Shown here piece by piece: positions 1-64,000 of a stretch of 64,000 nt of DNA (positions within the stretch are counted from its first letter, which is position 1; the number at the start of each line of letters is the position of its first letter). The DNA lies in IMG/VR virus record IMGVR_UViG_3300034105_002043, positions 12,747 to 76,746 of that record. One strand, written 5' to 3'. This DNA comes from a virus. Both the position numbers and the translations under genes were made by a program. A model generated the notes under the pieces. It was given only the letters and a program-made list of their open reading frames with translations. It had not been told where the DNA came from and searched no databases.

Positions 1-116
1 TAATCAGGTGCAGGTGCAAGTACGTTATTACGAACAAGCATTTCCGCTACATCGTTTGGGTACATTCCAACGGAACTACCAATCATATTTGATAACATTT
101 GTTCATCTATAACCAT
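1..116 (-). CDS. partial CDS (runs off window); paralogue-like of the two helical virion/membrane proteins upstream
   Basis: Read manually: MVIDEQMLSNMIGSSVGMYPNDVAEMLVRNNVLAPAPD..., ATG 13 nt after the stop of 129..785; N-terminal pattern resembles those of 129..785 and 788..1219. Confidence 0.7.
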   Translation of the reverse strand, partial: MVIDEQMLSNMIGSSVGMYPNDVAEMLVRNNVLAPAPD

Positions 117-128
117 AACTGTCTTTTT

Positions 129-785
129 TTATTCTTTTGGTCTTGCTACAAAATAAATAATAGTACCTAATACTGCAACGCCTACTAAACTTAATACAAC
201 GATTGTAGTTGTACTCAACCCGTCTTTGGTTTTATCTTTTTCTATCTTTTCTTTTTCTTCAACCAATTCATCTTCGGTTAAAACAGGTAATCCTGCTTTT
301 GCACGAGCATCAGCAATTGCTCTATTAGTTTGGTTTGTGTCGTAACTACCAAAAGCCTCTAATCCTTTACTAATTAAATCTCCTAATTTTAGGTCGCTAA
401 AAAATCCACCTTTTTTTGGAGGTGTAGTTGTTGTTTCAGTATCATCATCTGTACTCGTAACTCTAAAGTATTGAGCATTACCCTCTCTTTGACCTGCGAA
501 ATTACTTCCACTTGCTCTAAAATATTGAGCAGTTTGGGTTAATCCACCTGCAAGAGTTTGAGTTACTTTAGGATTTTGTATAAAGTTGTTTAAATCTTTA
601 AAGAAAGATTTAGAAACTTTTAATAAGTTAGCCATTAAAGAGGCAATTTGTTGAGATGAAGCGTTGTTTGGAACAGTAACTCCATTTTTCAACAATAATG
701 CAATCATTTGGCTTCTATAATTATTAACAAGCAATACTAAAGTCATTGCTCCTGTTTCAATCGTTGGTTGAATATTTTTTGCCAT
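129..785 (-). CDS. putative virion membrane protein, C-terminal TM anchor
   Basis: C-terminal hydrophobic helix IVVLSLVGVAVLGTIIYFV followed by RPKE; internal duplicated AQYFRASG/AQYFRVTS. Confidence 0.7.
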   Translation of the reverse strand: MAKNIQPTIETGAMTLVLLVNNYRSQMIALLLKNGVTVPNNASSQQIASLMANLLKVSKSFFKDLNNFIQNPKVTQTLAGGLTQTAQYFRASGSNFAGQREGNAQYFRVTSTDDDTETTTTPPKKGGFFSDLKLGDLISKGLEAFGSYDTNQTNRAIADARAKAGLPVLTEDELVEEKEKIEKDKTKDGLSTTTIVVLSLVGVAVLGTIIYFVARPKE

Positions 786-787
786 TT

Positions 788-1219
788 TTATTTATTTTTT
801 AAAATTAATGCAGTTGCTATAAACAAAGCGGAAACTACTAAAATAACATTCGTTTGGTTTGCCAATAAATGTGTATTCGTTGTAGAAGTGCTTGACTTTT
901 CATCTGCAAATTTACCTGCTCCTGTAACATTTAGGTATTGTAAGTTATCCTCAATACGTCTTCTATTTTTACAACTGTCGCAACCGCAACTTTTCTCTTC
1001 TTTGTCATCGGTTTTTTCAGTTGCGTATAATTCTAAAATAACATCTTTGTCGGGGTGGTTGTCCATAACTTTCTTAAAAGCAGGTTCTCCCACTTCGGCT
1101 ACTAACTCACTCAAACTTTTACCTAAATCAGAGGTGTTTCGTACATCGTAACCAAAAGAATTGATTATTTGCACCGCACCATTCGGATTAGAATCTGCAA
1201 CATATTTGAATACGTTCAT
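788..1219 (-). CDS. putative virion membrane protein with CGCxxC motif and C-terminal TM
   Basis: SCGCDSC, YLNVTG, C-terminal VILVVSALFIATALILK. Confidence 0.7.
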   Translation of the reverse strand: MNVFKYVADSNPNGAVQIINSFGYDVRNTSDLGKSLSELVAEVGEPAFKKVMDNHPDKDVILELYATEKTDDKEEKSCGCDSCKNRRRIEDNLQYLNVTGAGKFADEKSSTSTTNTHLLANQTNVILVVSALFIATALILKNK

Positions 1220-1237
1220 ATTTTTTTGTTTTTAAGC

Positions 1238-1275
1238 AAAAAAGAGCAAGTAGAAATGAATCACTTGCTCTCTTT
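1238..1275 (-). terminator. intrinsic terminator/attenuator after candidate capsid gene
   Basis: Inverted repeat GAGCAAGT...ACTTGCTC followed on the - strand by a T6 tract. Confidence 0.65.
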
Positions 1276-1313
1276 CTAAATTATACATTAATTCGTTATA
1301 TCATTTCTGATAA

Positions 1314-2015
1314 TTACGCTCTTAACTTGATGGTTTGACCATTAGTTACAGGAGGCGTACCGAATTGTCTGCTTACAGGTTGTCCACCTAATGCTCTCGC
1401 AAGGTTGATGTTATCAGCAGGGTAGAAGTATAACGATACAGTAGCATTTGCTAACACTTGAGCAATCGTGATTTTTGTGAAACCATCAATTCTGTAAGCA
1501 TACTTCATCGCAATAATCGTAGTTTGTTGCTGATATGGGTCAATTGTAGGCACTAATGTTTTTTGTGCCAAGTTACCATTCGCATCTCTTGTGTTAACCG
1601 CCAATGTTTGTAACACTTGGTTAGCAGTAGCCGATTGAATGTAAGTTAAACCAACAGAATATGGGTTGTTCATAAATTGATACAACATCTCTTGGTAGTT
1701 AATGTTAGGGATTCCTGAACTAATAGTTATAGAACCGATAACCAAATTTCCGTTTGTTTGGAAACCTGCGTTGTTGATGTATTGGTATGAACCTAATACG
1801 TCAAAATTAGAAACTGCTGACCCTGAAGTAGAAGTCACGTTAATAATATAAGGTTGAGATGTTTGAATATCTCCACCCATTGACATTCCACCATCTGCAC
1901 GGAAGAAATCATCTCCTGTGAAAGAAAGGTCTTGGTCGATGAATCCATCTGCATTTGAGAAAGACTCCATTGCACTTTGACGTGCATTACTTAAATATCT
2001 TCTTACGTTTGACAT
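1314..2015 (-). CDS. candidate major capsid protein (single jelly-roll-like, acidic N-terminal propeptide)
   Basis: About 50-aa D/F/G-rich N-terminus, then about 165 aa of alternating beta-strand pattern (YIINVTS, ITISSG, VGLTYIQS, LAVNTRD, TIIAMKYAYRIDG, KITIAQ, TVSLYFYP); own promoter and terminator; near the packaging ATPase; no HK97 features. Confidence 0.55.
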   Translation of the reverse strand: MSNVRRYLSNARQSAMESFSNADGFIDQDLSFTGDDFFRADGGMSMGGDIQTSQPYIINVTSTSGSAVSNFDVLGSYQYINNAGFQTNGNLVIGSITISSGIPNINYQEMLYQFMNNPYSVGLTYIQSATANQVLQTLAVNTRDANGNLAQKTLVPTIDPYQQQTTIIAMKYAYRIDGFTKITIAQVLANATVSLYFYPADNINLARALGGQPVSRQFGTPPVTNGQTIKLRA

Positions 2016-2068
2016 TTTGATTAATTTTATAATTTAATAATTTTTTTAAAACTCGGTTTGACACCAAA

Positions 2069-2194
2069 TTATGCTTTTGTAGCAGGAGCGTCAACTTTTT
2101 TCGCTAACAATGTTGTTTGAACATAGTTCGCAATCAACACACCAACAACAACTACGGCAACACTTTTTAATAAAGGAACAATTTCGTTTTTCAT
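2069..2194 (-). CDS. 41-aa single-TM protein co-transcribed with candidate capsid gene (not in ORF track)
   Basis: MKNEIVPLLKSVAVVVVGVLIANYVQTTLLAKKVDAPATKA*, read manually. Confidence 0.8.
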   Translation of the reverse strand: MKNEIVPLLKSVAVVVVGVLIANYVQTTLLAKKVDAPATKA

Positions 2195-2259
2195 TACAGA
2201 ATGACTTTTTTGATTAAACTTATTTTTAATGATAATTATTTACAGAAATAATATCAAGT

Positions 2260-2267
2260 CAAAAGTA
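2260..2267 (-). promoter_or_regulatory. Bacteroidota -7 promoter box for the capsid operon
   Basis: TACTTTTG on - strand (TAnnTTTG) in intergenic gap 66 nt upstream of ATG 2194; -33 box not evident. Confidence 0.5.
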
Positions 2268-2347
2268 TAATATAAATCAACATTAAATATATATTAATGC
2301 CTACTTTATCTTTAACAAATTATTTTCAAACTATTTTAAATTAATTT

Positions 2348-2379
2348 AAAAAGAAAAACGCACCGTGTTGGTGCGCTTT
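2348..2379 (-). terminator. intrinsic terminator after lysis cassette
   Basis: CGCACC-GTGTT-GGTGCG hairpin with T-rich tail on the - strand. Confidence 0.6.
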
Positions 2380-2384
2380 GATTC

Positions 2385-2816
2385 TTATTTTATAATAAAG
2401 TAAGTTGTTGATAATATCCCTAAAAGAGAGAGGGCTTTATATAGAAACGTTGTAGTCTTTTGTTTGGAAAGTTCTTTTTTATATGTATTAGATATTTCCT
2501 CTTGCTTGGTAAACATTTCGTCTTTTTTTGAAATAATCAAATTAAGTTTTTCTTTTTGTTGTCCCAAAACATTTATTATACTGTCTTTTAGAACTACCTC
2601 TTTTTTGGTTAATTCAAAATTACTTCTAACCAACTTAATTTCTGCTCTACAAAAATCTCCGCTAACAAGGTCATTTGCTATTTTCCTTGCTACAAGAGTA
2701 TCTATGCGAACCAAATTAGAAACTTTACTATTGCTTTTTGGAGTACCTGTCTGCGAAATAGCGTTCCCACATATTAGCATCGTAAGAATTAAACTTATCA
2801 ATTTCAATTTTTTCAT
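2385..2816 (-). CDS. spanin-like/lysis accessory protein (signal peptide, coiled coil, C-terminal TM)
   Basis: N-terminal signal peptide ending AIS-Q, coiled coil, hydrophobic C-terminus; overlaps the upstream gene by 89 nt in Rz/Rz1 fashion. Confidence 0.5.
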   Translation of the reverse strand: MKKLKLISLILTMLICGNAISQTGTPKSNSKVSNLVRIDTLVARKIANDLVSGDFCRAEIKLVRSNFELTKKEVVLKDSIINVLGQQKEKLNLIISKKDEMFTKQEEISNTYKKELSKQKTTTFLYKALSLLGILSTTYFIIK

Positions 2817-3099
2817 CTCTTTTTAAATTTTCAATTTTTGTATTATTAATGTTTACTGCTTTATGCACATTTGTAATCTGCATATTAAAAGTATCTATTT
2901 TTTTATCTAAAGCCTTTTCAGATTTTTCAATTTCTTCAACATCGTCTTTTAGTTTAGATATTTCTTCCTTTATGTAGTTAACCTTTAATGCTTCTCTACC
3001 ATTACCTACTACACTAAATAATTGAAAAACCAAAAGAAGCCCTGCTATAATTAAAAGCAAGTTAATCCTATTTGATAATATGTTTTTCAAGTCTTCCAT
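2728..3099 (-). CDS. i-spanin-like protein (N-terminal TM + coiled coil)
   Basis: TM LLLIIAGLLLVFQLFSVV then long heptad region; directly after the endolysin. Confidence 0.55.
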   Translation of the reverse strand: MEDLKNILSNRINLLLIIAGLLLVFQLFSVVGNGREALKVNYIKEEISKLKDDVEEIEKSEKALDKKIDTFNMQITNVHKAVNINNTKIENLKRDEKIEIDKFNSYDANMWERYFADRYSKKQ

Positions 3100-3566
3100 T
3101 ATGAATAAGGTTGATAAGCAGTTTTTCCACCACTTTTAATTGCTCTTAAAATTTGTTTACGTTGTTTTCCTGTTGATTCATAAGAAACGTGTACCCAATC
3201 AGGATTGTCTTTAGTTCCAAATTCCCAAATTAATTGGTCGAAGTTTAAATTTGCTTTGATATATTCAAAAACCATTTTGTTTGTAACCCCATTTCGTGTT
3301 CCGTCCATATCAATATCTATGGCTTCTCCTTGACAATGTTGACTTGTCAAACTACCACCAATAGCGGTATTAAGTTCTTTGCTTCTATATCCCGAACTAA
3401 TCATTATTGGTACGCCAAAATGTTTACGAATTGGCTCAAAAATATTTTCTGCCAATTTTTTAAAATTTTCGATGTGTTCAGGAGTAGGCATATTACTTAA
3501 TCCTTTTCTTTTTGCCATATCACTACGAGTAACTTCTGACAAGTCTAAATGCTCTGATAATTTCAT
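3099..3566 (-). CDS. endolysin, peptidase M15A family
   Basis: SSGYRSxxLNxAIGG, SQHxxGEAIDID, WVHVSY zinc motifs. Confidence 0.9.
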   Translation of the reverse strand: MKLSEHLDLSEVTRSDMAKRKGLSNMPTPEHIENFKKLAENIFEPIRKHFGVPIMISSGYRSKELNTAIGGSLTSQHCQGEAIDIDMDGTRNGVTNKMVFEYIKANLNFDQLIWEFGTKDNPDWVHVSYESTGKQRKQILRAIKSGGKTAYQPYS

Positions 3567-3570
3567 AATT

Positions 3571-3912
3571 TTATTTTTTAGTTGTTTTTTCTTCTTCTTT
3601 AACTTCTTCTTTAGTTTCTACTTGCTTTGTTCTATTAAATTGATACCCAAAGATAATCAAAACAATATTCTTAATTAAGTTGAATAACTCATCGCTCATT
3701 AGCGGTGTAAGTAATGGTATTTTAAAAGCAATTACTTTATCTACCACAAACAATCCCAATAAAGCAGATAGTAAAATTGCGGTAAACCTTGTAAGCCACT
3801 CTTGTTGATTTTTTGCACGAATTTGAGTATTTACATACCAAATAAAAGTCATTATACAAGCAATTGCAAAGACAACTCCGACAACCATTATAATACCACC
3901 CTCACTAAACAT
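3571..3912 (-). CDS. holin-like membrane protein (3 TM)
   Basis: Three hydrophobic segments, highly charged C-tail, adjacent to the endolysin. Confidence 0.6.
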   Translation of the reverse strand: MFSEGGIIMVVGVVFAIACIMTFIWYVNTQIRAKNQQEWLTRFTAILLSALLGLFVVDKVIAFKIPLLTPLMSDELFNLIKNIVLIIFGYQFNRTKQVETKEEVKEEEKTTKK

Positions 3913-4181
3913 TATTCAGGCGTATTTTGTGTGTTGTTTGAATCTTTTTTACCAAAAACTTTTTCAAGTCCTGTAATACCTAATGCTCCAAATGATAAAA
4001 GTGCAACTGCGTCAACCAAAGGTACGCTTGGTGCGTTATCAATGTGAGTGAAACTATTTGCAAAAAGAGTTGCAAACAATGTAAATGAACCTACGATTCC
4101 TACAAGTCTTTTAGAACTTGGCTCTGATTTTTCACAAAAAAACTTTGTAATAAACCATCTTTCTTGTTTTTTACTTTCCAT
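3912..4181 (-). CDS. holin-like membrane protein (2 TM)
   Basis: PSSKRLVG followed by two TMs, in the lysis cassette. Confidence 0.6.
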   Translation of the reverse strand: MESKKQERWFITKFFCEKSEPSSKRLVGIVGSFTLFATLFANSFTHIDNAPSVPLVDAVALLSFGALGITGLEKVFGKKDSNNTQNTPE

Positions 4182-4295
4182 AACTTTAATTTTTAATGAT
4201 TAATATTCAGTTAATTAAAGTTTCTTGGTTTGGAAATATTTTATCAAAATTAATAAAAATTGGGAGATTTATGCAAAACCTCGCAATTTTTATTT

Positions 4296-5111
4296 TTATC
4301 CAACATATTGTTTCATCAATTGTTTTGTTTTGAACTTTAAAGCCTCTTGCAAAGTCATTGGCTTTGTTGAAGTCAGAGGGTTTTTTAAAGTCAAAGGTTT
4401 TAATAACTTATTTTGATTGGCTATTAAATAATCTTCAACAATTTTTTCAAATCGTTTCTTATCTTTTAATAAAACTTTTTCGTCATCAATATCCACATAG
4501 GTAAAAACCCTTTTATCGCCATCTTCGTATTGTGTGTTAATATACGCTTCTACTAATAATAACAATTCTAATTTTTCCTCAAACTTATTCCTGTGCTTAA
4601 TTACGTCATCGGTAATTTTATGAAATCTAATCCAATTTAGATTCTGCCAAATTTTTGGCGAAATCCTACCTATTGACTGAAAGTGAAGAATAATGTCTGT
4701 GTCCGTGTGTCTGTTAGTACAGATTGCGCCAACAAGGTCATTCGGTAAGTAGTCACTAACGTAACGGTTAATGTCTTCGATAAGTAATAGTCCACCTCTA
4801 TAATCGTTTAATATTTTAAATAATACTTCTTGTATCTCTCTTAAAGTCATTCTAACACCGTTATCGTGAAACGGTCTTATTCGTCTTGCTTCAATTTTAG
4901 GGTGCGCCGAAAATCTAACAATATCCGATTGTTTTAATGCTTTAATATCTTCAAATTCGTCATTTACATCAAGAATTAAAGCACGTCTTGCAGGAACTCC
5001 TTTAGCGGGATTCCCTAACACATATTGCTTTATCATCTTGGTAGTAGTAAAGGTCTTTCCGCAACCTTTTCGCCCTACCGCAACTCCTAATTTTGGTTCT
5101 CTAATTTCCAT
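4296..5111 (-). CDS. FtsK/HerA-superfamily genome packaging ATPase (A32/P9-like)
   Basis: Walker A GRKGCGKT, ALILDVNDEF, Walker B-like LLLIED, Arg finger NRH, IILHFQ sensor, ISPKIWQN; 271 aa single domain with no nuclease domain, so not TerL. Confidence 0.8.
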   Translation of the reverse strand: MEIREPKLGVAVGRKGCGKTFTTTKMIKQYVLGNPAKGVPARRALILDVNDEFEDIKALKQSDIVRFSAHPKIEARRIRPFHDNGVRMTLREIQEVLFKILNDYRGGLLLIEDINRYVSDYLPNDLVGAICTNRHTDTDIILHFQSIGRISPKIWQNLNWIRFHKITDDVIKHRNKFEEKLELLLLVEAYINTQYEDGDKRVFTYVDIDDEKVLLKDKKRFEKIVEDYLIANQNKLLKPLTLKNPLTSTKPMTLQEALKFKTKQLMKQYVG

Positions 5112-5112
5112 A

Positions 5113-5229
5113 TTATCTGTCCTTGTATAGTTTGTAAATAAAAAACATCAGCCACATAACAAGTAACAACATAACAACCCAAAGAGGATTGTTATTATTG
5201 TTCTCATTACCTGTTACGTTACTTGCCAT
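5113..5229 (-). CDS. 38-aa single-TM protein coupled to the ATPase (not in ORF track)
   Basis: MASNVTGNENNNNNPLWVVMLLLVMWLMFFIYKLYKDR*; start overlaps the upstream stop. Confidence 0.75.
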   Translation of the reverse strand: MASNVTGNENNNNNPLWVVMLLLVMWLMFFIYKLYKDR

Positions 5230-6326
5230 TATTTTTTACCTCCTCTTGGTTTTTTAACTGCGGTTGTTCTTGCTTTTCTTACAGGTTTCTTTGGTTCATT
5301 ACCGCTTAATCTTTCTAATTCAGAAAGGATTGCAGGGTCGCCGAATTGTGGCATACCTGCTACGTCCTTAAAGTCGTCTGTGAATCCACCGTTGTCTTTC
5401 AAGTTACTATAAACGCCTTGCTCTTCAGGCTCAAAATAAGCCAACTGTTCGTCTAAATTTGTTTTAGGCGCACTTCTTTCAGGTCTTCTTCTTTGTCTGC
5501 TTACAGGCTCTTGAATAACTTCCGCTATATTTTCTGTATATGAAACATCGTTATCAACAGGCTCTTGATATACAGGCTCTTGATATTGTGTTTGAGGTTG
5601 AGGTTCAGGTCTTGGCGGTTCAGGTCTTGAATTTCTCATATTATTTTCTCTCATAGCCATAGTATTCTCTTTTAAAGAGTCCAAAATGCTATTAGTAGTT
5701 TTCTTTAACATAAATGCTTGTGCGCCCTTTGTAGCAATATCAGTACCAAAGTAGTACATCAATAATTGCTCATCGGTCATTCCAATACCACGTTTTTTGA
5801 ATACACGAATTAAAGGTGCTTTTACTTTGTCTTTGAATTCGTCACTTACAACAAACGCTTCTTTAATGCTATCATTAAATTCAACGGCAAAATCTTTAAT
5901 TGGCATATTTCCTGCTTCAGTTTGAAGCGTAATATTCGGGTCAATTTCGCCCTCTGCAATTAACTTGTCAATTTTTGTTTCGCTTATTTCAGGAATTTTA
6001 CCTAAATAGAAACAACCTTTTTCGTAGATGTCTAAAGTCATTTCAGCCATCATCTCCGCACCCATAGTTTTCTCTTTACCGTCTAATTGAGAATAACTTT
6101 CGTTGAATGGTCTTTCAGGCTCATTTGCTTCTTCTTCGGCAGTACCGTCAAGGTCTGCGAAACTTGGACGTTCAAAAGTAGGTTCTTCCAATTCTCCCAT
6201 TTCTTGAGCATCGCCCATTTTGTGTTGTGTGTACGACCTTTGTTTTACAGGTGCGTCTAAAGGCGAGAAATCATCATTAATAATTTCTACATCTTGAATG
6301 TCTTCGTAGTTTTCTTGGTTAATCAT
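5229..6326 (-). CDS. acidic hypothetical protein, possible packaging accessory/scaffold
   Basis: Acidic termini, helical core, P/Q/E-rich disordered C-half, basic tail; in operon with the ATPase. Confidence 0.5.
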   Translation of the reverse strand: MINQENYEDIQDVEIINDDFSPLDAPVKQRSYTQHKMGDAQEMGELEEPTFERPSFADLDGTAEEEANEPERPFNESYSQLDGKEKTMGAEMMAEMTLDIYEKGCFYLGKIPEISETKIDKLIAEGEIDPNITLQTEAGNMPIKDFAVEFNDSIKEAFVVSDEFKDKVKAPLIRVFKKRGIGMTDEQLLMYYFGTDIATKGAQAFMLKKTTNSILDSLKENTMAMRENNMRNSRPEPPRPEPQPQTQYQEPVYQEPVDNDVSYTENIAEVIQEPVSRQRRRPERSAPKTNLDEQLAYFEPEEQGVYSNLKDNGGFTDDFKDVAGMPQFGDPAILSELERLSGNEPKKPVRKARTTAVKKPRGGKK

Positions 6327-6762
6327 TTTTAAATAATTTATTTATGTTAGCATTAATGTTGTCAATTTTCTGTAATACCTGTCTGTCTGACGGGTGGTTT
6401 GAATTTAATCTCAATATTTCTTGTTTGTACAAAGATACTAAAGTGTCGGGTTTTTTCAAAATATAAGATATGTTTGAATTATCGAGTTTGAGTTCTTTTT
6501 GTATTACAAAGGCGCAAACGCCTATTGATATTCTTCGATTGTTTTTTCGCTTCATATCAAAAATATCGTCCAAAGAAATATTGAATTCATCACAAACAAG
6601 TTGAACTAATTTTAATGCTTGTTCTATTTGTTCCTGATTTAAAGTAGGTGGGTTTTTTCTTGAGTATTTTAAAATCTCAATTAACTTATCAGCCCCTATG
6701 ATTTGGATTGTCTTGTCTAATTCCTTAAACACTAAAGACACGTTGTTAGTTTCCTCTTTCAT
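6319..6762 (-). CDS. DnaA C-terminal-like HTH DNA-binding protein
   Basis: LVCDEFNISLDDIF..KRK...R.I...V....L.L....I...L pattern typical of DnaA domain IV. Confidence 0.55.
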   Translation of the reverse strand: MKEETNNVSLVFKELDKTIQIIGADKLIEILKYSRKNPPTLNQEQIEQALKLVQLVCDEFNISLDDIFDMKRKNNRRISIGVCAFVIQKELKLDNSNISYILKKPDTLVSLYKQEILRLNSNHPSDRQVLQKIDNINANINKLFKND

Positions 6763-6764
6763 AA

Positions 6765-7151
6765 CTATTCCTTTAAGTATTCGTCAATGATTTGTTTAGT
6801 CATATCAAAACCCCAAGAAAATTCTGCCTTATAGCCTTTTGAAGTAAGTTTAAGCAAACATTCGTGTTGTAGTTTTAAGTGGTCTTTTTGAGAAGCCTTA
6901 ATTGTACCGTCTTTCTTAAAAGGAGTTTCTATTTTAAGTTCAATAAATAAACCACAGTAGCCTTGTCGTGGCTCAAGAATTAAAACGTCAGGGCATTTAA
7001 ACCCGTTTTTTTGAACGAGTTTATTTCTTCCTGCCTGTCTTTCCGTTAATTTTACAGATGCTATCGTATCTGATAAAAAATCAACATCAGGATATTGGTA
7101 AGATAAATAACGGGCTACCGATTTTTGTAGTTCATATTCCTCGTGTTTCAT
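6765..7151 (-). CDS. VRR-NUC domain nuclease (possible resolvase)
   Basis: ExELQ, PDVLIL, GLFIELK, Q...L...GY motifs. Confidence 0.85.
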   Translation of the reverse strand: MKHEEYELQKSVARYLSYQYPDVDFLSDTIASVKLTERQAGRNKLVQKNGFKCPDVLILEPRQGYCGLFIELKIETPFKKDGTIKASQKDHLKLQHECLLKLTSKGYKAEFSWGFDMTKQIIDEYLKE

Positions 7152-7177
7152 ATTTTGTTGTTAGTTGTTCTTGGTTA

Positions 7178-7822
7178 TTAAATTCCGTATTTCTTTGTAA
7201 ATTCAGGGTGTTTTAAAATTGCTTTTCCTAACTCTCTACCCCCATCGTTATCGCTTGGGTAATGGTGTCCTAAATAAACTCGGCTATACGATATATCTTC
7301 AATCAATTCCTTACAATATTGATACTCTGTCGGGTATTTATTTCCTAATACATTTAATATTACAATTGCTTGAACCGTATGTCCTGATGGATAAGAGGGT
7401 GTGTGAGCAGAAAAACTTTTATACGGAAAAAGTTTTAATTTATAATATTGCGCTATTTGAAAAGGTCTTGGTCGTTGAATATGAAATTTTAGTTTAAAAA
7501 TTAAGTTCTGAATATCTTTTACAATTTCCGTAACCAACTCTTCTACTTCAATATCTTTTTGTTTAAATATGCTTGATATTGCTTGAATTAAATTTCTATC
7601 ATACGCTAAATACCTCTTTAGATAATTTTGATTTTCAGGTTGTGACATTACTGCTAAACTATCTGCAACTTCGTTAAGTTCGTCCTTAACTAATTCAGAA
7701 TCGTTATTAGGCACTACTGCGTCTTTAAAAGTATCAAAAAGGTCATCTACCAAACAACTCCCTTGAATGAAACCTAATTGTTCGTGTGTTGGATTACCGT
7801 ATGTTAAATCATTAAACTCCAT
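7178..7822 (-). CDS. PAP2/haloperoxidase-superfamily phosphatase
   Basis: KFHIQRPRP, SYPSGH, SRVYLGHHYPSD: all three PAP2 motifs. Confidence 0.9.
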   Translation of the reverse strand: MEFNDLTYGNPTHEQLGFIQGSCLVDDLFDTFKDAVVPNNDSELVKDELNEVADSLAVMSQPENQNYLKRYLAYDRNLIQAISSIFKQKDIEVEELVTEIVKDIQNLIFKLKFHIQRPRPFQIAQYYKLKLFPYKSFSAHTPSYPSGHTVQAIVILNVLGNKYPTEYQYCKELIEDISYSRVYLGHHYPSDNDGGRELGKAILKHPEFTKKYGI

Positions 7823-7826
7823 AGTG

Positions 7827-8165
7827 TTATTTTTGTCCTTGTCCTACACAACTTGTCATAAAGTTATCGTATGTCTTTTGCGTTTGTTCTTGGGAACTAA
7901 ATTTTTGCGTTTCAGCAAATTTAAGCCATTTTTCTTTACATATTACAACTTGAGGAGTATCTAAAGTTTCAACAACTTCAGGCTCTTCAATTTTAGTTGT
8001 ACCCGCTTCAGCAGGAGCATTTGTTGATGCGGGAGTTATTGTTTCTGTTGTCGTATCAGAAACACTCATATCCTTTACGACAGTAGTCTTTTTGCCTACT
8101 GCTTTACAAACTATAAATCCAAGTACAAATCCTGCACCTGCAAAAATTAAATCTCTTCTGTTCAT
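7827..8165 (-). CDS. N-terminal TM protein with C-terminal two-Cys helical hairpin
   Basis: TM, T/E-rich linker, C..W..F...F...C; paralogue of 8176..8442. Confidence 0.7.
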   Translation of the reverse strand: MNRRDLIFAGAGFVLGFIVCKAVGKKTTVVKDMSVSDTTTETITPASTNAPAEAGTTKIEEPEVVETLDTPQVVICKEKWLKFAETQKFSSQEQTQKTYDNFMTSCVGQGQK

Positions 8166-8175
8166 ATTAATTTAA

Positions 8176-8442
8176 TTAAGCATTTTTTGCCATACAAGCG
8201 TCAAATCTTTCTTTTCTAATAGCCCCTAAATCTGCACCTGCTGATGGTCTAATAGTCATCATAAATTCGTCTGCTTCTTTGTTACAAGCGTCAATTTTTG
8301 CTTGTGAGGGTGCTGAAGCAACTGTGTCTGTCGAAGTTGTTGTTCCTGTTACTGAACCATCTTTTGATTTTTTCAAATAACCTGCTAAAAGATAGCCTCC
8401 CGCTACTCCTGCTACTACTAATATTATATCTTTTGTGTTCAT
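8176..8442 (-). CDS. N-terminal TM protein with C-terminal two-Cys helical hairpin
   Basis: Same architecture as 7827..8165. Confidence 0.7.
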   Translation of the reverse strand: MNTKDIILVVAGVAGGYLLAGYLKKSKDGSVTGTTTSTDTVASAPSQAKIDACNKEADEFMMTIRPSAGADLGAIRKERFDACMAKNA

Positions 8443-8444
8443 AA

Positions 8445-8582
8445 TTATTTTGCTTTATAAACAGTTAATCCTGTTTTAGTTTTTGATGCTACATACGTTT
8501 TACCATTGTAAGTAAATGATGCTGATTTGTTCTTTTTGGCTTCCAACATTGCTTTGAAATACCCGTTTACCGCTTTTGCCAT
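8445..8582 (-). CDS. 45-aa basic protein, possible DNA-condensing core protein (not in ORF track)
   Basis: MAKAVNGYFKAMLEAKKNKSASFTYNGKTYVASKTKTGLTVYKAK*, fills the intergenic gap exactly. Confidence 0.75.
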   Translation of the reverse strand: MAKAVNGYFKAMLEAKKNKSASFTYNGKTYVASKTKTGLTVYKAK

Positions 8583-8593
8583 AATTTCTGTTT

Positions 8594-8809
8594 TTAATTG
8601 TTTTTGTTTTTTAAATAATTTTTTCCATTATAATAAAAAGTAGAAACCCCAATAATAATCAAACTTAATTGTATAAATTTTGGTAATGTTTTACCTTTTA
8701 ATCCTGCATAAACACAAATTGGAGCAATAACAAAAATGTCAATAATTCTAATTGCTTGGCTCTTTTGAAATTCTTCTACTGTTTCTGTTCTAATTTCGTT
8801 TATTTTCAT
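8594..8809 (-). CDS. small 2-TM membrane protein
   Basis: QAIRIIDIFVIAP...; two hydrophobic segments. Confidence 0.7.
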   Translation of the reverse strand: MKINEIRTETVEEFQKSQAIRIIDIFVIAPICVYAGLKGKTLPKFIQLSLIIIGVSTFYYNGKNYLKNKNN

Positions 8810-8829
8810 ATTTTTAAAAGTTTTTACTT

Positions 8830-9012
8830 TTATTTTTTAAAAAATTTCAAAACTCTTTGAACGTTTTTTCGGTCATAAGGCACTTTGCCGTTTAACCAAT
8901 CTTGTCTTGCTTCGCAACCGCAATCTTCTGTTACTGCTTCAACTACCGCTTTAATTCCTGTAAATTTAGTAATTTTTGCAACAGTATCGCCTAATCCTCT
9001 GCTTTTTTCCAT
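8830..9012 (-). CDS. small conserved phage protein with CGC motif
   Basis: SRGLGDTVAKITKFTGIK...DCGCEARQDWLN pattern familiar from aquatic phages. Confidence 0.7.
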   Translation of the reverse strand: MEKSRGLGDTVAKITKFTGIKAVVEAVTEDCGCEARQDWLNGKVPYDRKNVQRVLKFFKK

Positions 9013-9039
9013 ACCAAATTGTTGTTATTTTACTTGGTT

Positions 9040-9243
9040 TTATTTTGTGTAATCTTTATTGATTAAATCATACGTCATATAAGCAACCGTACCTGCGCCT
9101 AATACAACGCCTATTGCCATACTTCCTAATACAGTTACCAAAGCCCCTTTACCTAAACTATATCCTTTAGAATAAGAGAAAATAGCAAGACTTAAAGGCA
9201 CAACCAATAAAACTACTGCTCCATTATTTGAATCCTTTGCCAT
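9040..9243 (-). CDS. small 2-TM membrane protein
   Basis: Two Gly-rich hydrophobic segments. Confidence 0.7.
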   Translation of the reverse strand: MAKDSNNGAVVLLVVPLSLAIFSYSKGYSLGKGALVTVLGSMAIGVVLGAGTVAYMTYDLINKDYTK

Positions 9244-9254
9244 ATACTTAATTA

Positions 9255-9581
9255 TTAAGTCGTTGAGTATTTTTTACCCATTGCTTTTTTAACATTGTAT
9301 TTTACTTCTTCTACGTCATCTACCAAATTAAGGAAATCATCGTTTGGTTTTTTCTCTTCGTTCAATTTAGCAATTGCTTTTCTGTAATATGTAATTCCAT
9401 ATATTGAAAATGCAATCAAAAGCCCGAATACAAGCAAACTTTTAAAATCCATTGGTTTTTGCGACCCCATACTTTCAAATACATCATCGCCACCACCTGA
9501 CGGTGCAACGGGTGCGGGTGCTACGGGTGCTACTGCTACGGGAGCGGGTGCTACGGGTGCTACTGCTACTTCTGTTTCCAT
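9255..9581 (-). CDS. TM protein with N-terminal APVA repeats
   Basis: VAVAPVAPAP x2, central TM, coiled C-terminus. Confidence 0.7.
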   Translation of the reverse strand: METEVAVAPVAPAPVAVAPVAPAPVAPSGGGDDVFESMGSQKPMDFKSLLVFGLLIAFSIYGITYYRKAIAKLNEEKKPNDDFLNLVDDVEEVKYNVKKAMGKKYSTT

Positions 9582-9587
9582 AATAAT

Positions 9588-10076
9588 TTATTTATTAAAT
9601 TTTTTATATGCTAAATATGCAATTACCAATCCTCCTAAAATTAGTAAATTAGTTTTGTTTTTTTCTAAAAATGTTTGAGGAGCGACATCTTTATTATCAG
9701 GATAATCTGCCCCTAATCCCTGTTGTTCAGAATTTATAACTTTCACACTTTTATCTAATGTAACTTTAGAATCATCAGGAACTAATTCTAATTCTTTTTG
9801 GAAATAAGAGTTGTTTTTAACATCTCTAATGTTACTCAAAAATATAGGATATTTGTCAGTATCTTTTTTTAAAGAAATTTGAAAACTATTAGGAAAATCT
9901 TCATTTTCTCCACCATTAAATTTTAATGGCTCTGCCTCCACAATAGTACCTTTAGGTATTGTATAAAGAAGTTTGTCTTTAATTTCTTTAGTTCCATCTC
10001 CGCCTGTTAATTCAGGTGCAGGAACAGTTTTATAACTATACTGACTTGCTTCAATTAATAATTTATACTTTGCCAT
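9588..10076 (-). CDS. C-terminally anchored membrane protein (variable N-domain)
   Basis: Ends QTFLEKNKTNLLILGGLVIAYLAYKKFNK, nearly identical to 10082..10441. Confidence 0.75.
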   Translation of the reverse strand: MAKYKLLIEASQYSYKTVPAPELTGGDGTKEIKDKLLYTIPKGTIVEAEPLKFNGGENEDFPNSFQISLKKDTDKYPIFLSNIRDVKNNSYFQKELELVPDDSKVTLDKSVKVINSEQQGLGADYPDNKDVAPQTFLEKNKTNLLILGGLVIAYLAYKKFNK

Positions 10077-10081
10077 AATTT

Positions 10082-10441
10082 CTATTTATTAAATTTTTTA
10101 TATGCTAAATATCCTAAAACCAATAAGCCAACTATTAGTAAATTGGTTTTATTTTTTTCTAAAAATGTTTGTTCTCTTACTAACATTTCAGGAACTTGAA
10201 ATACCCCATTATAATAAACTAATTTATTATCTTCTGTAAAATTATTCGGAGTAATTATTTCAACATTATATGCTCTTGCTTCGGGATTTACACCTGCATT
10301 TGTAGGCACTAATTTACCCTCAAAAACATCTCCTTTTTTAAATTTGTGTTTTAATTTTATTGAGCGAACATCGTGACGGCTTTCGTCACTTGGTGTTGTG
10401 CCAATTGCCTCAAAATCTTCTTTAAATATATATTTTGCCAT
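10082..10441 (-). CDS. C-terminally anchored membrane protein (variable N-domain)
   Basis: Ends QTFLEKNKTNLLIVGLLVLGYLAYKKFNK. Confidence 0.75.
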   Translation of the reverse strand: MAKYIFKEDFEAIGTTPSDESRHDVRSIKLKHKFKKGDVFEGKLVPTNAGVNPEARAYNVEIITPNNFTEDNKLVYYNGVFQVPEMLVREQTFLEKNKTNLLIVGLLVLGYLAYKKFNK

Positions 10442-10446
10442 AATTC

Positions 10447-10875
10447 CTATTTTTTATTTTTAAATGCTCTAACAATTAAAAATAGTCCTGCTAACATTCC
10501 TATTCCTGCATAAATAATTTTATGGTCTTGTAAATGCTGAACAAATTTATTTTTACTTGACTCTACTGCAACGGGTCTATTATCTTTAGGTTTTTTTCCT
10601 GAATTAATAACAACTTCGTCAAGAACAATATTATCGTCTAATAATTTTATTTTTTTACCTTGAAGTTCTTTAGCCTTAAAAAATTGAGGCTTGTACCCAA
10701 CGTATGATATTTTAAATTCTGAATCAGGTGTAATTGAATTATCTTCTATAACAAAATTTCCGTCCAAGTCTGCTTCGTCTGCCATTTTATTGGCAAATTC
10801 TCCTGATACAATAGTGACATTTGCTAAACCCATAGGCAACCCGTCAATATCTAAAACTTGTCCAAATATCTTCAT
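10447..10875 (-). CDS. carboxypeptidase-regulatory-like (SusC N-terminal type) domain + C-terminal TM
   Basis: GQVLD..GLP...ANVTI...ADLDGNF.I......FKISYVGYK...L.....LDEVVI. Confidence 0.85.
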   Translation of the reverse strand: MKIFGQVLDIDGLPMGLANVTIVSGEFANKMADEADLDGNFVIEDNSITPDSEFKISYVGYKPQFFKAKELQGKKIKLLDDNIVLDEVVINSGKKPKDNRPVAVESSKNKFVQHLQDHKIIYAGIGMLAGLFLIVRAFKNKK

Positions 10876-11060
10876 TATGCTTTTCCTCCTGTTATTCTTT
10901 TAATCGTGTAATAATTAACTATTGCGCCTAATGTAAAAGACACAATGCCTACTACAACAAATATTGTAGATAAATGCTGATGTGTTTTAGCACTTGCATC
11001 TTTCTTATTTTGCTCATCAGTTTGTGCGCCTGTTTGACTACTTTGAACTGCTCCTACCAT
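10875..11060 (-). CDS. small single-TM protein
   Basis: IFVVVGIVSFTLGAIVNYY. Confidence 0.7.
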   Translation of the reverse strand: MVGAVQSSQTGAQTDEQNKKDASAKTHQHLSTIFVVVGIVSFTLGAIVNYYTIKRITGGKA

Positions 11061-11661
11061 AATAATAATATAATGAAATTCCTGCTATTATTGACAATAT
11101 CCCTAATGCAATATAATTTTTGTATGCTTTTACTGCTAAACCAAAACTTCCGTCATTTAACCATTCTTTAGGTAGTTTCTCTAACATTGTTTTTTTAACT
11201 TCCCAAACTCTTAATTTTCCATCTTTTACTTGGCGGAAAGCAGGGTTTGCATTGTATATTTTTTCTGCACTTAAACCACCTCCCTGAATAATCCAATCAT
11301 CGGGCTTACCAATTGCAGGTGGGAAAAATACCGCAAAATAAGTGTCAATATATGTTTTATATTTTCCTTTGTAAAGGTTAAAATATTTCTCTACAAAATC
11401 TAACTGCTTAACTGCCGACATTTTTTGTAATTCCTCTTTAGTTGTTCCTAAAGTTTTTCTTGCACTTGCACCAAACTGAATTAAACCAACGTACCCCAAA
11501 GAGTTTGTAATAGACGGACTAAATGTACCTGCCGTTTCAAAGTGCATAATAGCCATTAACCAATTAGGGTCAACGCCTATTCTTTTCGATACTTCTTTTA
11601 CCTTTTCTACAAAAGGTGTCCTGATTGAAGCAGGTACTTTATTTTCGTATATTAATGCCAT
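11038..11661 (-). CDS. lysozyme-fold lytic transglycosylase with C-terminal TM
   Basis: WLMAIMHFET (catalytic Glu), YVGLIQF, QLDFVEKYF; C-terminal IALGILSIIAGISLYYY. Confidence 0.8.
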   Translation of the reverse strand: MALIYENKVPASIRTPFVEKVKEVSKRIGVDPNWLMAIMHFETAGTFSPSITNSLGYVGLIQFGASARKTLGTTKEELQKMSAVKQLDFVEKYFNLYKGKYKTYIDTYFAVFFPPAIGKPDDWIIQGGGLSAEKIYNANPAFRQVKDGKLRVWEVKKTMLEKLPKEWLNDGSFGLAVKAYKNYIALGILSIIAGISLYYYYGRSSSK

Positions 11662-11955
11662 TTACCACAATATTTTATCCGCATACCAACCATTTGTTCC
11701 CGTTTTTTTACGGTCTTTTTCGTGACGAATCTTATATAATCTTCTTCTTTCCTTTGCATATCCTTTCGGATAATAGCCTTTTTTTTCTTTTTCCAAATAG
11801 GTAGGGTAATCATTCATACCCAAAGCCCCTATTGAAGCGACTTTTTTACCGTTTTTAAAAACATCAATTTTTTTAAGCGGGTTAGTTGAGGGTTTTATTT
11901 CAACTCTCAACTTATCTGCTTGTGCTTTTGAATATGGTAAAATCTTGTAAGCCAT
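11662..11955 (-). CDS. Tlr6F/DUF5754-like basic protein
   Basis: STNPLKK.DV.......IGA.G..DY......ERRRLY..RH.......GW.A.KILW pattern. Confidence 0.7.
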   Translation of the reverse strand: MAYKILPYSKAQADKLRVEIKPSTNPLKKIDVFKNGKKVASIGALGMNDYPTYLEKEKKGYYPKGYAKERRRLYKIRHEKDRKKTGTNGWYADKILW

Positions 11956-11972
11956 TAATTAAATATTTTTAA

Positions 11973-12194
11973 TTAATTACCTACCGTACTTGCTATTGCT
12001 CTATACCCCTCTTTACAATCCCTTGTATCAGACATATAAATTTGACCTCTTTCATTTCTGCAATAATACTTTTTTTTATCCTTTCCCATCGCATTAAAAA
12101 ATCCGTCTGAATTTCTCTTTGGTTTTTGTACATAAGCAACAATTGCAATCACACCAAGTAAGGCTAAACCTCCAAATATATATTCTGTTTTCAT
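11973..12194 (-). CDS. N-terminal TM protein (paralogue of 13091..13225)
   Basis: YIFGGLALLGVIAIVAY..KPKRNSDGFFNAMG. Confidence 0.75.
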   Translation of the reverse strand: MKTEYIFGGLALLGVIAIVAYVQKPKRNSDGFFNAMGKDKKKYYCRNERGQIYMSDTRDCKEGYRAIASTVGN

Positions 12195-12210
12195 ATTTTT
12201 TATTTATTTA

Positions 12211-12888
12211 TTAATTATTTTCATCAAACACATAAGTTTGTTTTGTTTCGTCATACCTAATTTTCTTTAACTCTTCTTCGGTAAAATTTCTTCTGAAAAA
12301 ACCTACTATGGTCATACTTCCGCTTTTTTTACCTACCGTAAGGTATCTTTTTAATTTTTTTACCTTATCTCCCTCGCCTGTTTTTGTTGAGTCTGTATTC
12401 CCCTCAATAGTTTCGCAATAATTTGTTTTTTCGTCTAAAATTTGTACAATTATTCCTGTATGTCCTCCTTGTGTTCTTTTAGCACAAAAAATATCTCCTA
12501 CTTGTAATTTTCCACTTTTAAAAGCAATATACTTTTTATCTCCTTTTTTATTTAAGTTTTGTACATTAATTAAATTTTGTAATGCACTTCCACCTATATT
12601 TTTTGACAACCACTCTTTATCAAAAGAAAATAGTTGCATCAATACTAATTTAACATAATAAGCACACCACGCTTGACTTGACTTCCAACCAACTGCTTTC
12701 ATCATTGCTTCAAAAGCACTATCAACAAATCCTACATTCGCTCTTCCTTTGACTTTTTTTTCTAATTGAGATGCAAAGCCTGTATTTTCCAAAAAACCTA
12801 ATAGTTTAGCAAATACGAGAGGTATATTTGGAAATAAATTGGCGGTGCTATTTCCACCATTAGGATTGTTTTCATTTTCTTCTCCCAT
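12211..12888 (-). CDS. CHAP-like peptidoglycan amidase/peptidase
   Basis: AWCAYYV (Cys), GDIF, GHTGII (His), TIEGNT. Confidence 0.85.
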   Translation of the reverse strand: MGEENENNPNGGNSTANLFPNIPLVFAKLLGFLENTGFASQLEKKVKGRANVGFVDSAFEAMMKAVGWKSSQAWCAYYVKLVLMQLFSFDKEWLSKNIGGSALQNLINVQNLNKKGDKKYIAFKSGKLQVGDIFCAKRTQGGHTGIIVQILDEKTNYCETIEGNTDSTKTGEGDKVKKLKRYLTVGKKSGSMTIVGFFRRNFTEEELKKIRYDETKQTYVFDENN

Positions 12889-12893
12889 AACTT

Positions 12894-13076
12894 TTACTTT
12901 ATATTTGGGTCATTAAAAACATCATAATCCTCAACTATTTCCTTAACATCATTTTTGTAAATTATCGAAATCTTTTTTTCATTGGCTTTTCTCGTAAGAT
13001 ACATAGTCAAAGCAAAACCGCCAACACCAACTGCTACTAAACCCGTAATTAATAATATTTTTTTACCGTTAGTCAT
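12894..13076 (-). CDS. N-terminal TM protein (paralogue of 13953..14117)
   Basis: MT..KKILL..G.V.V..GGF.L..YLTR. Confidence 0.75.
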   Translation of the reverse strand: MTNGKKILLITGLVAVGVGGFALTMYLTRKANEKKISIIYKNDVKEIVEDYDVFNDPNIK

Positions 13077-13090
13077 ATTTTGTAAATAAT

Positions 13091-13225
13091 TTATTTAGCC
13101 CCACAACCACAACCACCTGTTGCGCTGAAAAAACCCTCTGAATTTTTCTTTGGTTTATTGTAATAAGCAATTAATGCTATTACCCCTACAATTGCTAAAC
13201 CCCCTATGATGTATTGCTTATTCAT
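13091..13225 (-). CDS. 44-aa TM protein (not in ORF track)
   Basis: MNKQYIIGGLAIVGVIALIAYYNKPKKNSEGFFSATGGCGCGAK*. Confidence 0.8.
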   Translation of the reverse strand: MNKQYIIGGLAIVGVIALIAYYNKPKKNSEGFFSATGGCGCGAK

Positions 13226-13230
13226 ATCTT

Positions 13231-13947
13231 TTATTTTTTAACACTTAAATTATTTTTAAACCACAAATCTAAAAATCCATTTACACCCAACATTTTTAAT
13301 AAATAACCTCTGCTCTCTAAAGGTATTGTTTTGTTATTAAGTAATTGCTCTGTTGTTAATTTACCTTTAACTTTGTTTCTCATAGAATAATAACCTGCAT
13401 TATAAGAAACCATTACTTTATTTATACTTGCAACATCGCCGTCTTTGAACGCTTCTAAAAGCCATCTTAAAACCGCAGTACCTATTGCTATGCTGAATTC
13501 AGAATTATTTTGTAATGCCCTGCGTATTTCACTTTTTACCGCCGAACTCGGCAAGGTATTAGCGTTGAAATTTTTACTTGACGGAATCGCTTTATTAAAA
13601 AACGCTTTTGCTTTTGCAGATAACGGAGAGTCAACCATTACTTGCCACTTAACAAGTATTTCCCAAACTGAATTTGGAGTAACCTGCATAAGACCTGTTG
13701 CATCATATTGATTTGGAGGAGCATTTTTACCACCGCTTTCAGTTGCTATAAAACTTGCAATAATTGAATTATCAATTTCAAATTCAGTCCCCCAAGTGTT
13801 AATGAAACCTAAATAATCTTTAATTATTTTATTCAATAAATTAGTATTAGCCAAAGCAACGCTTTTGTCAGAATACTTATAACTTCCCTGCACAAAACTT
13901 CTATTAACATCAGGTACTTTAACCGCTACTGTTGTGAACTTTCCCAT
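13231..13947 (-). CDS. soluble lytic transglycosylase (SLT/GH23)
   Basis: IATESGG, ATGLMQV, SYNAG motifs. Confidence 0.9.
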   Translation of the reverse strand: MGKFTTVAVKVPDVNRSFVQGSYKYSDKSVALANTNLLNKIIKDYLGFINTWGTEFEIDNSIIASFIATESGGKNAPPNQYDATGLMQVTPNSVWEILVKWQVMVDSPLSAKAKAFFNKAIPSSKNFNANTLPSSAVKSEIRRALQNNSEFSIAIGTAVLRWLLEAFKDGDVASINKVMVSYNAGYYSMRNKVKGKLTTEQLLNNKTIPLESRGYLLKMLGVNGFLDLWFKNNLSVKK

Positions 13948-13952
13948 AATTA

Positions 13953-14117
13953 TTAGTCTAAAGGTTCTTCATTAGGAGGAGTATCATACGTTTGTATGAT
14001 AACACTTCCACCTCTAATTTTTCTTACATTACGAGTAAGGTATTTCGCAAGGAAAAATCCTCCGATTGCAACACCAACAACGCCTACTGCTATTAAAATT
14101 TTTTGTGCTTTGGTCAT
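13953..14117 (-). CDS. 54-aa TM protein (not in ORF track)
   Basis: MTKAQKILIAVGVVGVAIGGFFLAKYLTRNVRKIRGGSVIIQTYDTPPNEEPLD*. Confidence 0.8.
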   Translation of the reverse strand: MTKAQKILIAVGVVGVAIGGFFLAKYLTRNVRKIRGGSVIIQTYDTPPNEEPLD

Positions 14118-14612
14118 TTATCGTTTTTTTCCAAAATAATTTATTGCTCCTGCTGAAAAGACTAATAAAAGACCTCCTGCAATTAAGCCACCCCAACCTA
14201 TTCCTGATTTTTTTTTAGGGTCAGTTTTTGTGTCTTTTTCAAGTGCTTCTTTTTCTTCTAATTCTTTCTTCTCTAATTCTTCTTTTTCTTTTGCTTCTTG
14301 GGCTTGTTTTTCGGCTCTTTGTCTTGCCTCTGCGTCAGCCTTATTTTTAGCAATTTGACGGTTTTTTGCTTCCGCCTCTCTCTTTTTAGCAACAAGGTCA
14401 GACAAATCTTCAATTAAATCATCTTGGGTGTCCGTAATGAATTCAACAATCTCGTCTAATTTCTCTTGCGATTCCTCTGTTGGGTTTTCATTGTGTTCCT
14501 CTCTTACGACTGCTAATTTTTGGTTTAGTTTACCTAATCCGTCTAATCTTTTAGCCATTGAAGCGGGTACTTTGTTGTCCAACGCTTTTAATAATCCATT
14601 AATTGTTTCCAT
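14118..14612 (-). CDS. coiled-coil protein with C-terminal TM
   Basis: E/K-rich coiled coil; GIGWGGLIAGGLLLVFSAGAINYF. Confidence 0.75.
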   Translation of the reverse strand: METINGLLKALDNKVPASMAKRLDGLGKLNQKLAVVREEHNENPTEESQEKLDEIVEFITDTQDDLIEDLSDLVAKKREAEAKNRQIAKNKADAEARQRAEKQAQEAKEKEELEKKELEEKEALEKDTKTDPKKKSGIGWGGLIAGGLLLVFSAGAINYFGKKR

Positions 14613-14646
14613 AGTGTTTTTTATAAAATAAAGTTAATTTTAACCA

Positions 14647-14673
14647 CAAATATAATAAAATTTTAATAAGCAA
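14647..14673 (-). promoter_or_regulatory. Bacteroidota promoter for the membrane-protein operon
   Basis: TATATTTG (-7) at 14647-14654 with TTG 16 nt upstream, in an intergenic gap. Confidence 0.6.
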
Positions 14674-14708
14674 GTCATTAATGCCTTGTTTTTATAAAAA
14701 TTTTGTTG

Positions 14709-15368
14709 TTAAGTTTCTAATAATCTGTTTGCTATCAATTTTTGTCCGCTTGGTGTCGGGTGTATTCCGTCAGCAGTCATACTACTTGGAATGTTAATTT
14801 TTTCTACAATAGTTGCTCTTTTTATTGTTGTTGGTATTGAATTTTGAAAGTCAATATATCTGTTTTTTAATTTAACCATTCCTGCTTTTGTTGGAACATA
14901 AGAGGTTGGTTTTAATTTATTTTCGTCCATAAACTTTTCAGCATCGTACCCAACAATGACATAAGGCTCTGCGCCATTCTTAATCGAGAGGTCAACCATA
15001 TCCTGAACATTCTGTAATGCTTTGTCTTTCGTAACTGCGCTAAACATATCATTAACACCACCATATATGTATATTCTATCGTACTTGTTTGTTTTCAACT
15101 TTTCTGTAAGATTAGATAATAACCAATCTGTTCTTTTACCGCCCTTTGCTAAAACATCAATTTTAATTCCTTTCGGTTCTAATTCTTTTTTTAACAGGTT
15201 GGGGTAAGTAAAAGTTACAGGTGTTCCGTTGTAATCAATAGCCGTTATAGAATCCCCGACAAAAAGCATACTTTTTGGTAACTTTTTGCCGAAGAATTTT
15301 TTTACAGTTAGATAAATTAATGCTAATCCAATAGCGGTTGTTACACCGTAAAACAATTTTTTGTTCAT
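14709..15368 (-). CDS. membrane-anchored SGNH/GDSL esterase
   Basis: N-terminal TM; FVGDSIT, GGVND, DGIHP blocks. Confidence 0.9.
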   Translation of the reverse strand: MNKKLFYGVTTAIGLALIYLTVKKFFGKKLPKSMLFVGDSITAIDYNGTPVTFTYPNLLKKELEPKGIKIDVLAKGGKRTDWLLSNLTEKLKTNKYDRIYIYGGVNDMFSAVTKDKALQNVQDMVDLSIKNGAEPYVIVGYDAEKFMDENKLKPTSYVPTKAGMVKLKNRYIDFQNSIPTTIKRATIVEKINIPSSMTADGIHPTPSGQKLIANRLLET

Positions 15369-15372
15369 ATTG

Positions 15373-18300
15373 TTACTTTTTTAATTGAGCAAATGCTCTT
15401 TTTTTAGCATCGTTCCAACTTTCGCCGTCTTTACGAATTTCTTTAGCCAAAATATTTGCTTGTTTTAACATTTCGCTTCCGCTACGTTTTTTAGTTTCGC
15501 CACCCATTTCTTTTTTAGCAGGTTGCATTGCTTTTACTTTTCCTGCAACTTTGTCGCCAACCTCTTGGGCTTCTTCTTTTGAATAGTATTTACCATACTC
15601 TTCTTGATATTGGCTCTTTACAGGTTTTCCCTCGTACTGTTTTGCTACTTTCGCTGAAAGTTTGTCAAAGTTGGAAATTTTGCCACCTCTTCCAAAAGTT
15701 CCTGTTTCCATAAACTTTTTGAATTTGGCTAACCCTTTAACGTGTTGCTCCGAAACTACTTTTTCAGTCAATCTTTTTGGAGAAGAAACCTCTAAAGTAT
15801 AATTAGGGTCTTCGTAAGGCGTGTATTTAAAAATTTCGTAGCCTTTACTTCCTGTTGGTTCGGTTTTTCCACCTTGAGCAGAGGTAATTAATTTACCACT
15901 ATAAATTTTAATTGTAGATAATCTCCAATCGTAATCATTGAAATTATCTATATTAGTTTCTGCTTTCCAATTACCCCTCATATCTTTTCTGATATAAGTT
16001 TCTCCGACTTTAGTTTCTGATTTTCTTGAAGCAGTAGGCGTTGGTTCTGCACCAACAGGTTCAGCCCCTTTCTTAACCCAATATCCGTTTGCAGGTTTAA
16101 CTTTGCTTCCGTCTTTTAATTCAACCTCAACAACATCACGTTTTGGAATATAGTTTGCTTTTGAAGATATATCCCCACCTTTAGCAAGTACGTTAGCACC
16201 ATTTAAAACGTCAGCACCTTTATAGGTTACTTCTTTACCATTACGTTTTACTGTAACGGTTTTGATGTCTGCTTTTAAAATGTATTTTTTAAGATTTCCG
16301 CCTTTAGCAAATTCATTTTTTCCCCAATAACGATAAGTGTCTATCATTCTTCTCTGACCTTTTGGGGTTGTACTGATGTAAAATTCTATCTTTTGCAACT
16401 CCTCTTTTGGAATTTGAGTTTCTTTAACAATATTTATGTATTTATTATATTCCGTTTCATCAAAATCAGAATCTAAAACTTTTTGATACGCTTTTGCTAA
16501 TTTTAGACTATCTCTTTCAGACCTTTCTTTAAAATTAAGTTTTCCGCCTTTAGCGTAAACGTCATTCATAAAACCACCGTCAGCAAACAAAAACTTAACA
16601 TCTTTAATTAACTCATAAGTTGTTAAATCTTGATTGTTTTCAACTTTTCGTTTTAAATTAGAATAAAAGTTATCGGCAAATTCCACAGAAAGTTGTGGCG
16701 ACATTTTAAAATCTTTTGGTAATCCTTTTGCACCATATTTTCCAATTTCTCCCTCATATATAAAAACGTGTCTTCTGTTATTAAACCCACTACTAATACC
16801 TATTGTAAATTTTCCTACTTGTTCTTCTTTGAAAATTATTTCTTTACCAAAAATGCCATCAAAAGTTCTAACTTGTCCGCCGTCAGCGTAAACATCATTC
16901 ATAAAACCCCCGTCAGCATAATTGTTTTCGGCTTTTACTAATTCGTTTAATTCATCGAATTCAAATGAATATTTATCTCCCTCTTCATCTCTTGCTTCAC
17001 AAGCACCATCATTATATACTTTTATAACTGTGTAAACAATACTTCCGTTGTTTTTATATCTAAAACTTTCGCCAACTCTAAATCTTGTCAAAGGTTTTTC
17101 AACGCTCCCACCGTCAGCAAATTTTTGTACGATTTGAAATTCAATACTTGAAACTCTTGCAACAGAAAGAGCAAGGTGTCCTCTTAAAACATCTTTAAAT
17201 GTTTGATTGTAGTTTAAATAGAAGAATTGAGAGTTTAAAAATTTCTCAACACCTGCTTGATTTTTATTTACTAATTTATTTACAAGCATTTCTGTTTCCT
17301 GTTCGTCTAATTCAATTTTAGAAAAACTATTTGGAACTAATTTTTCAACTTGTAAATTACCTAATGAAAAAGCAATTCCCGAATTAGACCAACCTCCGTA
17401 AAGACTTTCATAAGGAACTAACACACAACCTTTAAATTGGTCTTTTAATTTAATTCCAAAAACATAAGTTTCTTTATTTCCGTATGAATCTTGCAATCTT
17501 ACAATGTATTTTGCTATTGCTTTACCATTCATAACTTGTTTGAATCTATCAACTTCGTATTTGTCAAGAAAACCACCGTCAGCATAATTACCATTAATAT
17601 TAATGTTTTCAACAAAAGACAATAAAGGCGATGTTACTACGAAATCATCTCCATCGTAGTCAGATAATGCCTCAACAATAGATTCTTTATCAGAAACTTT
17701 TAAACCTCTTATGAAACCTAATAAATCATCAGTTACAAAGAATTGTTGGTCTTCTTCAAATTCATTATCGTCAGAATCGTAATTTTCTAACGCTTTCAAT
17801 ATTTGTTCTTTTTCACTTAAACTCCCACCATCAGCATATCCTTTTCTTGCAGGGGCATCAAATTTTATTTGCATTTTGCCATCAGTACCTCTTGAAAAAG
17901 TATCGAACTCTTTGTCAGTTATAAAATACTCTTTTCCGTCAACTTTAATTCTTGTTCCACCTGTACCTGCTAATTTATAAAAATCATCAGCCACTTTTCC
18001 CATACCTAATCCACGATAAGTAATTCTACGTTGTTCAAGCCTTTCTTTAAAATTTGGTATGTCTTTAACAGAGGTAACAACCATTCCGCCTTTAGCGTAA
18101 ACATCATTCATAAAACCTCCGTCAGCATATTGATTTATATTTTCAACGATTATTTGTTCTTTGTAATCTACATTTCCTTGCCATCTTGGTCTGCCATAAG
18201 ACCTAACTATTTTGAAAGTAGTTCCATCTTTTAAATCAACTGAATATATATCTTCATAATAAGGGTAACTATCGTTATAAGGGTAATTTTTTCCTTTTTC

Positions 18301-20568
18301 AATTAACTCAATATTTTTAACTACGTTTCCTAATTTACTTGTAATGTACTTATTCAACTCGTCTTTATTGGTTATTGTGATATAGCCATCATCTTTTTTT
18401 CCTGCCATAATGCCTTTGTAGAATGATTGCCAATAAGCATTTAATTTTTCTAAATCTTTATTGTCAATTTTACCACCTTTAGCGTATTTAATTTTACGAA
18501 AAATTTTCCAATTTTCATTTGGTCTTTTTATGTAAAAATTATCATTTTCTATTTTAAAATCATTAGTACCTCTATTAACTATTTGTCCATCAAAAATTTC
18601 TTTTTCATTTTTAAATTCGCTTAATAACCTTTTCATACTAACATAATCACCAACACCTCCGCCTTTGGCGTAAACACTCGAAGCCCCTGAATTATCAGAA
18701 ACAATTCCTCTCGAACCTACATTATCTCCCGCAGTTTTAAAAATTTGTGTTCTTAACTCTTTTAAGTCTTTTTCATTTATTGTAAAAGGAGTTAATTTAT
18801 CCATTTGGAAATGCACAAAGTAAGCCCCGTTAGAATGACTTTGGCTCATTAATCCACGACCTGTTGACAAATCTATTTTACCTATTCTTGTTTCAGATTG
18901 AATTGTAATAATTTCTTTTGAATCATCTTTACCAATTGGATAAACACTAAAATCTTGAGATTTTCTCATTCCTGAAATTTTCATTTCAATTGAAGCAGTT
19001 CCCAATATGTTTTTACTCAAACCAAGAATTTCTGCTTTGGCAACTTCTCCGCCTTTAGCCATTGAAACTATATTATCAAAGAAATCGAAACTTTCAGTAT
19101 ATGAAATATCAGCCACCTTATCAAGTAATCTTTTTGAACTTAAATAAGAAGCCATTTCAGATATGTAATTTTTTTCTTTGCTTGAAATAGGCTCGTTTTT
19201 ATTTATTTTGTTTTTTAAATTCAAAGCCTCTGTATATGATATATCAGACATAGAATCCCCAATACGTTTGTCAATTTTATAGTTAATCATACTTAAAATT
19301 GAATTTTTGTATTTTGGATTTACAGTTCCTAAACTTCCGCCTTTAGCATAAGTACTCATATAACTTGAAACATTTGGGATAGTTCCGTCAAAATATCCGC
19401 CGTCAGCATATACATTATTCATAAAACCACCGTCTTCAAACTTCGCATTATTCCAACTAAAGAATTCAGAGTTAGCAGTAAACTTTTGTTTACCACCCTC
19501 ACGGCTATAAGAAATATCTCCTACTTCCTCTCCGTCCCCGTCAAAAATGCTAAACACGGCATTTGAAACCCCGTTTTCGTCAGAGTTAATGATTGGCTCA
19601 ACTTCGTATTGTTCGTCCTTGTAATCAAACGTATAGTCATCTCTCAAGTCAATTCCCTCCATACCTTTTAAGAAACCTTTCAAGTTCCCCATAGCATCGT
19701 CAGTAAATTTTTTGGTCAATTCTTCTTTTGTTCCCGCAGACACGTTTATTGGTTCGACAACTTCTTTGTTTTCAATTTCTTCCATTTCCATTTCATCATC
19801 GTCATCGTCATCATCATCTTCCCCTAATTGGTCTTCCATTTCGTCCTCCATTAATTCTTTTTGCCCGTCAAGGTAGTGAGTAATGTCTGAAAGGTTTTGA
19901 GTTGCAGTTTCCATTTTTGCAACCACCCAAGCAGGAACAGGTATTTTATCTTCTAAAATATCCTCTAACTCCTCGTGATGATGCTCTACCTCAACGTTTT
20001 GATTCATAATCATTTGTTGATTATCGCTAAAATCTTCTATGTTTCCGCCGTCAGCAAATTTTTTAATAAATTTTACGTTATCTACTACAACATCTTGTAA
20101 ATTTCTTTTATAAGAATGTAAATGATATTGAACATCGTAAATTCCTTGAACATTTCTTGTTTCAATTTTAGAAACTAAATAAACATTGTCTTTGTAAACA
20201 ACTTTATCTCCCTCTTTTATTTTTTCAATGTTGCCACCGTCAGTATAATATTTACCCTCCCTCAAACCATTGTAAAGTTCTAATGCGTTTACAGGTTCAA
20301 AAGACAAATCTCTTTCAAACCCCCAACCCATTCGGTTTCGGTAATTTTCAAGTTCACTTCTTCCTACGCTACCTACTTCAGCACCATATCCTAAATCAAC
20401 AATAGCCCATAGATATTCAGGGTCTTCAGGGTCAGAATTTAATATGAACCAAGTTCCTGCCCCATACGGGTTAAATATCTTGGCTACAACCTCTTGTTTA
20501 GAGAGGTCGCTACCAAGTGAATATTGTTTGAATAATTGTCTGTCTATTGTTTTATTAAATAACTTCAT
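15373..20568 (-). CDS. polyvalent protein/polyprotein 1 (N-terminal DUF2958-like domain; about 20 [FYML]xxGG linkers)
   Basis: KIFNPYGAGTWF...VDLG.G.E.G.V...EL......ERDLSF (DUF2958 pattern); repeated YADGG/FADGG/YAKGG between unrelated 40-150 aa segments; basic C-terminal AKEIRKDGESW motif. Confidence 0.8.
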   Translation of the reverse strand: MKLFNKTIDRQLFKQYSLGSDLSKQEVVAKIFNPYGAGTWFILNSDPEDPEYLWAIVDLGYGAEVGSVGRSELENYRNRMGWGFERDLSFEPVNALELYNGLREGKYYTDGGNIEKIKEGDKVVYKDNVYLVSKIETRNVQGIYDVQYHLHSYKRNLQDVVVDNVKFIKKFADGGNIEDFSDNQQMIMNQNVEVEHHHEELEDILEDKIPVPAWVVAKMETATQNLSDITHYLDGQKELMEDEMEDQLGEDDDDDDDDEMEMEEIENKEVVEPINVSAGTKEELTKKFTDDAMGNLKGFLKGMEGIDLRDDYTFDYKDEQYEVEPIINSDENGVSNAVFSIFDGDGEEVGDISYSREGGKQKFTANSEFFSWNNAKFEDGGFMNNVYADGGYFDGTIPNVSSYMSTYAKGGSLGTVNPKYKNSILSMINYKIDKRIGDSMSDISYTEALNLKNKINKNEPISSKEKNYISEMASYLSSKRLLDKVADISYTESFDFFDNIVSMAKGGEVAKAEILGLSKNILGTASIEMKISGMRKSQDFSVYPIGKDDSKEIITIQSETRIGKIDLSTGRGLMSQSHSNGAYFVHFQMDKLTPFTINEKDLKELRTQIFKTAGDNVGSRGIVSDNSGASSVYAKGGGVGDYVSMKRLLSEFKNEKEIFDGQIVNRGTNDFKIENDNFYIKRPNENWKIFRKIKYAKGGKIDNKDLEKLNAYWQSFYKGIMAGKKDDGYITITNKDELNKYITSKLGNVVKNIELIEKGKNYPYNDSYPYYEDIYSVDLKDGTTFKIVRSYGRPRWQGNVDYKEQIIVENINQYADGGFMNDVYAKGGMVVTSVKDIPNFKERLEQRRITYRGLGMGKVADDFYKLAGTGGTRIKVDGKEYFITDKEFDTFSRGTDGKMQIKFDAPARKGYADGGSLSEKEQILKALENYDSDDNEFEEDQQFFVTDDLLGFIRGLKVSDKESIVEALSDYDGDDFVVTSPLLSFVENININGNYADGGFLDKYEVDRFKQVMNGKAIAKYIVRLQDSYGNKETYVFGIKLKDQFKGCVLVPYESLYGGWSNSGIAFSLGNLQVEKLVPNSFSKIELDEQETEMLVNKLVNKNQAGVEKFLNSQFFYLNYNQTFKDVLRGHLALSVARVSSIEFQIVQKFADGGSVEKPLTRFRVGESFRYKNNGSIVYTVIKVYNDGACEARDEEGDKYSFEFDELNELVKAENNYADGGFMNDVYADGGQVRTFDGIFGKEIIFKEEQVGKFTIGISSGFNNRRHVFIYEGEIGKYGAKGLPKDFKMSPQLSVEFADNFYSNLKRKVENNQDLTTYELIKDVKFLFADGGFMNDVYAKGGKLNFKERSERDSLKLAKAYQKVLDSDFDETEYNKYINIVKETQIPKEELQKIEFYISTTPKGQRRMIDTYRYWGKNEFAKGGNLKKYILKADIKTVTVKRNGKEVTYKGADVLNGANVLAKGGDISSKANYIPKRDVVEVELKDGSKVKPANGYWVKKGAEPVGAEPTPTASRKSETKVGETYIRKDMRGNWKAETNIDNFNDYDWRLSTIKIYSGKLITSAQGGKTEPTGSKGYEIFKYTPYEDPNYTLEVSSPKRLTEKVVSEQHVKGLAKFKKFMETGTFGRGGKISNFDKLSAKVAKQYEGKPVKSQYQEEYGKYYSKEEAQEVGDKVAGKVKAMQPAKKEMGGETKKRSGSEMLKQANILAKEIRKDGESWNDAKKRAFAQLKK
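16543..16584 (-). repeat. 42-nt linker repeat encoding ADGGFMNDVYA(D/K)GG, copy 1 of 5
   Basis: Other copies at 16876-16917, 18085-18126, 19396-19437 and 21232-21273 (in the next gene). Confidence 0.9.
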
Positions 20569-20580
20569 AGTATTTCTAAA

Positions 20581-23500
20581 TTAATCGTTTTTATGTGTGT
20601 TAGATGTAGGCATTGGTAATTCTTCAATGAACTCAAATGCTCTTGGGTTAATTTTTGCAAAACTTTCAGGATTTCTGTTTTTTGGCGTGTAACCCATAGT
20701 CGCTCTTACTCTTTTATCATCGCTCAAGTCTATGTTTTCGTCAAGTGGCTTAATAACAACTTTATTGCTTTTGCTACTTACATTGCTTGTTAAGTCGATT
20801 GGTTCGTCAAAAGTTTCAACATAAACTTCCATTTCAGGGTATCTGTAATTAAAGTTGTTATCTGCTCTCATAAAACCCTCGTTGTCTTCAAACATACCGC
20901 CGTCAGCATAACTACTAACTATGTCAACACCCCAATAGCCATTTCCGAACCATTTTTTAGTTAGTGTTTTAGAAATAAATTCTTCAACATCAAACTTATC
21001 TAATCCACCACCTTGAGTAACTCCTACGGGAATTTGGATTTCAACAACAATTTTTTGTGAATAGTCTTTTTCAAATAATGGTTTTACGATTGTTACACCC
21101 CAATAACCATTACCAAACCAATTATTAGTTAATTTTTTTGACAAAAATTCAGTAAATTCAAATTCGTCTTTAACAACTCTTTCGTAGTTATAAGGAACTT
21201 TAATTTCTGCTAAAAATTTACCTTTTAATTCTCCGCCGTCAGCATAAACATCATTCATAAATCCTCCGTCAGCCATAATTTTTTTACCGCTTTCATCAAA
21301 AACTTCTATTTTACTAAATTCATCATATTTTTTGTATCTGTTAGCGGTATCAATAGCCATCTCCAAAGTTTCTCTAATTTCTGATTGCTTTTCCCCACCA
21401 TCTAAATAGGTAATTTTAAACTTACCTTTTGTTTTTCCGTATGGTTTAAATGCTACTCCACCGCCGTAAGCCATTTGACTTAAATCAAAGTTCATAGCCC
21501 AATTATCAAAATCTCTTACATTATTTGTATATCCGTACTTGTCTTCTAAAACTCTAACTTCTTTTTGACCAAAATTTTCATACAAACCTCTTGATTTTGC
21601 TTTTGTTATTAAAGCCTTTTTCATTTTTTGTATGTCTGCTATTTCTCCGCCTTTAGCATAACTATCGTCATCAAAAGGAATACCGAAACTACTAACATTA
21701 TCGTCTTCTTCATCATCAATGTCGTCATAATCATCATTGTCATACTTATCCCAAGCGTCTTGCCAAGTTTTGCTTACAAAATTAAAGTCATCTCCTGTTA
21801 CTCCCTGAATATGAAAGCCATAAATATAACCTCTTTGCATACGGGCAATTTGAAAATCTACAATTCCTTTTTCAGTATATCCCTCTTCGGTTTCTCTATC
21901 AGAGTTACCTTGTATAACATCGCTTGGTTTCTCATATTCCCAAACCCAAAAATCTTTTTTTATAGTATTATCAAGTTTATCGTAAAGATTAAATCCATCT
22001 TTATCTTTAACTTCCCCGCCGTTAGCGTAACCATACATTTCTCTTGACGATTCGTCCCATTCTTCCTGTGAAATTTGCATTTCAGCCAATTCAGCCAATT
22101 CAGGGCTTAATTGAGAATAGTCGCCCTCAACAGTATCTATTAAAACTTGCAACGCATCAACTTTACTCATACTTTTTGAGTAGTTTTCGTATTGCATTGT
22201 TTCAAAAGGGTCTAAATTATCTAAATCAAAATCTTCTAATTCAGCATCAATGTCATTTACTTCCATTTGTCCGCCGTCAGCATAGCCAAAAGATTCTCTT
22301 TGCTCAATATCTAAAAATACCTTGTCTAAATTTTTATCCTCGTGTCTTGAAAACCATTGAGATTTTGCAGGTAGAGAATTTTTAGCAGGGGAAACCCCTC
22401 TTATGTCTTTAACTTTTTCAAAGTCTTTTTCAGTCATAAACATAATTGTAGTTCCTGCACTTGTATTAGCCCCGCCAAAAGAGTACAATGAAACATACTT
22501 TGCATCGCCTCTATTAATTTGTTGCGTTGCTCTATGGCTTCCTGAATTAACAAAAACATAGCCTTTAGGGGCAACTAATTTATTTGAGTCTTTTTTTACA
22601 ATTGAGGTAGGAGCATTACTACTAACATTTGCGTTTTTGCTTTTAGATTTTAGTTTTCTAAAACCTTTTAATTTATACGACTTTGGATTTTTATTACCAT
22701 AATCATCTTCTAATTTTATTTCTGAAAAATCTTTATCTATTTCATAAATAAATCCCTCTGTGCCATATACAATACTTCCTTGTTTTTCAGTTTTTTTTAC
22801 ATAATCGCCTATTTTAAAACTTTCATCTACATTATTACCACCACTTCCGCTAATAGGCTGATAATCTTTTTTTACCCAATATCCATTTACAGGCTTGATT
22901 GTTTTTCCATTTTTAAGAGTAACTGAAATTACATCACGTTTAGGAACGTAAAATGCAATATTAGTTAAATCTCCGCCGTCTTTTAATAAGTTTGCACCAT
23001 TTAAAACATCGCTACCTTTAACAATTCTTCTTGAGCCTTTAATCATTAACGCTACATAATTTATATCTTCGTTGTCTATATATTTTTTTAGTTTTGAAGA
23101 AGCAGTCGCTTTAGCACGACCTACCATAGAATCAAATTCTCCGTCAAGAAGTCTTTTGTAAATTCCCTCATAATACTCAATCATTTCGGTATCTTTTCTT
23201 TCTTTTCTCATATCTATAAGACGGTTTGCGCTTTCTTTCATTTCAGCCACAACTTCAGGAGTAAATTTTCCTGTATCGCCTTTTTCTCCTAATTTAACAA
23301 GATTATAACCTGTACTTTGATAATTTTTATCGTATGTGAATATAGGCGTGTTACCTGTGGTATCAAGTCTTAATTCTCCATAATCCCCATTAACAGGGTC
23401 GCCATAATTATTCATTACAGTAGCGTATCTTTTTTCATCTTTTTGCCAAACAACATCTCCTGTATTAAATTCAACTGTTCCTACAAATCCGCCACTTTCA

Positions 23501-26500
23501 AAATATTCATTATACTCGTCTTCGGTTAACTCGTTTTCAATAAGCAAGTTTCGCAAATACATTTTCATAATTGGGCTTTTAGCCTCCTCAACAGTAATTG
23601 GTTTACTTATTCCCTCTTTTACGCCAAAACTGTTTTCATTCCACATTTCAGCAACTTGTTTAGGGGTAAGACCTTTTACTTTTTCGTCTTTTTCAGAAAT
23701 AATTTTATTCAGTTCTTCTTGAGAACGAATTCCTCCGCCATTAGCATAAACCCCACTCATAAATTGAGTTCCGTCTGAAACGTCAGGAGTAAAACCTCCG
23801 TTAGACATTTTGTCTAATTTTTTCCAAATACCCTTACTTATTAAGAAATTAATGTTGTCAACAGAATAAATAGAATTTTCTCCGTCTTCCCAATTTACAT
23901 TATACACATTAGGAATATTAGTTTCTTTTCCTATTGTTAGTTGCATTTTTTCTCTTTTATCGAAGTATTTTTCTCCATACCCTGCTTTGAATTTTAATGC
24001 ACCGCCATCAGCCATTTTATATGCTTTATCAGATTTAGCAAAAGCAACAACTTCTTTTTGTTTAGGGTTATTTTTATTACCTACTAAAGCAGTAATAAAG
24101 TCGCTTTGGCTTATCATTTTTCTACCAAGACCTGACATCAAGTTAGATAGTTCGGAATCAGTTAGATTATGCTCTTTCGCAAAAGCATCAACTCCCACTT
24201 CCCTTGTATTTGTTAAATAAGCAATTTGCTCAATATAAAGTTCTCTCATAGATGGTCTGCTTTTGGTTTTTCCACCATAAGCGTATTGACCTTGAGAAAC
24301 GTGAATATTAAAAGCACCTTTTATATCTGAATCTAACGTTGACCAATCAGATGAAATTGCTTTCGTAATTTTATCAGTTGTAAGTTTATTCTTATTACGT
24401 CCATATTTATTTATTTGGTCATTATGGTCATATAAAAAATGTTGTCTTTGTCTTTCTGTATAATTATTCCAAACGTCTTCAGCAGTTCTTCCCTTATAAT
24501 TATTAGGAATAGAACCACCGTCTTTGTAAATACCTTGACTTGCGCCCTCGCCCAAGTAGTAGTTAACATAAGATTGAGAAGCATCATTGATTACTTGTTG
24601 GTTTTGAGCCATAGCCCCACCCAACTCATAATTATTTTCAACGAAATTTTTATATTTTCTGCTAATTATCTGACCAATTTCTTCGTCATTTAATACTTTA
24701 ATTCCATCACTTGAAACTTCATATATATATTCAAAGTCATTTTTTTTCTTTGGGTTTGGAGGAAAAGGCAACGATTTTAACATTATATGATTGTCTTTAT
24801 CAACATAATCTATAAAAGTATATACATTAGACCCTGCGGTATGTTGAGTATCTATAACTTTATAAATATCCCCCTTTTTCAAACCTAATACATTATCTCC
24901 AACTGCACCACCTACGGCAAACAACTCTCCGCTTGACATAGCACCTGTTTCTCCAACAAGACCTGTGTAATAAGTTCCTGAAACCCCGCTTAAAGGCATA
25001 TCGGCATTTAAACCGCCTGTACCTCCTCCTGAATGACCTGCTAAATCAGTTGTCATAAATGCGCCACCAAGTTCAAAAGCACCTGTATTTTGGAAGTTTC
25101 CAAAGTTAGGGTCTGTCATAAAAGGAAGTGAGCCTCCGTTAGCATATTCTTTTTTTGAATGTTCAATAGCAAATTCTTTTGCTTCGTCCATAGTGTCAAA
25201 GTCGGCTAATTTTTTTATTTCCCAATTTTCACTTTCATCATTATAAACATTGTCGTAAACACAATACATATCATTCTCTTCTTGAACGAATATTTCAGTA
25301 TTGCCTAAACCATATTTATTAGAACCCTCTTTGTAAAAAATACCGCCTTTTTCAAAAGAAACATTTTGCATTGTTAAATTGTTCATTCCGCCGTCAATTC
25401 CACCGCCGTTAGCAAGTTTGGTATTTGGATTTCCTCTTTTATTCGCTTCTTTTAAAATTTCTTCAATAGCATCTTGTCTTTCTTCTCTATTGCCTTTTAA
25501 TTCAATTATAACATCGCTATAATCTAAATCTTTCATTTTTGAATATATTTTTGCTATTTTTTCGTCACTATAAGACTTTAATTCTGCTCTTGCTTGTGTT
25601 AAATAAATTGTCATACCTCCGTCAGCATAGTTGCCTTTACTTTGCGCTTTAGCCCAAAAATAATTTACTACTTCAGGAATATTCTTTTTGTAGTATGGTT
25701 GATTATCCATAGCCCACGCTTTAACTTCGTCTTTTGTTTTAAACGGTTTTTGCCAAGAACGACCACTCATAATTTGATTAAATGTAGGTTCTAATTCTTC
25801 GATAAAATCTCCAACAGTCCAACCCTCCCAAACGTGCTTATCCATATTAACAGAACCGCCATTAGCAAATCCCTCCATTTTTAATCTTTCTGACAACCAC
25901 TTAATAGATTCTTCTTTGCTATCAAAATCTCCTACTTCTTCCCAACTTCCTGTTACTGATGGAAGATAATATAGTTTTTTTTCTTTATCCAAATAATTAA
26001 ACCCAACTCCACCATCAAAAACGGGAAGTTCATTGTTGTTTAATTTTTCTCTTGCTTCAACGGCATATTCAAATTTTAAAAACGGCATTATTTTACCGCC
26101 TTTAGCAAAAGATTCATCGCTTTCGTTTAATTCATCAATTTCTGCTTTAATTTTATGAGATTTTAAATATTTAGAAAAATTTTCAAGTATCTCCATTAAA
26201 TCTTCAGTACTTCCATTAAATCTAAAACCAAAATGCGTTCCCTCTTCTCCCATAAATGGATTAGGTTCTAAACCTGCTGAATCCAAATAATCAATAATAT
26301 CGTCATATCTTTCATCTGAAATTTCTGTTTTTACAAGAACGTTACCCGCAAAACTATTTGATTCGGAATTTTCTAAATCAAAATCACTAAAGTTTAAAAT
26401 ACCACCGTTAGCAAAAGAAACATTTTGTATTGTCAAGTTGTTCATTCCGCCGTCAAGAAATCTTGGGTTTTTGATTTCTTTAAGATTAGGATTAATAAGG

Positions 26501-27687
26501 AATTCGTAAACTCTCTCTCTATCCAAACTATCTCCACCACCCCAAGTATGTTCAAATTCTAATTGAGCCAAATATTTGTTTACTGCTTTTCTAACTTGCG
26601 GTTTAGTAAATTCATATACACCATCTTGTTCATAAGATTCATAAGCCTCATATACATAATCTACAAAACGATTAATTTCGGATTGAGATATTTCGTCAGT
26701 TACAGGAACACTTACAGTTTTGCCTTTAACTTCTCTCATCATTGGTATAGGTTCTTCAAACATTCCGCCGTCAGCAAATTTTTTAATATCCCAATTAGTT
26801 TTAAATTGACCCGTCTTTTGATTTATTTTATCAATAAAAGCAATTTTTTGTCCTTTAATATAAATAATGTTATTATTGTCAATAGTTATATCATTTTCTT
26901 TTGCATACCTATTAACCATTGCATTTTTTTCGGTTTTTTTATTAAATTGTTTTTCTTTACTTAAATCGTTAAGCATTTTTCCGTAAGTTACGGCAATGTT
27001 TTCTATTGCACCACCACTTGCTAATAAAGGCATATTTTTTGGATAATTAGGTGCTAAACGGTCAGCGTGACGGTCACGAGTTTCCCAATACTTTCTACCT
27101 AACTTATTAGGGAAAGTACCATATTTATTTGAAGTATTCCCCTCTTTAGTAACAAATCTTGCACCTCTCGGTTTTGCAGTTCTTACCATATCACGTCTTA
27201 AATCAGATTTTGTAAAACCTTGTAACTCTTTTTTAGTTCTAACAAGAGCCAAAAGTTTTTCTAACTCACTTTTCTTTTGCTCAACAACTTGCTCTCTACG
27301 TTCTTTTAAAACTACTTTAGCACGTTCCATAGCATCTTTCCAAGACTCTCCTGCTTTTTGAATTTCTTTAGCAACAGACATTATGTTATTACTTGAACCT
27401 TTGGCAGTTGAAGTAGTTGCAGGGGCTTTTGCTTTAGTAACTTTTTTTGCTTTAACGGCTTTTTGTACTTTAGCAACTTTTTGAGCAACCGCCTTTGGCT
27501 TTTTTACCGAATCAGGATTAAGCGTTGTAATTTGGTCTAAAATCTTTTCAGCAACTTTGTTTTTTGCCTCATCAGTTTCTTCAAAATTATTGGTAAGTTT
27601 TTTAACTTGCGCCAATACTTTTTGGTCTTTTTCGGAAACTTTAGATTGGTCAATAGTTTCGTATTTTTTTAATAAAGTAGAGTTCAT
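20581..27687 (-). CDS. polyvalent protein/polyprotein 2 (about 28 [FYML]xxGG linkers; basic N-terminus)
   Basis: K/A-rich N-terminal 220 aa, then many short modules delimited by FADGG/FANGG/YANGG/YADGG; shares two modules with polyprotein 1. Confidence 0.8.
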   Translation of the reverse strand: MNSTLLKKYETIDQSKVSEKDQKVLAQVKKLTNNFEETDEAKNKVAEKILDQITTLNPDSVKKPKAVAQKVAKVQKAVKAKKVTKAKAPATTSTAKGSSNNIMSVAKEIQKAGESWKDAMERAKVVLKERREQVVEQKKSELEKLLALVRTKKELQGFTKSDLRRDMVRTAKPRGARFVTKEGNTSNKYGTFPNKLGRKYWETRDRHADRLAPNYPKNMPLLASGGAIENIAVTYGKMLNDLSKEKQFNKKTEKNAMVNRYAKENDITIDNNNIIYIKGQKIAFIDKINQKTGQFKTNWDIKKFADGGMFEEPIPMMREVKGKTVSVPVTDEISQSEINRFVDYVYEAYESYEQDGVYEFTKPQVRKAVNKYLAQLEFEHTWGGGDSLDRERVYEFLINPNLKEIKNPRFLDGGMNNLTIQNVSFANGGILNFSDFDLENSESNSFAGNVLVKTEISDERYDDIIDYLDSAGLEPNPFMGEEGTHFGFRFNGSTEDLMEILENFSKYLKSHKIKAEIDELNESDESFAKGGKIMPFLKFEYAVEAREKLNNNELPVFDGGVGFNYLDKEKKLYYLPSVTGSWEEVGDFDSKEESIKWLSERLKMEGFANGGSVNMDKHVWEGWTVGDFIEELEPTFNQIMSGRSWQKPFKTKDEVKAWAMDNQPYYKKNIPEVVNYFWAKAQSKGNYADGGMTIYLTQARAELKSYSDEKIAKIYSKMKDLDYSDVIIELKGNREERQDAIEEILKEANKRGNPNTKLANGGGIDGGMNNLTMQNVSFEKGGIFYKEGSNKYGLGNTEIFVQEENDMYCVYDNVYNDESENWEIKKLADFDTMDEAKEFAIEHSKKEYANGGSLPFMTDPNFGNFQNTGAFELGGAFMTTDLAGHSGGGTGGLNADMPLSGVSGTYYTGLVGETGAMSSGELFAVGGAVGDNVLGLKKGDIYKVIDTQHTAGSNVYTFIDYVDKDNHIMLKSLPFPPNPKKKNDFEYIYEVSSDGIKVLNDEEIGQIISRKYKNFVENNYELGGAMAQNQQVINDASQSYVNYYLGEGASQGIYKDGGSIPNNYKGRTAEDVWNNYTERQRQHFLYDHNDQINKYGRNKNKLTTDKITKAISSDWSTLDSDIKGAFNIHVSQGQYAYGGKTKSRPSMRELYIEQIAYLTNTREVGVDAFAKEHNLTDSELSNLMSGLGRKMISQSDFITALVGNKNNPKQKEVVAFAKSDKAYKMADGGALKFKAGYGEKYFDKREKMQLTIGKETNIPNVYNVNWEDGENSIYSVDNINFLISKGIWKKLDKMSNGGFTPDVSDGTQFMSGVYANGGGIRSQEELNKIISEKDEKVKGLTPKQVAEMWNENSFGVKEGISKPITVEEAKSPIMKMYLRNLLIENELTEDEYNEYFESGGFVGTVEFNTGDVVWQKDEKRYATVMNNYGDPVNGDYGELRLDTTGNTPIFTYDKNYQSTGYNLVKLGEKGDTGKFTPEVVAEMKESANRLIDMRKERKDTEMIEYYEGIYKRLLDGEFDSMVGRAKATASSKLKKYIDNEDINYVALMIKGSRRIVKGSDVLNGANLLKDGGDLTNIAFYVPKRDVISVTLKNGKTIKPVNGYWVKKDYQPISGSGGNNVDESFKIGDYVKKTEKQGSIVYGTEGFIYEIDKDFSEIKLEDDYGNKNPKSYKLKGFRKLKSKSKNANVSSNAPTSIVKKDSNKLVAPKGYVFVNSGSHRATQQINRGDAKYVSLYSFGGANTSAGTTIMFMTEKDFEKVKDIRGVSPAKNSLPAKSQWFSRHEDKNLDKVFLDIEQRESFGYADGGQMEVNDIDAELEDFDLDNLDPFETMQYENYSKSMSKVDALQVLIDTVEGDYSQLSPELAELAEMQISQEEWDESSREMYGYANGGEVKDKDGFNLYDKLDNTIKKDFWVWEYEKPSDVIQGNSDRETEEGYTEKGIVDFQIARMQRGYIYGFHIQGVTGDDFNFVSKTWQDAWDKYDNDDYDDIDDEEDDNVSSFGIPFDDDSYAKGGEIADIQKMKKALITKAKSRGLYENFGQKEVRVLEDKYGYTNNVRDFDNWAMNFDLSQMAYGGGVAFKPYGKTKGKFKITYLDGGEKQSEIRETLEMAIDTANRYKKYDEFSKIEVFDESGKKIMADGGFMNDVYADGGELKGKFLAEIKVPYNYERVVKDEFEFTEFLSKKLTNNWFGNGYWGVTIVKPLFEKDYSQKIVVEIQIPVGVTQGGGLDKFDVEEFISKTLTKKWFGNGYWGVDIVSSYADGGMFEDNEGFMRADNNFNYRYPEMEVYVETFDEPIDLTSNVSSKSNKVVIKPLDENIDLSDDKRVRATMGYTPKNRNPESFAKINPRAFEFIEELPMPTSNTHKND
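25342..25395 (-). repeat. linker repeat encoding DGGMNNLT(M/I)QNVSF(EK/AN)GG, copy 1 of 2
   Basis: Second copy at 26401-26454. Confidence 0.85.
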
Positions 27688-27702
27688 ATTTTTAATTTTT
27701 AA

Positions 27703-28815
27703 TTATTCGTATAGTTTTAATAAATCTTCAAGGTTTTCTGTTTCTTCTATTGGATAAAGCGATAATAAATCTTCAAGGCTATCTGTTTCTTCAATTGGTT
27801 TTTCAACTTTACCGACAGGAGGAATTACTTCTATAATTTCATCATAGTCATAATATACGTCCATTGATTTAATATTTTCCTTTATTTTTTGTCTTATATT
27901 TTCCAATGCTTCAGTTTCGTTATCGGCATAAACATCGTGTATTTTAGGGTATTTAGTTCCCCCGTCTTTTTCACTTGCTGAAACAACAACATTTATCTTG
28001 TAAAGAGTTTTACCTGCATTTTCATCTTCAACCTCAATTATTGGTTCGACAACTTTTTTAGGTTCTGACTTGCTACCAATACTTTGGTTTTCTTTAGCAA
28101 GAATTAAAGTTTGCTTTATAAGTTCAATAATTTCGTTTTTAATGCTTTCGTCTTTAATCTCGTTTAACTTTTTTGTATTGATGACATTATAAAAATCATC
28201 TAAAGTTATATCTTTAGTTGGCGTTTGAACAAATTCATTCTCGATAAAACTTTTAGTAATCACTTCTTCAAAAGGGAATCTATCTCTAACAACACTCCAA
28301 TCAATACTATCTTTTGAAGCAAATGGCGTAATAAGATATTCAGACCAATTAGTATCGAACTCATTTTGCAAATCGCTTAATTTGTTCAACCTATCAAATA
28401 CTATGTATTTTTCTTTTGCTTTATTAAAATCAAATAAAACAGGTCTTTCTAAAGTAAAACTTAAAATCTTTCTTTCCGTTTGTCCAAGTAACATCATTTG
28501 TTTGTAATCAAACTCCACGACAGAGCCGATTTCAACACCGTAAACTTTATCAAATTTATAAGTGTCTAAATTAGAACCGTCAAATTCTGTATTTAGGTTT
28601 GAAATATCGTCCCTATTGGTTAAATTATAGTTTTCCCAAATAAACAAAGGCAAATTATTTTGCCATTTAGAATATTCAGAACCTTTTTTAAATGAAATAT
28701 CTGCGTTAAATTTTATTAACACCAAGTTGTAAAGGGTCTTGAAAGAAACCAAGCATAAGTTGCCTAATCTATCATAAATTAAATTCCCCTCTTTGTAATC
28801 CATTATTAATTCCAT
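27703..28815 (-). CDS. hypothetical protein
   Basis: 370-aa ORF in operon; acidic C-terminal duplication PIEET..LEDLL.LY x2. Confidence 0.75.
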   Translation of the reverse strand: MELIMDYKEGNLIYDRLGNLCLVSFKTLYNLVLIKFNADISFKKGSEYSKWQNNLPLFIWENYNLTNRDDISNLNTEFDGSNLDTYKFDKVYGVEIGSVVEFDYKQMMLLGQTERKILSFTLERPVLFDFNKAKEKYIVFDRLNKLSDLQNEFDTNWSEYLITPFASKDSIDWSVVRDRFPFEEVITKSFIENEFVQTPTKDITLDDFYNVINTKKLNEIKDESIKNEIIELIKQTLILAKENQSIGSKSEPKKVVEPIIEVEDENAGKTLYKINVVVSASEKDGGTKYPKIHDVYADNETEALENIRQKIKENIKSMDVYYDYDEIIEVIPPVGKVEKPIEETDSLEDLLSLYPIEETENLEDLLKLYE

Positions 28816-28831
28816 TTCTTACCTTTTTAAA

Positions 28832-29107
28832 TTAAATTTCAGTTGGCTTTAAATCGCCTAAAAAAGCACCATACTCCAATCTTGTCATTCCGCTTTCTAA
28901 ATTTTTCCAACCCTCTTCAGGAACGTATGTTTCAAGTATTTCTGTTTCTTTGTAAATTCCGCCCTCTCCAATATGGTAATTAACGTGAATAAAAAAAGTA
29001 TTTGGAATTTCAGGGTGTTTTAATACCTCTACTTTGCTCAAAGATACGTTTTTATGTTTACCAAAATCTTGGTAATGTTTTTTTCGATTTGTTACTTCTG
29101 CTATCAT
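28832..29107 (-). CDS. hypothetical protein
   Basis: 91-aa ORF tightly packed in operon. Confidence 0.7.
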   Translation of the reverse strand: MIAEVTNRKKHYQDFGKHKNVSLSKVEVLKHPEIPNTFFIHVNYHIGEGGIYKETEILETYVPEEGWKNLESGMTRLEYGAFLGDLKPTEI

Positions 29108-29108
29108 C

Positions 29109-30698
29109 TTACCTTAATGTTTTTTCGATTGCTTTAATCAAGTCGTTTGTTCTTTCCTCTGTTCTTAAAATTTCTTCAGTAGGCGTTTCATAAACCTTTA
29201 ATTTCGGGTCGCCTAAATTCCGAACAACTTGTAAATTATCTCTTATAAGACCTGATAAATACCTTACAATATTTTGCTTTTGTTGAGCATCAGATAAGTT
29301 TGCATATTTAGGGTCTTCTTTTTCTCTTGTGTATATTTTTTGTATGAATTTTGACGGGTTATTTGTTAATAACATTCCAACGTAATCTAAAATTCTATAA
29401 ACTTCTTCTTTTATTTTTTCAAAAGTATCTGCGCTATTTCTACCTGTCAATCTATCGCTACTATCTATATCTCTTAAACCACCAAGAATCATTAATCCTT
29501 TGTCGTTTATTTTTGTTGTGTTTTTTACAGAGCCTTTCTGATTGAAAACCCAATTTTTATACATTTGAAAAGCATCGTATAAATCATCACGTTGACCATT
29601 TCTAAAACCATACAAAGTAGAACCATACCCATAAGGGTAACGAGTGCTATTAGGATTATTTGCTTTTTCAGCCATTCTTCTAACAGTAGCCAAACTACGC
29701 CAAAGATTTACCCTGAAAAAACGTACATCTGAAGTAAATGAAGCAAGGTTTCCGAAATCAAGCGTTTCTCCATACTCTTTCAAAGCAAAAGGCAAGAAAA
29801 CCAATGTATCTTCGGGTGTATCATAACCTCTTACTCCATATATTCTTACTTTAACACCTGCTTTTTCTAAAATATCGGCAACAATAAATGTCGGTAAGTT
29901 TTTAGCCAACATATTTTCTGTGTCAATCCCCGCAAGACCCCCTGCTACTATAAATAAATCAACAAAAGGAGAAACCCCACCACCAAGTTTTTCTCTATAC
30001 ATAAAAACTTTTTTGGTAGTAGTAGCATATTTTAATTTTGCATAAATTCCTTTTTCTTTATCCACTTCAAATCCACACCCATTATAAATTTTACCGTCTT
30101 TAAAAGGCAAGTTTAATTTATGAACGTCTGAATACTGAACTTTTACATCTTCGCAATACTTTTCAATTAAAGAAGTACCCTCTTGTTGCTTTCTTAAATA
30201 AACTCTATTTCCTTTAAAATTATAATATGGAGCATTATTTATTTCACTTTGCAAAACAAGGTTACTATCTACTACAACCTCATTAGTTTCGTCATAATAT
30301 TCAACTTTTCTGTATAACCCTTTTGACGCAACACCAAAATTAAATACTCCTTTTGGCAAAGAAGTAAATTTCATTCTTGCTGAATCAAAGTCGCCTCCTA
30401 AATCCAAGTCTTTTCTAATATCCGAAAAACTATTTAACGCATCTTGCAACAAAGGCATATCGCTAAATATTTTTATTTCGTCATAAGAAAATTGTTCTTC
30501 AAGACTTTTTGTGCTATTTGGGTCGTAACCATAAAAACTTGGATTACCTGTAATGTTGCCATCAGAAGTTGAAACATCATTGATACGATTAACCTCTGTT
30601 GGGTTATTCAACCAATAGTCCTCAACTTCCTTTAGTAAATCCCTTTGGGAATTATAGAAGTAAAACTCTAATTTATTTGCAAGAGTTGAATTTATCAT
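29109..30698 (-). CDS. VWA-like partner of MoxR ATPase (degenerate MIDAS)
   Basis: VDLFIVAGGLAGID...DILEKAGVKVRIYGV...LKEYGETLD...FFR pattern of viral VWA-like proteins; directly downstream of AAA+. Confidence 0.55.
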   Translation of the reverse strand: MINSTLANKLEFYFYNSQRDLLKEVEDYWLNNPTEVNRINDVSTSDGNITGNPSFYGYDPNSTKSLEEQFSYDEIKIFSDMPLLQDALNSFSDIRKDLDLGGDFDSARMKFTSLPKGVFNFGVASKGLYRKVEYYDETNEVVVDSNLVLQSEINNAPYYNFKGNRVYLRKQQEGTSLIEKYCEDVKVQYSDVHKLNLPFKDGKIYNGCGFEVDKEKGIYAKLKYATTTKKVFMYREKLGGGVSPFVDLFIVAGGLAGIDTENMLAKNLPTFIVADILEKAGVKVRIYGVRGYDTPEDTLVFLPFALKEYGETLDFGNLASFTSDVRFFRVNLWRSLATVRRMAEKANNPNSTRYPYGYGSTLYGFRNGQRDDLYDAFQMYKNWVFNQKGSVKNTTKINDKGLMILGGLRDIDSSDRLTGRNSADTFEKIKEEVYRILDYVGMLLTNNPSKFIQKIYTREKEDPKYANLSDAQQKQNIVRYLSGLIRDNLQVVRNLGDPKLKVYETPTEEILRTEERTNDLIKAIEKTLR

Positions 30699-30701
30699 AT
30701 A

Positions 30702-32114
30702 TTATAAAGGAATTGCGCTATTTTTAGCATAATTTTTCTCCGCTTCTTCAATAATAAGTTTAGCAGTTTCTTTTTCTTCGTCAGTTGCCGTATTTAATTG
30801 TGCCAAAGGCGTTACATCTTTAATATCACACATATCATAAAATGCTCTAAATTCAGCAGACAATTCTTGTTCAATTGTTTCTCTTTGTTGTTGAGAAAAT
30901 AATGTCAAAAATGATTTTACAACCTCGCTTAATTTTTTAGGTCTTGGTATCTTATTTGGGGTTTGTTCTCTATTAACAAGGAAAGCAACAAAAGTATCTC
31001 TCGCAACAATCATTAAACGAGTTGAAACGAAAGCAATACCTGTCAATTTCTTCTCTACAATTTTCATACGCAATTGAGCCAAGAAGTTAAAAGCAAAAGT
31101 CATATCAACAATAGTTCCGTCAGGGAAACTATCTGAAGATATATTGGTCATTATTTTTTCATACTCAAATTTGTAGTTGTATGTAATTCTGTAACAACTT
31201 CCTGCGAAACGGTCTTGCAAAGATAAATCCTGTTTAAAGTTAGCCTCGTAGTCTTTGTTTGCTTCATTCAACAAAGAGTTACCTGTTGCAATTATAAAAA
31301 TATTTGCTCTTGAAATTCTTTGCCCCTTACCATTTGAAATAGTTGGCTGAACTTCTATTTTAGTTCCGTTAGCCAATTCAACAACTTTTACGGCATCTTT
31401 AATTTTAGCCAAACCGTCATTTAATAAACCTGCGGTATTAGGGTCAATTTTAGGTAACTCATCTAAAAGCAGTAAAGCACCGTCATAAGGTTGATTTTTA
31501 GCATTTAAACCTAAATCAATATTACCCCACGCTTCAGTTAATCTTCCCTCTTGATACCCGTCAATAGTTTGACCTCCTAAAATATCTAATGGAGAAGTAT
31601 ATTGGTTACAGTTTAAAGTAATCAACTTATAGTTAATTCTGTCCGCTATAATACCTGCAATAAAAGTTTTACCCGTTCCTGCTTCCCCGTATAAATATAC
31701 GTTATTTTGGGCTTCATAATCAGATAATAATACATCAATCAATCTACGGTCTTCGCCCGTTTTACCACTAAAGGTTTTTACGTTATTGACTTTTACTTCA
31801 ATAGTTTTTGTTTCGCCAATTAACTTTTGAAGTTCAGGAGAAAGGTTAGACTCTTTAATTTTTAATTTTTTCAACCTTTCGTTGATAGCATTGTCAATCT
31901 CTCTATTAGACAAACTTGCGTTGCTATTGTAAACCTTGTCAATCAAAGTGTTTATAGAAGTAACTACTCCCGAAAAATCTTTGTCAACATCAACTTTCTT
32001 ACGTTGTTTAATTTGGTCTAATCTTTCCTGCGCAACTTTACTTGCGACAGAATCGGCAGGATTATTAGCGATTATCCTTTCGTATTTTTCTATTTCTTTT
32101 GTATTATCTTCCAT
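30702..32114 (-). CDS. MoxR/CbbQ/dynein-related AAA+ ATPase
   Basis: YLYGEAGTGKT, LLLLDE, IIATGN, QDLSLQDRF. Confidence 0.9.
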   Translation of the reverse strand: MEDNTKEIEKYERIIANNPADSVASKVAQERLDQIKQRKKVDVDKDFSGVVTSINTLIDKVYNSNASLSNREIDNAINERLKKLKIKESNLSPELQKLIGETKTIEVKVNNVKTFSGKTGEDRRLIDVLLSDYEAQNNVYLYGEAGTGKTFIAGIIADRINYKLITLNCNQYTSPLDILGGQTIDGYQEGRLTEAWGNIDLGLNAKNQPYDGALLLLDELPKIDPNTAGLLNDGLAKIKDAVKVVELANGTKIEVQPTISNGKGQRISRANIFIIATGNSLLNEANKDYEANFKQDLSLQDRFAGSCYRITYNYKFEYEKIMTNISSDSFPDGTIVDMTFAFNFLAQLRMKIVEKKLTGIAFVSTRLMIVARDTFVAFLVNREQTPNKIPRPKKLSEVVKSFLTLFSQQQRETIEQELSAEFRAFYDMCDIKDVTPLAQLNTATDEEKETAKLIIEEAEKNYAKNSAIPL

Positions 32115-33793
32115 TATATAATAAATTTATTTAGTAATTCGTTTTTCATTTCAGTAAAAATAAGGTCTATGTTTTTTTCTTTATTTAGAGTTTCTACGTT
32201 TTTTTCAATCGTATTTAACTGATAAACTAACGTGTCAATACTTGTTTCATTTTCAATAATTAATTCATCTGTACCCGCCACATTTACATTTAAAACGACT
32301 TTATCGACTGAATTTCCTTTACCGAATTTTATTACAACGTCTTTTAAATCTTTTTTTGTAAGATACAAATCTAACAATTTATTTTCGTTTTTTAATTTTT
32401 GGTAAGTATAATATTTTAAGTTAGTTAACACAACGTCAACAATTAAATTATTACGTCTTTTTTTGTCTTCTACTTCATTCAAATATGGCTTATCTATATC
32501 GTTAGATTTTTTTGCTATTTGAAACTTCAAATCTTCTATTTGCTTATTAATATTTGCAAACATATTTAAAGGTAATTCATATTGTTGTTGGTCATCAACT
32601 TGCAATACTTCGGTATTATTTAAAGCCCCCATCATCACATAAATTTGATTTTCCAAATCTGCAATTTGTTTTTTAAAATCTTCAATTACGAACAAATCGG
32701 CATTGTCTTTTTTCTTCTTTTTCTCCATTGCTTCCAAAATAACTTTTCTATCCGCAATTCCCTCACTACAAATTCTGATTTCTCTTTCCAAATCGTTTTC
32801 ACGTTGCTCTTGCTCTTGTTCTTGTTGGCTTTGACCTTGTTCTTGACCCTGACCTTGTCCTTGTCCCTGACCTTGTCCTTGTCCTTGTCCTTGACCCTGA
32901 CCTTGCCCCTGACCTTGTCCTTGTCCTTGACCTTGACCCTGACCTTGTCCTTGACCTTGCCCCTGACCTTGTCCTTGTCCTTGACCTTGCCCCTGACCTT
33001 GTCCTTGACCTTGCCCCTGACCTTGTCCTTGTCCTTGACCTTGTCCTTGACCTTGTCCTTGTCCTTGACCTTGTCCTTGTCCTTGACCTTGACCTTGACC
33101 TTGTCCTTGTTCTTGTCCTTGACCTTGACCTTGTCCTTGACCCTGACCCTGACCCTGACCCTGACCTTGACCTTGCCCTTGACCTTGACCCTGACCTTGT
33201 CCTTGTCCTTGTCCTTGTCCTTGACCTTGACCTTGTCCTTGACCCTGACCCTGACCCTGACCCTGACCTTGACCTTGCCCTTGACCTTGACCCTGACCCT
33301 GACCCTGACCTTGACCTTGCCCTTGACCTTGACCCTGACCTTGCCCTTGTCCTTGACCTTGACCTTGACCTTGACCTTGCCCCGAAGCCAAATTGCTTTC
33401 AATTTGATTTAAAATATCAGAGAAACCACTTCCGTTATTAGGCATCTCTACACCATTTCCTCCTACCTGTGTAGAATGTGGGTTTTCCTGTAAAGAATTT
33501 AATAAATTATGTAATTGCTCTTCCTCTTTCTCTTGTCTATAAGTTCCTGAATAAGAAGTTTCATCTACGCTTGAAATATCATTATAAATTCTTTGGAATA
33601 TTTGTGATGCTTGATATTCGTCTTTTGGTACGGGTAAACCTGCGGAAACGAACATTTTGTCAATTTCCTGTTTAGGCGTAGATTGAACAAATAAATCAAC
33701 TGCTCTATCGGTAGTTACATAATTTTTGTAATCTCCAAAAGGAATTTGATTATACGCTAATAAACTCGCTAATAACTGTTTTTCTTCTTCCAT
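32114..33793 (-). CDS. protein with 184-aa Gly-Gln repeat between two globular/coiled domains
   Basis: Open frame with (GQ)n; stop overlaps the AAA+ start. Confidence 0.85.
   Translation of the reverse strand: MEEEKQLLASLLAYNQIPFGDYKNYVTTDRAVDLFVQSTPKQEIDKMFVSAGLPVPKDEYQASQIFQRIYNDISSVDETSYSGTYRQEKEEEQLHNLLNSLQENPHSTQVGGNGVEMPNNGSGFSDILNQIESNLASGQGQGQGQGQGQGQGQGQGQGQGQGQGQGQGQGQGQGQGQGQGQGQGQGQGQGQGQGQGQGQGQGQGQGQGQGQGQGQGQGQGQGQGQGQEQGQGQGQGQGQGQGQGQGQGQGQGQGQGQGQGQGQGQGQGQGQGQGQGQGQGQGQGQGQGQGQGQGQGQGQGQGQGQGQGQGQGQGQGQEQGQSQQEQEQEQRENDLEREIRICSEGIADRKVILEAMEKKKKKDNADLFVIEDFKKQIADLENQIYVMMGALNNTEVLQVDDQQQYELPLNMFANINKQIEDLKFQIAKKSNDIDKPYLNEVEDKKRRNNLIVDVVLTNLKYYTYQKLKNENKLLDLYLTKKDLKDVVIKFGKGNSVDKVVLNVNVAGTDELIIENETSIDTLVYQLNTIEKNVETLNKEKNIDLIFTEMKNELLNKFII
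32831..33382 (-). repeat. hexanucleotide coding repeat, 92 GQ units (2 are EQ)
   Basis: GGT/GGA/GGG-CAA/CAG units with synonymous variation. Confidence 0.95.
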
Positions 33794-33800
33794 TTTTTTA

Positions 33801-36800
33801 TTAATTTACTTTTCCTCCTTTTTCAAATCTCCAATCATCTAACGAACCGTCAAACAACATCGCATCAACCAATTTAACTTGGCTTGAATTAAACACGGCG
33901 GTTGCTTTAGTTACATTTTCAACCATTTCTCCTGATTCATTTATTATCATATCGCTTGGATTATTTTCATAGTAAATAAAACCGTCATAAGTTGTATTAT
34001 CTCTGATGTGCTTATTCAATTCAGGGAATTGTCTAATTACATACCAAGCCCTGAAGTTTCTTCCAATTAACTGATTATTCATAATTGCCATAGCAACATT
34101 AGGAGGTAATACGTCATATATTTTAGCAAGAGGATATAAAGTATCAATGTATTGTATAATATCTCTTAAATCAACTTCTTCAACCCCAAAAGGAGTTAAG
34201 TCAATTGGGTTTTTAACATTCACAAAACATTGTGTTAAATAATCTCCTTGTTTTTGATATGGACTGTCTGTTGAACTAAACCATTCAGCATAACTTCTGT
34301 TTTCAGCCAAATAAAGAACACCATTACTTACTTGTCTGTAAGAATATTTGATACGTTTTGCCCCGTGATACATAACGCAAGGCTTACCACTTTCGGTTAA
34401 AACTTTACTAACGTAATCATAATCTTTTGTAACTAACGCTTTTTCCCAATCCCCAAACCAATTTTTGAAATTTTCAGTATAAATTACTGTGTCTATTTCT
34501 TGTTGAGGAACTTCGTTAATCATTATCTCTCCTTTTCCAAGTTCTTTCCAATCTTCTCCTTTTTCCAATCTGTCAATTACTTTTGACAAAATATAAAAAG
34601 CACCACCGTTTTTCAATTCAGTAATTCTTGTTATTTCTTTTTGGACTTCAGTTATTTTCTTCATTAACTCAATACGCTCATACATAAAAGAACTTTCAGG
34701 AGTAAAACTCAAAGCAAGTTCGTATTCCTCTTTTACCTCTTTTAATAATTGTAAATTTTCTTCGTACTTCTTCGTATTGTATTTTTTAGATGCTTGAGAA
34801 GCAATTCCCTCTAAAACACCAACTGCTTTTTTCAAATCATCAATTTCTTGAACCGAACCTAAAGCACCGCTTACAGTAGGCGTTTGAGTCTTTTTAGAGT
34901 TTGAGAAAAATTCTGTAAAATTTAAACCTTTATTATAAACAGTAAGATTGTCCATTATATTGATTTTTTCTTCATCATCTGTTAAAAGGTCAAATGTTGT
35001 TTCTTCTGTTGCTAAACTTAATTCTCCATACTCTATTTCGTTATCAGTAAATATGCTTAATTTAACCTTGTCGTCAAATTCATCTATATTTGTAACTAAA
35101 TCTTTTAAAATTTTAAAAAATTCTTCAAAATTTTCCGCAGTTTTTTGATATGCTACTGAAGTATTATTTTTTTGATTTACATATAACTTTATTTTGTTAA
35201 CAACAGGTTCTTTCATAGTTGTTGAAGCAGGTAAACCAATACCTAAATCTGATGGGAATATTTCTTTATAACCATCTATTAAGTCATACTCTTTTTTAAT
35301 TCCACTCCAAACTACAAAATCTTTAGGATATATAACTATATAAACATCTTGAGAATAGTCTTTATTACCAACAGAAGAGTCAATAGGAATACCAATTTCT
35401 ATAAGTTTATCTATTACCTTATCTCTTAATTCAACATCATCTCCAATCCATATTCTTGTTTCTTTTAAATCGTCTTTTGATAAAGCAGGTAGATTAGTAA
35501 TTTGACTTCCGCTTAAAGGAATTACGTCTTCAAAAAACTTGTCAAAATTAATACCGTCAATCCACTCTTCAGTAACAGATTTTATTTGCTCATTTGTTCT
35601 TGTGCTTGGTTTAAAGTATTTTTCTCCAATAGTAAAATAATCATTTTTCTCAAATTCATTTCCGTCATTATCTTTAGCGTAGGCTCTAATAGTAAGTTCA
35701 ACATCTTTACCGTTACTATTTTTTTCAATGTCTTTTAACGATGATATGAAAGTTTGACCCGAACCTCCACCACCATAACCCGTAATGAAAGTTTGAATTT
35801 CGTTCATTCCATTTTGATTCGCCCAAAGTAGAGTAACCTGTGACGCTTCATAAGGTGCTAAATTAGAACCTTGATTTATCGGAGTAGAACTCATTTTTTT
35901 AAGACCTGAATAATCATCAAAACTTAAATTAGGATAACTTGTAATTAAAAATGTAGATATAGCATCTTTAGCATCATCTTCAGACAAAAACTCTAAAATA
36001 TTTTTCCAAAAATTATCATATATGTCTATACCCTTTGCATCAGTATTATAAAAATAATAATCTTTCCCGATTGGCAAAATTGAAACCGAACTAAATTTAT
36101 TATAGTCCACATACAATATTTTTAAAAAATCATATAGTTGTTTTATTGAATATTTTCTTTTAGACCCTGTATTTCCTGTACTATCGTTTTTATACCCAAC
36201 TGCTACTTGAAATACTTCTTTATTGGTAGCAGGTGCTTGAGATGAAGCCGAAGTTGAAACATTAGCATTAGTAGAACTAACAAAATTTGAAAAGAATTCA
36301 GTCCAATCATAATTTTCAAAAGCACGATTCAACTCAAATATTTCTTTTAATTTTTCATATTTAGGTTCTAAACCTGCATTACGATTATAATACATAGAAC
36401 TCAAAGGGTCTTTCATTTCAACTCTGATATAATCTCCACCACCATTCGGGTTAATATAAAAGTAAATTTCGTCCTGACCAACAGTTGTAGTGTCAAGATA
36501 AAGTCGTACTTTTTCAATGTCTGAAAAACTTGCTCCATTTTCAACATACAGTCTTTCAACTTTTGGTTTGGCGGAAGCGGTAGTAGTCTGTGTTGATTTT
36601 CTAATAAATTCAGAAAAATCTAATTCAGGAAAATTACCAAACTCTAACTCACTCATAAATTCTGCTTCAGCATCTTCAAAAGAATTATTCAAAACTATTT
36701 CTTTTAAACGGTCTGTAATAATAGAACTACCTACTACAAAATTACTACCTAAAGGCTGAATATTGATGAATTCTAATTTCAAGCCGTATGCTTCTTTTAA

Positions 36801-39800
36801 TAAATTGAAAAGTTCTTCAGGCGTTTTTAATATTTTCTCCTCTAAAGACAAGCCTGTTTCTTTCCAACCAATCATTACACTTTCAACTATTGGTTTATTT
36901 TTAGTTGGCGATTTAATTCCAAATATCTCCGATTCAGTTATTTTTCTTTTAGGGCTATTATTAAAACTTTTTGGATTATTACCATAAGAAATACTTGTTT
37001 TTGTAAAATATAAATAATTAAAATTATTGTAATCAATAGTTTTTCCTCCAACATTTTCCCATTCCCAACCATCTTCAAATGCTTTCTTCTGAACCTTAAC
37101 TGATAATTCAGGATTATTTGAAACATCTATTTTAGTCATAGAAAAATCAAATGGTTTTGTCGAAGTTAAAGCATTAGAAGTTGATGACGCAACACCCATA
37201 TTTGTTACATCAATCCCTAAATCTGACGGAAAAATTTCTTTTCGCATTGTATCTTCATCAAATTCTTCTTTACTCTCTTTGTAAACAACAAAATCATAAC
37301 CAAAAATATTTATATCTATGTTTTTATCTGCATTAGGGTTGCCATTAATATTGTCAAACGGAATTCCAATTTCTTGAAGTTTAGCAATTACCTTATCTCT
37401 TAATTCAACATTGTCGCCAATCCAAATTCTACTATTGTACAACTCTTCTTTTGTTAGAGGGGTTTTAGCAGAAGTTGAAGCAGTTGCTTGAGGTTGTGCT
37501 AAATTTGGAATTGGCAAGTCTTTTGAGATAATATCTTTCATTTTAGATAATGCCTCAAGACCTTGATAAAAAACTATTTTACGTTGATACCTTTTAGTAA
37601 CCTTTTCTTCTATTAATGTTATCGCAGGAATATTAGTTGATACTTCAAAAATTCCGTTTGCTATTTTACCTGCTATAACTTTAGTTAAACATATTTGCTC
37701 TTTTATGTTTGCAAAAGTGTTTACTAACCAATCCGAACCTCTCCAATCACGAATATAAATTTGTTGTGAGAAACTACCATAAAAGTCTTTTTTAACAGGT
37801 AACAGTATAACAGGTATTTCTTGCCCCGTAGGCGTTTTAACTAATTCCTGAACTGAATTGTTTAAAATTACGGGCATTATTGTTTCAGGTTGAAGAAGTT
37901 GATTAACATTTACTCCTAAACCTTGTAATTTAGCAATCGCATTTGGGTCAAGACCTCCGCCATTAGCGAAATCACTTTCAATAATATCAACTGAATCGCC
38001 CTCTATATTTGCATCAATAGGTGTTATTCCGCCGTTATCATAACTACCTGTTTCAACAAATTTCAATAAATCAGAAAGATTTTCTATATCATCTAAATTC
38101 TTTTTATCGTTAGTCCCAAGAACATAATAGTTATAACACCAAACAAAATCACTTATTCCCTTTTTAAAAGAAGTCATAAAGTCTTGTTTACCACTAACGT
38201 TAACGGCTAAATAAGGGTGTATCTTTAAAGTTGTCGTTCTGTCTTTAGTAAAATCTGTACTTCCGTCAGGTCTAAAAGGAAAATCGTCTTGTTTGTATTT
38301 AATACTTAAAGCACCCCAACCGTATAAGTGAACAGTACCCTCTGAAATTGGATTACCATAACCCGTTGACATATAAACAGAATTTGCAAAAGCATCTGAT
38401 TGTATGTAATCTAATGTTTCTTCTAAATTTTCAAACTTTTTACTTGGGAAATTTCTTGAACTGAAAACATCAAATCTTGGTTTTGATTGGTTTTTGTTTT
38501 TCTCGTAATACTCTTTATCGTATTTCAAAGAGAATAAAATATTTTCTGCCTTTTCTTGTGATACGCCTAATTTTTTTGAAATTACGCCAACCGCTTCTAA
38601 CTCTTTTATTTTATCTGCTTCTTCCTTTATTCTTTGAGAAATGTATCTATTATTTCCTCTACCAACTTTAAGTTTTGCAAAATACTTTTCAGGTAAACGG
38701 AAAACTAATTCTCCATCATTAGCCAACATATCGTAATCAAGTATTGTTACGGTATTAAATTTGTCGCCAAACTCGGTACTTGCATACAACTTACCTATGT
38801 TTTTAGAATTAAATTTTGCCGAAGCGTCTTTGAGCATTTTGTAATCCTCTTCTTGTTGGTCTTCCGATACAGAATAGCCATATTTACCCCACTCCAAAGC
38901 AACACCGTAATCTATTTGGTCTTCGTCATAAATGCCTTTGTAGTGTGAATTATCGGTAAATGATAGAAATTCTTTTTCAATGTTTTTTAAATTGCCTTTA
39001 GTAACTAATCCGCCTTTAGCAAAAGCCAAACCGCTTTCCATTCCAACCATTCCGTCTGCTTCTAAATCCATAACGTCATTATAGTTATTCAAATCTCTTG
39101 CAGGAGTATCTCCTTTTTTAGATTTCTCAACCAATTCTTGTCTTTGGATATGTCCGCCCATTTTAAGCCCTGCTTTTTGAAGAATAGTGTAGTAATTAGG
39201 GTTTTCTACTAAATGGTCTTTAGCAACTCTTGTACGCTCTTTAAAATCAGCAAAGTGTTCTTTCTCTACCTCCAAGCCTTTTGCAAGTTCTTCGTTTATG
39301 TGGGTCAAAGAAACATTGTGCATTTCAGCAATTTGCTTTAATGATTTACCACTTGATAAATGACCTCCCTGTTTGAATTTACCTGATTCTTCAAATTGCT
39401 TACCCTCTTCTGTGGCATCAACAAAAATAACGTCCTCTTTTGAAAGACCTAAATCTGTTCTAACGGTATTTATCATAAAAGAGTTAAGTCCTTGTCTTTG
39501 GAAGTCGGGTCTTACCGTCATCATTTGAACGTAAAGTTTATTTTCTGCTTCACTAAAAAAACATTCAATAATACCAATTAAATGCTCCGCACCCTTATTG
39601 GCTTTTTGATATTTTTTTGTCCAAACCTGTTTTAATGGAGGCACAAAATCTTTATGAAATTGAGCGTATTTTATAGCAAACGGGAAGAACAAGAAATCAA
39701 ACTCTTGGTTGTTCAATTTTTCAATAGCGTTTGGAATATCATAAACCCAAAAATAAATCTTGTTTTTTGGTAGTAAAAAATTACCTGTCTTCTCTCTATA

Positions 39801-40646
39801 AAACACAGATGAATATCTATCAGAGTCAAAATTTTTAGAATAGTCTTCATCTATTTCCTCAACCATTGTTTCCCCGCCTAACTTAAATTTGTTCTTTTTA
39901 GAGAACTTTGATATTTGGTTTGAGTCTTCAACATAGTAAGTTTTCATAGTTTTTCTACCCTTTGAGTAGGCATTGTTCATTCTATGATTACCGTCAATTA
40001 AAACCTCTTCGCCACTTTCTGTGAGAACAGTAATACCATTTGGTTTTCTGAAATCTATTTTGTGGTTTTCTGCATAATTTTTATCGTACACAGGATACTT
40101 CATTGGGAATGTTTCAACCTCTTTAGTTTTTAAACGAAGTTTGCCTTTTTTGATAGCATTATAGATTGCATCTACGTCATAGGTTGTATCTCCTGAAGAA
40201 AACTGTTGTTTACCTTTTTTTAAGGTAGAGTTCATACCTAAAGAGTTTGCTATGTCAGTATCTTTAACTACTTTTCCGCCTAATTTATACTCACAATCTG
40301 TTGTGTGTATTTTAGCAGGAATATCTCCACCGTTAGCAAAAGAAACTCCACCCCCTTTTTCGTTAATAGCCGAAAGGATTTCACGATTAGTCATCATTTT
40401 ACCCTCAAACTCACGTTTGGTTTGGTCGCTTACGGCAGGAGCAGTAATAACTACCTCGCCACCCTGCATTTCTAAAGGCTGACCTGTTGCTTTGTTTACG
40501 GCTTTTATACCTCCGTCTTTATGTAATTTACCAACCAAGTAACCCGACATAGTTCCCTTGTCGTGAATAATTGTTTGACCTTCTTTTTTTCCAACTAAAA
40601 CTCCACCCGCAGGTGTATTTTCTGCTTTTTCTTCGTTTATATTCAT
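33801..40646 (-). CDS. polyvalent protein 3 (ParB-like, GNAT, DUF5661-like, internal repeats, C-terminal ART-PolyVal-like)
   Basis: VLIDGNHR; VRPDFQRQGL; ELAKGLEVEKEH...AKDHL.E.PNYY; RIWIGDxVELRDKV x2; FKNWFGDWE...GKP.VMYHG; about 10 [FYML]xxGG linkers. Confidence 0.8.
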   Translation of the reverse strand: MNINEEKAENTPAGGVLVGKKEGQTIIHDKGTMSGYLVGKLHKDGGIKAVNKATGQPLEMQGGEVVITAPAVSDQTKREFEGKMMTNREILSAINEKGGGVSFANGGDIPAKIHTTDCEYKLGGKVVKDTDIANSLGMNSTLKKGKQQFSSGDTTYDVDAIYNAIKKGKLRLKTKEVETFPMKYPVYDKNYAENHKIDFRKPNGITVLTESGEEVLIDGNHRMNNAYSKGRKTMKTYYVEDSNQISKFSKKNKFKLGGETMVEEIDEDYSKNFDSDRYSSVFYREKTGNFLLPKNKIYFWVYDIPNAIEKLNNQEFDFLFFPFAIKYAQFHKDFVPPLKQVWTKKYQKANKGAEHLIGIIECFFSEAENKLYVQMMTVRPDFQRQGLNSFMINTVRTDLGLSKEDVIFVDATEEGKQFEESGKFKQGGHLSSGKSLKQIAEMHNVSLTHINEELAKGLEVEKEHFADFKERTRVAKDHLVENPNYYTILQKAGLKMGGHIQRQELVEKSKKGDTPARDLNNYNDVMDLEADGMVGMESGLAFAKGGLVTKGNLKNIEKEFLSFTDNSHYKGIYDEDQIDYGVALEWGKYGYSVSEDQQEEDYKMLKDASAKFNSKNIGKLYASTEFGDKFNTVTILDYDMLANDGELVFRLPEKYFAKLKVGRGNNRYISQRIKEEADKIKELEAVGVISKKLGVSQEKAENILFSLKYDKEYYEKNKNQSKPRFDVFSSRNFPSKKFENLEETLDYIQSDAFANSVYMSTGYGNPISEGTVHLYGWGALSIKYKQDDFPFRPDGSTDFTKDRTTTLKIHPYLAVNVSGKQDFMTSFKKGISDFVWCYNYYVLGTNDKKNLDDIENLSDLLKFVETGSYDNGGITPIDANIEGDSVDIIESDFANGGGLDPNAIAKLQGLGVNVNQLLQPETIMPVILNNSVQELVKTPTGQEIPVILLPVKKDFYGSFSQQIYIRDWRGSDWLVNTFANIKEQICLTKVIAGKIANGIFEVSTNIPAITLIEEKVTKRYQRKIVFYQGLEALSKMKDIISKDLPIPNLAQPQATASTSAKTPLTKEELYNSRIWIGDNVELRDKVIAKLQEIGIPFDNINGNPNADKNIDINIFGYDFVVYKESKEEFDEDTMRKEIFPSDLGIDVTNMGVASSTSNALTSTKPFDFSMTKIDVSNNPELSVKVQKKAFEDGWEWENVGGKTIDYNNFNYLYFTKTSISYGNNPKSFNNSPKRKITESEIFGIKSPTKNKPIVESVMIGWKETGLSLEEKILKTPEELFNLLKEAYGLKLEFINIQPLGSNFVVGSSIITDRLKEIVLNNSFEDAEAEFMSELEFGNFPELDFSEFIRKSTQTTTASAKPKVERLYVENGASFSDIEKVRLYLDTTTVGQDEIYFYINPNGGGDYIRVEMKDPLSSMYYNRNAGLEPKYEKLKEIFELNRAFENYDWTEFFSNFVSSTNANVSTSASSQAPATNKEVFQVAVGYKNDSTGNTGSKRKYSIKQLYDFLKILYVDYNKFSSVSILPIGKDYYFYNTDAKGIDIYDNFWKNILEFLSEDDAKDAISTFLITSYPNLSFDDYSGLKKMSSTPINQGSNLAPYEASQVTLLWANQNGMNEIQTFITGYGGGGSGQTFISSLKDIEKNSNGKDVELTIRAYAKDNDGNEFEKNDYFTIGEKYFKPSTRTNEQIKSVTEEWIDGINFDKFFEDVIPLSGSQITNLPALSKDDLKETRIWIGDDVELRDKVIDKLIEIGIPIDSSVGNKDYSQDVYIVIYPKDFVVWSGIKKEYDLIDGYKEIFPSDLGIGLPASTTMKEPVVNKIKLYVNQKNNTSVAYQKTAENFEEFFKILKDLVTNIDEFDDKVKLSIFTDNEIEYGELSLATEETTFDLLTDDEEKINIMDNLTVYNKGLNFTEFFSNSKKTQTPTVSGALGSVQEIDDLKKAVGVLEGIASQASKKYNTKKYEENLQLLKEVKEEYELALSFTPESSFMYERIELMKKITEVQKEITRITELKNGGAFYILSKVIDRLEKGEDWKELGKGEIMINEVPQQEIDTVIYTENFKNWFGDWEKALVTKDYDYVSKVLTESGKPCVMYHGAKRIKYSYRQVSNGVLYLAENRSYAEWFSSTDSPYQKQGDYLTQCFVNVKNPIDLTPFGVEEVDLRDIIQYIDTLYPLAKIYDVLPPNVAMAIMNNQLIGRNFRAWYVIRQFPELNKHIRDNTTYDGFIYYENNPSDMIINESGEMVENVTKATAVFNSSQVKLVDAMLFDGSLDDWRFEKGGKVN

Positions 40647-40649
40647 TTT

Positions 40650-42959
40650 TTATAAATCTAAAAACATTTTTAAATAATCAGGGTTTGTTGTTTGTGTTTT
40701 TCCTCCTCTACTATAATTGTTTATAGGAATTGAGGTATAAAACGTTGTATTGTCGAAACCGCATTTATGACAAACGTACATATCCCATAATTCAGAATCT
40801 TTTCTATTCCATTCCCAACCGCAGTTGATACATCTTATATCTTTACTCATTTCTCCACCATTATTATAATTAGCAACTTTATAACCTAATTCATCAATCA
40901 AGTCATCGTCTTGGCTATATCTTCCTGACTTGCTTTTACCGTTTACAATTTTGTATGTAAAGGCGTTTAATCTCGCTAATCCCCAAGCCACTCTACTGTT
41001 TGGCTTTCCGCCTGAAATAGTTGGTCTGTGAGATTTAGAATAAGCCCCCATTCCTCTACGAACAACTGCTTTAGCACTTGATAAGTTTATTTTCTTATCA
41101 GGGTGTTCAGCATTATGTTCCTTAACCTTGTTTTTTATAGCATCAACAGTCTTATCGTCAAATTTAATCAATTTTGCGCTTGATAAGTCTTTTGAAGAAC
41201 TTTTTTTGTTAATGTCGCTACCTTTAACTTGGTCTTTTTTTGGTGCGGGTGTTTGTGCTATTGTACGACCACCTTTTTCGTAGTCAACTTCTATGTCCCA
41301 ACAACCATAATGACCTGTGCTTAACATTTTTTCTTTTGCCTGTTTAAAAGTATATTTTCTATACTTCTTTTTATCTCTTGGATTTATATCCCCAAAATAA
41401 TAATAAAGTTGCTTTGGCATTATAATTTCTCTGTTATTAGAAAAATCATAAACGTTTTCATCGTCCTCAATAAAAGCGTGTCCATATCGAAGACCCTCTA
41501 TTGCACTATGTTTAACCTCTGCGTGAACTAAATAAGGCGTTCCCTTATAGTCAATATCTTTGTTTTTTATTTCTAATGCTAATTGACCTGCAACTAAATA
41601 ACAATCTCCTTTTGTCTTTCCGCCTTTGGCGTATCTAATATCATCACTCCCTGAATCAAAAGTTGTATTAGTTCCGTCAGCAAGTTTTATTTGATTAGGC
41701 TCAAAAACGACATAAGTGTTTTGAATTCTTGCATTTGCTTCAATCATATTTTCTAAAATAAGACCATCATTTTTATTAAGTAGTGCTATATCAACTTTTT
41801 CAGATAAAACTTTATACCAATGTTTACCTTTAGCATCAAAAACAAATGGTTTTTTTATATTTAAAAAACACATTAATATATTTTTTTGCTCGAAAAGATT
41901 TAATAAGTTTTTATTAAATTCAACTCTTTTTTTAGATAAATCTCTAACTATTTCTAAATCAATTTCAGATTTAGTTTCAAGCCAATTACTTAATGCTTTT
42001 TCAAATTTTTTTTCAATTAATTTTGTTTCTTTTGTTTTTTTAGTTAAATCCAAAGAATAGTTTTGAGCAGTTTTCTTATCGTTTGTAAAGTAAGCACCAT
42101 AATCTCTAATTCCAAATCCAAATTCATCTTCTTTTATTCTATCTACCATTTCAAAAATAGTAAAATCTTTTGTTGTCCCGTGATAAACAACTAACGGCTC
42201 TCCGTTTTCGTCAACAACTTTACTCGCATTAGCAGGGTCGTTTTCCCAATCCCCAAACCATTTTTTAAACGCAGGAGTACGAACTAATTCGTACTGCGTA
42301 GCATTTAGATTACTTGGTTTTCCGTTAGGTGCTAATAACCCCCCTTTTTCAAATCGAATATCATCACTCCCTGAATCAAAAGTTGCATTAGTTCCGTCAG
42401 CGTTTTTTATTTGATTTGAATTAGAAACCATATATATATTTCCGCAATATTTATATTTGTTTTTAATATAGTCATCTACGGAAATTTCTTCAGAAGTATC
42501 TATAATATCTTCTACAATTATTCCATCAGTATTTTGTGGTACAAAAATGTCATAAAAATAAGATGATTCGTTTTTGTTTACAGCCCACCACAAAGCAGAA
42601 TCTAACTTGTTTATATACCTTTCAACATCATTAAATTGAGAGCAATTAGCGTTCCAATTTACGGGTCTTTTTATATTTATAAAACAAGACAAAACATCAT
42701 TTCCGTAAGTTTCCGCTACTATTTTTTTGTCTGTAAAATAATGAGCAGTTACTTCATTGCTAAATTCATTTATTGCAACATAACTTCCGTGATAAACAAC
42801 CAAAGGCTCTCCGTTCTCGTCAACAACTTTACTCGAATTAGCAGGGTCGTTTTCCCAATCCCCAAACCATTTTTTAAACGCAGGAGTACGAACTAATTCG
42901 TACTGCGTAGCATTAAGGTTGCTTGGTTTTCCGTTAGGTGCTAATAACTTGTTGCTCAT
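40650..42959 (-). CDS. polyvalent protein 4 (2x ART-PolyVal-like, Cys-His protease/transglutaminase-like, DUF5824-like, Zn ribbon)
   Basis: RTPAFKKWFGDWE...GEPLVVYHG x2; GDCY...GHAFIED; VVRRGMGAY..SHRP...WGLARLNAF; CINC...CHKC; each bounded by FEKGG/YAKGG/YEKGG/YNNGG/YSRGG. Confidence 0.8.
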   Translation of the reverse strand: MSNKLLAPNGKPSNLNATQYELVRTPAFKKWFGDWENDPANSSKVVDENGEPLVVYHGSYVAINEFSNEVTAHYFTDKKIVAETYGNDVLSCFINIKRPVNWNANCSQFNDVERYINKLDSALWWAVNKNESSYFYDIFVPQNTDGIIVEDIIDTSEEISVDDYIKNKYKYCGNIYMVSNSNQIKNADGTNATFDSGSDDIRFEKGGLLAPNGKPSNLNATQYELVRTPAFKKWFGDWENDPANASKVVDENGEPLVVYHGTTKDFTIFEMVDRIKEDEFGFGIRDYGAYFTNDKKTAQNYSLDLTKKTKETKLIEKKFEKALSNWLETKSEIDLEIVRDLSKKRVEFNKNLLNLFEQKNILMCFLNIKKPFVFDAKGKHWYKVLSEKVDIALLNKNDGLILENMIEANARIQNTYVVFEPNQIKLADGTNTTFDSGSDDIRYAKGGKTKGDCYLVAGQLALEIKNKDIDYKGTPYLVHAEVKHSAIEGLRYGHAFIEDDENVYDFSNNREIIMPKQLYYYFGDINPRDKKKYRKYTFKQAKEKMLSTGHYGCWDIEVDYEKGGRTIAQTPAPKKDQVKGSDINKKSSSKDLSSAKLIKFDDKTVDAIKNKVKEHNAEHPDKKINLSSAKAVVRRGMGAYSKSHRPTISGGKPNSRVAWGLARLNAFTYKIVNGKSKSGRYSQDDDLIDELGYKVANYNNGGEMSKDIRCINCGWEWNRKDSELWDMYVCHKCGFDNTTFYTSIPINNYSRGGKTQTTNPDYLKMFLDL
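42179..42948 (-). repeat. direct repeats of ART-domain flanks
   Basis: 42789-42948 approx. equals 42179-42339; 42360-42401 approx. equals 41640-41681. Confidence 0.9.
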
Positions 42960-42963
42960 ATTC

Positions 42964-51613: not shown

Positions 51614-51901
51614 TTATTGGAATATATCTCCGTGAATTTGGTCAACCTTTCTTTGTTCTTCAGTTCTTTTGGATAAATCTACTATCTCAACCCATTTTTT
51701 CCCGTCAAATAATGTATCGTGCCTCATATCTTCAAAACAAACTCTTTCGTGTTTAGGTTTTCGATATGCTTTTACTTGTCCATTTACTACTTCAAAATAA
51801 CTCCCCTCTACATAGTCTATGGCGTGAGCAACATACCTAATAGGAGTACCTGCTCTATACCCTCTATCTCTTGCTTCTTTAATTAAATCTTTATTATCCA
51901 T
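51614..51901 (-). CDS. hypothetical protein
   Basis: 95-aa ORF in operon. Confidence 0.7.
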   Translation of the reverse strand: MDNKDLIKEARDRGYRAGTPIRYVAHAIDYVEGSYFEVVNGQVKAYRKPKHERVCFEDMRHDTLFDGKKWVEIVDLSKRTEEQRKVDQIHGDIFQ

Positions 51902-51910
51902 ATTTTGTTG

Positions 51911-52624
51911 CTATACGTTGTGTTTACAAAACTTTGAAATTTGATTTATGTAATTATCAAATCCAACAAATTTAATAATGTTAAAGTACATTTTTAGGTC
52001 TTTGAACATACCTTTAAAAAATTTGAACTTTTTATATTTATAATTATTAACCGCAGAACTTGGCGACCAAAAACATTTCTTTTGAAGATTATTTTTTAAG
52101 AAGTATTGATTAGTTGCGACTTCTAACTGATAACCCTTTACACCTGACTGAATTATTTTTACTAAATCCTTTTTTCGCAATATTCTTTCTCCTGACAACA
52201 AAGTATCAGCCCTGATTATTTTTGGAAAAAAACTTACGTTTACTCGTCTTAAAATAAGCATATTTAAACCAAGTAAATCATATTTCGCTATTGCTTGGCT
52301 TATTTCTTGATTGTCTAAATTTTTTAAATCAGAATCGCATAAAAAAACATTTCCGTCAGGAACGTAATTTAAAGCGTGATGAATAGCAAAAGTTTTACCA
52401 AAATTATTTTGCAATCTCTTAATCAAAATATTTGGTCTATTGATAAAAATAGTTTTTAAAATCTCATAAGTTTCGATGCTTTTAGAACCGTCATCTACAA
52501 TAACTACTAAATCTATTTCTTTTACTTTTAAAACTTCTCTTACGTTTGAAACTACGCTTTCAAAACACTCATTGTAAAAAGGAATTACACAAGTAAATTT
52601 ACTTTTTTCCGTAACACTTCCCAT
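51911..52624 (-). CDS. glycosyltransferase family 2
   Basis: VIPFYNE, IVDDGS, NFGK..A, LCDSD. Confidence 0.9.
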   Translation of the reverse strand: MGSVTEKSKFTCVIPFYNECFESVVSNVREVLKVKEIDLVVIVDDGSKSIETYEILKTIFINRPNILIKRLQNNFGKTFAIHHALNYVPDGNVFLCDSDLKNLDNQEISQAIAKYDLLGLNMLILRRVNVSFFPKIIRADTLLSGERILRKKDLVKIIQSGVKGYQLEVATNQYFLKNNLQKKCFWSPSSAVNNYKYKKFKFFKGMFKDLKMYFNIIKFVGFDNYINQISKFCKHNV

Positions 52625-52627
52625 TAA

Positions 52628-53251
52628 TTATTGATTAAAGGGAGTTGAAAATGTTTCTTGAGTTGGTTGACCTCCCCATTTAGAGATATAATACTGTCTA
52701 TTTTTTTCAAACCCATTATTTAATTCAGGGGTTTTTTGAATAGTCATACTATTTCTGTAAATAACAGGGTTTAACATAGCGTTAGTTGTGATAGTAACAC
52801 CTGCTAACAACATACGGCGAAAATAATCATTGTCTTCAAAATAAGCAGGGAAAAAGTTTTCGTCAAATTTTCCAACCTTTAAGTAGGCATCTACCGATAG
52901 TATAAAACTGCACCAATTAAGTTCGGTGCATAAAAATTCAGGTTTCCATAGTCTAATTATAGCGTTTATTTCCTCTTCGGATTTACCTAAATAAATATCA
53001 TCATTAAGCATTAAGACGTGAGTCCCCTTAACTTTTTCAGCATAGTCCATAATCATATTCCAACTTCCTGAAACTCCTAAATTGTTTTCAGGTTTATAAA
53101 TTACAAAATTTCTTTCTCTTGTAATTATTTCTTGTTTTCCGTTGTCACAGATTACGATTTCTGTGTTTTTAAAATCTTCAAAGTAGTTAGCCAACGCTTC
53201 ATTTAAAAGGTCGGCTCTGTTGATTGTTGGGATTCCGATAATAAGTTTCAT
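52628..53251 (-). CDS. glycosyltransferase family 2 (rhamnosyltransferase-like)
   Basis: IPTINR, ICDNG, NLGVSGSWN, LNDD, FDENFFPAYFEDNDY. Confidence 0.9.
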   Translation of the reverse strand: MKLIIGIPTINRADLLNEALANYFEDFKNTEIVICDNGKQEIITRERNFVIYKPENNLGVSGSWNMIMDYAEKVKGTHVLMLNDDIYLGKSEEEINAIIRLWKPEFLCTELNWCSFILSVDAYLKVGKFDENFFPAYFEDNDYFRRMLLAGVTITTNAMLNPVIYRNSMTIQKTPELNNGFEKNRQYYISKWGGQPTQETFSTPFNQ

Positions 53252-53269
53252 TGGTGTTTTTTTTTGTTG

Positions 53270-53428
53270 TTATTTTACATTATCAATCATCTGCAAAACA
53301 TCTTTTAATTTTGCATTAGTTTCGTTTATTTTCTTGATTTTCATTAACCTAATGTAGTAAAGAGTAGATGCAAAAACTGCTAAAAAACCCGCACCAATTA
53401 GACTATATTTTAATACTTTATTTTTCAT
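53270..53428 (-). CDS. 52-aa N-terminal TM protein (not in ORF track)
   Basis: MKNKVLKYSLIGAGFLAVFASTLYYIRLMKIKK...*. Confidence 0.75.
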   Translation of the reverse strand: MKNKVLKYSLIGAGFLAVFASTLYYIRLMKIKKINETNAKLKDVLQMIDNVK

Positions 53429-53443
53429 CTTATTTTGCTTTAA

Positions 53444-54019
53444 TTAAACAACTTTTCCGATTGGAATTTTGTTTTGGATTCTTTTAATATTGCCTCTAAT
53501 TATATCTACATATTTAGTTGGGCTTAAAGAAGCATAACCTGCTTCAACAATCATTCTAATTTGTTCTTCAGGAGTTTTTGCATTTAACCTTGCTTTTTCA
53601 TAACGAGGTTTCATTAAAGTTTCAATATGATTTTTAACACCGTCTAAAGCGGTTGGGAATTTCGCAAATTTAGCGGTTACAGTAATAGTTTTTCCTTTAA
53701 CAACTTCTTTGGTGTTTGTTTCAAAAAATGCAGGGTGTAAAGACGCTATGTATTTTACTCCCGCAAAATTATTTGCTTTTGAAGCAAGAGTGCTTTTGCC
53801 ATATCCTGATTCTGCAATTGATTGAGCAACTACACCTGCAAAAAACAAATTTGTTCCCTTTATAGCATCAGCAAATGCAGTACCGAATTTATATAAAAAA
53901 TATCTAACTTTTGTATCAACATCAACAAAAGAAAACTGACTACTATTCATAGCGTCTATAATGGCAACCAATTCGTCATTGGTCATTTTGTCATAATCAC
54001 TTTTTGTTCTATTTGCCAT
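53444..54019 (-). CDS. GH73 glucosaminidase/muramidase (FlgJ-like)
   Basis: AQSIAESGYGKS.LA..ANNFAGVK, T.E, FAKF, AGYA..P.KY. Confidence 0.9.
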   Translation of the reverse strand: MANRTKSDYDKMTNDELVAIIDAMNSSQFSFVDVDTKVRYFLYKFGTAFADAIKGTNLFFAGVVAQSIAESGYGKSTLASKANNFAGVKYIASLHPAFFETNTKEVVKGKTITVTAKFAKFPTALDGVKNHIETLMKPRYEKARLNAKTPEEQIRMIVEAGYASLSPTKYVDIIRGNIKRIQNKIPIGKVV

Positions 54020-54038
54020 AATAATTAATTTTAAAAAA

Positions 54039-54065
54039 CAAATATAGTAATTTTTTTATTTCCAA
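54039..54065 (-). promoter_or_regulatory. Bacteroidota promoter for the GH73/glycan operon
   Basis: TATATTTG 20 nt upstream of ATG 54019, TTG 16 nt further up; same -7 box as 14647 and 43931. Confidence 0.65.
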
Positions 54066-54069
54066 CATA

Positions 54070-54375
54070 TTAAACCATTTCTAAAACTTCAGAAACTACC
54101 TCAACCATACTTTCGTTTGGTTTTAATTTTCTAAATCTCCATTCTGCAAAAGCAGGTTCTTGAAATTTACAAATCAACTTAATAAAAATAACAGGGTTGT
54201 CAATTTCTTCAAGCAACACGCCCGTTGCAATACCTCTATTAGTGTTTATTGCTCTGATAGTGTATTCTTGGTCTTTAGTTACCCAATTAGGTACGGTTCT
54301 TTTTATTTCTTCAACCGCTTCAGGTTTAATTGATGAGTCTATGCAAATAACTCTATCTCCTACATTAAAGTCCAT
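54070..54375 (-). CDS. SH3-like phage protein
   Basis: FNVGDRVICID...YTIR...GVLLEEI.NP...F...RFR. Confidence 0.6.
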   Translation of the reverse strand: MDFNVGDRVICIDSSIKPEAVEEIKRTVPNWVTKDQEYTIRAINTNRGIATGVLLEEIDNPVIFIKLICKFQEPAFAEWRFRKLKPNESMVEVVSEVLEMV

Positions 54376-55171
54376 AATTTATTTTTTTAATATTTTTCTC
54401 AATAAGCCATTTTGGAGCAGTCAAAAAATATGTTGGTAAATTTTTAGTTCTGTCGATTGGCTCTACTTTTTCAATTGTACATAGGCTTTTAGGAAACCAT
54501 TGTAAATTACTTGCCGAAGTATTTAGCCCGTTTTCATTAAAAACTAAATCTACCAAAACACCAATTGATTTTTCACTTTCTCTTGGAGAAGAAACTTGTA
54601 CTCTAACTAAATCTTTTGACACGTCTGTTTTTTTAAAATTCTTTAATTGTGTTTTTAATTCTTCTATACTGTTTGCATCGTTTAAATGAATGTTGTCAAT
54701 TTCGTAAGTGTCAGTAAAGATAGTGAGTTCTGTTCCATCAAGTCTTGTTCTTTTTGAACCTTTTTCGTAAAAATTTCTTTTAGAAACAAACCTATCTTTA
54801 TCAATCCAACCGCAGATTGTTAGTTCTTTTTTAATTTTATTAAAACTACAAAATATGTAAATTTCTGTTTTAAAATAATCTTGAAGTTTTACAAAATTAT
54901 TAGTGTATGAGGGTCTAACATCGGTATTTCTTCCCATCGTTTTAACATCAATAGTTTTATTGTCAAAAACTAAATCTACCCCATCGTCAAAACCCGTACT
55001 TCCGTCAACGAAATCTAATCCAAATAGTTGCATAACAACGCTCTGACCAATAATTCCTGTTAGTTGTTGTTCTTTGTTTCCATTGGCATCAATTCTCTTT
55101 CCAAAATTAAACTTTTCAATTTGGTCAATGCAATGTAATTCTACTTGTTCTGTTACTTTTATCGTAATCAT
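54365..55171 (-). CDS. putative PD-(D/E)xK nuclease with extra C-terminal domain
   Basis: GIIGQ...DDGVDL......IDVKT. Confidence 0.55.
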   Translation of the reverse strand: MITIKVTEQVELHCIDQIEKFNFGKRIDANGNKEQQLTGIIGQSVVMQLFGLDFVDGSTGFDDGVDLVFDNKTIDVKTMGRNTDVRPSYTNNFVKLQDYFKTEIYIFCSFNKIKKELTICGWIDKDRFVSKRNFYEKGSKRTRLDGTELTIFTDTYEIDNIHLNDANSIEELKTQLKNFKKTDVSKDLVRVQVSSPRESEKSIGVLVDLVFNENGLNTSASNLQWFPKSLCTIEKVEPIDRTKNLPTYFLTAPKWLIEKNIKKINYGL

Positions 55172-55186
55172 TTAATTAGTTTGTGA

Positions 55187-55492
55187 TTATCCGAATATTT
55201 CTCCTGTTTCCATATCAATAGTCATCTGTGGAGATTTTTTTGCAATTACCTGTATTTTTTCTATAATAGCACTTGTGAAGTATTTGTCTTGCCATTTTTT
55301 AGATTTGATGTAATATTCAATCTTTACGGCATCGCCTTTTTCCATATTTACTTGTTGAATAAGGACTTTGATTTCTCTATAAGCCGTAAAAGCGATAGGG
55401 AAGTAAGAATCGTTTTTCTTAACCCTAATTACAACCTGAACAACCGTATCAGTTGCAGGAATTATATCTAATATGACACCTTTACAAACCAT
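55187..55492 (-). CDS. OB-fold ssDNA-binding protein (DUF3127-like)
   Basis: GDAVKIEYYIKSKKWQDKYFTS; acidic C-tail DMETGEIF. Confidence 0.65.
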   Translation of the reverse strand: MVCKGVILDIIPATDTVVQVVIRVKKNDSYFPIAFTAYREIKVLIQQVNMEKGDAVKIEYYIKSKKWQDKYFTSAIIEKIQVIAKKSPQMTIDMETGEIFG

Positions 55493-55528
55493 AATAATAA
55501 TTATTCTTTGTAAAAATAAATATTATTT

Positions 55529-56371
55529 CTAATATAAAAGCATTTCATAAGTTAATTTTTTCAACATATCTTGTAAGTCCATAATATCTAACCAAGCATT
55601 AGCAACATATCTCCTCGCACCCCTCCTAACAATTTCCTCTTTTTTTGTAGCGGTAAAGTTTACGTCATTAATCATTTTTTTAAGGTTTCCTCTTTTAGAA
55701 TCACTTACTGCTTCACTAAATTGGCTTTCGCCACTTAACATTGCTTTATCAATCAAAACCTTATCCATATTTAAGAGTTTATTGTGCCTTACAAAATTAT
55801 AGATAACCTCTCCCGTATCGCCGTAAAACTCTCCTTTTTCAACTGTGTTTTTAGCATCAATAAGTAATTCTCTAAAGTTTTTTAAACGCTCTTCTTTAGA
55901 CATCGGAGGTTTGTTTTCCTGTTCTAATTTTGTGATTTTTTCTCTGATTCCAAAGCATACACCATTTTTATAACTCTCATACGCTTTAAGGACTTTTGAA
56001 ACATAAATCATAGTCAGTTTTCCATAATGCTCGGCATCTGTTTCGAGCAAGTCTGAATCAATCGAAACAAGTCTTACACAAACCTTTAAGTCAAATATGT
56101 TTATGTTTGGGAAGTTCTCCCTAATAAAAGAATTAAGAGCGACTAAATCCTGCGCTATAACGGTAATACCCAAAGCATATCCCCATTGAGCAATAGCCTG
56201 TGTAATTTCTTTCATTTCTGCTTTATCAGAATTTGAAATTTGTTTTAATTTTCTTTCAGTCTGCTTCTTATTGTAGATTAAAATATCGTTTTGACTTGCT
56301 TTTGGTAAAGCACCAACCACAATATTATCCTTGACTATTAAAGAATTCTGTTGCGAGATTAACTTGGTCAT
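55529..56371 (-). CDS. putative helicase loader/replication accessory protein
   Basis: Overlaps replisome organiser; EHYGKL...Y.SKVLKAY helical pattern; mostly positional inference. Confidence 0.45.
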   Translation of the reverse strand: MTKLISQQNSLIVKDNIVVGALPKASQNDILIYNKKQTERKLKQISNSDKAEMKEITQAIAQWGYALGITVIAQDLVALNSFIRENFPNINIFDLKVCVRLVSIDSDLLETDAEHYGKLTMIYVSKVLKAYESYKNGVCFGIREKITKLEQENKPPMSKEERLKNFRELLIDAKNTVEKGEFYGDTGEVIYNFVRHNKLLNMDKVLIDKAMLSGESQFSEAVSDSKRGNLKKMINDVNFTATKKEEIVRRGARRYVANAWLDIMDLQDMLKKLTYEMLLY

Positions 56372-57041
56372 AAGTGTTTTTTAAATTTGAGTTTGGCGCA
56401 TTTGAAACTATATTTTCATTTAGATACGATTCAAACTTGTTGGAAAATAAGGTTTCGGGTCTTAAAAATTGTTCCATTTTAGAACCCAACCAATTAGTGC
56501 TTTTTACTGATATTACTTGTCTAAAATCATCAATGTTAAATCCGTCATTTAGCCTTTGAGTTATAAACTTTCTATTGATTACAGAGTTAGTTTTATAGTT
56601 CTTGCCTGTTGCTTGATTTAAAAAGTTAATTATATCTTCGTAAACCTCATTTGGATATGAAGTTTCTGTGGCTTTTTTTCTTGTTGCTTTTGGCTTTTCA
56701 ACTATTGGCTCTGCCTCAATTGGTACTGCCTGAATAGTTTCTATTTTTGGCTCTTTCAAATTAGCCGTTTTTGAAATATATTCATCATAACGCTCTTCTT
56801 TTATAGACAAAACAAGTTCTCTATAATTTTTACTTAAAGTGTACATTTTAACATAATTTGGAAAAACACTCACTCCGTAATTAATAATTCGGTAATAAGT
56901 AGTTTTAGGTATGTCAAGAGGCACATTAAGTTTTATAATTATAGTTTCTTCTTTGTGAAACTGAAGTATTATAGGAAGCCATATCTTATAATAGATACCT
57001 CCCATTTTTTTTATATCGTTAATGAAGTCAATTATTTCCAT
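56325..57041 (-). CDS. replication initiator/replisome organiser with conserved phage C-terminal domain
   Basis: IINFLN..TGK.Y.......I..RL.DGF...DF..VI..K...W....M..FLRPETLF.NKFESYLN. Confidence 0.85.
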   Translation of the reverse strand: MEIIDFINDIKKMGGIYYKIWLPIILQFHKEETIIIKLNVPLDIPKTTYYRIINYGVSVFPNYVKMYTLSKNYRELVLSIKEERYDEYISKTANLKEPKIETIQAVPIEAEPIVEKPKATRKKATETSYPNEVYEDIINFLNQATGKNYKTNSVINRKFITQRLNDGFNIDDFRQVISVKSTNWLGSKMEQFLRPETLFSNKFESYLNENIVSNAPNSNLKNTYDQVNLATEFFNSQG

Positions 57042-57268
57042 TAGTCAACAATATCGTCAATTGGAACGTTTAGAGCATTGCAAATCAAAATGGCGGTATT
57101 TATATTATAATTTTTTCTTTTGCCATTTACAATCTCGTTAAGAATATACATAGAAACAGATTTACCATTATTCGCTTCGATTATCAAATTATATAAATCT
57201 TTTTGGGTCATAGACCTGTCAAGAAGTATTTTATACAACTTGGTTACTTCTACCTGTATTTTTTGCAT
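57041..57268 (-). CDS. XRE-family HTH regulator
   Basis: MTQKDL...LNEIVNGK......TAILICNALNVPIDDI. Confidence 0.85.
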   Translation of the reverse strand: MQKIQVEVTKLYKILLDRSMTQKDLYNLIIEANNGKSVSMYILNEIVNGKRKNYNINTAILICNALNVPIDDIVD

Positions 57269-57271
57269 TTT

Positions 57272-57481
57272 TTAAATATTTAATGTTTTTAGTGCTTCTT
57301 CAAATTTTTTCTCTGAAAAAGTTTCGTTATAAATATCAACAAAAGTATGATTCCCTTTTTCAGATAGGAAATTTAAAATCTTGTATTGGATTTCGTGTTT
57401 TGTTGCTTTTTTTGTTTTAGTCGATAAGACTTCGCTGAAATAATCTACGGATTGTAAAGTTACACTTTTAATCTGTTCCAT
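57272..57481 (-). CDS. hypothetical protein
   Basis: 69-aa ORF in operon. Confidence 0.65.
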   Translation of the reverse strand: MEQIKSVTLQSVDYFSEVLSTKTKKATKHEIQYKILNFLSEKGNHTFVDIYNETFSEKKFEEALKTLNI

Positions 57482-57482
57482 A

Positions 57483-57953
57483 TTATTTTTTTGAAATTAA
57501 TCTGTAATTAGTGACCTCGATTTTTTGACCAAGTTCGTTGTGTAAACCAACTTTATCAGTTTTAATTTTAAGACCGTCTTTTCTTAATTGCCAAATAAAA
57601 TTGTGCAAACTTTTTACCTTGAACGTTTGCTCACAAGTAAGAACGTCAAGAGAACCGTACTTAATTAAATATTCTTTAATATCAGTATAAGTTTTTTGAC
57701 CAATTACTCGTCTATTCCTTTTCTTTTTTTGTTTTTCAACGGGATTTACTTCTTCGGTAACTTTTACCTCTTCGGGAACTTTTACTTCTTCTTTTGGTTT
57801 TACTTCTTTACCAAGATAAATCGCACCTGCTACTTGTTTTTTCTTTTTGTGAACCACTTTTAATTTAGGTTCATTTACTTCTAAAATTTCGGTAGTTTGT
57901 TCTTTTTTTGATTTACCGAATATCATATTCCAAATGTTGCTAAAAATTCCCAT
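57483..57953 (-). CDS. C-terminal winged-HTH protein
   Basis: IKEYL..YGSL......TF.V.SL...IWQLR.DG..I.T. Confidence 0.7.
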   Translation of the reverse strand: MGIFSNIWNMIFGKSKKEQTTEILEVNEPKLKVVHKKKKQVAGAIYLGKEVKPKEEVKVPEEVKVTEEVNPVEKQKKKRNRRVIGQKTYTDIKEYLIKYGSLDVLTCEQTFKVKSLHNFIWQLRKDGLKIKTDKVGLHNELGQKIEVTNYRLISKK

Positions 57954-57980
57954 AATGATTGATTTTAATATGTTATTTAA

Positions 57981-58502
57981 TTATTTTGAACAGTCAACTT
58001 CAATTACTTTTTGCATAGTATATGCTCTTATGAAATAGTCTTTTTGGTCTTGTTTTAAAACCGTAGTTAGACTTTCATAACTATATCCGTTGCTAAATCT
58101 TATTGAAGACATTTTTTTAGTAGATAGTTCTTTTAAATCATTATCAGTTAGATTAAAATAAACATTGCCCTCGCAATTAAATTTGTTCCAAGAAGTTAAA
58201 GTTATTTTTGTATCATCTTCAAATAATATAATCAACGTATCTTTTTCATCGCAAGACCCAATGTTTACGTTTTTACATAAAAAACCATTGTTTATCATAG
58301 TTCCGTTATCCGCTCTGAAACTTGGAATAACCGTAAAACCTTTGGTCTTTTCAGGGTTGGCGCAAATTAATTTTTTTTGAGAAAAGAAATACTCTTTGTC
58401 AGTCATTTTATCCTTACAATGTTCAATTATAAAAGGAGTTGTTGTTTGAGAAAATGCGCTTAAAGAAATAAGCAATACAAAATTTAATAATAATTTTTTC
58501 AT
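57981..58502 (-). CDS. secreted/periplasmic protein, host-like
   Basis: Signal peptide MKKLLLNFVLLISLSAFS-Q; several Cys. Confidence 0.75.
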   Translation of the reverse strand: MKKLLLNFVLLISLSAFSQTTTPFIIEHCKDKMTDKEYFFSQKKLICANPEKTKGFTVIPSFRADNGTMINNGFLCKNVNIGSCDEKDTLIILFEDDTKITLTSWNKFNCEGNVYFNLTDNDLKELSTKKMSSIRFSNGYSYESLTTVLKQDQKDYFIRAYTMQKVIEVDCSK

Positions 58503-58520
58503 AGTTTTTGTTTTTAAATG

Positions 58521-58745
58521 TTAATTGTTTTTTTGTTTGTTGGATTTATCAATATGAACGTAAGCGAAATGGGTTAATCCGAAACCAATTCCACTTATAA
58601 GGCAAACTTTGATAAAATTATTAAAATCAGGGTATAGTAAATACCCGTTAATAAAATAATCAAATAGGACTATTAAGAAGACAATACTTGCCGAAAATAA
58701 TATCCCAAAAAAGTAGTGATAAAAGATTGTTTTTAAAGTTTCCAT
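58521..58745 (-). CDS. small 2-TM protein
   Basis: Two hydrophobic segments. Confidence 0.7.
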   Translation of the reverse strand: METLKTIFYHYFFGILFSASIVFLIVLFDYFINGYLLYPDFNNFIKVCLISGIGFGLTHFAYVHIDKSNKQKNN

Positions 58746-58765
58746 AGTGTTTGTTTTTAGTTCGT

Positions 58766-58797
58766 CAAACTTACATATTATTATTTAGAATATCAAA
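58766..58797 (-). promoter_or_regulatory. Bacteroidota sigma70 promoter
   Basis: TTTG-N20-TAAGTTTG 21 nt upstream of ATG 58745. Confidence 0.75.
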
Positions 58798-58839
58798 TAT
58801 TTTTAATATTATTTATTATTATAAATATATTTTTAAAAA

Positions 58840-59871
58840 CTATCTTACTTCTTCTATTTCTTTAAGAGCCTTATTGACCAAATCTCTTAAATTTTGAGGG
58901 ACGATAAAATATAAAACTGATTCCAAAGCGGTCTTTGCAATTCCGTATCGAATTCTCAAAACTTCGTATTCAGATTTTTTAATGCTTATGTAATCCTCTT
59001 CAGTATCATCTACTATTTCCCTTTTAACGATTGTAGGCTCAACCTGTTCAGTAGGCGTTTGTTCAATCTTTATGATTGTTTTTAAATCCTCTATCTGTTT
59101 TTGGCTTTCCTCGTTCTGTTTTTTCAGGTTTTCATTTTCTTTGGCAATTCTCTCTCTCTCTATCAAATATTCGTTTTTTCGCAAAACTAAATTTTTCATA
59201 AGTTCTTCAAAAGCAACTGCATCAGTTTCGGTAGTAAGAATTAAGTCCTTTTCTGTGTAATAGAACTGTCTATATTCTGCTAACTGCAAACTTCTTTCTT
59301 GGAATAATTTTACCTTTTTTTCATTTTCAAAAATTTCATCTTGTAACCTTTTTTCTTCGGCTTTTTTGTTTTCTAAAGACACTATTGCACCATTCAAAAT
59401 AGTAGCAAAAGCATCGTCAGTAATTAAATCTAATTGGATTGAGTTTGGGTCAATAACTTCAAGATACGGCTGAAGTAAAATAGTTCGCTCTTCTTTAAGT
59501 TTAATACGTTTGTTTTGCTCTTGTATTTCTACAAACTTTTCTTGTAATTCCAAGTGTTTTTCAGCGGGTTCTATAAGACCTGTTAAATACTTTGCCACAC
59601 TATCAATTAGCCTACCCTCATTTAAGGATTGCTCTTTTAAAGATTTTCTTACTTTCTCTACTTCAATACGCTTTGATTTAAGAAGCAATCTACCCTCTCT
59701 TGCTTCAGACATTAAGCCTTTTTGCGTTTCATCACTTACAACTATTGCGTTTGCTTTTTCTGACCACTCTTCTATTGATTGAGTAAATTCCTGAAACTTC
59801 TCTTTGATGTAATCTGCTTTTGTTTTTTCGATTACTCCTGTTCCGATTAATTCGTCTATTTTATTGCTCAT
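58840..59871 (-). CDS. coiled-coil phage protein of recombination/replication regions
   Basis: AREGRL.LK.KRI.VEK.RK.LKE.SL..G..ID.VAK....LIEP.E.HL..QE. Confidence 0.65.
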   Translation of the reverse strand: MSNKIDELIGTGVIEKTKADYIKEKFQEFTQSIEEWSEKANAIVVSDETQKGLMSEAREGRLLLKSKRIEVEKVRKSLKEQSLNEGRLIDSVAKYLTGLIEPAEKHLELQEKFVEIQEQNKRIKLKEERTILLQPYLEVIDPNSIQLDLITDDAFATILNGAIVSLENKKAEEKRLQDEIFENEKKVKLFQERSLQLAEYRQFYYTEKDLILTTETDAVAFEELMKNLVLRKNEYLIERERIAKENENLKKQNEESQKQIEDLKTIIKIEQTPTEQVEPTIVKREIVDDTEEDYISIKKSEYEVLRIRYGIAKTALESVLYFIVPQNLRDLVNKALKEIEEVR

Positions 59872-60580
59872 CTTGTTTATTTTTTGTTAGATTAATTCTT
59901 TTGTTAGCGTTTTCATAATTTTCAGGGTTTAATTCACTACCTATCCAATTCAATCCATTCTTTTTACAAACTACCGCAGTTGTTCCGCTACCCATAAAAC
60001 TATCGTAAACCAATTCATCTCCTTTTGTGGTAATTTTTAAAATCCTTTCAACTAATTGTTCGGGCATTTGTGTTGGGTGTATTCTGTCATTTTTTGGAAT
60101 ATTGTGAGGAACATACCAAACCGAAGTTAAAGCATCGGGTATTCCGCATTTATCATTTAAGTAAATATCATCTGTTTTAGATAAGTGATAAATAATTTCA
60201 TAGTCTAAATGAAACCTTTTGTTTGTACTATCAAAACTACCCGCATACTTCCAAATGATATAACTTTTTAATTTTAAATTTTGAAAACCATCTAAAAACT
60301 CAATCCAATGCGGTGTTCTTAATGTTTTATCAAATGTCTTGCTTTTGATATTAAAGAATATTTGTCCTGTTGGTTTTAATATCCTTTCGTACTCTGTAAA
60401 TAATTTACCTAAATAATCCGAATAAAATTTTAAAAACAATACATCTTTAGATTTTGCCCCGTAACCTGCCCCTGAAACATCTTCGTAAGTTGGAGAAGTA
60501 ATAATTAAGTCAATAAAATTATCAGGCATTTTTGCCATTGTTTCAAGGTTGTCCTCGTTATAAATTTTGTTTATTTCCAT
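59861..60580 (-). CDS. beta-class amino DNA methyltransferase with variant SPTY catalytic motif
   Basis: DLIITSPTY, HPTQMP, VYDSFMGSGTT, WIGSE. Confidence 0.85.
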   Translation of the reverse strand: MEINKIYNEDNLETMAKMPDNFIDLIITSPTYEDVSGAGYGAKSKDVLFLKFYSDYLGKLFTEYERILKPTGQIFFNIKSKTFDKTLRTPHWIEFLDGFQNLKLKSYIIWKYAGSFDSTNKRFHLDYEIIYHLSKTDDIYLNDKCGIPDALTSVWYVPHNIPKNDRIHPTQMPEQLVERILKITTKGDELVYDSFMGSGTTAVVCKKNGLNWIGSELNPENYENANKRINLTKNKQDEQ

Positions 60581-60596
60581 TTTTATAGTTTTATTT

Positions 60597-61316
60597 TTAA
60601 ATATGATTTTCTAATCTTTTGTTTATAATCTCGCAGTATTCATTAGATATTTCGCTACCAATCCAATTTCTATTATTTAATATTGCCATTTTTGCAGTTG
60701 TTCCGCTACCCATAAAAGGGTCGTAAACCAAATCATTTTCTTCCGTACAAGATAATATACAATTATTAACTAATTCTTCGGGAAATGGCGCAGGAAATTT
60801 ATTTTTTACATCAGGGCTTATGTTCCAAACGTTAGTATTAAATAATGCTTTTTTCCTATTGAATTTTACCCTACTATCTTTTTCTTTTTGTAGCCAAAAA
60901 ATATATTCTGTAATTGGAAAAAAATAACTTTTGTCTAATTTAGGTGTGTTTTTTCTATTCCAAATTATAGTTTGCTTTAATGGAAAATCATAAATAAACA
61001 ACGGGTTTACCTCTTGATGATTTTTTTGTATTGGCTGATGGTTATAAAAAAAACTTCCTGTTGGTTTTAAAATTCGTAAACACTCTTTTATAAACTTCCT
61101 TTGCCATTCTTCGTAGTCTTTTGGATTTAAGTTGTCAGAATAATTTTCATAATCTATTCTTCTTGCTTTTGTTTTAAATCCATTGTTAAGGTTTCTATTA
61201 CTACTCCAATAACCTTTGTTATAAGGAGGGGAAGTCACTATTAAATCCACAAAATTATCAGGCATTTTAGCCATAGTTTCAAGATTGTTTTCGTTATAAA
61301 TTTTGTTTATTTCCAT
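60597..61316 (-). CDS. beta-class DNA methyltransferase (N4-C likely)
   Basis: DLIVTSPPY, FPAPFP, VYDPFMGSGTT. Confidence 0.92.
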   Translation of the reverse strand: MEINKIYNENNLETMAKMPDNFVDLIVTSPPYNKGYWSSNRNLNNGFKTKARRIDYENYSDNLNPKDYEEWQRKFIKECLRILKPTGSFFYNHQPIQKNHQEVNPLFIYDFPLKQTIIWNRKNTPKLDKSYFFPITEYIFWLQKEKDSRVKFNRKKALFNTNVWNISPDVKNKFPAPFPEELVNNCILSCTEENDLVYDPFMGSGTTAKMAILNNRNWIGSEISNEYCEIINKRLENHI

Positions 61317-61345
61317 TGTAATAAGTTATTAATTTTTGTTTATGC

Positions 61346-61495
61346 TTAATTTAAAGTTAAAGATTTTAAATCTTGAATACATAAATGTAGTTGTTGAACC
61401 TTACCTCTTTTAATTTTATCTTTTTGGTAATTTTTATCAGAAACAAGTAAATCAAATTCCTTACACCATTTGTCCATTAATTCTTCTTTTTTCAT
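61346..61495 (-). CDS. 49-aa hypothetical protein (not in ORF track)
   Basis: MKKEELMDKWCKEF...*, fills the gap. Confidence 0.55.
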   Translation of the reverse strand: MKKEELMDKWCKEFDLLVSDKNYQKDKIKRGKVQQLHLCIQDLKSLTLN

Positions 61496-61505
61496 AGTTG
61501 ATTTT

Positions 61506-61772
61506 TTATTTTTTAATATCTCTTTTTGTCTGTACTTCTAAATCTATATGTTTAATCAATTCCAAAGGCTTAATCGTTCCTCGATTATGTATTATACCTA
61601 ACCATTCTGCATCATCTTGAACACAACCTATTTTATAAAATTTACCTACTTTAAAATTATTAAAAAAACATTCTTCATTTACAGATACTACTTTTACAAT
61701 GTCGTTGTTTTTAATTACTACATTATTAACATCAAGGTAAATACCTGTATATTCATCTTTTTTATTTTTCAT
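61506..61772 (-). CDS. hypothetical protein (YopX C-terminal-like start)
   Basis: YTGIYLDVNNVVIKNNDIV. Confidence 0.55.
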   Translation of the reverse strand: MKNKKDEYTGIYLDVNNVVIKNNDIVKVVSVNEECFFNNFKVGKFYKIGCVQDDAEWLGIIHNRGTIKPLELIKHIDLEVQTKRDIKK

Positions 61773-61777
61773 AGTTC

Positions 61778-62515
61778 TTATTTTAAAAGTGTTCTTAATT
61801 TGGCTTTGGTTTCTTCAGGGAAGTCGCTATTAAGCACCCAATTCAAGTAGGCGGTATCTTTTGTTACAGGATTGTTAGCGTTCTTTCCGATTGACCAACA
61901 AACCTCTCCGTTTGCGTTCAAATAAGTTTTTCCGCTTAAATCAAAACGTTTTCTCTCTCCTTGACACATTAAATCAATTTCCTGCGGTGTAAGGTCGTTT
62001 TTTCCGTGTTTCTCTAATTGACACATTAAAATCTCAAAAGTGGCTTTGATGTCATTCAGAGCATCGTGTGCGCCCTCTAATTCTTTTCCTGTGTATCTCA
62101 AGTAAACCTCTGAAAGTTTATTAGAGTTTAACATTCTCTCAAATTTCAAAACGTCAACCAAGTTTAACTCCCAAGTTGGAAAGTCTATTCCGCATCTACT
62201 AAATTCTTTCATCAGAAGAGGAACGTCATAATAGTCAGAATTAAAACCTGCTATATCGCAATTCTCAAAGTACGAAAACAATGATTTTGAAATTTGTTTA
62301 AAGGTAGGCGCATCGGCTACCATTTCGTTTGTGATACCGTGAATGTCAGACGCTTCTTTAGGTATATCCATTTCAGGATTAATTAAGATTTTCTTTTCTT
62401 CGGTTTTGCCCTCCAAATCAATTTTAAGAGTTGCTATTGATACCGCTCTGTCTGTTGACAAATCTAAACCTGTTGTTTCAAGGTCAAAAAATACTATTGG
62501 TCGTGTTATGTTCAT
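61778..62515 (-). CDS. DnaQ-like DEDDh 3'-5' exonuclease
   Basis: FFDLETTG, IHGIT, GFN...YD, HDALND. Confidence 0.93.
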   Translation of the reverse strand: MNITRPIVFFDLETTGLDLSTDRAVSIATLKIDLEGKTEEKKILINPEMDIPKEASDIHGITNEMVADAPTFKQISKSLFSYFENCDIAGFNSDYYDVPLLMKEFSRCGIDFPTWELNLVDVLKFERMLNSNKLSEVYLRYTGKELEGAHDALNDIKATFEILMCQLEKHGKNDLTPQEIDLMCQGERKRFDLSGKTYLNANGEVCWSIGKNANNPVTKDTAYLNWVLNSDFPEETKAKLRTLLK

Positions 62516-62519
62516 ATTT

Positions 62520-62774
62520 TTATTTTTTTTGTTTTATGATTCTCGGTGGGTAATAATTTTCTTTAAGAAATTTTGGCAAGGAAACAGGAGTTTCTTTAGG
62601 TAACTCATCGTACTTATCAAGCACTTTATCCCAAGTTATTACTCCTTTTTTTGAATTAAGATTGTGCGCTTTATTTTTACAATCTTGAGAGCAAAACTTT
62701 TTATTAGGTCTTTCTGAAGTACCAATTATATCAGAACACATTGGGTTTGCACATTTTCTAATCAACGTTGCCAT
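62520..62774 (-). CDS. zinc-finger (TRASH-like) protein
   Basis: CANPMC...KFCSQDC. Confidence 0.7.
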   Translation of the reverse strand: MATLIRKCANPMCSDIIGTSERPNKKFCSQDCKNKAHNLNSKKGVITWDKVLDKYDELPKETPVSLPKFLKENYYPPRIIKQKK

Positions 62775-63084
62775 TAGTGTAACTTTTAATTATGTTTTGT
62801 AATTCTCTTTTTCTTGTTTTGTATCTTAAAACTACACTATCGAAGTCTAATTTAAGAGCAACTAAATCTAAATCTTCAGACTCTTCCACAACAACCTCTT
62901 CAGTATCAGAAACTACTGACTTATATTTTCTTACAGAGGCTTCTAATTCTCTTTTAATATTGACTAACTTTTCGTCATTACTGCCGTGAGCCATTAAATA
63001 TTCTAACTCGGCATTAACTTCAGTTAATTTCTCGACTACTGCTATAACCTGCAATACGTCCTGTGCGGTATAAATCTTATCCAT
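62758..63084 (-). CDS. coiled-coil hypothetical protein
   Basis: 108-aa ORF in operon. Confidence 0.65.
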   Translation of the reverse strand: MDKIYTAQDVLQVIAVVEKLTEVNAELEYLMAHGSNDEKLVNIKRELEASVRKYKSVVSDTEEVVVEESEDLDLVALKLDFDSVVLRYKTRKRELQNIIKSYTNGNVD

Positions 63085-63180
63085 AAATTATATATTTTAA
63101 AATTGCTACTATTATTAAAATCGACACTAACCAAGCGGTTACTTCAATACAAACGTTTTTAAATTTTTTCATTTTTTAGT

Positions 63181-63363
63181 TTATTTTTTTACTTCTATTC
63201 TTACTGATTCCCAATACTCTAATTCCCCTGCTTTTAAATCGTCTGAAATTATTTTTGTTTCTAATAGGAAATCTAACACTTCTAAAATCTCATTGTGTTT
63301 TAAATCCATTATAGAACTTACCTTTCTAAATAATTCATCTGCTTTTTGTTTCGGAGGTAACAT
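63181..63363 (-). CDS. small phage protein
   Basis: PKQKADEL...YWESVRIE pattern common in Bacteroidota phages. Confidence 0.65.
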   Translation of the reverse strand: MLPPKQKADELFRKVSSIMDLKHNEILEVLDFLLETKIISDDLKAGELEYWESVRIEVKK

Positions 63364-63384
63364 AACTTATTTTTCTTTAAATTG

Positions 63385-63522
63385 TTAAAACCATTCTTTT
63401 TGACACTTACTACATTCGTATATCTGTGAGCCATTATACTCATAAGTATTTTTCATAACGCTATTACAACAAGGACTTTTTAACTTAAAAAAATCTAAAA
63501 TTTTGGTAAATATTTTTTTCAT
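63385..63522 (-). CDS. 45-aa zinc-ribbon protein (not in ORF track)
   Basis: SPCCNS...YECSKC.KEWF*; ATGA overlap with the upstream gene. Confidence 0.65.
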   Translation of the reverse strand: MKKIFTKILDFFKLKSPCCNSVMKNTYEYNGSQIYECSKCQKEWF

Positions 63523-63863
63523 AATTTTATTTTTTTACAAATTTCTACATTTTTAGGAATAGGTTTGAAAGGTATAGAGTATCCACAAAGATTACATTTT
63601 AAAAGTCCAACTTCAATTTCGATAAATTTATGACTATTAAATTTTAGCATATTAATCAATTTATCTTCTTGGTCTTTTTCAGAAGTGGGTTTACCTTGAA
63701 ACACCATTATTTGATTTTCAATAAAGTCATCAGACATATCTCTATAACTAAATTCTTCTTGAAATCCGTTTATAATTTTGTTGTGAAGTTTTTCCATTTC
63801 TGACCTTTTAAGATTTAATGGATTTACTTCTCCATTAAATTCGTCAAATGTTTCTTTACCCAT
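63519..63863 (-). CDS. hypothetical protein
   Basis: 114-aa ORF, HKF...CNLCG. Confidence 0.65.
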   Translation of the reverse strand: MGKETFDEFNGEVNPLNLKRSEMEKLHNKIINGFQEEFSYRDMSDDFIENQIMVFQGKPTSEKDQEDKLINMLKFNSHKFIEIEVGLLKCNLCGYSIPFKPIPKNVEICKKIKL

Positions 63864-64000
63864 AATCTTATTTGTTTTTAAATTTATTTTTCTTGTCCTT
63901 TTTTAATTAAATAATACCATAGCCAAATAAGTTTACTTCTAATAAATTCGTAGGCTAACAAAATAAAAATGTACTTCATAACTTATAATTTTCTATCTAA

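Follow-up and report, generated by a model that had tools for sequence, protein, structure and literature searches.

The genes in positions 1..15368 of the window, the 64,000-nucleotide stretch of viral DNA analysed here, include a putative packaging motor, a protein of the jelly-roll coat type and many small membrane proteins, a set like that of tailless, membrane-containing viruses. Our reading, with a probability of about 0.62, is that this region forms the middle part of a late operon for particle building, in a large linear dsDNA virus of freshwater Bacteroidota. All of its genes lie on the minus strand, as do those of the whole window, and the assembly module extends past the window's left edge. 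No virus particle has been seen and the virion is a prediction from the genes; from these we infer that a particle exists, that it is icosahedral and tailless, that the jelly-roll protein forms its coat and that it contains an internal membrane. A sequence-only reading had already proposed a large non-tailed virus of the membrane-containing type, and our analysis supports it: the two results that it had named as contrary to it (terminase, portal or HK97 capsid genes elsewhere on the contig, or a fold other than a jelly roll for the product of 1314..2015) were both looked for, and neither was obtained.

The candidate genome-packaging motor is a 271-aa ATPase (4296..5111), recognised from its motifs, its model and its profiles as a single-domain FtsK-HerA enzyme of the B204/A32-like kind. 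Across 32 homologs its Walker A (GRKGCGKT) and Walker B (LLLIED) motifs show no or almost no variation, and the HerA central domain (PF01935) is present in some homologs. In the AF2 model (pLDDT 87.5) a core of residues 1–216 is followed by short C-terminal helices, with no nuclease and no N-terminal HAS/VirB4 domain. The top PDB matches are the B204 packaging NTPases of STIV2 and STIV (Foldseek E 2e-9), and in the VIA comparison B204 of STIV2, a membrane-containing jelly-roll virus, again ranks first (Z 17.4, rmsd 2.7, 184/204 residues), ahead of DndH-C (Z 16.4), HerA (15.3), VirB4 (14.9), and then TrwB and FtsK; given this order, the label of single-domain FtsK/HerA-type ATPase that the gene had received from its sequence was correct. 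When profiles were compared, the best match was to the packaging ATPase of Thermus phage P23-77 (ORF13; hhalign 86.8%, E 4e-6, 151 columns), with 49.5% over 131 columns for B204 and 2% for a P-loop kinase used as a control, while the matches to SH1 ORF17 and PRD1 P9 were confined to the P-loop. Both B204 of STIV and STIV2 (Turriviridae) and, in the PRD1-adenovirus lineage, the A32-like ATPases are likewise single-domain FtsK-HerA enzymes, of 200–270 aa. The PRD1 and STIV2 genomes place the ATPase gene close to that of the coat, with a few genes between them, amid genes for small membrane proteins, as is the case for the ATPase and coat-candidate genes here. In contrast, sequence identity is only about 15%, and the present protein adds a C-terminal helical region (residues 217–271). 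Because the fold is also near those of DndH, HerA and VirB4 (Z 14.9–16.4), packaging stays a candidate role.

The candidate major capsid protein, of 233 aa, is encoded at 1314..2015. Described from the sequence as beta-rich, it is predicted to form a beta sandwich (AF2 pLDDT 86.5, and ~97 over residues 50–205) in which a helix (residues 3–19) and a disordered leader, in which two ADG motifs are conserved, precede a jelly-roll core at about residues 50–205; the fold is a single jelly roll, not a double one. Its structural neighbours are exclusively jelly rolls, including the capsid proteins of FLiP, phiCjT23, PBCV-1 and Faustovirus and virion chains of PR772 and PM2 (Z 4.9–5.8). The best score (Z 6.3) belongs to a carbohydrate-binding module, the jelly-roll match being generic, and the capsid proteins have scores similar to those of C1q/TNF-like heads and Ena pilus subunits. 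At the sequence level the protein matches phrog_773 (capsid) weakly and shows no similarity to VP16/VP17 of P23-77 or VP7/VP4 of SH1 (hhalign 0.1–0.7%). It is from other features that we infer a capsid protein: its conservation (at 97.4% identity it is the most conserved protein shared with a 132-kb relative, against a median of 78%), the size of its family (1984 clusters at 90% identity, 554 at 50%), its expression unit, and the contigs from four lake or freshwater RNA libraries that pile up on its gene.

That expression unit comprises two genes, the other encoding a single-pass membrane peptide of 41 aa (2069..2194) that is as conserved as the coat candidate (97.4%). A motif search placed a Bacteroidota-type -7 promoter box (TAnnTTTG; 2260..2267, minus strand) 73 nt upstream of the 41-aa gene, and the terminator scan found an intrinsic terminator (2355..2379, minus strand) at the end of the unit that lies upstream. 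The automatic scan allows loops of up to 8 nt, and because of this limit it missed the intrinsic terminator that follows the coat-candidate gene (1238..1270, minus strand), which we found by reading the sequence: GAGCAAGT, an 11-nt loop, ACTTGCTC, then TTTTTT. The gene thus lies in a unit with its own promoter box and terminator, as had been proposed; in the direction of transcription the terminators run 2379..2355 and 1270..1238, with the -7 box at 2267.

The neighbours of these two proteins also bear on a non-viral explanation, which we consider unlikely, namely a linear plasmid-like element whose DNA would travel by some other route across membranes, conjugation or vesicles for instance. 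In that case the ATPase would be its pump, a surface fibre or adhesin would be formed by the jelly-roll protein, and the polyvalent proteins described below would be transferred as effectors. The ATPase does have VirB4, TrwB, TcpA and FtsK as structural neighbours (Z 10.7–14.9), the jelly-roll protein has Ena pilus subunits among its own, conjugative elements also contain polyvalent proteins that bear ART, DUF2958 and zeta-toxin domains, membrane proteins and cell-wall hydrolases abound, and one relative was binned with a bacterial MAG. However, the best matches of the ATPase, by structure and by profile, are viral packaging ATPases, and it has no VirB4 N-terminal domain. Among about 90 proteins scanned with Pfam, none matched a relaxase, a coupling protein or any further family of type IV secretion, no match was obtained among 72,556 plasmid records, and IMG/VR classes the records as viral. 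The extreme conservation of the jelly-roll gene and its dedicated, apparently high-output unit, moreover, are more in keeping with a shell protein than with an adhesin.

A second, shorter jelly-roll paralog (154 aa) lies past the left end of the record in all four relatives examined (HMM E 5e-14 in the 132-kb relative, and conserved in three further relatives), and one relative has a tandem two-domain jelly-roll form. Among characterised viruses, two paralogs have a parallel in the Halopanivirales (P23-77, SH1), which are tailless and membrane-containing and build single jelly-roll coats from two genes, with an A32-like ATPase; P23-77 is also the source of the best profile match to the ATPase, and the SH1 genome is linear, as here. 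Yet VP16/VP17 and VP7/VP4 are absent from the top structural neighbours of the 233-aa protein, the halopaniviral coat genes are adjacent whereas the two paralog genes here are ~28 kb apart, the genomes of P23-77 and SH1 measure 17 and 31 kb against about 130 kb here, and the halopaniviral hosts are Thermus and haloarchaea. Coats of the STIV/PRD1 lineage, by contrast with the single jelly roll of our candidate, are double jelly rolls, and the genomes are again far smaller than about 130 kb (STIV2 16.6 kb, PRD1 14.9 kb). The prokaryotic double jelly-roll viruses discovered by metagenomics all have genomes of roughly 7–18 kb (Yutin et al. 2018, PMC5894146). They share with the putative virus described here a metagenomic origin, a tailless particle (predicted in our case), an FtsK-HerA packaging ATPase, an M15 peptidase, lysozymes and glycosyltransferases, but our coat candidate has just one jelly roll and the genome here is about tenfold the size of theirs.

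Membrane proteins are numerous in the region. A strong hydrophobic segment is present in 18 proteins of 1..15368 and six more are borderline, in agreement with the roughly 20 small transmembrane proteins counted by the sequence-only reading, and the record as a whole encodes about 50. Hydrophobicity scans identified C-terminal anchors in a 218-aa protein without a known family (129..785) and a 143-aa protein (788..1219), two hydrophobic segments in each of two proteins of 113 and 89 aa (3571..4181), and a 38-aa membrane peptide encoded directly upstream of the ATPase gene (5113..5229). Next comes an acidic 365-aa protein of no known family, with a lysine/arginine-rich C-terminus and 83% conservation (5229..6326), and further along are some 12 small proteins, mostly with one or two hydrophobic segments and one with a CarboxypepD_reg-like domain (7827..11060). 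Two lipid enzymes are encoded, a PAP2-family phosphatase (7178..7822; E 2.3e-13) and a GDSL esterase/lipase with an N-terminal membrane anchor (14709..15368). Cell-wall hydrolases, of which there are five kinds, include a Peptidase M15 (3099..3566; E 1.6e-20), an SLT-like muralytic enzyme (lysozyme) with a C-terminal membrane anchor (11038..11661), a CHAP-domain hydrolase (12211..12888; Pfam/PHROGs) and an SLT lytic transglycosylase (13231..13947) that is highly variable (35% identity to the 132-kb relative). The anchored transglycosylase and esterase noted earlier are therefore both present, at 11038..11661 and 14709..15368, whereas the second SLT enzyme has no anchor. The membrane proteins (18–24 in the region, ~50 in the record), together with the PAP2 and GDSL enzymes, suggest that the particle would contain an internal lipid membrane.

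The same abundance of membrane proteins, far above that of known internal-membrane phages, could instead indicate a virus of another particle design, for instance pleomorphic or enveloped with a nucleoprotein core, in which the jelly-roll protein would serve as spike or matrix instead of forming an icosahedral shell. The jelly-roll core fits C1q/TNF-like heads as well as it does capsid proteins, and there are no recognisable tape-measure or cement proteins. Even so, we regard such a design as quite unlikely, since a dedicated B204-type packaging ATPase implies a preformed shell, which is what this type of ATPase works with in PRD1 and STIV. Receptor-binding heads, moreover, are usually the most variable proteins of a virus, whereas the jelly-roll gene is the most conserved here, and a second paralog is present, as expected of a vertex or second coat protein.

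Scans of about 70 proteins against Pfam or PHROGs brought up no gene for a terminase, portal, HK97 capsid or tail. Six-frame searches for TerL (Terminase_6N, PF03237), HK97 capsid (Phage_capsid, PF05065) and portal (Phage_portal, PF04860 family) also gave no match in five related genomes (the 76.7-kb record, three relatives of ~100 kb and the 132,486-bp relative with terminal repeats), whereas all three gave matches in the control genomes and on a prophage contig that belongs to the same MAG but is unrelated. The absence of recognisable tailed-phage genes that had been remarked upon for the 64 kb thus stands and, for TerL, portal and HK97 capsid, extends to the whole record and four relatives. 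The sole ‘terminase’ match among the PHROGs is the ATPase (E 1.8e-5), a weak match to the large subunit by a B204-like structure of 271 aa that lacks a nuclease domain and whose top 50 structural neighbours include no terminase, and the muralytic protein of 11038..11661 matches ‘baseplate hub’ profiles just at their muralytic end (phrog_196 positions 382–523 of 536). Many proteins have no assignable family, including mid-size ones without a recognised fold (370, 529, 559 and 363 aa here; 939, 839 and 611 aa in the 132-kb relative), and atlas clusters of the 365-aa protein are automatically labelled ‘Uroviricota’; crAss-like phages, too, once seemed to lack recognisable structural genes. Nonetheless, we think it very unlikely that this is a tailed phage with capsid, portal, terminase and tail genes too divergent for profile detection and with the ATPase and jelly-roll protein as accessories, as the sole capsid-sized unknown (370 aa) is narrowly distributed (67 clusters) and conserved below the median gene, while no gene is more conserved or more widespread than that of the jelly-roll protein.

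The 76.7-kb record is a fragment without its ends, colinear with positions 54529–122811 of the 132,486-bp contig (C9). The latter carries inverted terminal repeats of ~90 nt, built of an 11-nt unit, at both ends; a more distant relative ends in a similar motif, and the lengths of two further contigs are 131,626 and 137,300 bp. Complete relatives are linear, ~131–137 kb long, with inverted terminal repeats, and the earlier statement that the genome exceeds 64 kb understated its size, which is about 130 kb in the relatives. Of the tectivirus/adenovirus-type traits, the 132-kb relative has the inverted repeats; protein-primed family B DNA polymerase (PF03175) had no match on the element, no polymerase appeared in any scan, and no terminal protein was found.

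Several signals indicate a bacterial host, probably a member of the Bacteroidota. These are the wall hydrolases, an excess of terminator-like sites (20, against 7 expected), a Shine-Dalgarno core in only 6/114 genes, the enrichment of TAnnTTTG boxes (seven across the 2.2 kb between genes, where shuffled sequence has 1.5 ± 1.2), and the binning of the 132-kb relative with a Sediminibacterium MAG. No CRISPR spacer match was found. The sequences point to a Bacteroidota virus that is abundant in lake water.

Beyond the region, 15373..43911 encodes giant multi-domain ‘polyvalent’ proteins of 1731, 2368, 2281 and 769 aa, in which domain scans identified ART-PolyVal, DUF2958, DUF5661 and zeta-toxin domains. 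The same block also encodes a MoxR-type ATPase and a zeta-toxin-domain protein. Polyvalent proteins are known from conjugative elements and phages alike, and those found here are likely to be cargo of the particle. About 100 GG sites punctuate them, the consensus being [YF]-A-[DKN]-G-G, in a manner that recalls adenovirus and African swine fever virus, whose virion polyproteins are cleaved at protease sites ending in Gly-Gly; the likeness is one of sequence, and in the adenovirus consensus the aromatic residue is one position nearer the GG.

We suggest that host RNA polymerase would read the genes from the Bacteroidota-type promoters, whose motifs are present, with the jelly-roll protein made abundantly from its own two-gene unit together with the 41-aa membrane peptide. 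After shedding its N-terminal leader, the jelly-roll protein may build the shell, with the shorter paralog as vertex protein or second coat protein, and some 50 small single-pass proteins, along with the PAP2 and GDSL lipid enzymes, could populate the virus membrane. The B204/A32-like fold of the ATPase would suit a motor that pumps the linear genome into the preformed particle. Membrane-anchored and soluble wall hydrolases may then act in entry and release, and the giant GG-punctuated proteins might be cut into effector domains carried in the particle. We found no paper describing such a virus. With a genome of ~130 kb, as in its complete relatives, it would be several times larger than any described virus of such build.

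We read positions 1..15368 as the late module of a large virus of the tailless, membrane-containing type, in which a jelly-roll-based shell would be combined with a B204/A32-like motor, and put the probability of this reading at roughly 0.62. The observations behind it are fold assignments, undetected tailed-phage hallmarks, genome size and terminal repeats; protein roles, the membrane, an icosahedral shape and cleavage at Gly motifs are inferences. The IMG/VR record comprises 76,746 bp without end repeats (the window being its bases 12747–76746); in the window, all plausible genes lie on the minus strand and GC is about 32%. Among the 114 genes called in the record, some 50 encode a strong hydrophobic segment, nearly all within its first 28 kb. 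Beyond the module, Pfam and PHROGs recognised a DnaQ-type exonuclease, a pair of DNA methylases, a glucosaminidase and a cluster of eight genes for glycan synthesis. The window also encodes a zeta-toxin-domain protein, a MoxR-type ATPase and giant multi-domain proteins with ART-PolyVal, DUF2958 and DUF5661 domains. The partner that follows the MoxR-type AAA+ ATPase (470 aa, 93% conserved) has 529 aa and matches DUF7192 weakly (window 29109–32114).

The sequence-only reading had counted about 20 small transmembrane proteins and a membrane-anchored transglycosylase and esterase; we found 18 proteins with a strong hydrophobic segment plus six borderline cases in 1..15368, and anchors on the SLT-like lysozyme (C-terminal) and the GDSL esterase (N-terminal). 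The remaining enzymes of this stretch are a peptidase M15, a PAP2 protein, a CHAP protein and a second SLT protein, which lacks an anchor. For two unassigned proteins of 370 and 365 aa, the ESM Atlas offered no usable family. Also among the membrane-anchored proteins is a nucleotidyltransferase-like protein (PHROG 1614/4400) with a C-terminal anchor at 5893–6618 of locus L003, minus strand.

The ATPase (271 aa, 4296..5111) has a weak Pfam match to AAA_22 (E = 3e-3) and 847 related clusters, some bearing the HerA central domain PF01935, with invariant Walker A (GRKGCGKT) and Walker B (LLLIED) motifs. An AF2 model built from 32 homologues (pLDDT 87.5) placed the STIV2 and STIV B204 genome-packaging NTPases first in a Foldseek search of the PDB (E = 2e-9 to 1e-7), followed by SIR2/HerA (1.8e-6) and Zot. 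An independent VIA structure search again returned B204 (Z = 17.4, rmsd 2.7, 184 of 204 residues), ahead of DndH-C (16.4), HerA (15.3), VirB4 (14.9), TrwB (12.3) and FtsK (10.7), with no terminase among the top 50 neighbours. In profile comparisons with sequences taken from public records, the ATPase matched P23-77 ORF13 at 86.8% (E = 4e-6, 151 columns) and STIV2 B204 at 49.5% (131 columns); matches to SH1 ORF17 and PRD1 P9 were restricted to the P-loop, and the window's own zeta-toxin kinase, used as a control, scored 2%. These ranks therefore uphold the earlier label of a single-domain FtsK/HerA-type ATPase, and the modelled fold and profiles indicate that its nearest relatives are viral packaging ATPases. 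HerA, VirB4 and TrwB stand among the runners-up, and a non-viral linear element with an ATPase serving another DNA-transfer route is the alternative that survives best; set against the leading B204 and P23-77 matches, we regard it as unlikely.

The coat candidate (233 aa, 1314..2015) matches no Pfam family and belongs to an unnamed one of 1984 clusters at 90% identity (554 at 50%), nearly all 220–250 aa long. AF2 applied to 95 diverse members gave a model with pLDDT 86.5 (about 97 over residues 50–205), in which an N-terminal helix and a disordered leader precede a beta sandwich. Its structural neighbours in the PDB are jelly rolls without exception, none of them close: comovirus and picornavirus capsid subunits, STMV and C1q/TNF by Foldseek (E about 2e-3), and by VIA a carbohydrate-binding module (best Z, 6.3), the Grapevine fanleaf virus coat (5.8), a PR772 virion chain (5.7), a phiCjT23 capsid chain (5.4), the FLiP coat (5.3) and the Faustovirus, PBCV-1 and EhV coats (5.2). 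Foldseek against predicted viral structures gave weak, mixed jelly rolls, including tail-fibre or collagen-like heads and picornavirus capsids. PDB sequence searches with the ATPase, the coat candidate and three giant proteins yielded P-loop or chance matches only, and tblastn with the coat candidate found no match in 50,697 phage records or 72,556 plasmid records. The jelly roll proposed for this gene is thus borne out by model and neighbours, as a single rather than a double one.

A jelly-roll fold is by itself no proof of a capsid role, and the case for the 233-aa protein as a candidate coat rests on conservation, a two-gene unit, RNA-library contigs and ADG leader motifs. It and an upstream 41-aa membrane peptide rank as the most conserved proteins in comparison with the 132-kb relative described below (97.4% versus a median of 78%). 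The promoter and terminator of its own that the gene had been assigned have counterparts in sequence signals: the two-gene unit is bounded by a terminator at 2379..2355 and by a hairpin with a T-run at 1270..1238, and has a Bacteroidota -7 box at 2267. Contigs mapping to 1..15400 from four lake or freshwater RNA libraries, each from a different study, pile up on the coat gene; they permit no strict gene ranking, conservation favouring the coat gene, and the pile-up may arise in part because the gene is conserved. The leader carries two conserved ADG motifs similar to Gly-Gly motifs of the adjacent giant proteins. A virus with some other particle design would be compatible with the distant and mixed fold matches, and the strong conservation of this gene speaks against it; we place it second among the alternatives and think it improbable.

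The sequence-only reading had a single jelly-roll gene in view because a second one lies past the record's left end. This 154-aa paralogue (37,282–37,746 of the 132-kb contig, minus strand; L010:17282–17746) matches the coat-family HMM at E = 5e-14, carries the family's DANG...IDPYQ signature and is kept in all three of the ~100-kb relatives at 42–71% identity; it is a candidate for a vertex or second-coat role. Its neighbours are a DUF285 repeat protein of 747 aa and an anchored protein resembling LRAT/NlpC, with which it may form a vertex/spike set. A 102-kb relative further encodes a 397-aa protein with two tandem full jelly-roll domains of the coat family (L083:10001–11191), alongside an ordinary 233-aa-type gene and a short paralogue; a second two-domain member, P0161 (411 aa), had no contig location. 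We considered such tandem proteins as the main coat of some relatives and dropped the idea, the sole placed one coexisting with a 233-aa-type gene.

When about 70 record proteins were searched with Pfam and PHROGs, none matched a family of terminase, portal, HK97 capsid, tail tube, sheath or baseplate proteins. We also ran six-frame searches with Terminase_6N, Phage_capsid and Phage_portal on the record, the three ~100-kb relatives, the whole Sediminibacterium metagenome-assembled genome (MAG) with the 132-kb relative, and control genomes. Matches were confined to the controls and to a separate contig of the same MAG, where an ordinary tailed prophage with terminase, portal and HK97 capsid (G001:C29:8949–14409) provided an internal positive control. 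The searches are thus able to find such genes, yet TerL, capsid and portal went undetected in the record, the three ~100-kb relatives and the 132-kb relative alike; the sequence-only reading had recognised none in its 64 kb. A tailed phage with unrecognisable hallmark genes is the least likely alternative. The lysozyme's PHROG 'baseplate hub' match is confined to the muralytic end of that profile (positions 382–523 of 536).

Searching species-representative genomes with the coat candidate led to the 132-kb relative, contig JBBAJS010000009.1 (132,486 bp) of the Sediminibacterium MAG, with a 97% identical copy of the protein. The record is colinear with its positions 54,529–122,811. GC is even throughout, and genes from both ends converge on 34.5 kb. 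Its ends (L009:1–100 and L015:12200–12486) are inverted repeats in which tandem 11-nt units, GGGAATTTCGT, give way to G-rich 13-nt repeats; a more distantly related genome of 101 kb has a similar motif, TTCCCACGAAGTTCCCAAAAA, at its right end. The right end holds two arrays with a short near-palindrome between them, and a hairpin telomere was considered and dropped there because the two arrays are arranged directly rather than inverted. Three tRNA genes, for Pro-TGG, Gln-TTG and Leu-TAG, lie a short way inward of the right terminal repeat (L015:12035–12276); the record has no tRNA gene. The inner part of the left arm was found again in three independent ~100-kb assemblies, and homologues of another gene sit on contigs of 131,626 and 137,300 bp. 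From colinearity, end repeats and contig sizes, the complete genome in this clade is therefore about 131–137 kb, well past the 64 kb initially set as a minimum, and the record falls short of it on both sides, by roughly 54 kb at its left end and 10 kb at its right. Encoded in the additional DNA are HNH, RecT, a methylase, an APS-kinase/sulfotransferase set, a DUF285 repeat protein, a pair of repeat-rich proteins (839 and 939 aa) and further membrane proteins, with no tailed-phage family among them; a protein-primed polymerase was looked for and none was found. An 84.6-kb contig from another genome of the same bacterial family, reached solely via a 26-nt chance-level match, opens with 23-nt tandem repeats (L075:3–78) and is possibly the end of another linear element.

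Five large proteins at window 15373–43911 hold about 100 Gly-Gly sites, 2–2.4 times the expected number, mostly at domain borders and strongly in the context [YF]-A-[DKN]-G-G-x-[VLIM]; judged from sequence, these look like protease sites or flexible linkers. Amid membrane-protein genes lies a soluble 261-aa protein with a HEFSH motif (L003:7734–8519, minus strand), 95.8% conserved in comparison with the relative and without a family match; it may be a maturation protease.

Five kinds of cell-wall hydrolase argue for a bacterial host. Terminator-like sites number 20 against 7 expected, a Shine-Dalgarno core precedes only 6 of 114 genes (upstream regions being 56% A), and the 2.2 kb of intergenic DNA holds 7 TAnnTTTG boxes where 1.5 would be expected. 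Two of five genome matches of the coat candidate are labelled Bacteroidota, the other three being short contigs in unrelated bins. Together these signals point to Bacteroidota. A CRISPR/host search of 301 genomes of the MAG's family gave only 26–60-nt matches, with no repeat array near any of the four checked, and therefore supplies no host evidence. Sugar-modification genes form two sets, one at window 44852–53251 (GT1, GT2, RgpF, aminotransferase, acetyltransferase, dioxygenase and methyltransferase) and another in the relative's left arm (L010:18854 to L011:3159; APS kinase, sulfotransferase and a cytidylyltransferase-like gene). Fourteen lake-water metagenome runs contain at least 80% of sampled words, two of them possibly the source of the record.

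To our knowledge, the characterised tailless viruses of bacteria and archaea that contain a membrane are all small, and large genomes have so far been confined to tailed phages among bacterial viruses and to eukaryotic hosts among jelly-roll viruses. The module would work like those of PRD1-, STIV- and P23-77-type viruses. The evidence does not support assigning the virus to any existing family: the coat candidate has no sequence kinship with Halopanivirales coats, and a double jelly roll as main coat and a protein-primed polymerase are missing. The tailless membrane-containing virus records compared span 15–31 kb and metagenomic double jelly-roll viruses 7–18 kb (PMC5894146), whereas the genome here is 4–9 times larger than the reference virus genomes compared, and than that metagenomic set. 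By volume scaling alone, a shell for a genome nine times that of PRD1 would be about twice as wide, about 120–140 nm. Within its incomplete coverage, a literature search found no paper on this lineage; new here are the size of the complete genome and its inverted terminal repeats, the second paralogue, the P23-77 ATPase link and the host signals.

Taken jointly, and tentatively, at somewhat under even odds, these would be tailless phages on a 'giant' scale, the first of their kind: a lineage of Bacteroidota viruses that is abundant, undescribed and of high rank, and whose linear genomes of ~100–137 kb carry telomere-like inverted repeats. A single jelly-roll protein and its shorter paralogue would build a large icosahedral shell over a protein-rich internal membrane, a B204/A32-like motor would fill it, and maturation by Gly-Gly proteolysis would also free packaged multi-domain effectors. 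If the late-module reading is true, a common lake-water lineage combines this particle module with ~130 kb of DNA and breaks the known size limit, virome surveys keyed on tailed-phage markers mislabel an abundant group, and jelly-roll capsid scale-up and the transition from single to double jelly rolls gain a testable case. If the joint reading holds as well, the lineage would parallel, among viruses of bacteria, the large jelly-roll viruses of eukaryotes, and would possibly be a living intermediate between single and double jelly-roll capsids.

Follow-up and report, generated by a model that had tools for sequence, protein, structure and literature searches.

Giant modular proteins of an uncultured lake virus and the putative exchange of their modules at junction-coding DNA

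How can a virus gain, lose, and replace small protein modules inside a giant open reading frame while the frame is kept? The question is raised by two adjacent giant genes, A and B, of an uncultured lake virus that is represented by the 76.7-kb IMG/VR virus record IMGVR_UViG_3300034105_002043 (CheckV completeness of 100%). The window, that is, the whole stretch of DNA analyzed here, comprises 64,000 nt (record positions 12,747–76,746). Both genes lie on the minus strand and are uninterrupted ORFs that contain all of their modules (Table 1). The reading favored here, with a probability of about 0.7, is that A and B are giant modular proteins whose modules are exchanged in frame at junction-coding DNA, presumably by short-homology recombination. 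Searches of isolated phages at the DNA and protein levels gave zero matches to the A/B locus, and no relative turned up among the bacterial and archaeal species genomes that were scanned, so that neither a host nor a prophage was identified. tRNA genes were not found.

A and B can be pictured as “beads on a string,” each with 25 to 40 small, mostly unrelated modules that would each end in a junction peptide. This peptide takes the form [YFM]-A-[DKN]-G-G, which is often lengthened to the decapeptide F-M-N-[DN]-V-Y-A-[DK]-G-G, and the GG is followed by x-hydrophobic. Of the 61 GG sites that A and B have together, 35 carry the strict motif [FYLM]A[DKNEYS]GG, and the remaining ORFs of the window hold zero to three sites of this kind each. 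A logo of 459 sites is characterized by Y/F at P5 (61%), A at P4 (52%), D/K/N at P3 (63%), and a hydrophobic residue at P2′ (65%). The first-pass annotation had pointed to five near-identical 42-nt copies in the two genes and to two 54-nt copies as spacers between unrelated modules, and these observations are confirmed. The 42-nt copies encode (A/E)DGG-FMN(D/N)VYA(D/K)GG in frame, four in B and one in A. Pairwise, they share 34 to 40 of 42 bases (81–95%) with exact runs of 11 to 24 nt, and the region contains 14 pairs of 42-mers that agree at 34 or more bases, compared to none in each of three shuffles. The 54-nt copies, likewise in frame, are identical at 47 of 54 bases, and BLASTP finds the modules flanking the repeats unrelated to one another. 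Both kinds of repeat are the longest versions of a far commoner junction motif, with two junctions in tandem.

Table 1. Positions in the window of the giant genes, their junction repeats, and the joints found in lake-metagenome contigs.
Feature	Position	Strand	Details
Giant gene A	20581..27687	-	2368 aa; ~37 segments, 36 GG sites, 18 strict junction motifs
Giant gene B	15373..20568	-	1731 aa; ~26 segments, 25 GG sites, 17 strict junction motifs
DUF2958 in gene B	20272-20493	-	residues 26-99; profile match
Basic helical end motif AKEI.K.GESW.DA..RA near head of A	27316..27378	-	
End motif at tail of B	15391..15453	-	same motif as near head of A
42-nt double junction, copy 1	16543..16584	-	ADGG-FMNDVYAKGG
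42-nt double junction, copy 2	16876..16917	-	gene B; end of 231-nt contig skip
42-nt double junction, copy 3	18085..18126	-	gene B; end of two contig joints
42-nt double junction, copy 4	19396..19437	-	gene B; EDGG-FMNNVYADGG
42-nt double junction, copy 5	21232..21273	-	gene A
54-nt junction, copy 1	26401..26454	-	gene A; DGG-MNNLTIQNVSFANGG
54-nt junction, copy 2	25342..25395	-	gene A; DGG-MNNLTMQNVSFEKGG; neighboring site is the end of joint 25396>25616
Single junction motif MAKGG	19048..19062	-	partner of copy 3 in 963-nt in-frame skip
Contig joint	16876>17108		231-nt skip, in frame; one end is copy 2
Contig joint	18084>19048		963 nt; 12 bases fit both sides; one end is copy 3
Contig joint	18115>20897		2781 nt, crosses the A/B gene border; one end is copy 3
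Contig joint	25396>25616		219-nt skip, in frame; beside 54-nt copy 2
Module absent in strain variants	24616..24921	-	97 aa, A 927-1023; GG site on each side

Module order is not fixed among relatives. In a module map of 12 related contigs, gene sizes differ within a fixed synteny (2277–3282 aa for A, 1168–1731 aa for B), and all giant ORFs are open in every relative. The head and the tail are conserved (families 10 and 12, respectively, in A), and the interior is a mosaic. The map holds 63 shared module families and 124 singletons, with families 2, 21, 39, and 41 found in either gene. Across 48 polyproteins, the distinct neighbors of an interior family nearly equal its members in number, as in one family whose 16 members have 13 different left neighbors and 12 different right neighbors. 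The best relative switches from module to module, and a module that is at most 44% identical adjoins one at 99%. Alignment (HSP) ends fall within 8 aa of GG sites in 59–68% of cases compared to 23–24% by chance, and one module whose presence varies among relatives is delimited exactly by GG sites. Copy 1 shares 98% identity with its ortholog in three contigs from three different samples (L003, L006, and L007) that have the same junction architecture. Around it, identity is 92–93% upstream and drops to 32% downstream, the random level, with the break at the last base of the repeat. There are exceptions: a 72-aa indel lies within a module, away from GG sites, and the motif is absent at some module borders of relatives.

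The stretch is also contained in 24 lake-water runs, for which joints were read from assembled contigs, not from raw reads. Loose contig ends with poly-T lie at 26958 in three of the runs, a position at which the window has no homopolymer. Of 12 joints in these contigs, six have both ends within junction footprints, which make up 7.6% of the region (p ~5e-10), and all six skips are in frame (231, 252, 963, 2781, 297, and 219 nt). Four of them sit on 12 to 16 nearly identical shared bases, and the other two have almost no shared bases in the window’s own sequence. In the contig with the joint 18084>19048, identity to the window is 99.4% on one flank of the joint and 87% on its other flank. The joint 24621>24919, across the 97-aa module of A, occurs in two runs and carries six replacement bases, which results in a net loss of 291 nt or 97 codons. 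Junctions are the places of module gain, loss, and replacement, both among related viruses and among near-identical lake strains, and natural exchange is seen directly even between strains that are 99% identical elsewhere. The first-pass annotation had expected breakpoints of module gain and loss at the repeats and had proposed in-frame insertion, deletion, and shuffling by homologous recombination. The breakpoints and the in-frame turnover are borne out; for the mechanism, we infer exchange driven by homology rather than selection that filters random joins.

With the peptide conserved and its codons partly fixed (in this lineage GCT-GAC/AAA-GGC/T-GGA/T and TTT-ATG-AAT-.AT-GTT), every junction offers 12 to 42 nt of in-frame near-identity. 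Exchange would take place between stretches of junction-coding DNA, either of co-infecting relatives or within one genome, and the process would be short-homology recombination or template switching. Selection would then retain the products with intact modules, and head and tail modules would be kept because they are useful to the whole protein, perhaps in packaging. Recombinases of the RecT, ERF, and tyrosine-integrase families were not found in the 76.7-kb record. Botstein’s modular theory of lambdoid phages is said to have proposed that short conserved border sequences guide homologous exchange, and it shares with A and B a mosaicism with a different best relative beyond each border. Its modules, however, are genes or gene blocks with linkers that are intergenic or at gene ends, whereas here they are domains in one ORF, joined by a linker that keeps the frame and is itself a conserved peptide. 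In polymorphic toxins, cassettes are exchanged at a conserved peptide motif (the VENN motif of CdiA, the ends of the Rhs core), and in phage receptor-binding proteins, collagen-like repeats or His boxes flank the variable parts. Here as there, a short conserved peptide-coding stretch separates constant from variable parts and provides an in-frame crossover point. The difference is that a single terminal cassette is swapped in these systems, while A and B have dozens of interior joints with nearly free neighbors. Orphan cassettes outside A and B were not seen.

An alternative places the signal in the peptide only. Illegitimate joins would occur anywhere, selection would keep those that are in frame at linkers, and DNA similarity would be a by-product; the recombination-joint role of the junction may likewise be only a by-product of peptide selection. 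A distant lineage keeps the peptide with different codons (GAT, GGT-GGT), which indicates that it is selected as a peptide. The codons within this lineage bear on both sides of the question. They are biased beyond what the peptide requires, as junction Ala is GCT in 84% compared to 36% where the context is the same in non-giant genes, and the first junction Gly is GGC in 49% versus 23% and GGA in 7% versus 27%. In 32 canonical decapeptides, TTT and GCT are used 32 times, GTT 31 times, and AAT 30 times. Synonymous-site conservation among the copies, which had been suggested as a check, is found insofar as they share choices exceeding what codon usage gives. It does not extend to Asp or to orthologous sites. 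GAC was rejected as a junction-specific codon, since a genome-wide rule for Asp before Gly, which reverses in a distant lineage, explains its bias. Codon identity at orthologous junctions is not raised over other identical residues (Ala 0.79 versus 0.71, Gly 0.53 versus 0.58), and no signal of concerted evolution or genome-specific homogenization of GG codon pairs was detected (p = 0.38). These results favor the peptide-only account, as do the two junction-bounded joints with little common sequence and the one indel off a junction. Peptide selection leaves the GCT bias and the monomorphic TTT, AAT, and GTT unexplained, however, and it is further opposed by the small footprint that holds both ends of half the joints, the four joints on shared bases, and the identity break exactly at the end of copy 1. 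Spacing is also very regular, with 41 segments of exactly 10 aa, where random linker joins would be expected to yield ragged or partly duplicated motifs. Taken together, a purely peptide-level origin is considered unlikely.

Fixation of the codons for a cause other than recombination, with module exchange being incidental, is quite improbable. The options considered under translation control, which share this low standing between them, are a pause at the module end for folding and the provision of off-frame stops. A −1-frame TGA or TAA arises when GCT precedes GA. or AA., and AAT-GAT likewise produces TGA. Among the four monomorphic codons, AAT and GCT are thus the two that generate off-frame stops. 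The GCT preference is present in two lineages that differ at other junction codons, suggesting selection rather than shared descent. GTT and TTT, however, are as fixed and make no stops, the breakpoints are unaccounted for, and the 16:16 ratio of TAT to TAC for Tyr in the canonical decapeptides argues against a general choice of optimal codons. A direct test, underpowered at n = 15, gave GCT in 80% of cases before stop-forming codons and in 60% before others (p = 0.10).

Site-specific recombination, as in a true integron, or chimeric metagenome assembly at the repeats can hardly be the cause, although the repeats are regularly placed and the comparison sequences are all metagenomic: the record has no match to the IntI-type tyrosine recombinase family (Phage_integrase, PF00589) in a search whose control was positive in 14 of 14 genomes, DNA folding of the seven repeats gives no common attC-like hairpin (z-scores −1.1 to +1.1), exact shared runs of at most 24 nt are below assembly word sizes (k = 31 for Logan), the same architecture occurs in contigs of three samples, the giant ORFs are open in all relatives, and contigs from independent runs bridge the window’s own junctions. 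The epithet “integron-like” given in the first-pass annotation can be kept in a functional sense only. Integrons are similar in their array of unrelated cassettes, their recurring separator sequence, and their high turnover among relatives. They differ in that their cassettes are separate promoterless genes, whereas the modules here are parts of two ORFs.

By their domain context, A and B appear to belong with the phage polyvalent proteins. Phages and conjugative elements encode such giant multidomain proteins, with 2 to 15 domains, and a 2017 proposal regards them as packages of early effectors against the host (Iyer, Burroughs, Anand, de Souza, and Aravind 2017, PMC5512222). A and B resemble them as very large viral proteins with many unrelated small domains. 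In profile searches, A and B themselves match only phrog_7799 (A, residues 336–402) and DUF2958 (B). Close relatives of B, which share most modules, carry LPD11 (E = 1.4e-29) and RelA_SpoT, both from the polyvalent inventory, DUF2958 also occurs among relatives, and neighboring genes encode zeta-toxin domains and ART-PolyVal, which is also in that inventory. The junction itself is found hundreds of times in a large protein family (788 representative proteins at 50% clustering). As far as the searched text of PMC5512222 goes, processing into separate units is proposed there, possible recombinational variability is noted, and a zincin-like MPTase, embedded frequently but not universally, is named as the processing enzyme. 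A and B depart from this description in having 25 to 40 modules, and an MPTase was not found here. The words “linker” and “glycine” gave no match in that text, so that, as judged by these searches, the description covers neither the junction peptide nor its fixed codons nor module exchange at the junction. A literature search found no paper describing the junction, with the query for the motif letters being swamped by unrelated words.

More weakly, the junction peptide could serve as a flexible hinge or be cut by a protease, and cutting would release each module as a small effector of its own once delivery has taken place. A doubtful extension would give the junction a dual purpose, namely as the site of a viral or host protease or of self-cleavage that yields ~60 small effectors, and as an in-frame DNA crossover in a promoter-less, ORF-internal cassette array with recombinogenic codons under selection. 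If this holds true, a virus population could reshuffle its early anti-host arsenal. Cuts after Gly-Gly are made in adenovirus, in African swine fever virus pp220 and pp62, and at coronavirus PLpro sites, and polyubiquitin and double-glycine bacteriocin leaders are further Gly-Gly-ending units. Similarly, the units here have x-x-G-G at their ends, preceded within a few positions by a hydrophobic residue, and there are many units per precursor. As in viral polyproteins, a short site recurs at unit borders (logo), and the linkers are predicted to be exposed (low pLDDT). In contrast to the Gly-Gly-cut polyproteins, the record yielded no peptidase of clan CE (C5, C48) or of family C39, and cleavage here is putative. 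None of six protease families (MPTase-PolyVal, C48, C5, C39, S78, and S77) was found in the record, with no match to MPTase-PolyVal (PF18818) at E ≤ 1. In a Pfam scan of the 90 other ORFs, a lysis-type M15 was the sole peptidase among the best 25 of 44 matched families. A protease role was rejected for the conserved gene of 370 aa located immediately upstream of A, as it has no invariant Cys/His and no family match. ADGG in the N-terminal part of a 233-aa capsid candidate was rejected as a common cleavage site, as a 62%-identical relative does not have ADGG there. An AlphaFold model of B 1427–1731 (pLDDT of 71.5) places three junction GGs in low-confidence stretches between folded parts and the noncanonical SAQGG in a confident β-sheet. 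Foldseek of this model against the PDB returned nothing below E = 0.05, and AlphaFold with a 12-row alignment (pLDDT of 47) was too poor for use.

Packaging into the virion and ejection is a plausible fate of A and B by analogy with the cargo proteins of crAss-like phages, which are large, virion-carried, ejected into the host, and possibly partly unfolded (Bayfield et al. 2023, PMC10172136). The record has no match to crAss_CARG1 (PF25725) at E ≤ 1, and no hallmark crAss gene was identified in it. The locus provides exact, testable positions for how polyvalent proteins diversify and whether they are cut. It suggests that viruses could trade small effector domains without a promoter, ribosome site, and gene for each domain. 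It also provides a catalog of ~100 or more small modules of unassigned function; their borders are known to the residue, which makes single expression and screening against bacterial defense systems easier. The end motif at the tail of B is almost invariant in 12 relatives, and relatives with one single protein carry AKEI.K.GESW.DA..RA at both ends.

The window spans bases 12747-76746 of an IMG/VR virus record that is 76,746 bp long and rated complete by CheckV; GC content in the window is ~32%, and nearly every gene lies on the minus strand. Positions 15373-27687 are filled by two giant ORFs, B and A, which lie side by side and in which profile searches recognized almost nothing. Cysteine is nearly missing from both proteins (1 of 2368 residues in A, 2 of 1731 in B). 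No terminase, portal, HK97-type capsid, or prohead protease is found among the Pfam and PHROG matches listed for 90 ORFs. The record also encodes two DNA methyltransferases, several glycosyltransferases, and a MoxR-type ATPase.

Genes, repeats, and motifs in and around the giant genes A and B (window positions unless residues are given)
Feature	Position	Strand	Remarks
Gene B	15373..20568	-	1731 aa ORF
Gene A	20581..27687	-	2368 aa ORF
42-nt copy	16543-16584	-	in B; repeat search and frame script
42-nt copy	16876-16917	-	in B; repeat search and frame script
42-nt copy	18085-18126	-	in B; repeat search and frame script
42-nt copy	19396-19437	-	in B; repeat search and frame script
42-nt copy	21232-21273	-	in A; repeat search and frame script
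54-nt copies	25342-25395 and 26401-26454	-	in A; 47/54 matching
DUF2958 match	B residues 26-99	-	profile search
phrog_7799 match	A residues 336-402	-	profile search
AKEI.K.GESW.DA..RA	27316-27378		A residues 104-124, near head
AKEI.K.GESW.DA..RA	15391-15453		B residues 1706-1726, very tail
Upstream neighbor			370-aa protein, conserved
Upstream neighbor			529-aa protein
Upstream neighbor			MoxR-type AAA+ ATPase
Upstream neighbor			third giant protein, 2281 aa
Upstream neighbor	40650-42959		769-aa protein, ART-PolyVal domain
Upstream neighbor	42964-43911		zeta-toxin-domain protein

The five 42-nt and two 54-nt repeats described in the first-pass annotation are real, and all of them were recovered. 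The 42-nt copies encode (A/E)DGG-FMN(D/N)VYA(D/K)GG, are 81-95% identical in pairs, and match perfectly over stretches of 11-24 nt; the region contains 14 pairs of 42-mers that agree at 34 or more positions, compared to 0 in three shuffles. Both repeats are the longest form of a much commoner junction signal. A and B contain 36 and 25 GG sites, of which 18 and 17, respectively, fit [FYLM]A[DKNEYS]GG, while the remaining ORFs of the window have 0-3 such sites each. A logo of 459 sites from the virus and its relatives shows Y/F at P5 (61%), A at P4 (52%), and D/K/N at P3 (63%), followed by G-G and a hydrophobic residue at P2′ (65%). Since the positions upstream of this pentapeptide lean to F-M-N-x-V, the decapeptide is taken as the full signal and the pentapeptide as its minimal form. 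The segments have a median length of 62 aa, and 41 of them measure exactly 10 aa. Junction-like sites are also seen in the neighborhood: five in the ART-PolyVal protein (e.g., RYAKGG and DYEKGG), and YAEGG (residues 14-18) and MEQGG (near the C-terminus) in the zeta-toxin-domain protein, so that such peptides flank the toxin domain on both sides although it is a separate gene.

Fifteen related loci were found in viral contigs. Their synteny is constant, but protein length varies: 2277-3282 aa for A and 1168-1731 aa for B. All A and B proteins were cut at GG, and the pieces were clustered into families. The ends are always the same: family 10 opens A and family 12 closes it, and B has the DUF2958 module at its start and families 2-6-1-(16)-3 at its end. 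Between these ends lies a mosaic, made up of 63 families that are shared and 124 singletons, and some families are found in A of one virus and in B of another. An exhaustive profile search yielded 788 representative proteins that share modules with B; in 48 of these polyproteins, interior families have nearly as many distinct neighbors as members, and head and tail families have one neighbor on their outer side. The closest relative switches between successive window modules, a module with ≤44% identity adjoins one with 99%, and 13 of 43 modules lack a homolog in eleven relatives. A fixed module order, which would contradict the first-pass reading of the repeats as recombination joints, is therefore absent, given the mosaic interior, the varying sizes, and the changing nearest relative.

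The junctions are points of module exchange. Of the BLASTP alignment ends, 68% in A and 59% in B lie no more than 8 residues from a GG border, compared to 23-24% expected by chance and a maximum of 42% in 2000 randomizations. When the B tails of 12 viruses are aligned, one module is found in some and missing from others, with its limits exactly at two GG sites, and the slot after the repeat at 16543 holds different modules in different relatives. Between the window and three relatives (L003, L006, and L007), DNA identity is 92-93% in the 300 nt before this repeat and 98% inside it, and it collapses to a random 32% from the first base past it; the breakpoints thus coincide with the repeats. Not every indel uses a junction, as a 72-aa insertion without GG bounds lies within a conserved module (alignment columns 359-430; loci L008 and L015; B ~1520).

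The gain and loss of modules at the repeats is also observed in lake water. The stretch is present in 24 lake-water metagenome runs, and contigs from four of them were aligned to positions 15000-28000, yielding 12 joints. Six of the 12 have both ends within junction footprints, which make up 7.6% of the region, and all six skip multiples of three (231, 252, 963, 2781, 297, and 219 nt; probability by chance ~5e-10). The 252-nt skip is exactly one 84-aa module, the 2781-nt skip connects a B junction with an A junction, and the 297-nt skip is found in two runs. At joint 18084>19048, 12 bases are identical at both sites; identity between the contig and the window is 99.4% to one side of the joint and 87% to the other, which marks it as a mosaic that arose recently in a near-identical strain. 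Another three joints lie on 13-16 nearly identical bases. Chimeric assembly could also create such joints, yet the shared runs are shorter than the assembly words, which argues against it. The giant ORFs all stay open, three samples have contigs with this same junction architecture, and the window's own junctions are bridged by contigs from independent runs. At 26958, where the window has no homopolymer, contigs of three runs depart from it and continue with 9-13 T, which may reflect variation between strains or an artifact at the ends of contigs. Contigs also seem to be cut in B at 19770-19827, where a GAT/GAC-rich simple repeat encodes an acidic Asp/Glu run (D8).

The copies are in part more alike than the peptide demands: this holds for the Ala, first Gly, and TTT/AAT/GTT codons but largely not for Asp. 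In the window motifs, Ala is GCT in 33/35 (background 33-40%), Asp is GAC in 14/16 (35-37%), and the first Gly is GGC in 21/35 (9-13%), and eleven relatives have the same preferences. Compared to codons from non-giant genes in the same context, GCT is used in 84% versus 36%, GGC in 49% versus 23%, and GGA for the first Gly in 7% versus 27%. A junction-specific GAC was rejected: the Asp bias largely vanishes in context, since genome-wide 77% of the Asp codons that precede Gly are GAC. The 32 canonical decapeptides use TTT (32/32), AAT (30/32), GTT (31/32), and GCT (32/32), with TAT and TAC at 16:16. Three controls qualify this pattern. Codons of orthologous junctions are conserved between relatives no better than other identical residues, and GG codon pairs show no within-genome homogenization (p = 0.38). 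A distant lineage whose junctions are of the MADGG type also prefers GCT (67% versus 23%) but uses GAT and GGT-GGT. From these three controls, the peptide emerges as the deeply conserved object, which every lineage encodes in a partly frozen version of its own. Off-frame stops could conceivably underlie the GCT preference; over 15 informative sites, GCT stands at 80% before stop-forming codons and at 60% before others (p = 0.10). In non-giant genes of this lineage (record and L004-L017), GAC makes up 77% of Asp before Gly and 38% of all Asp, and the distant lineage (L020 and L023) has GAT before Gly in 11/11, which amounts to a lineage-specific codon-pair or oligonucleotide avoidance rule (GATGG versus GACGG).

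Exchange would use the 12-42 nt of in-frame near-identity at the junctions, probably through recombination over short homology or through template switching, either between relatives that infect the same cell or inside a single genome; selection would then weed out products with broken modules. A dedicated recombination mechanism is disfavored because the record contains no tyrosine integrase, RecT, or ERF and the repeats show no folding. The array has no defining integron feature. The first-pass interpretation is partly supported: the exchange pattern stands, the mechanism is a proposal, and the integron label serves as an analogy only. With less certainty, the junction peptide may act as a hinge or a cutting site. 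Cutting is disfavored, as MPTase-PolyVal, C48, C5, C39, S78, and S77 peptidases are undetectable in the record and the conserved gene upstream of A, considered as the protease, has no invariant Cys or His.

A and B probably belong among the polyvalent proteins, a class already known, because LPD11 (large polyvalent-protein-associated domain 11) occurs in close relatives of B, RelA/SpoT in some of them, and ART-PolyVal in a neighbor. The crAss_CARG1 domain of crAss cargo protein C1 has no match in the record at E ≤ 1. For polyvalent proteins, delivery with DNA and processing by an embedded zincin-like peptidase were proposed and possible recombinational variability was raised by Iyer et al. 2017 (PMC5512222), in which text searches for linker and glycine had no match. 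In an AlphaFold model of B 1427-1731 (56 homologs, pLDDT 71.5), junction GGs at model residues 38-39, 202-203, and 263-264 fall in low-confidence stretches between folded parts. The noncanonical SAQGG (140-141) lies inside a confident β-sheet, and its two flanking pieces always co-occur in relatives, in agreement with the model; hence, not every GG is a joint. The basic helical motif AKEI.K.GESW.DA..RA is nearly invariant in relatives and is found at both ends of some single-protein relatives (e.g., P0042, P0045, and P0048). It may serve the entire chain as a signal for packaging or docking.

That linkers guide the exchange of modules has long been proposed for phage genomes, and in polymorphic toxins and phage receptor-binding proteins, single terminal cassettes are known to cross over at a conserved motif that encodes a peptide. 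Here, in contrast, each protein has dozens of interior joints. No description of the junction was found in the literature. What sets this case apart is the scale and regularity, with one peptide and its partly fixed codons common to dozens of interior joints, and the direct evidence of exchange in natural populations.

A β-rich 233-aa protein (1314-2015) is 98-99% identical in relatives with mosaic polyproteins and 62% identical in a distant lineage. Its first 50 residues are acidic and contain FFRADGG, which the distant relative does not share. Among the loci compared (including L027-L031), one 102-kb relative has several paralogs, one of them a 406-aa ORF in which the domain occurs twice in tandem.
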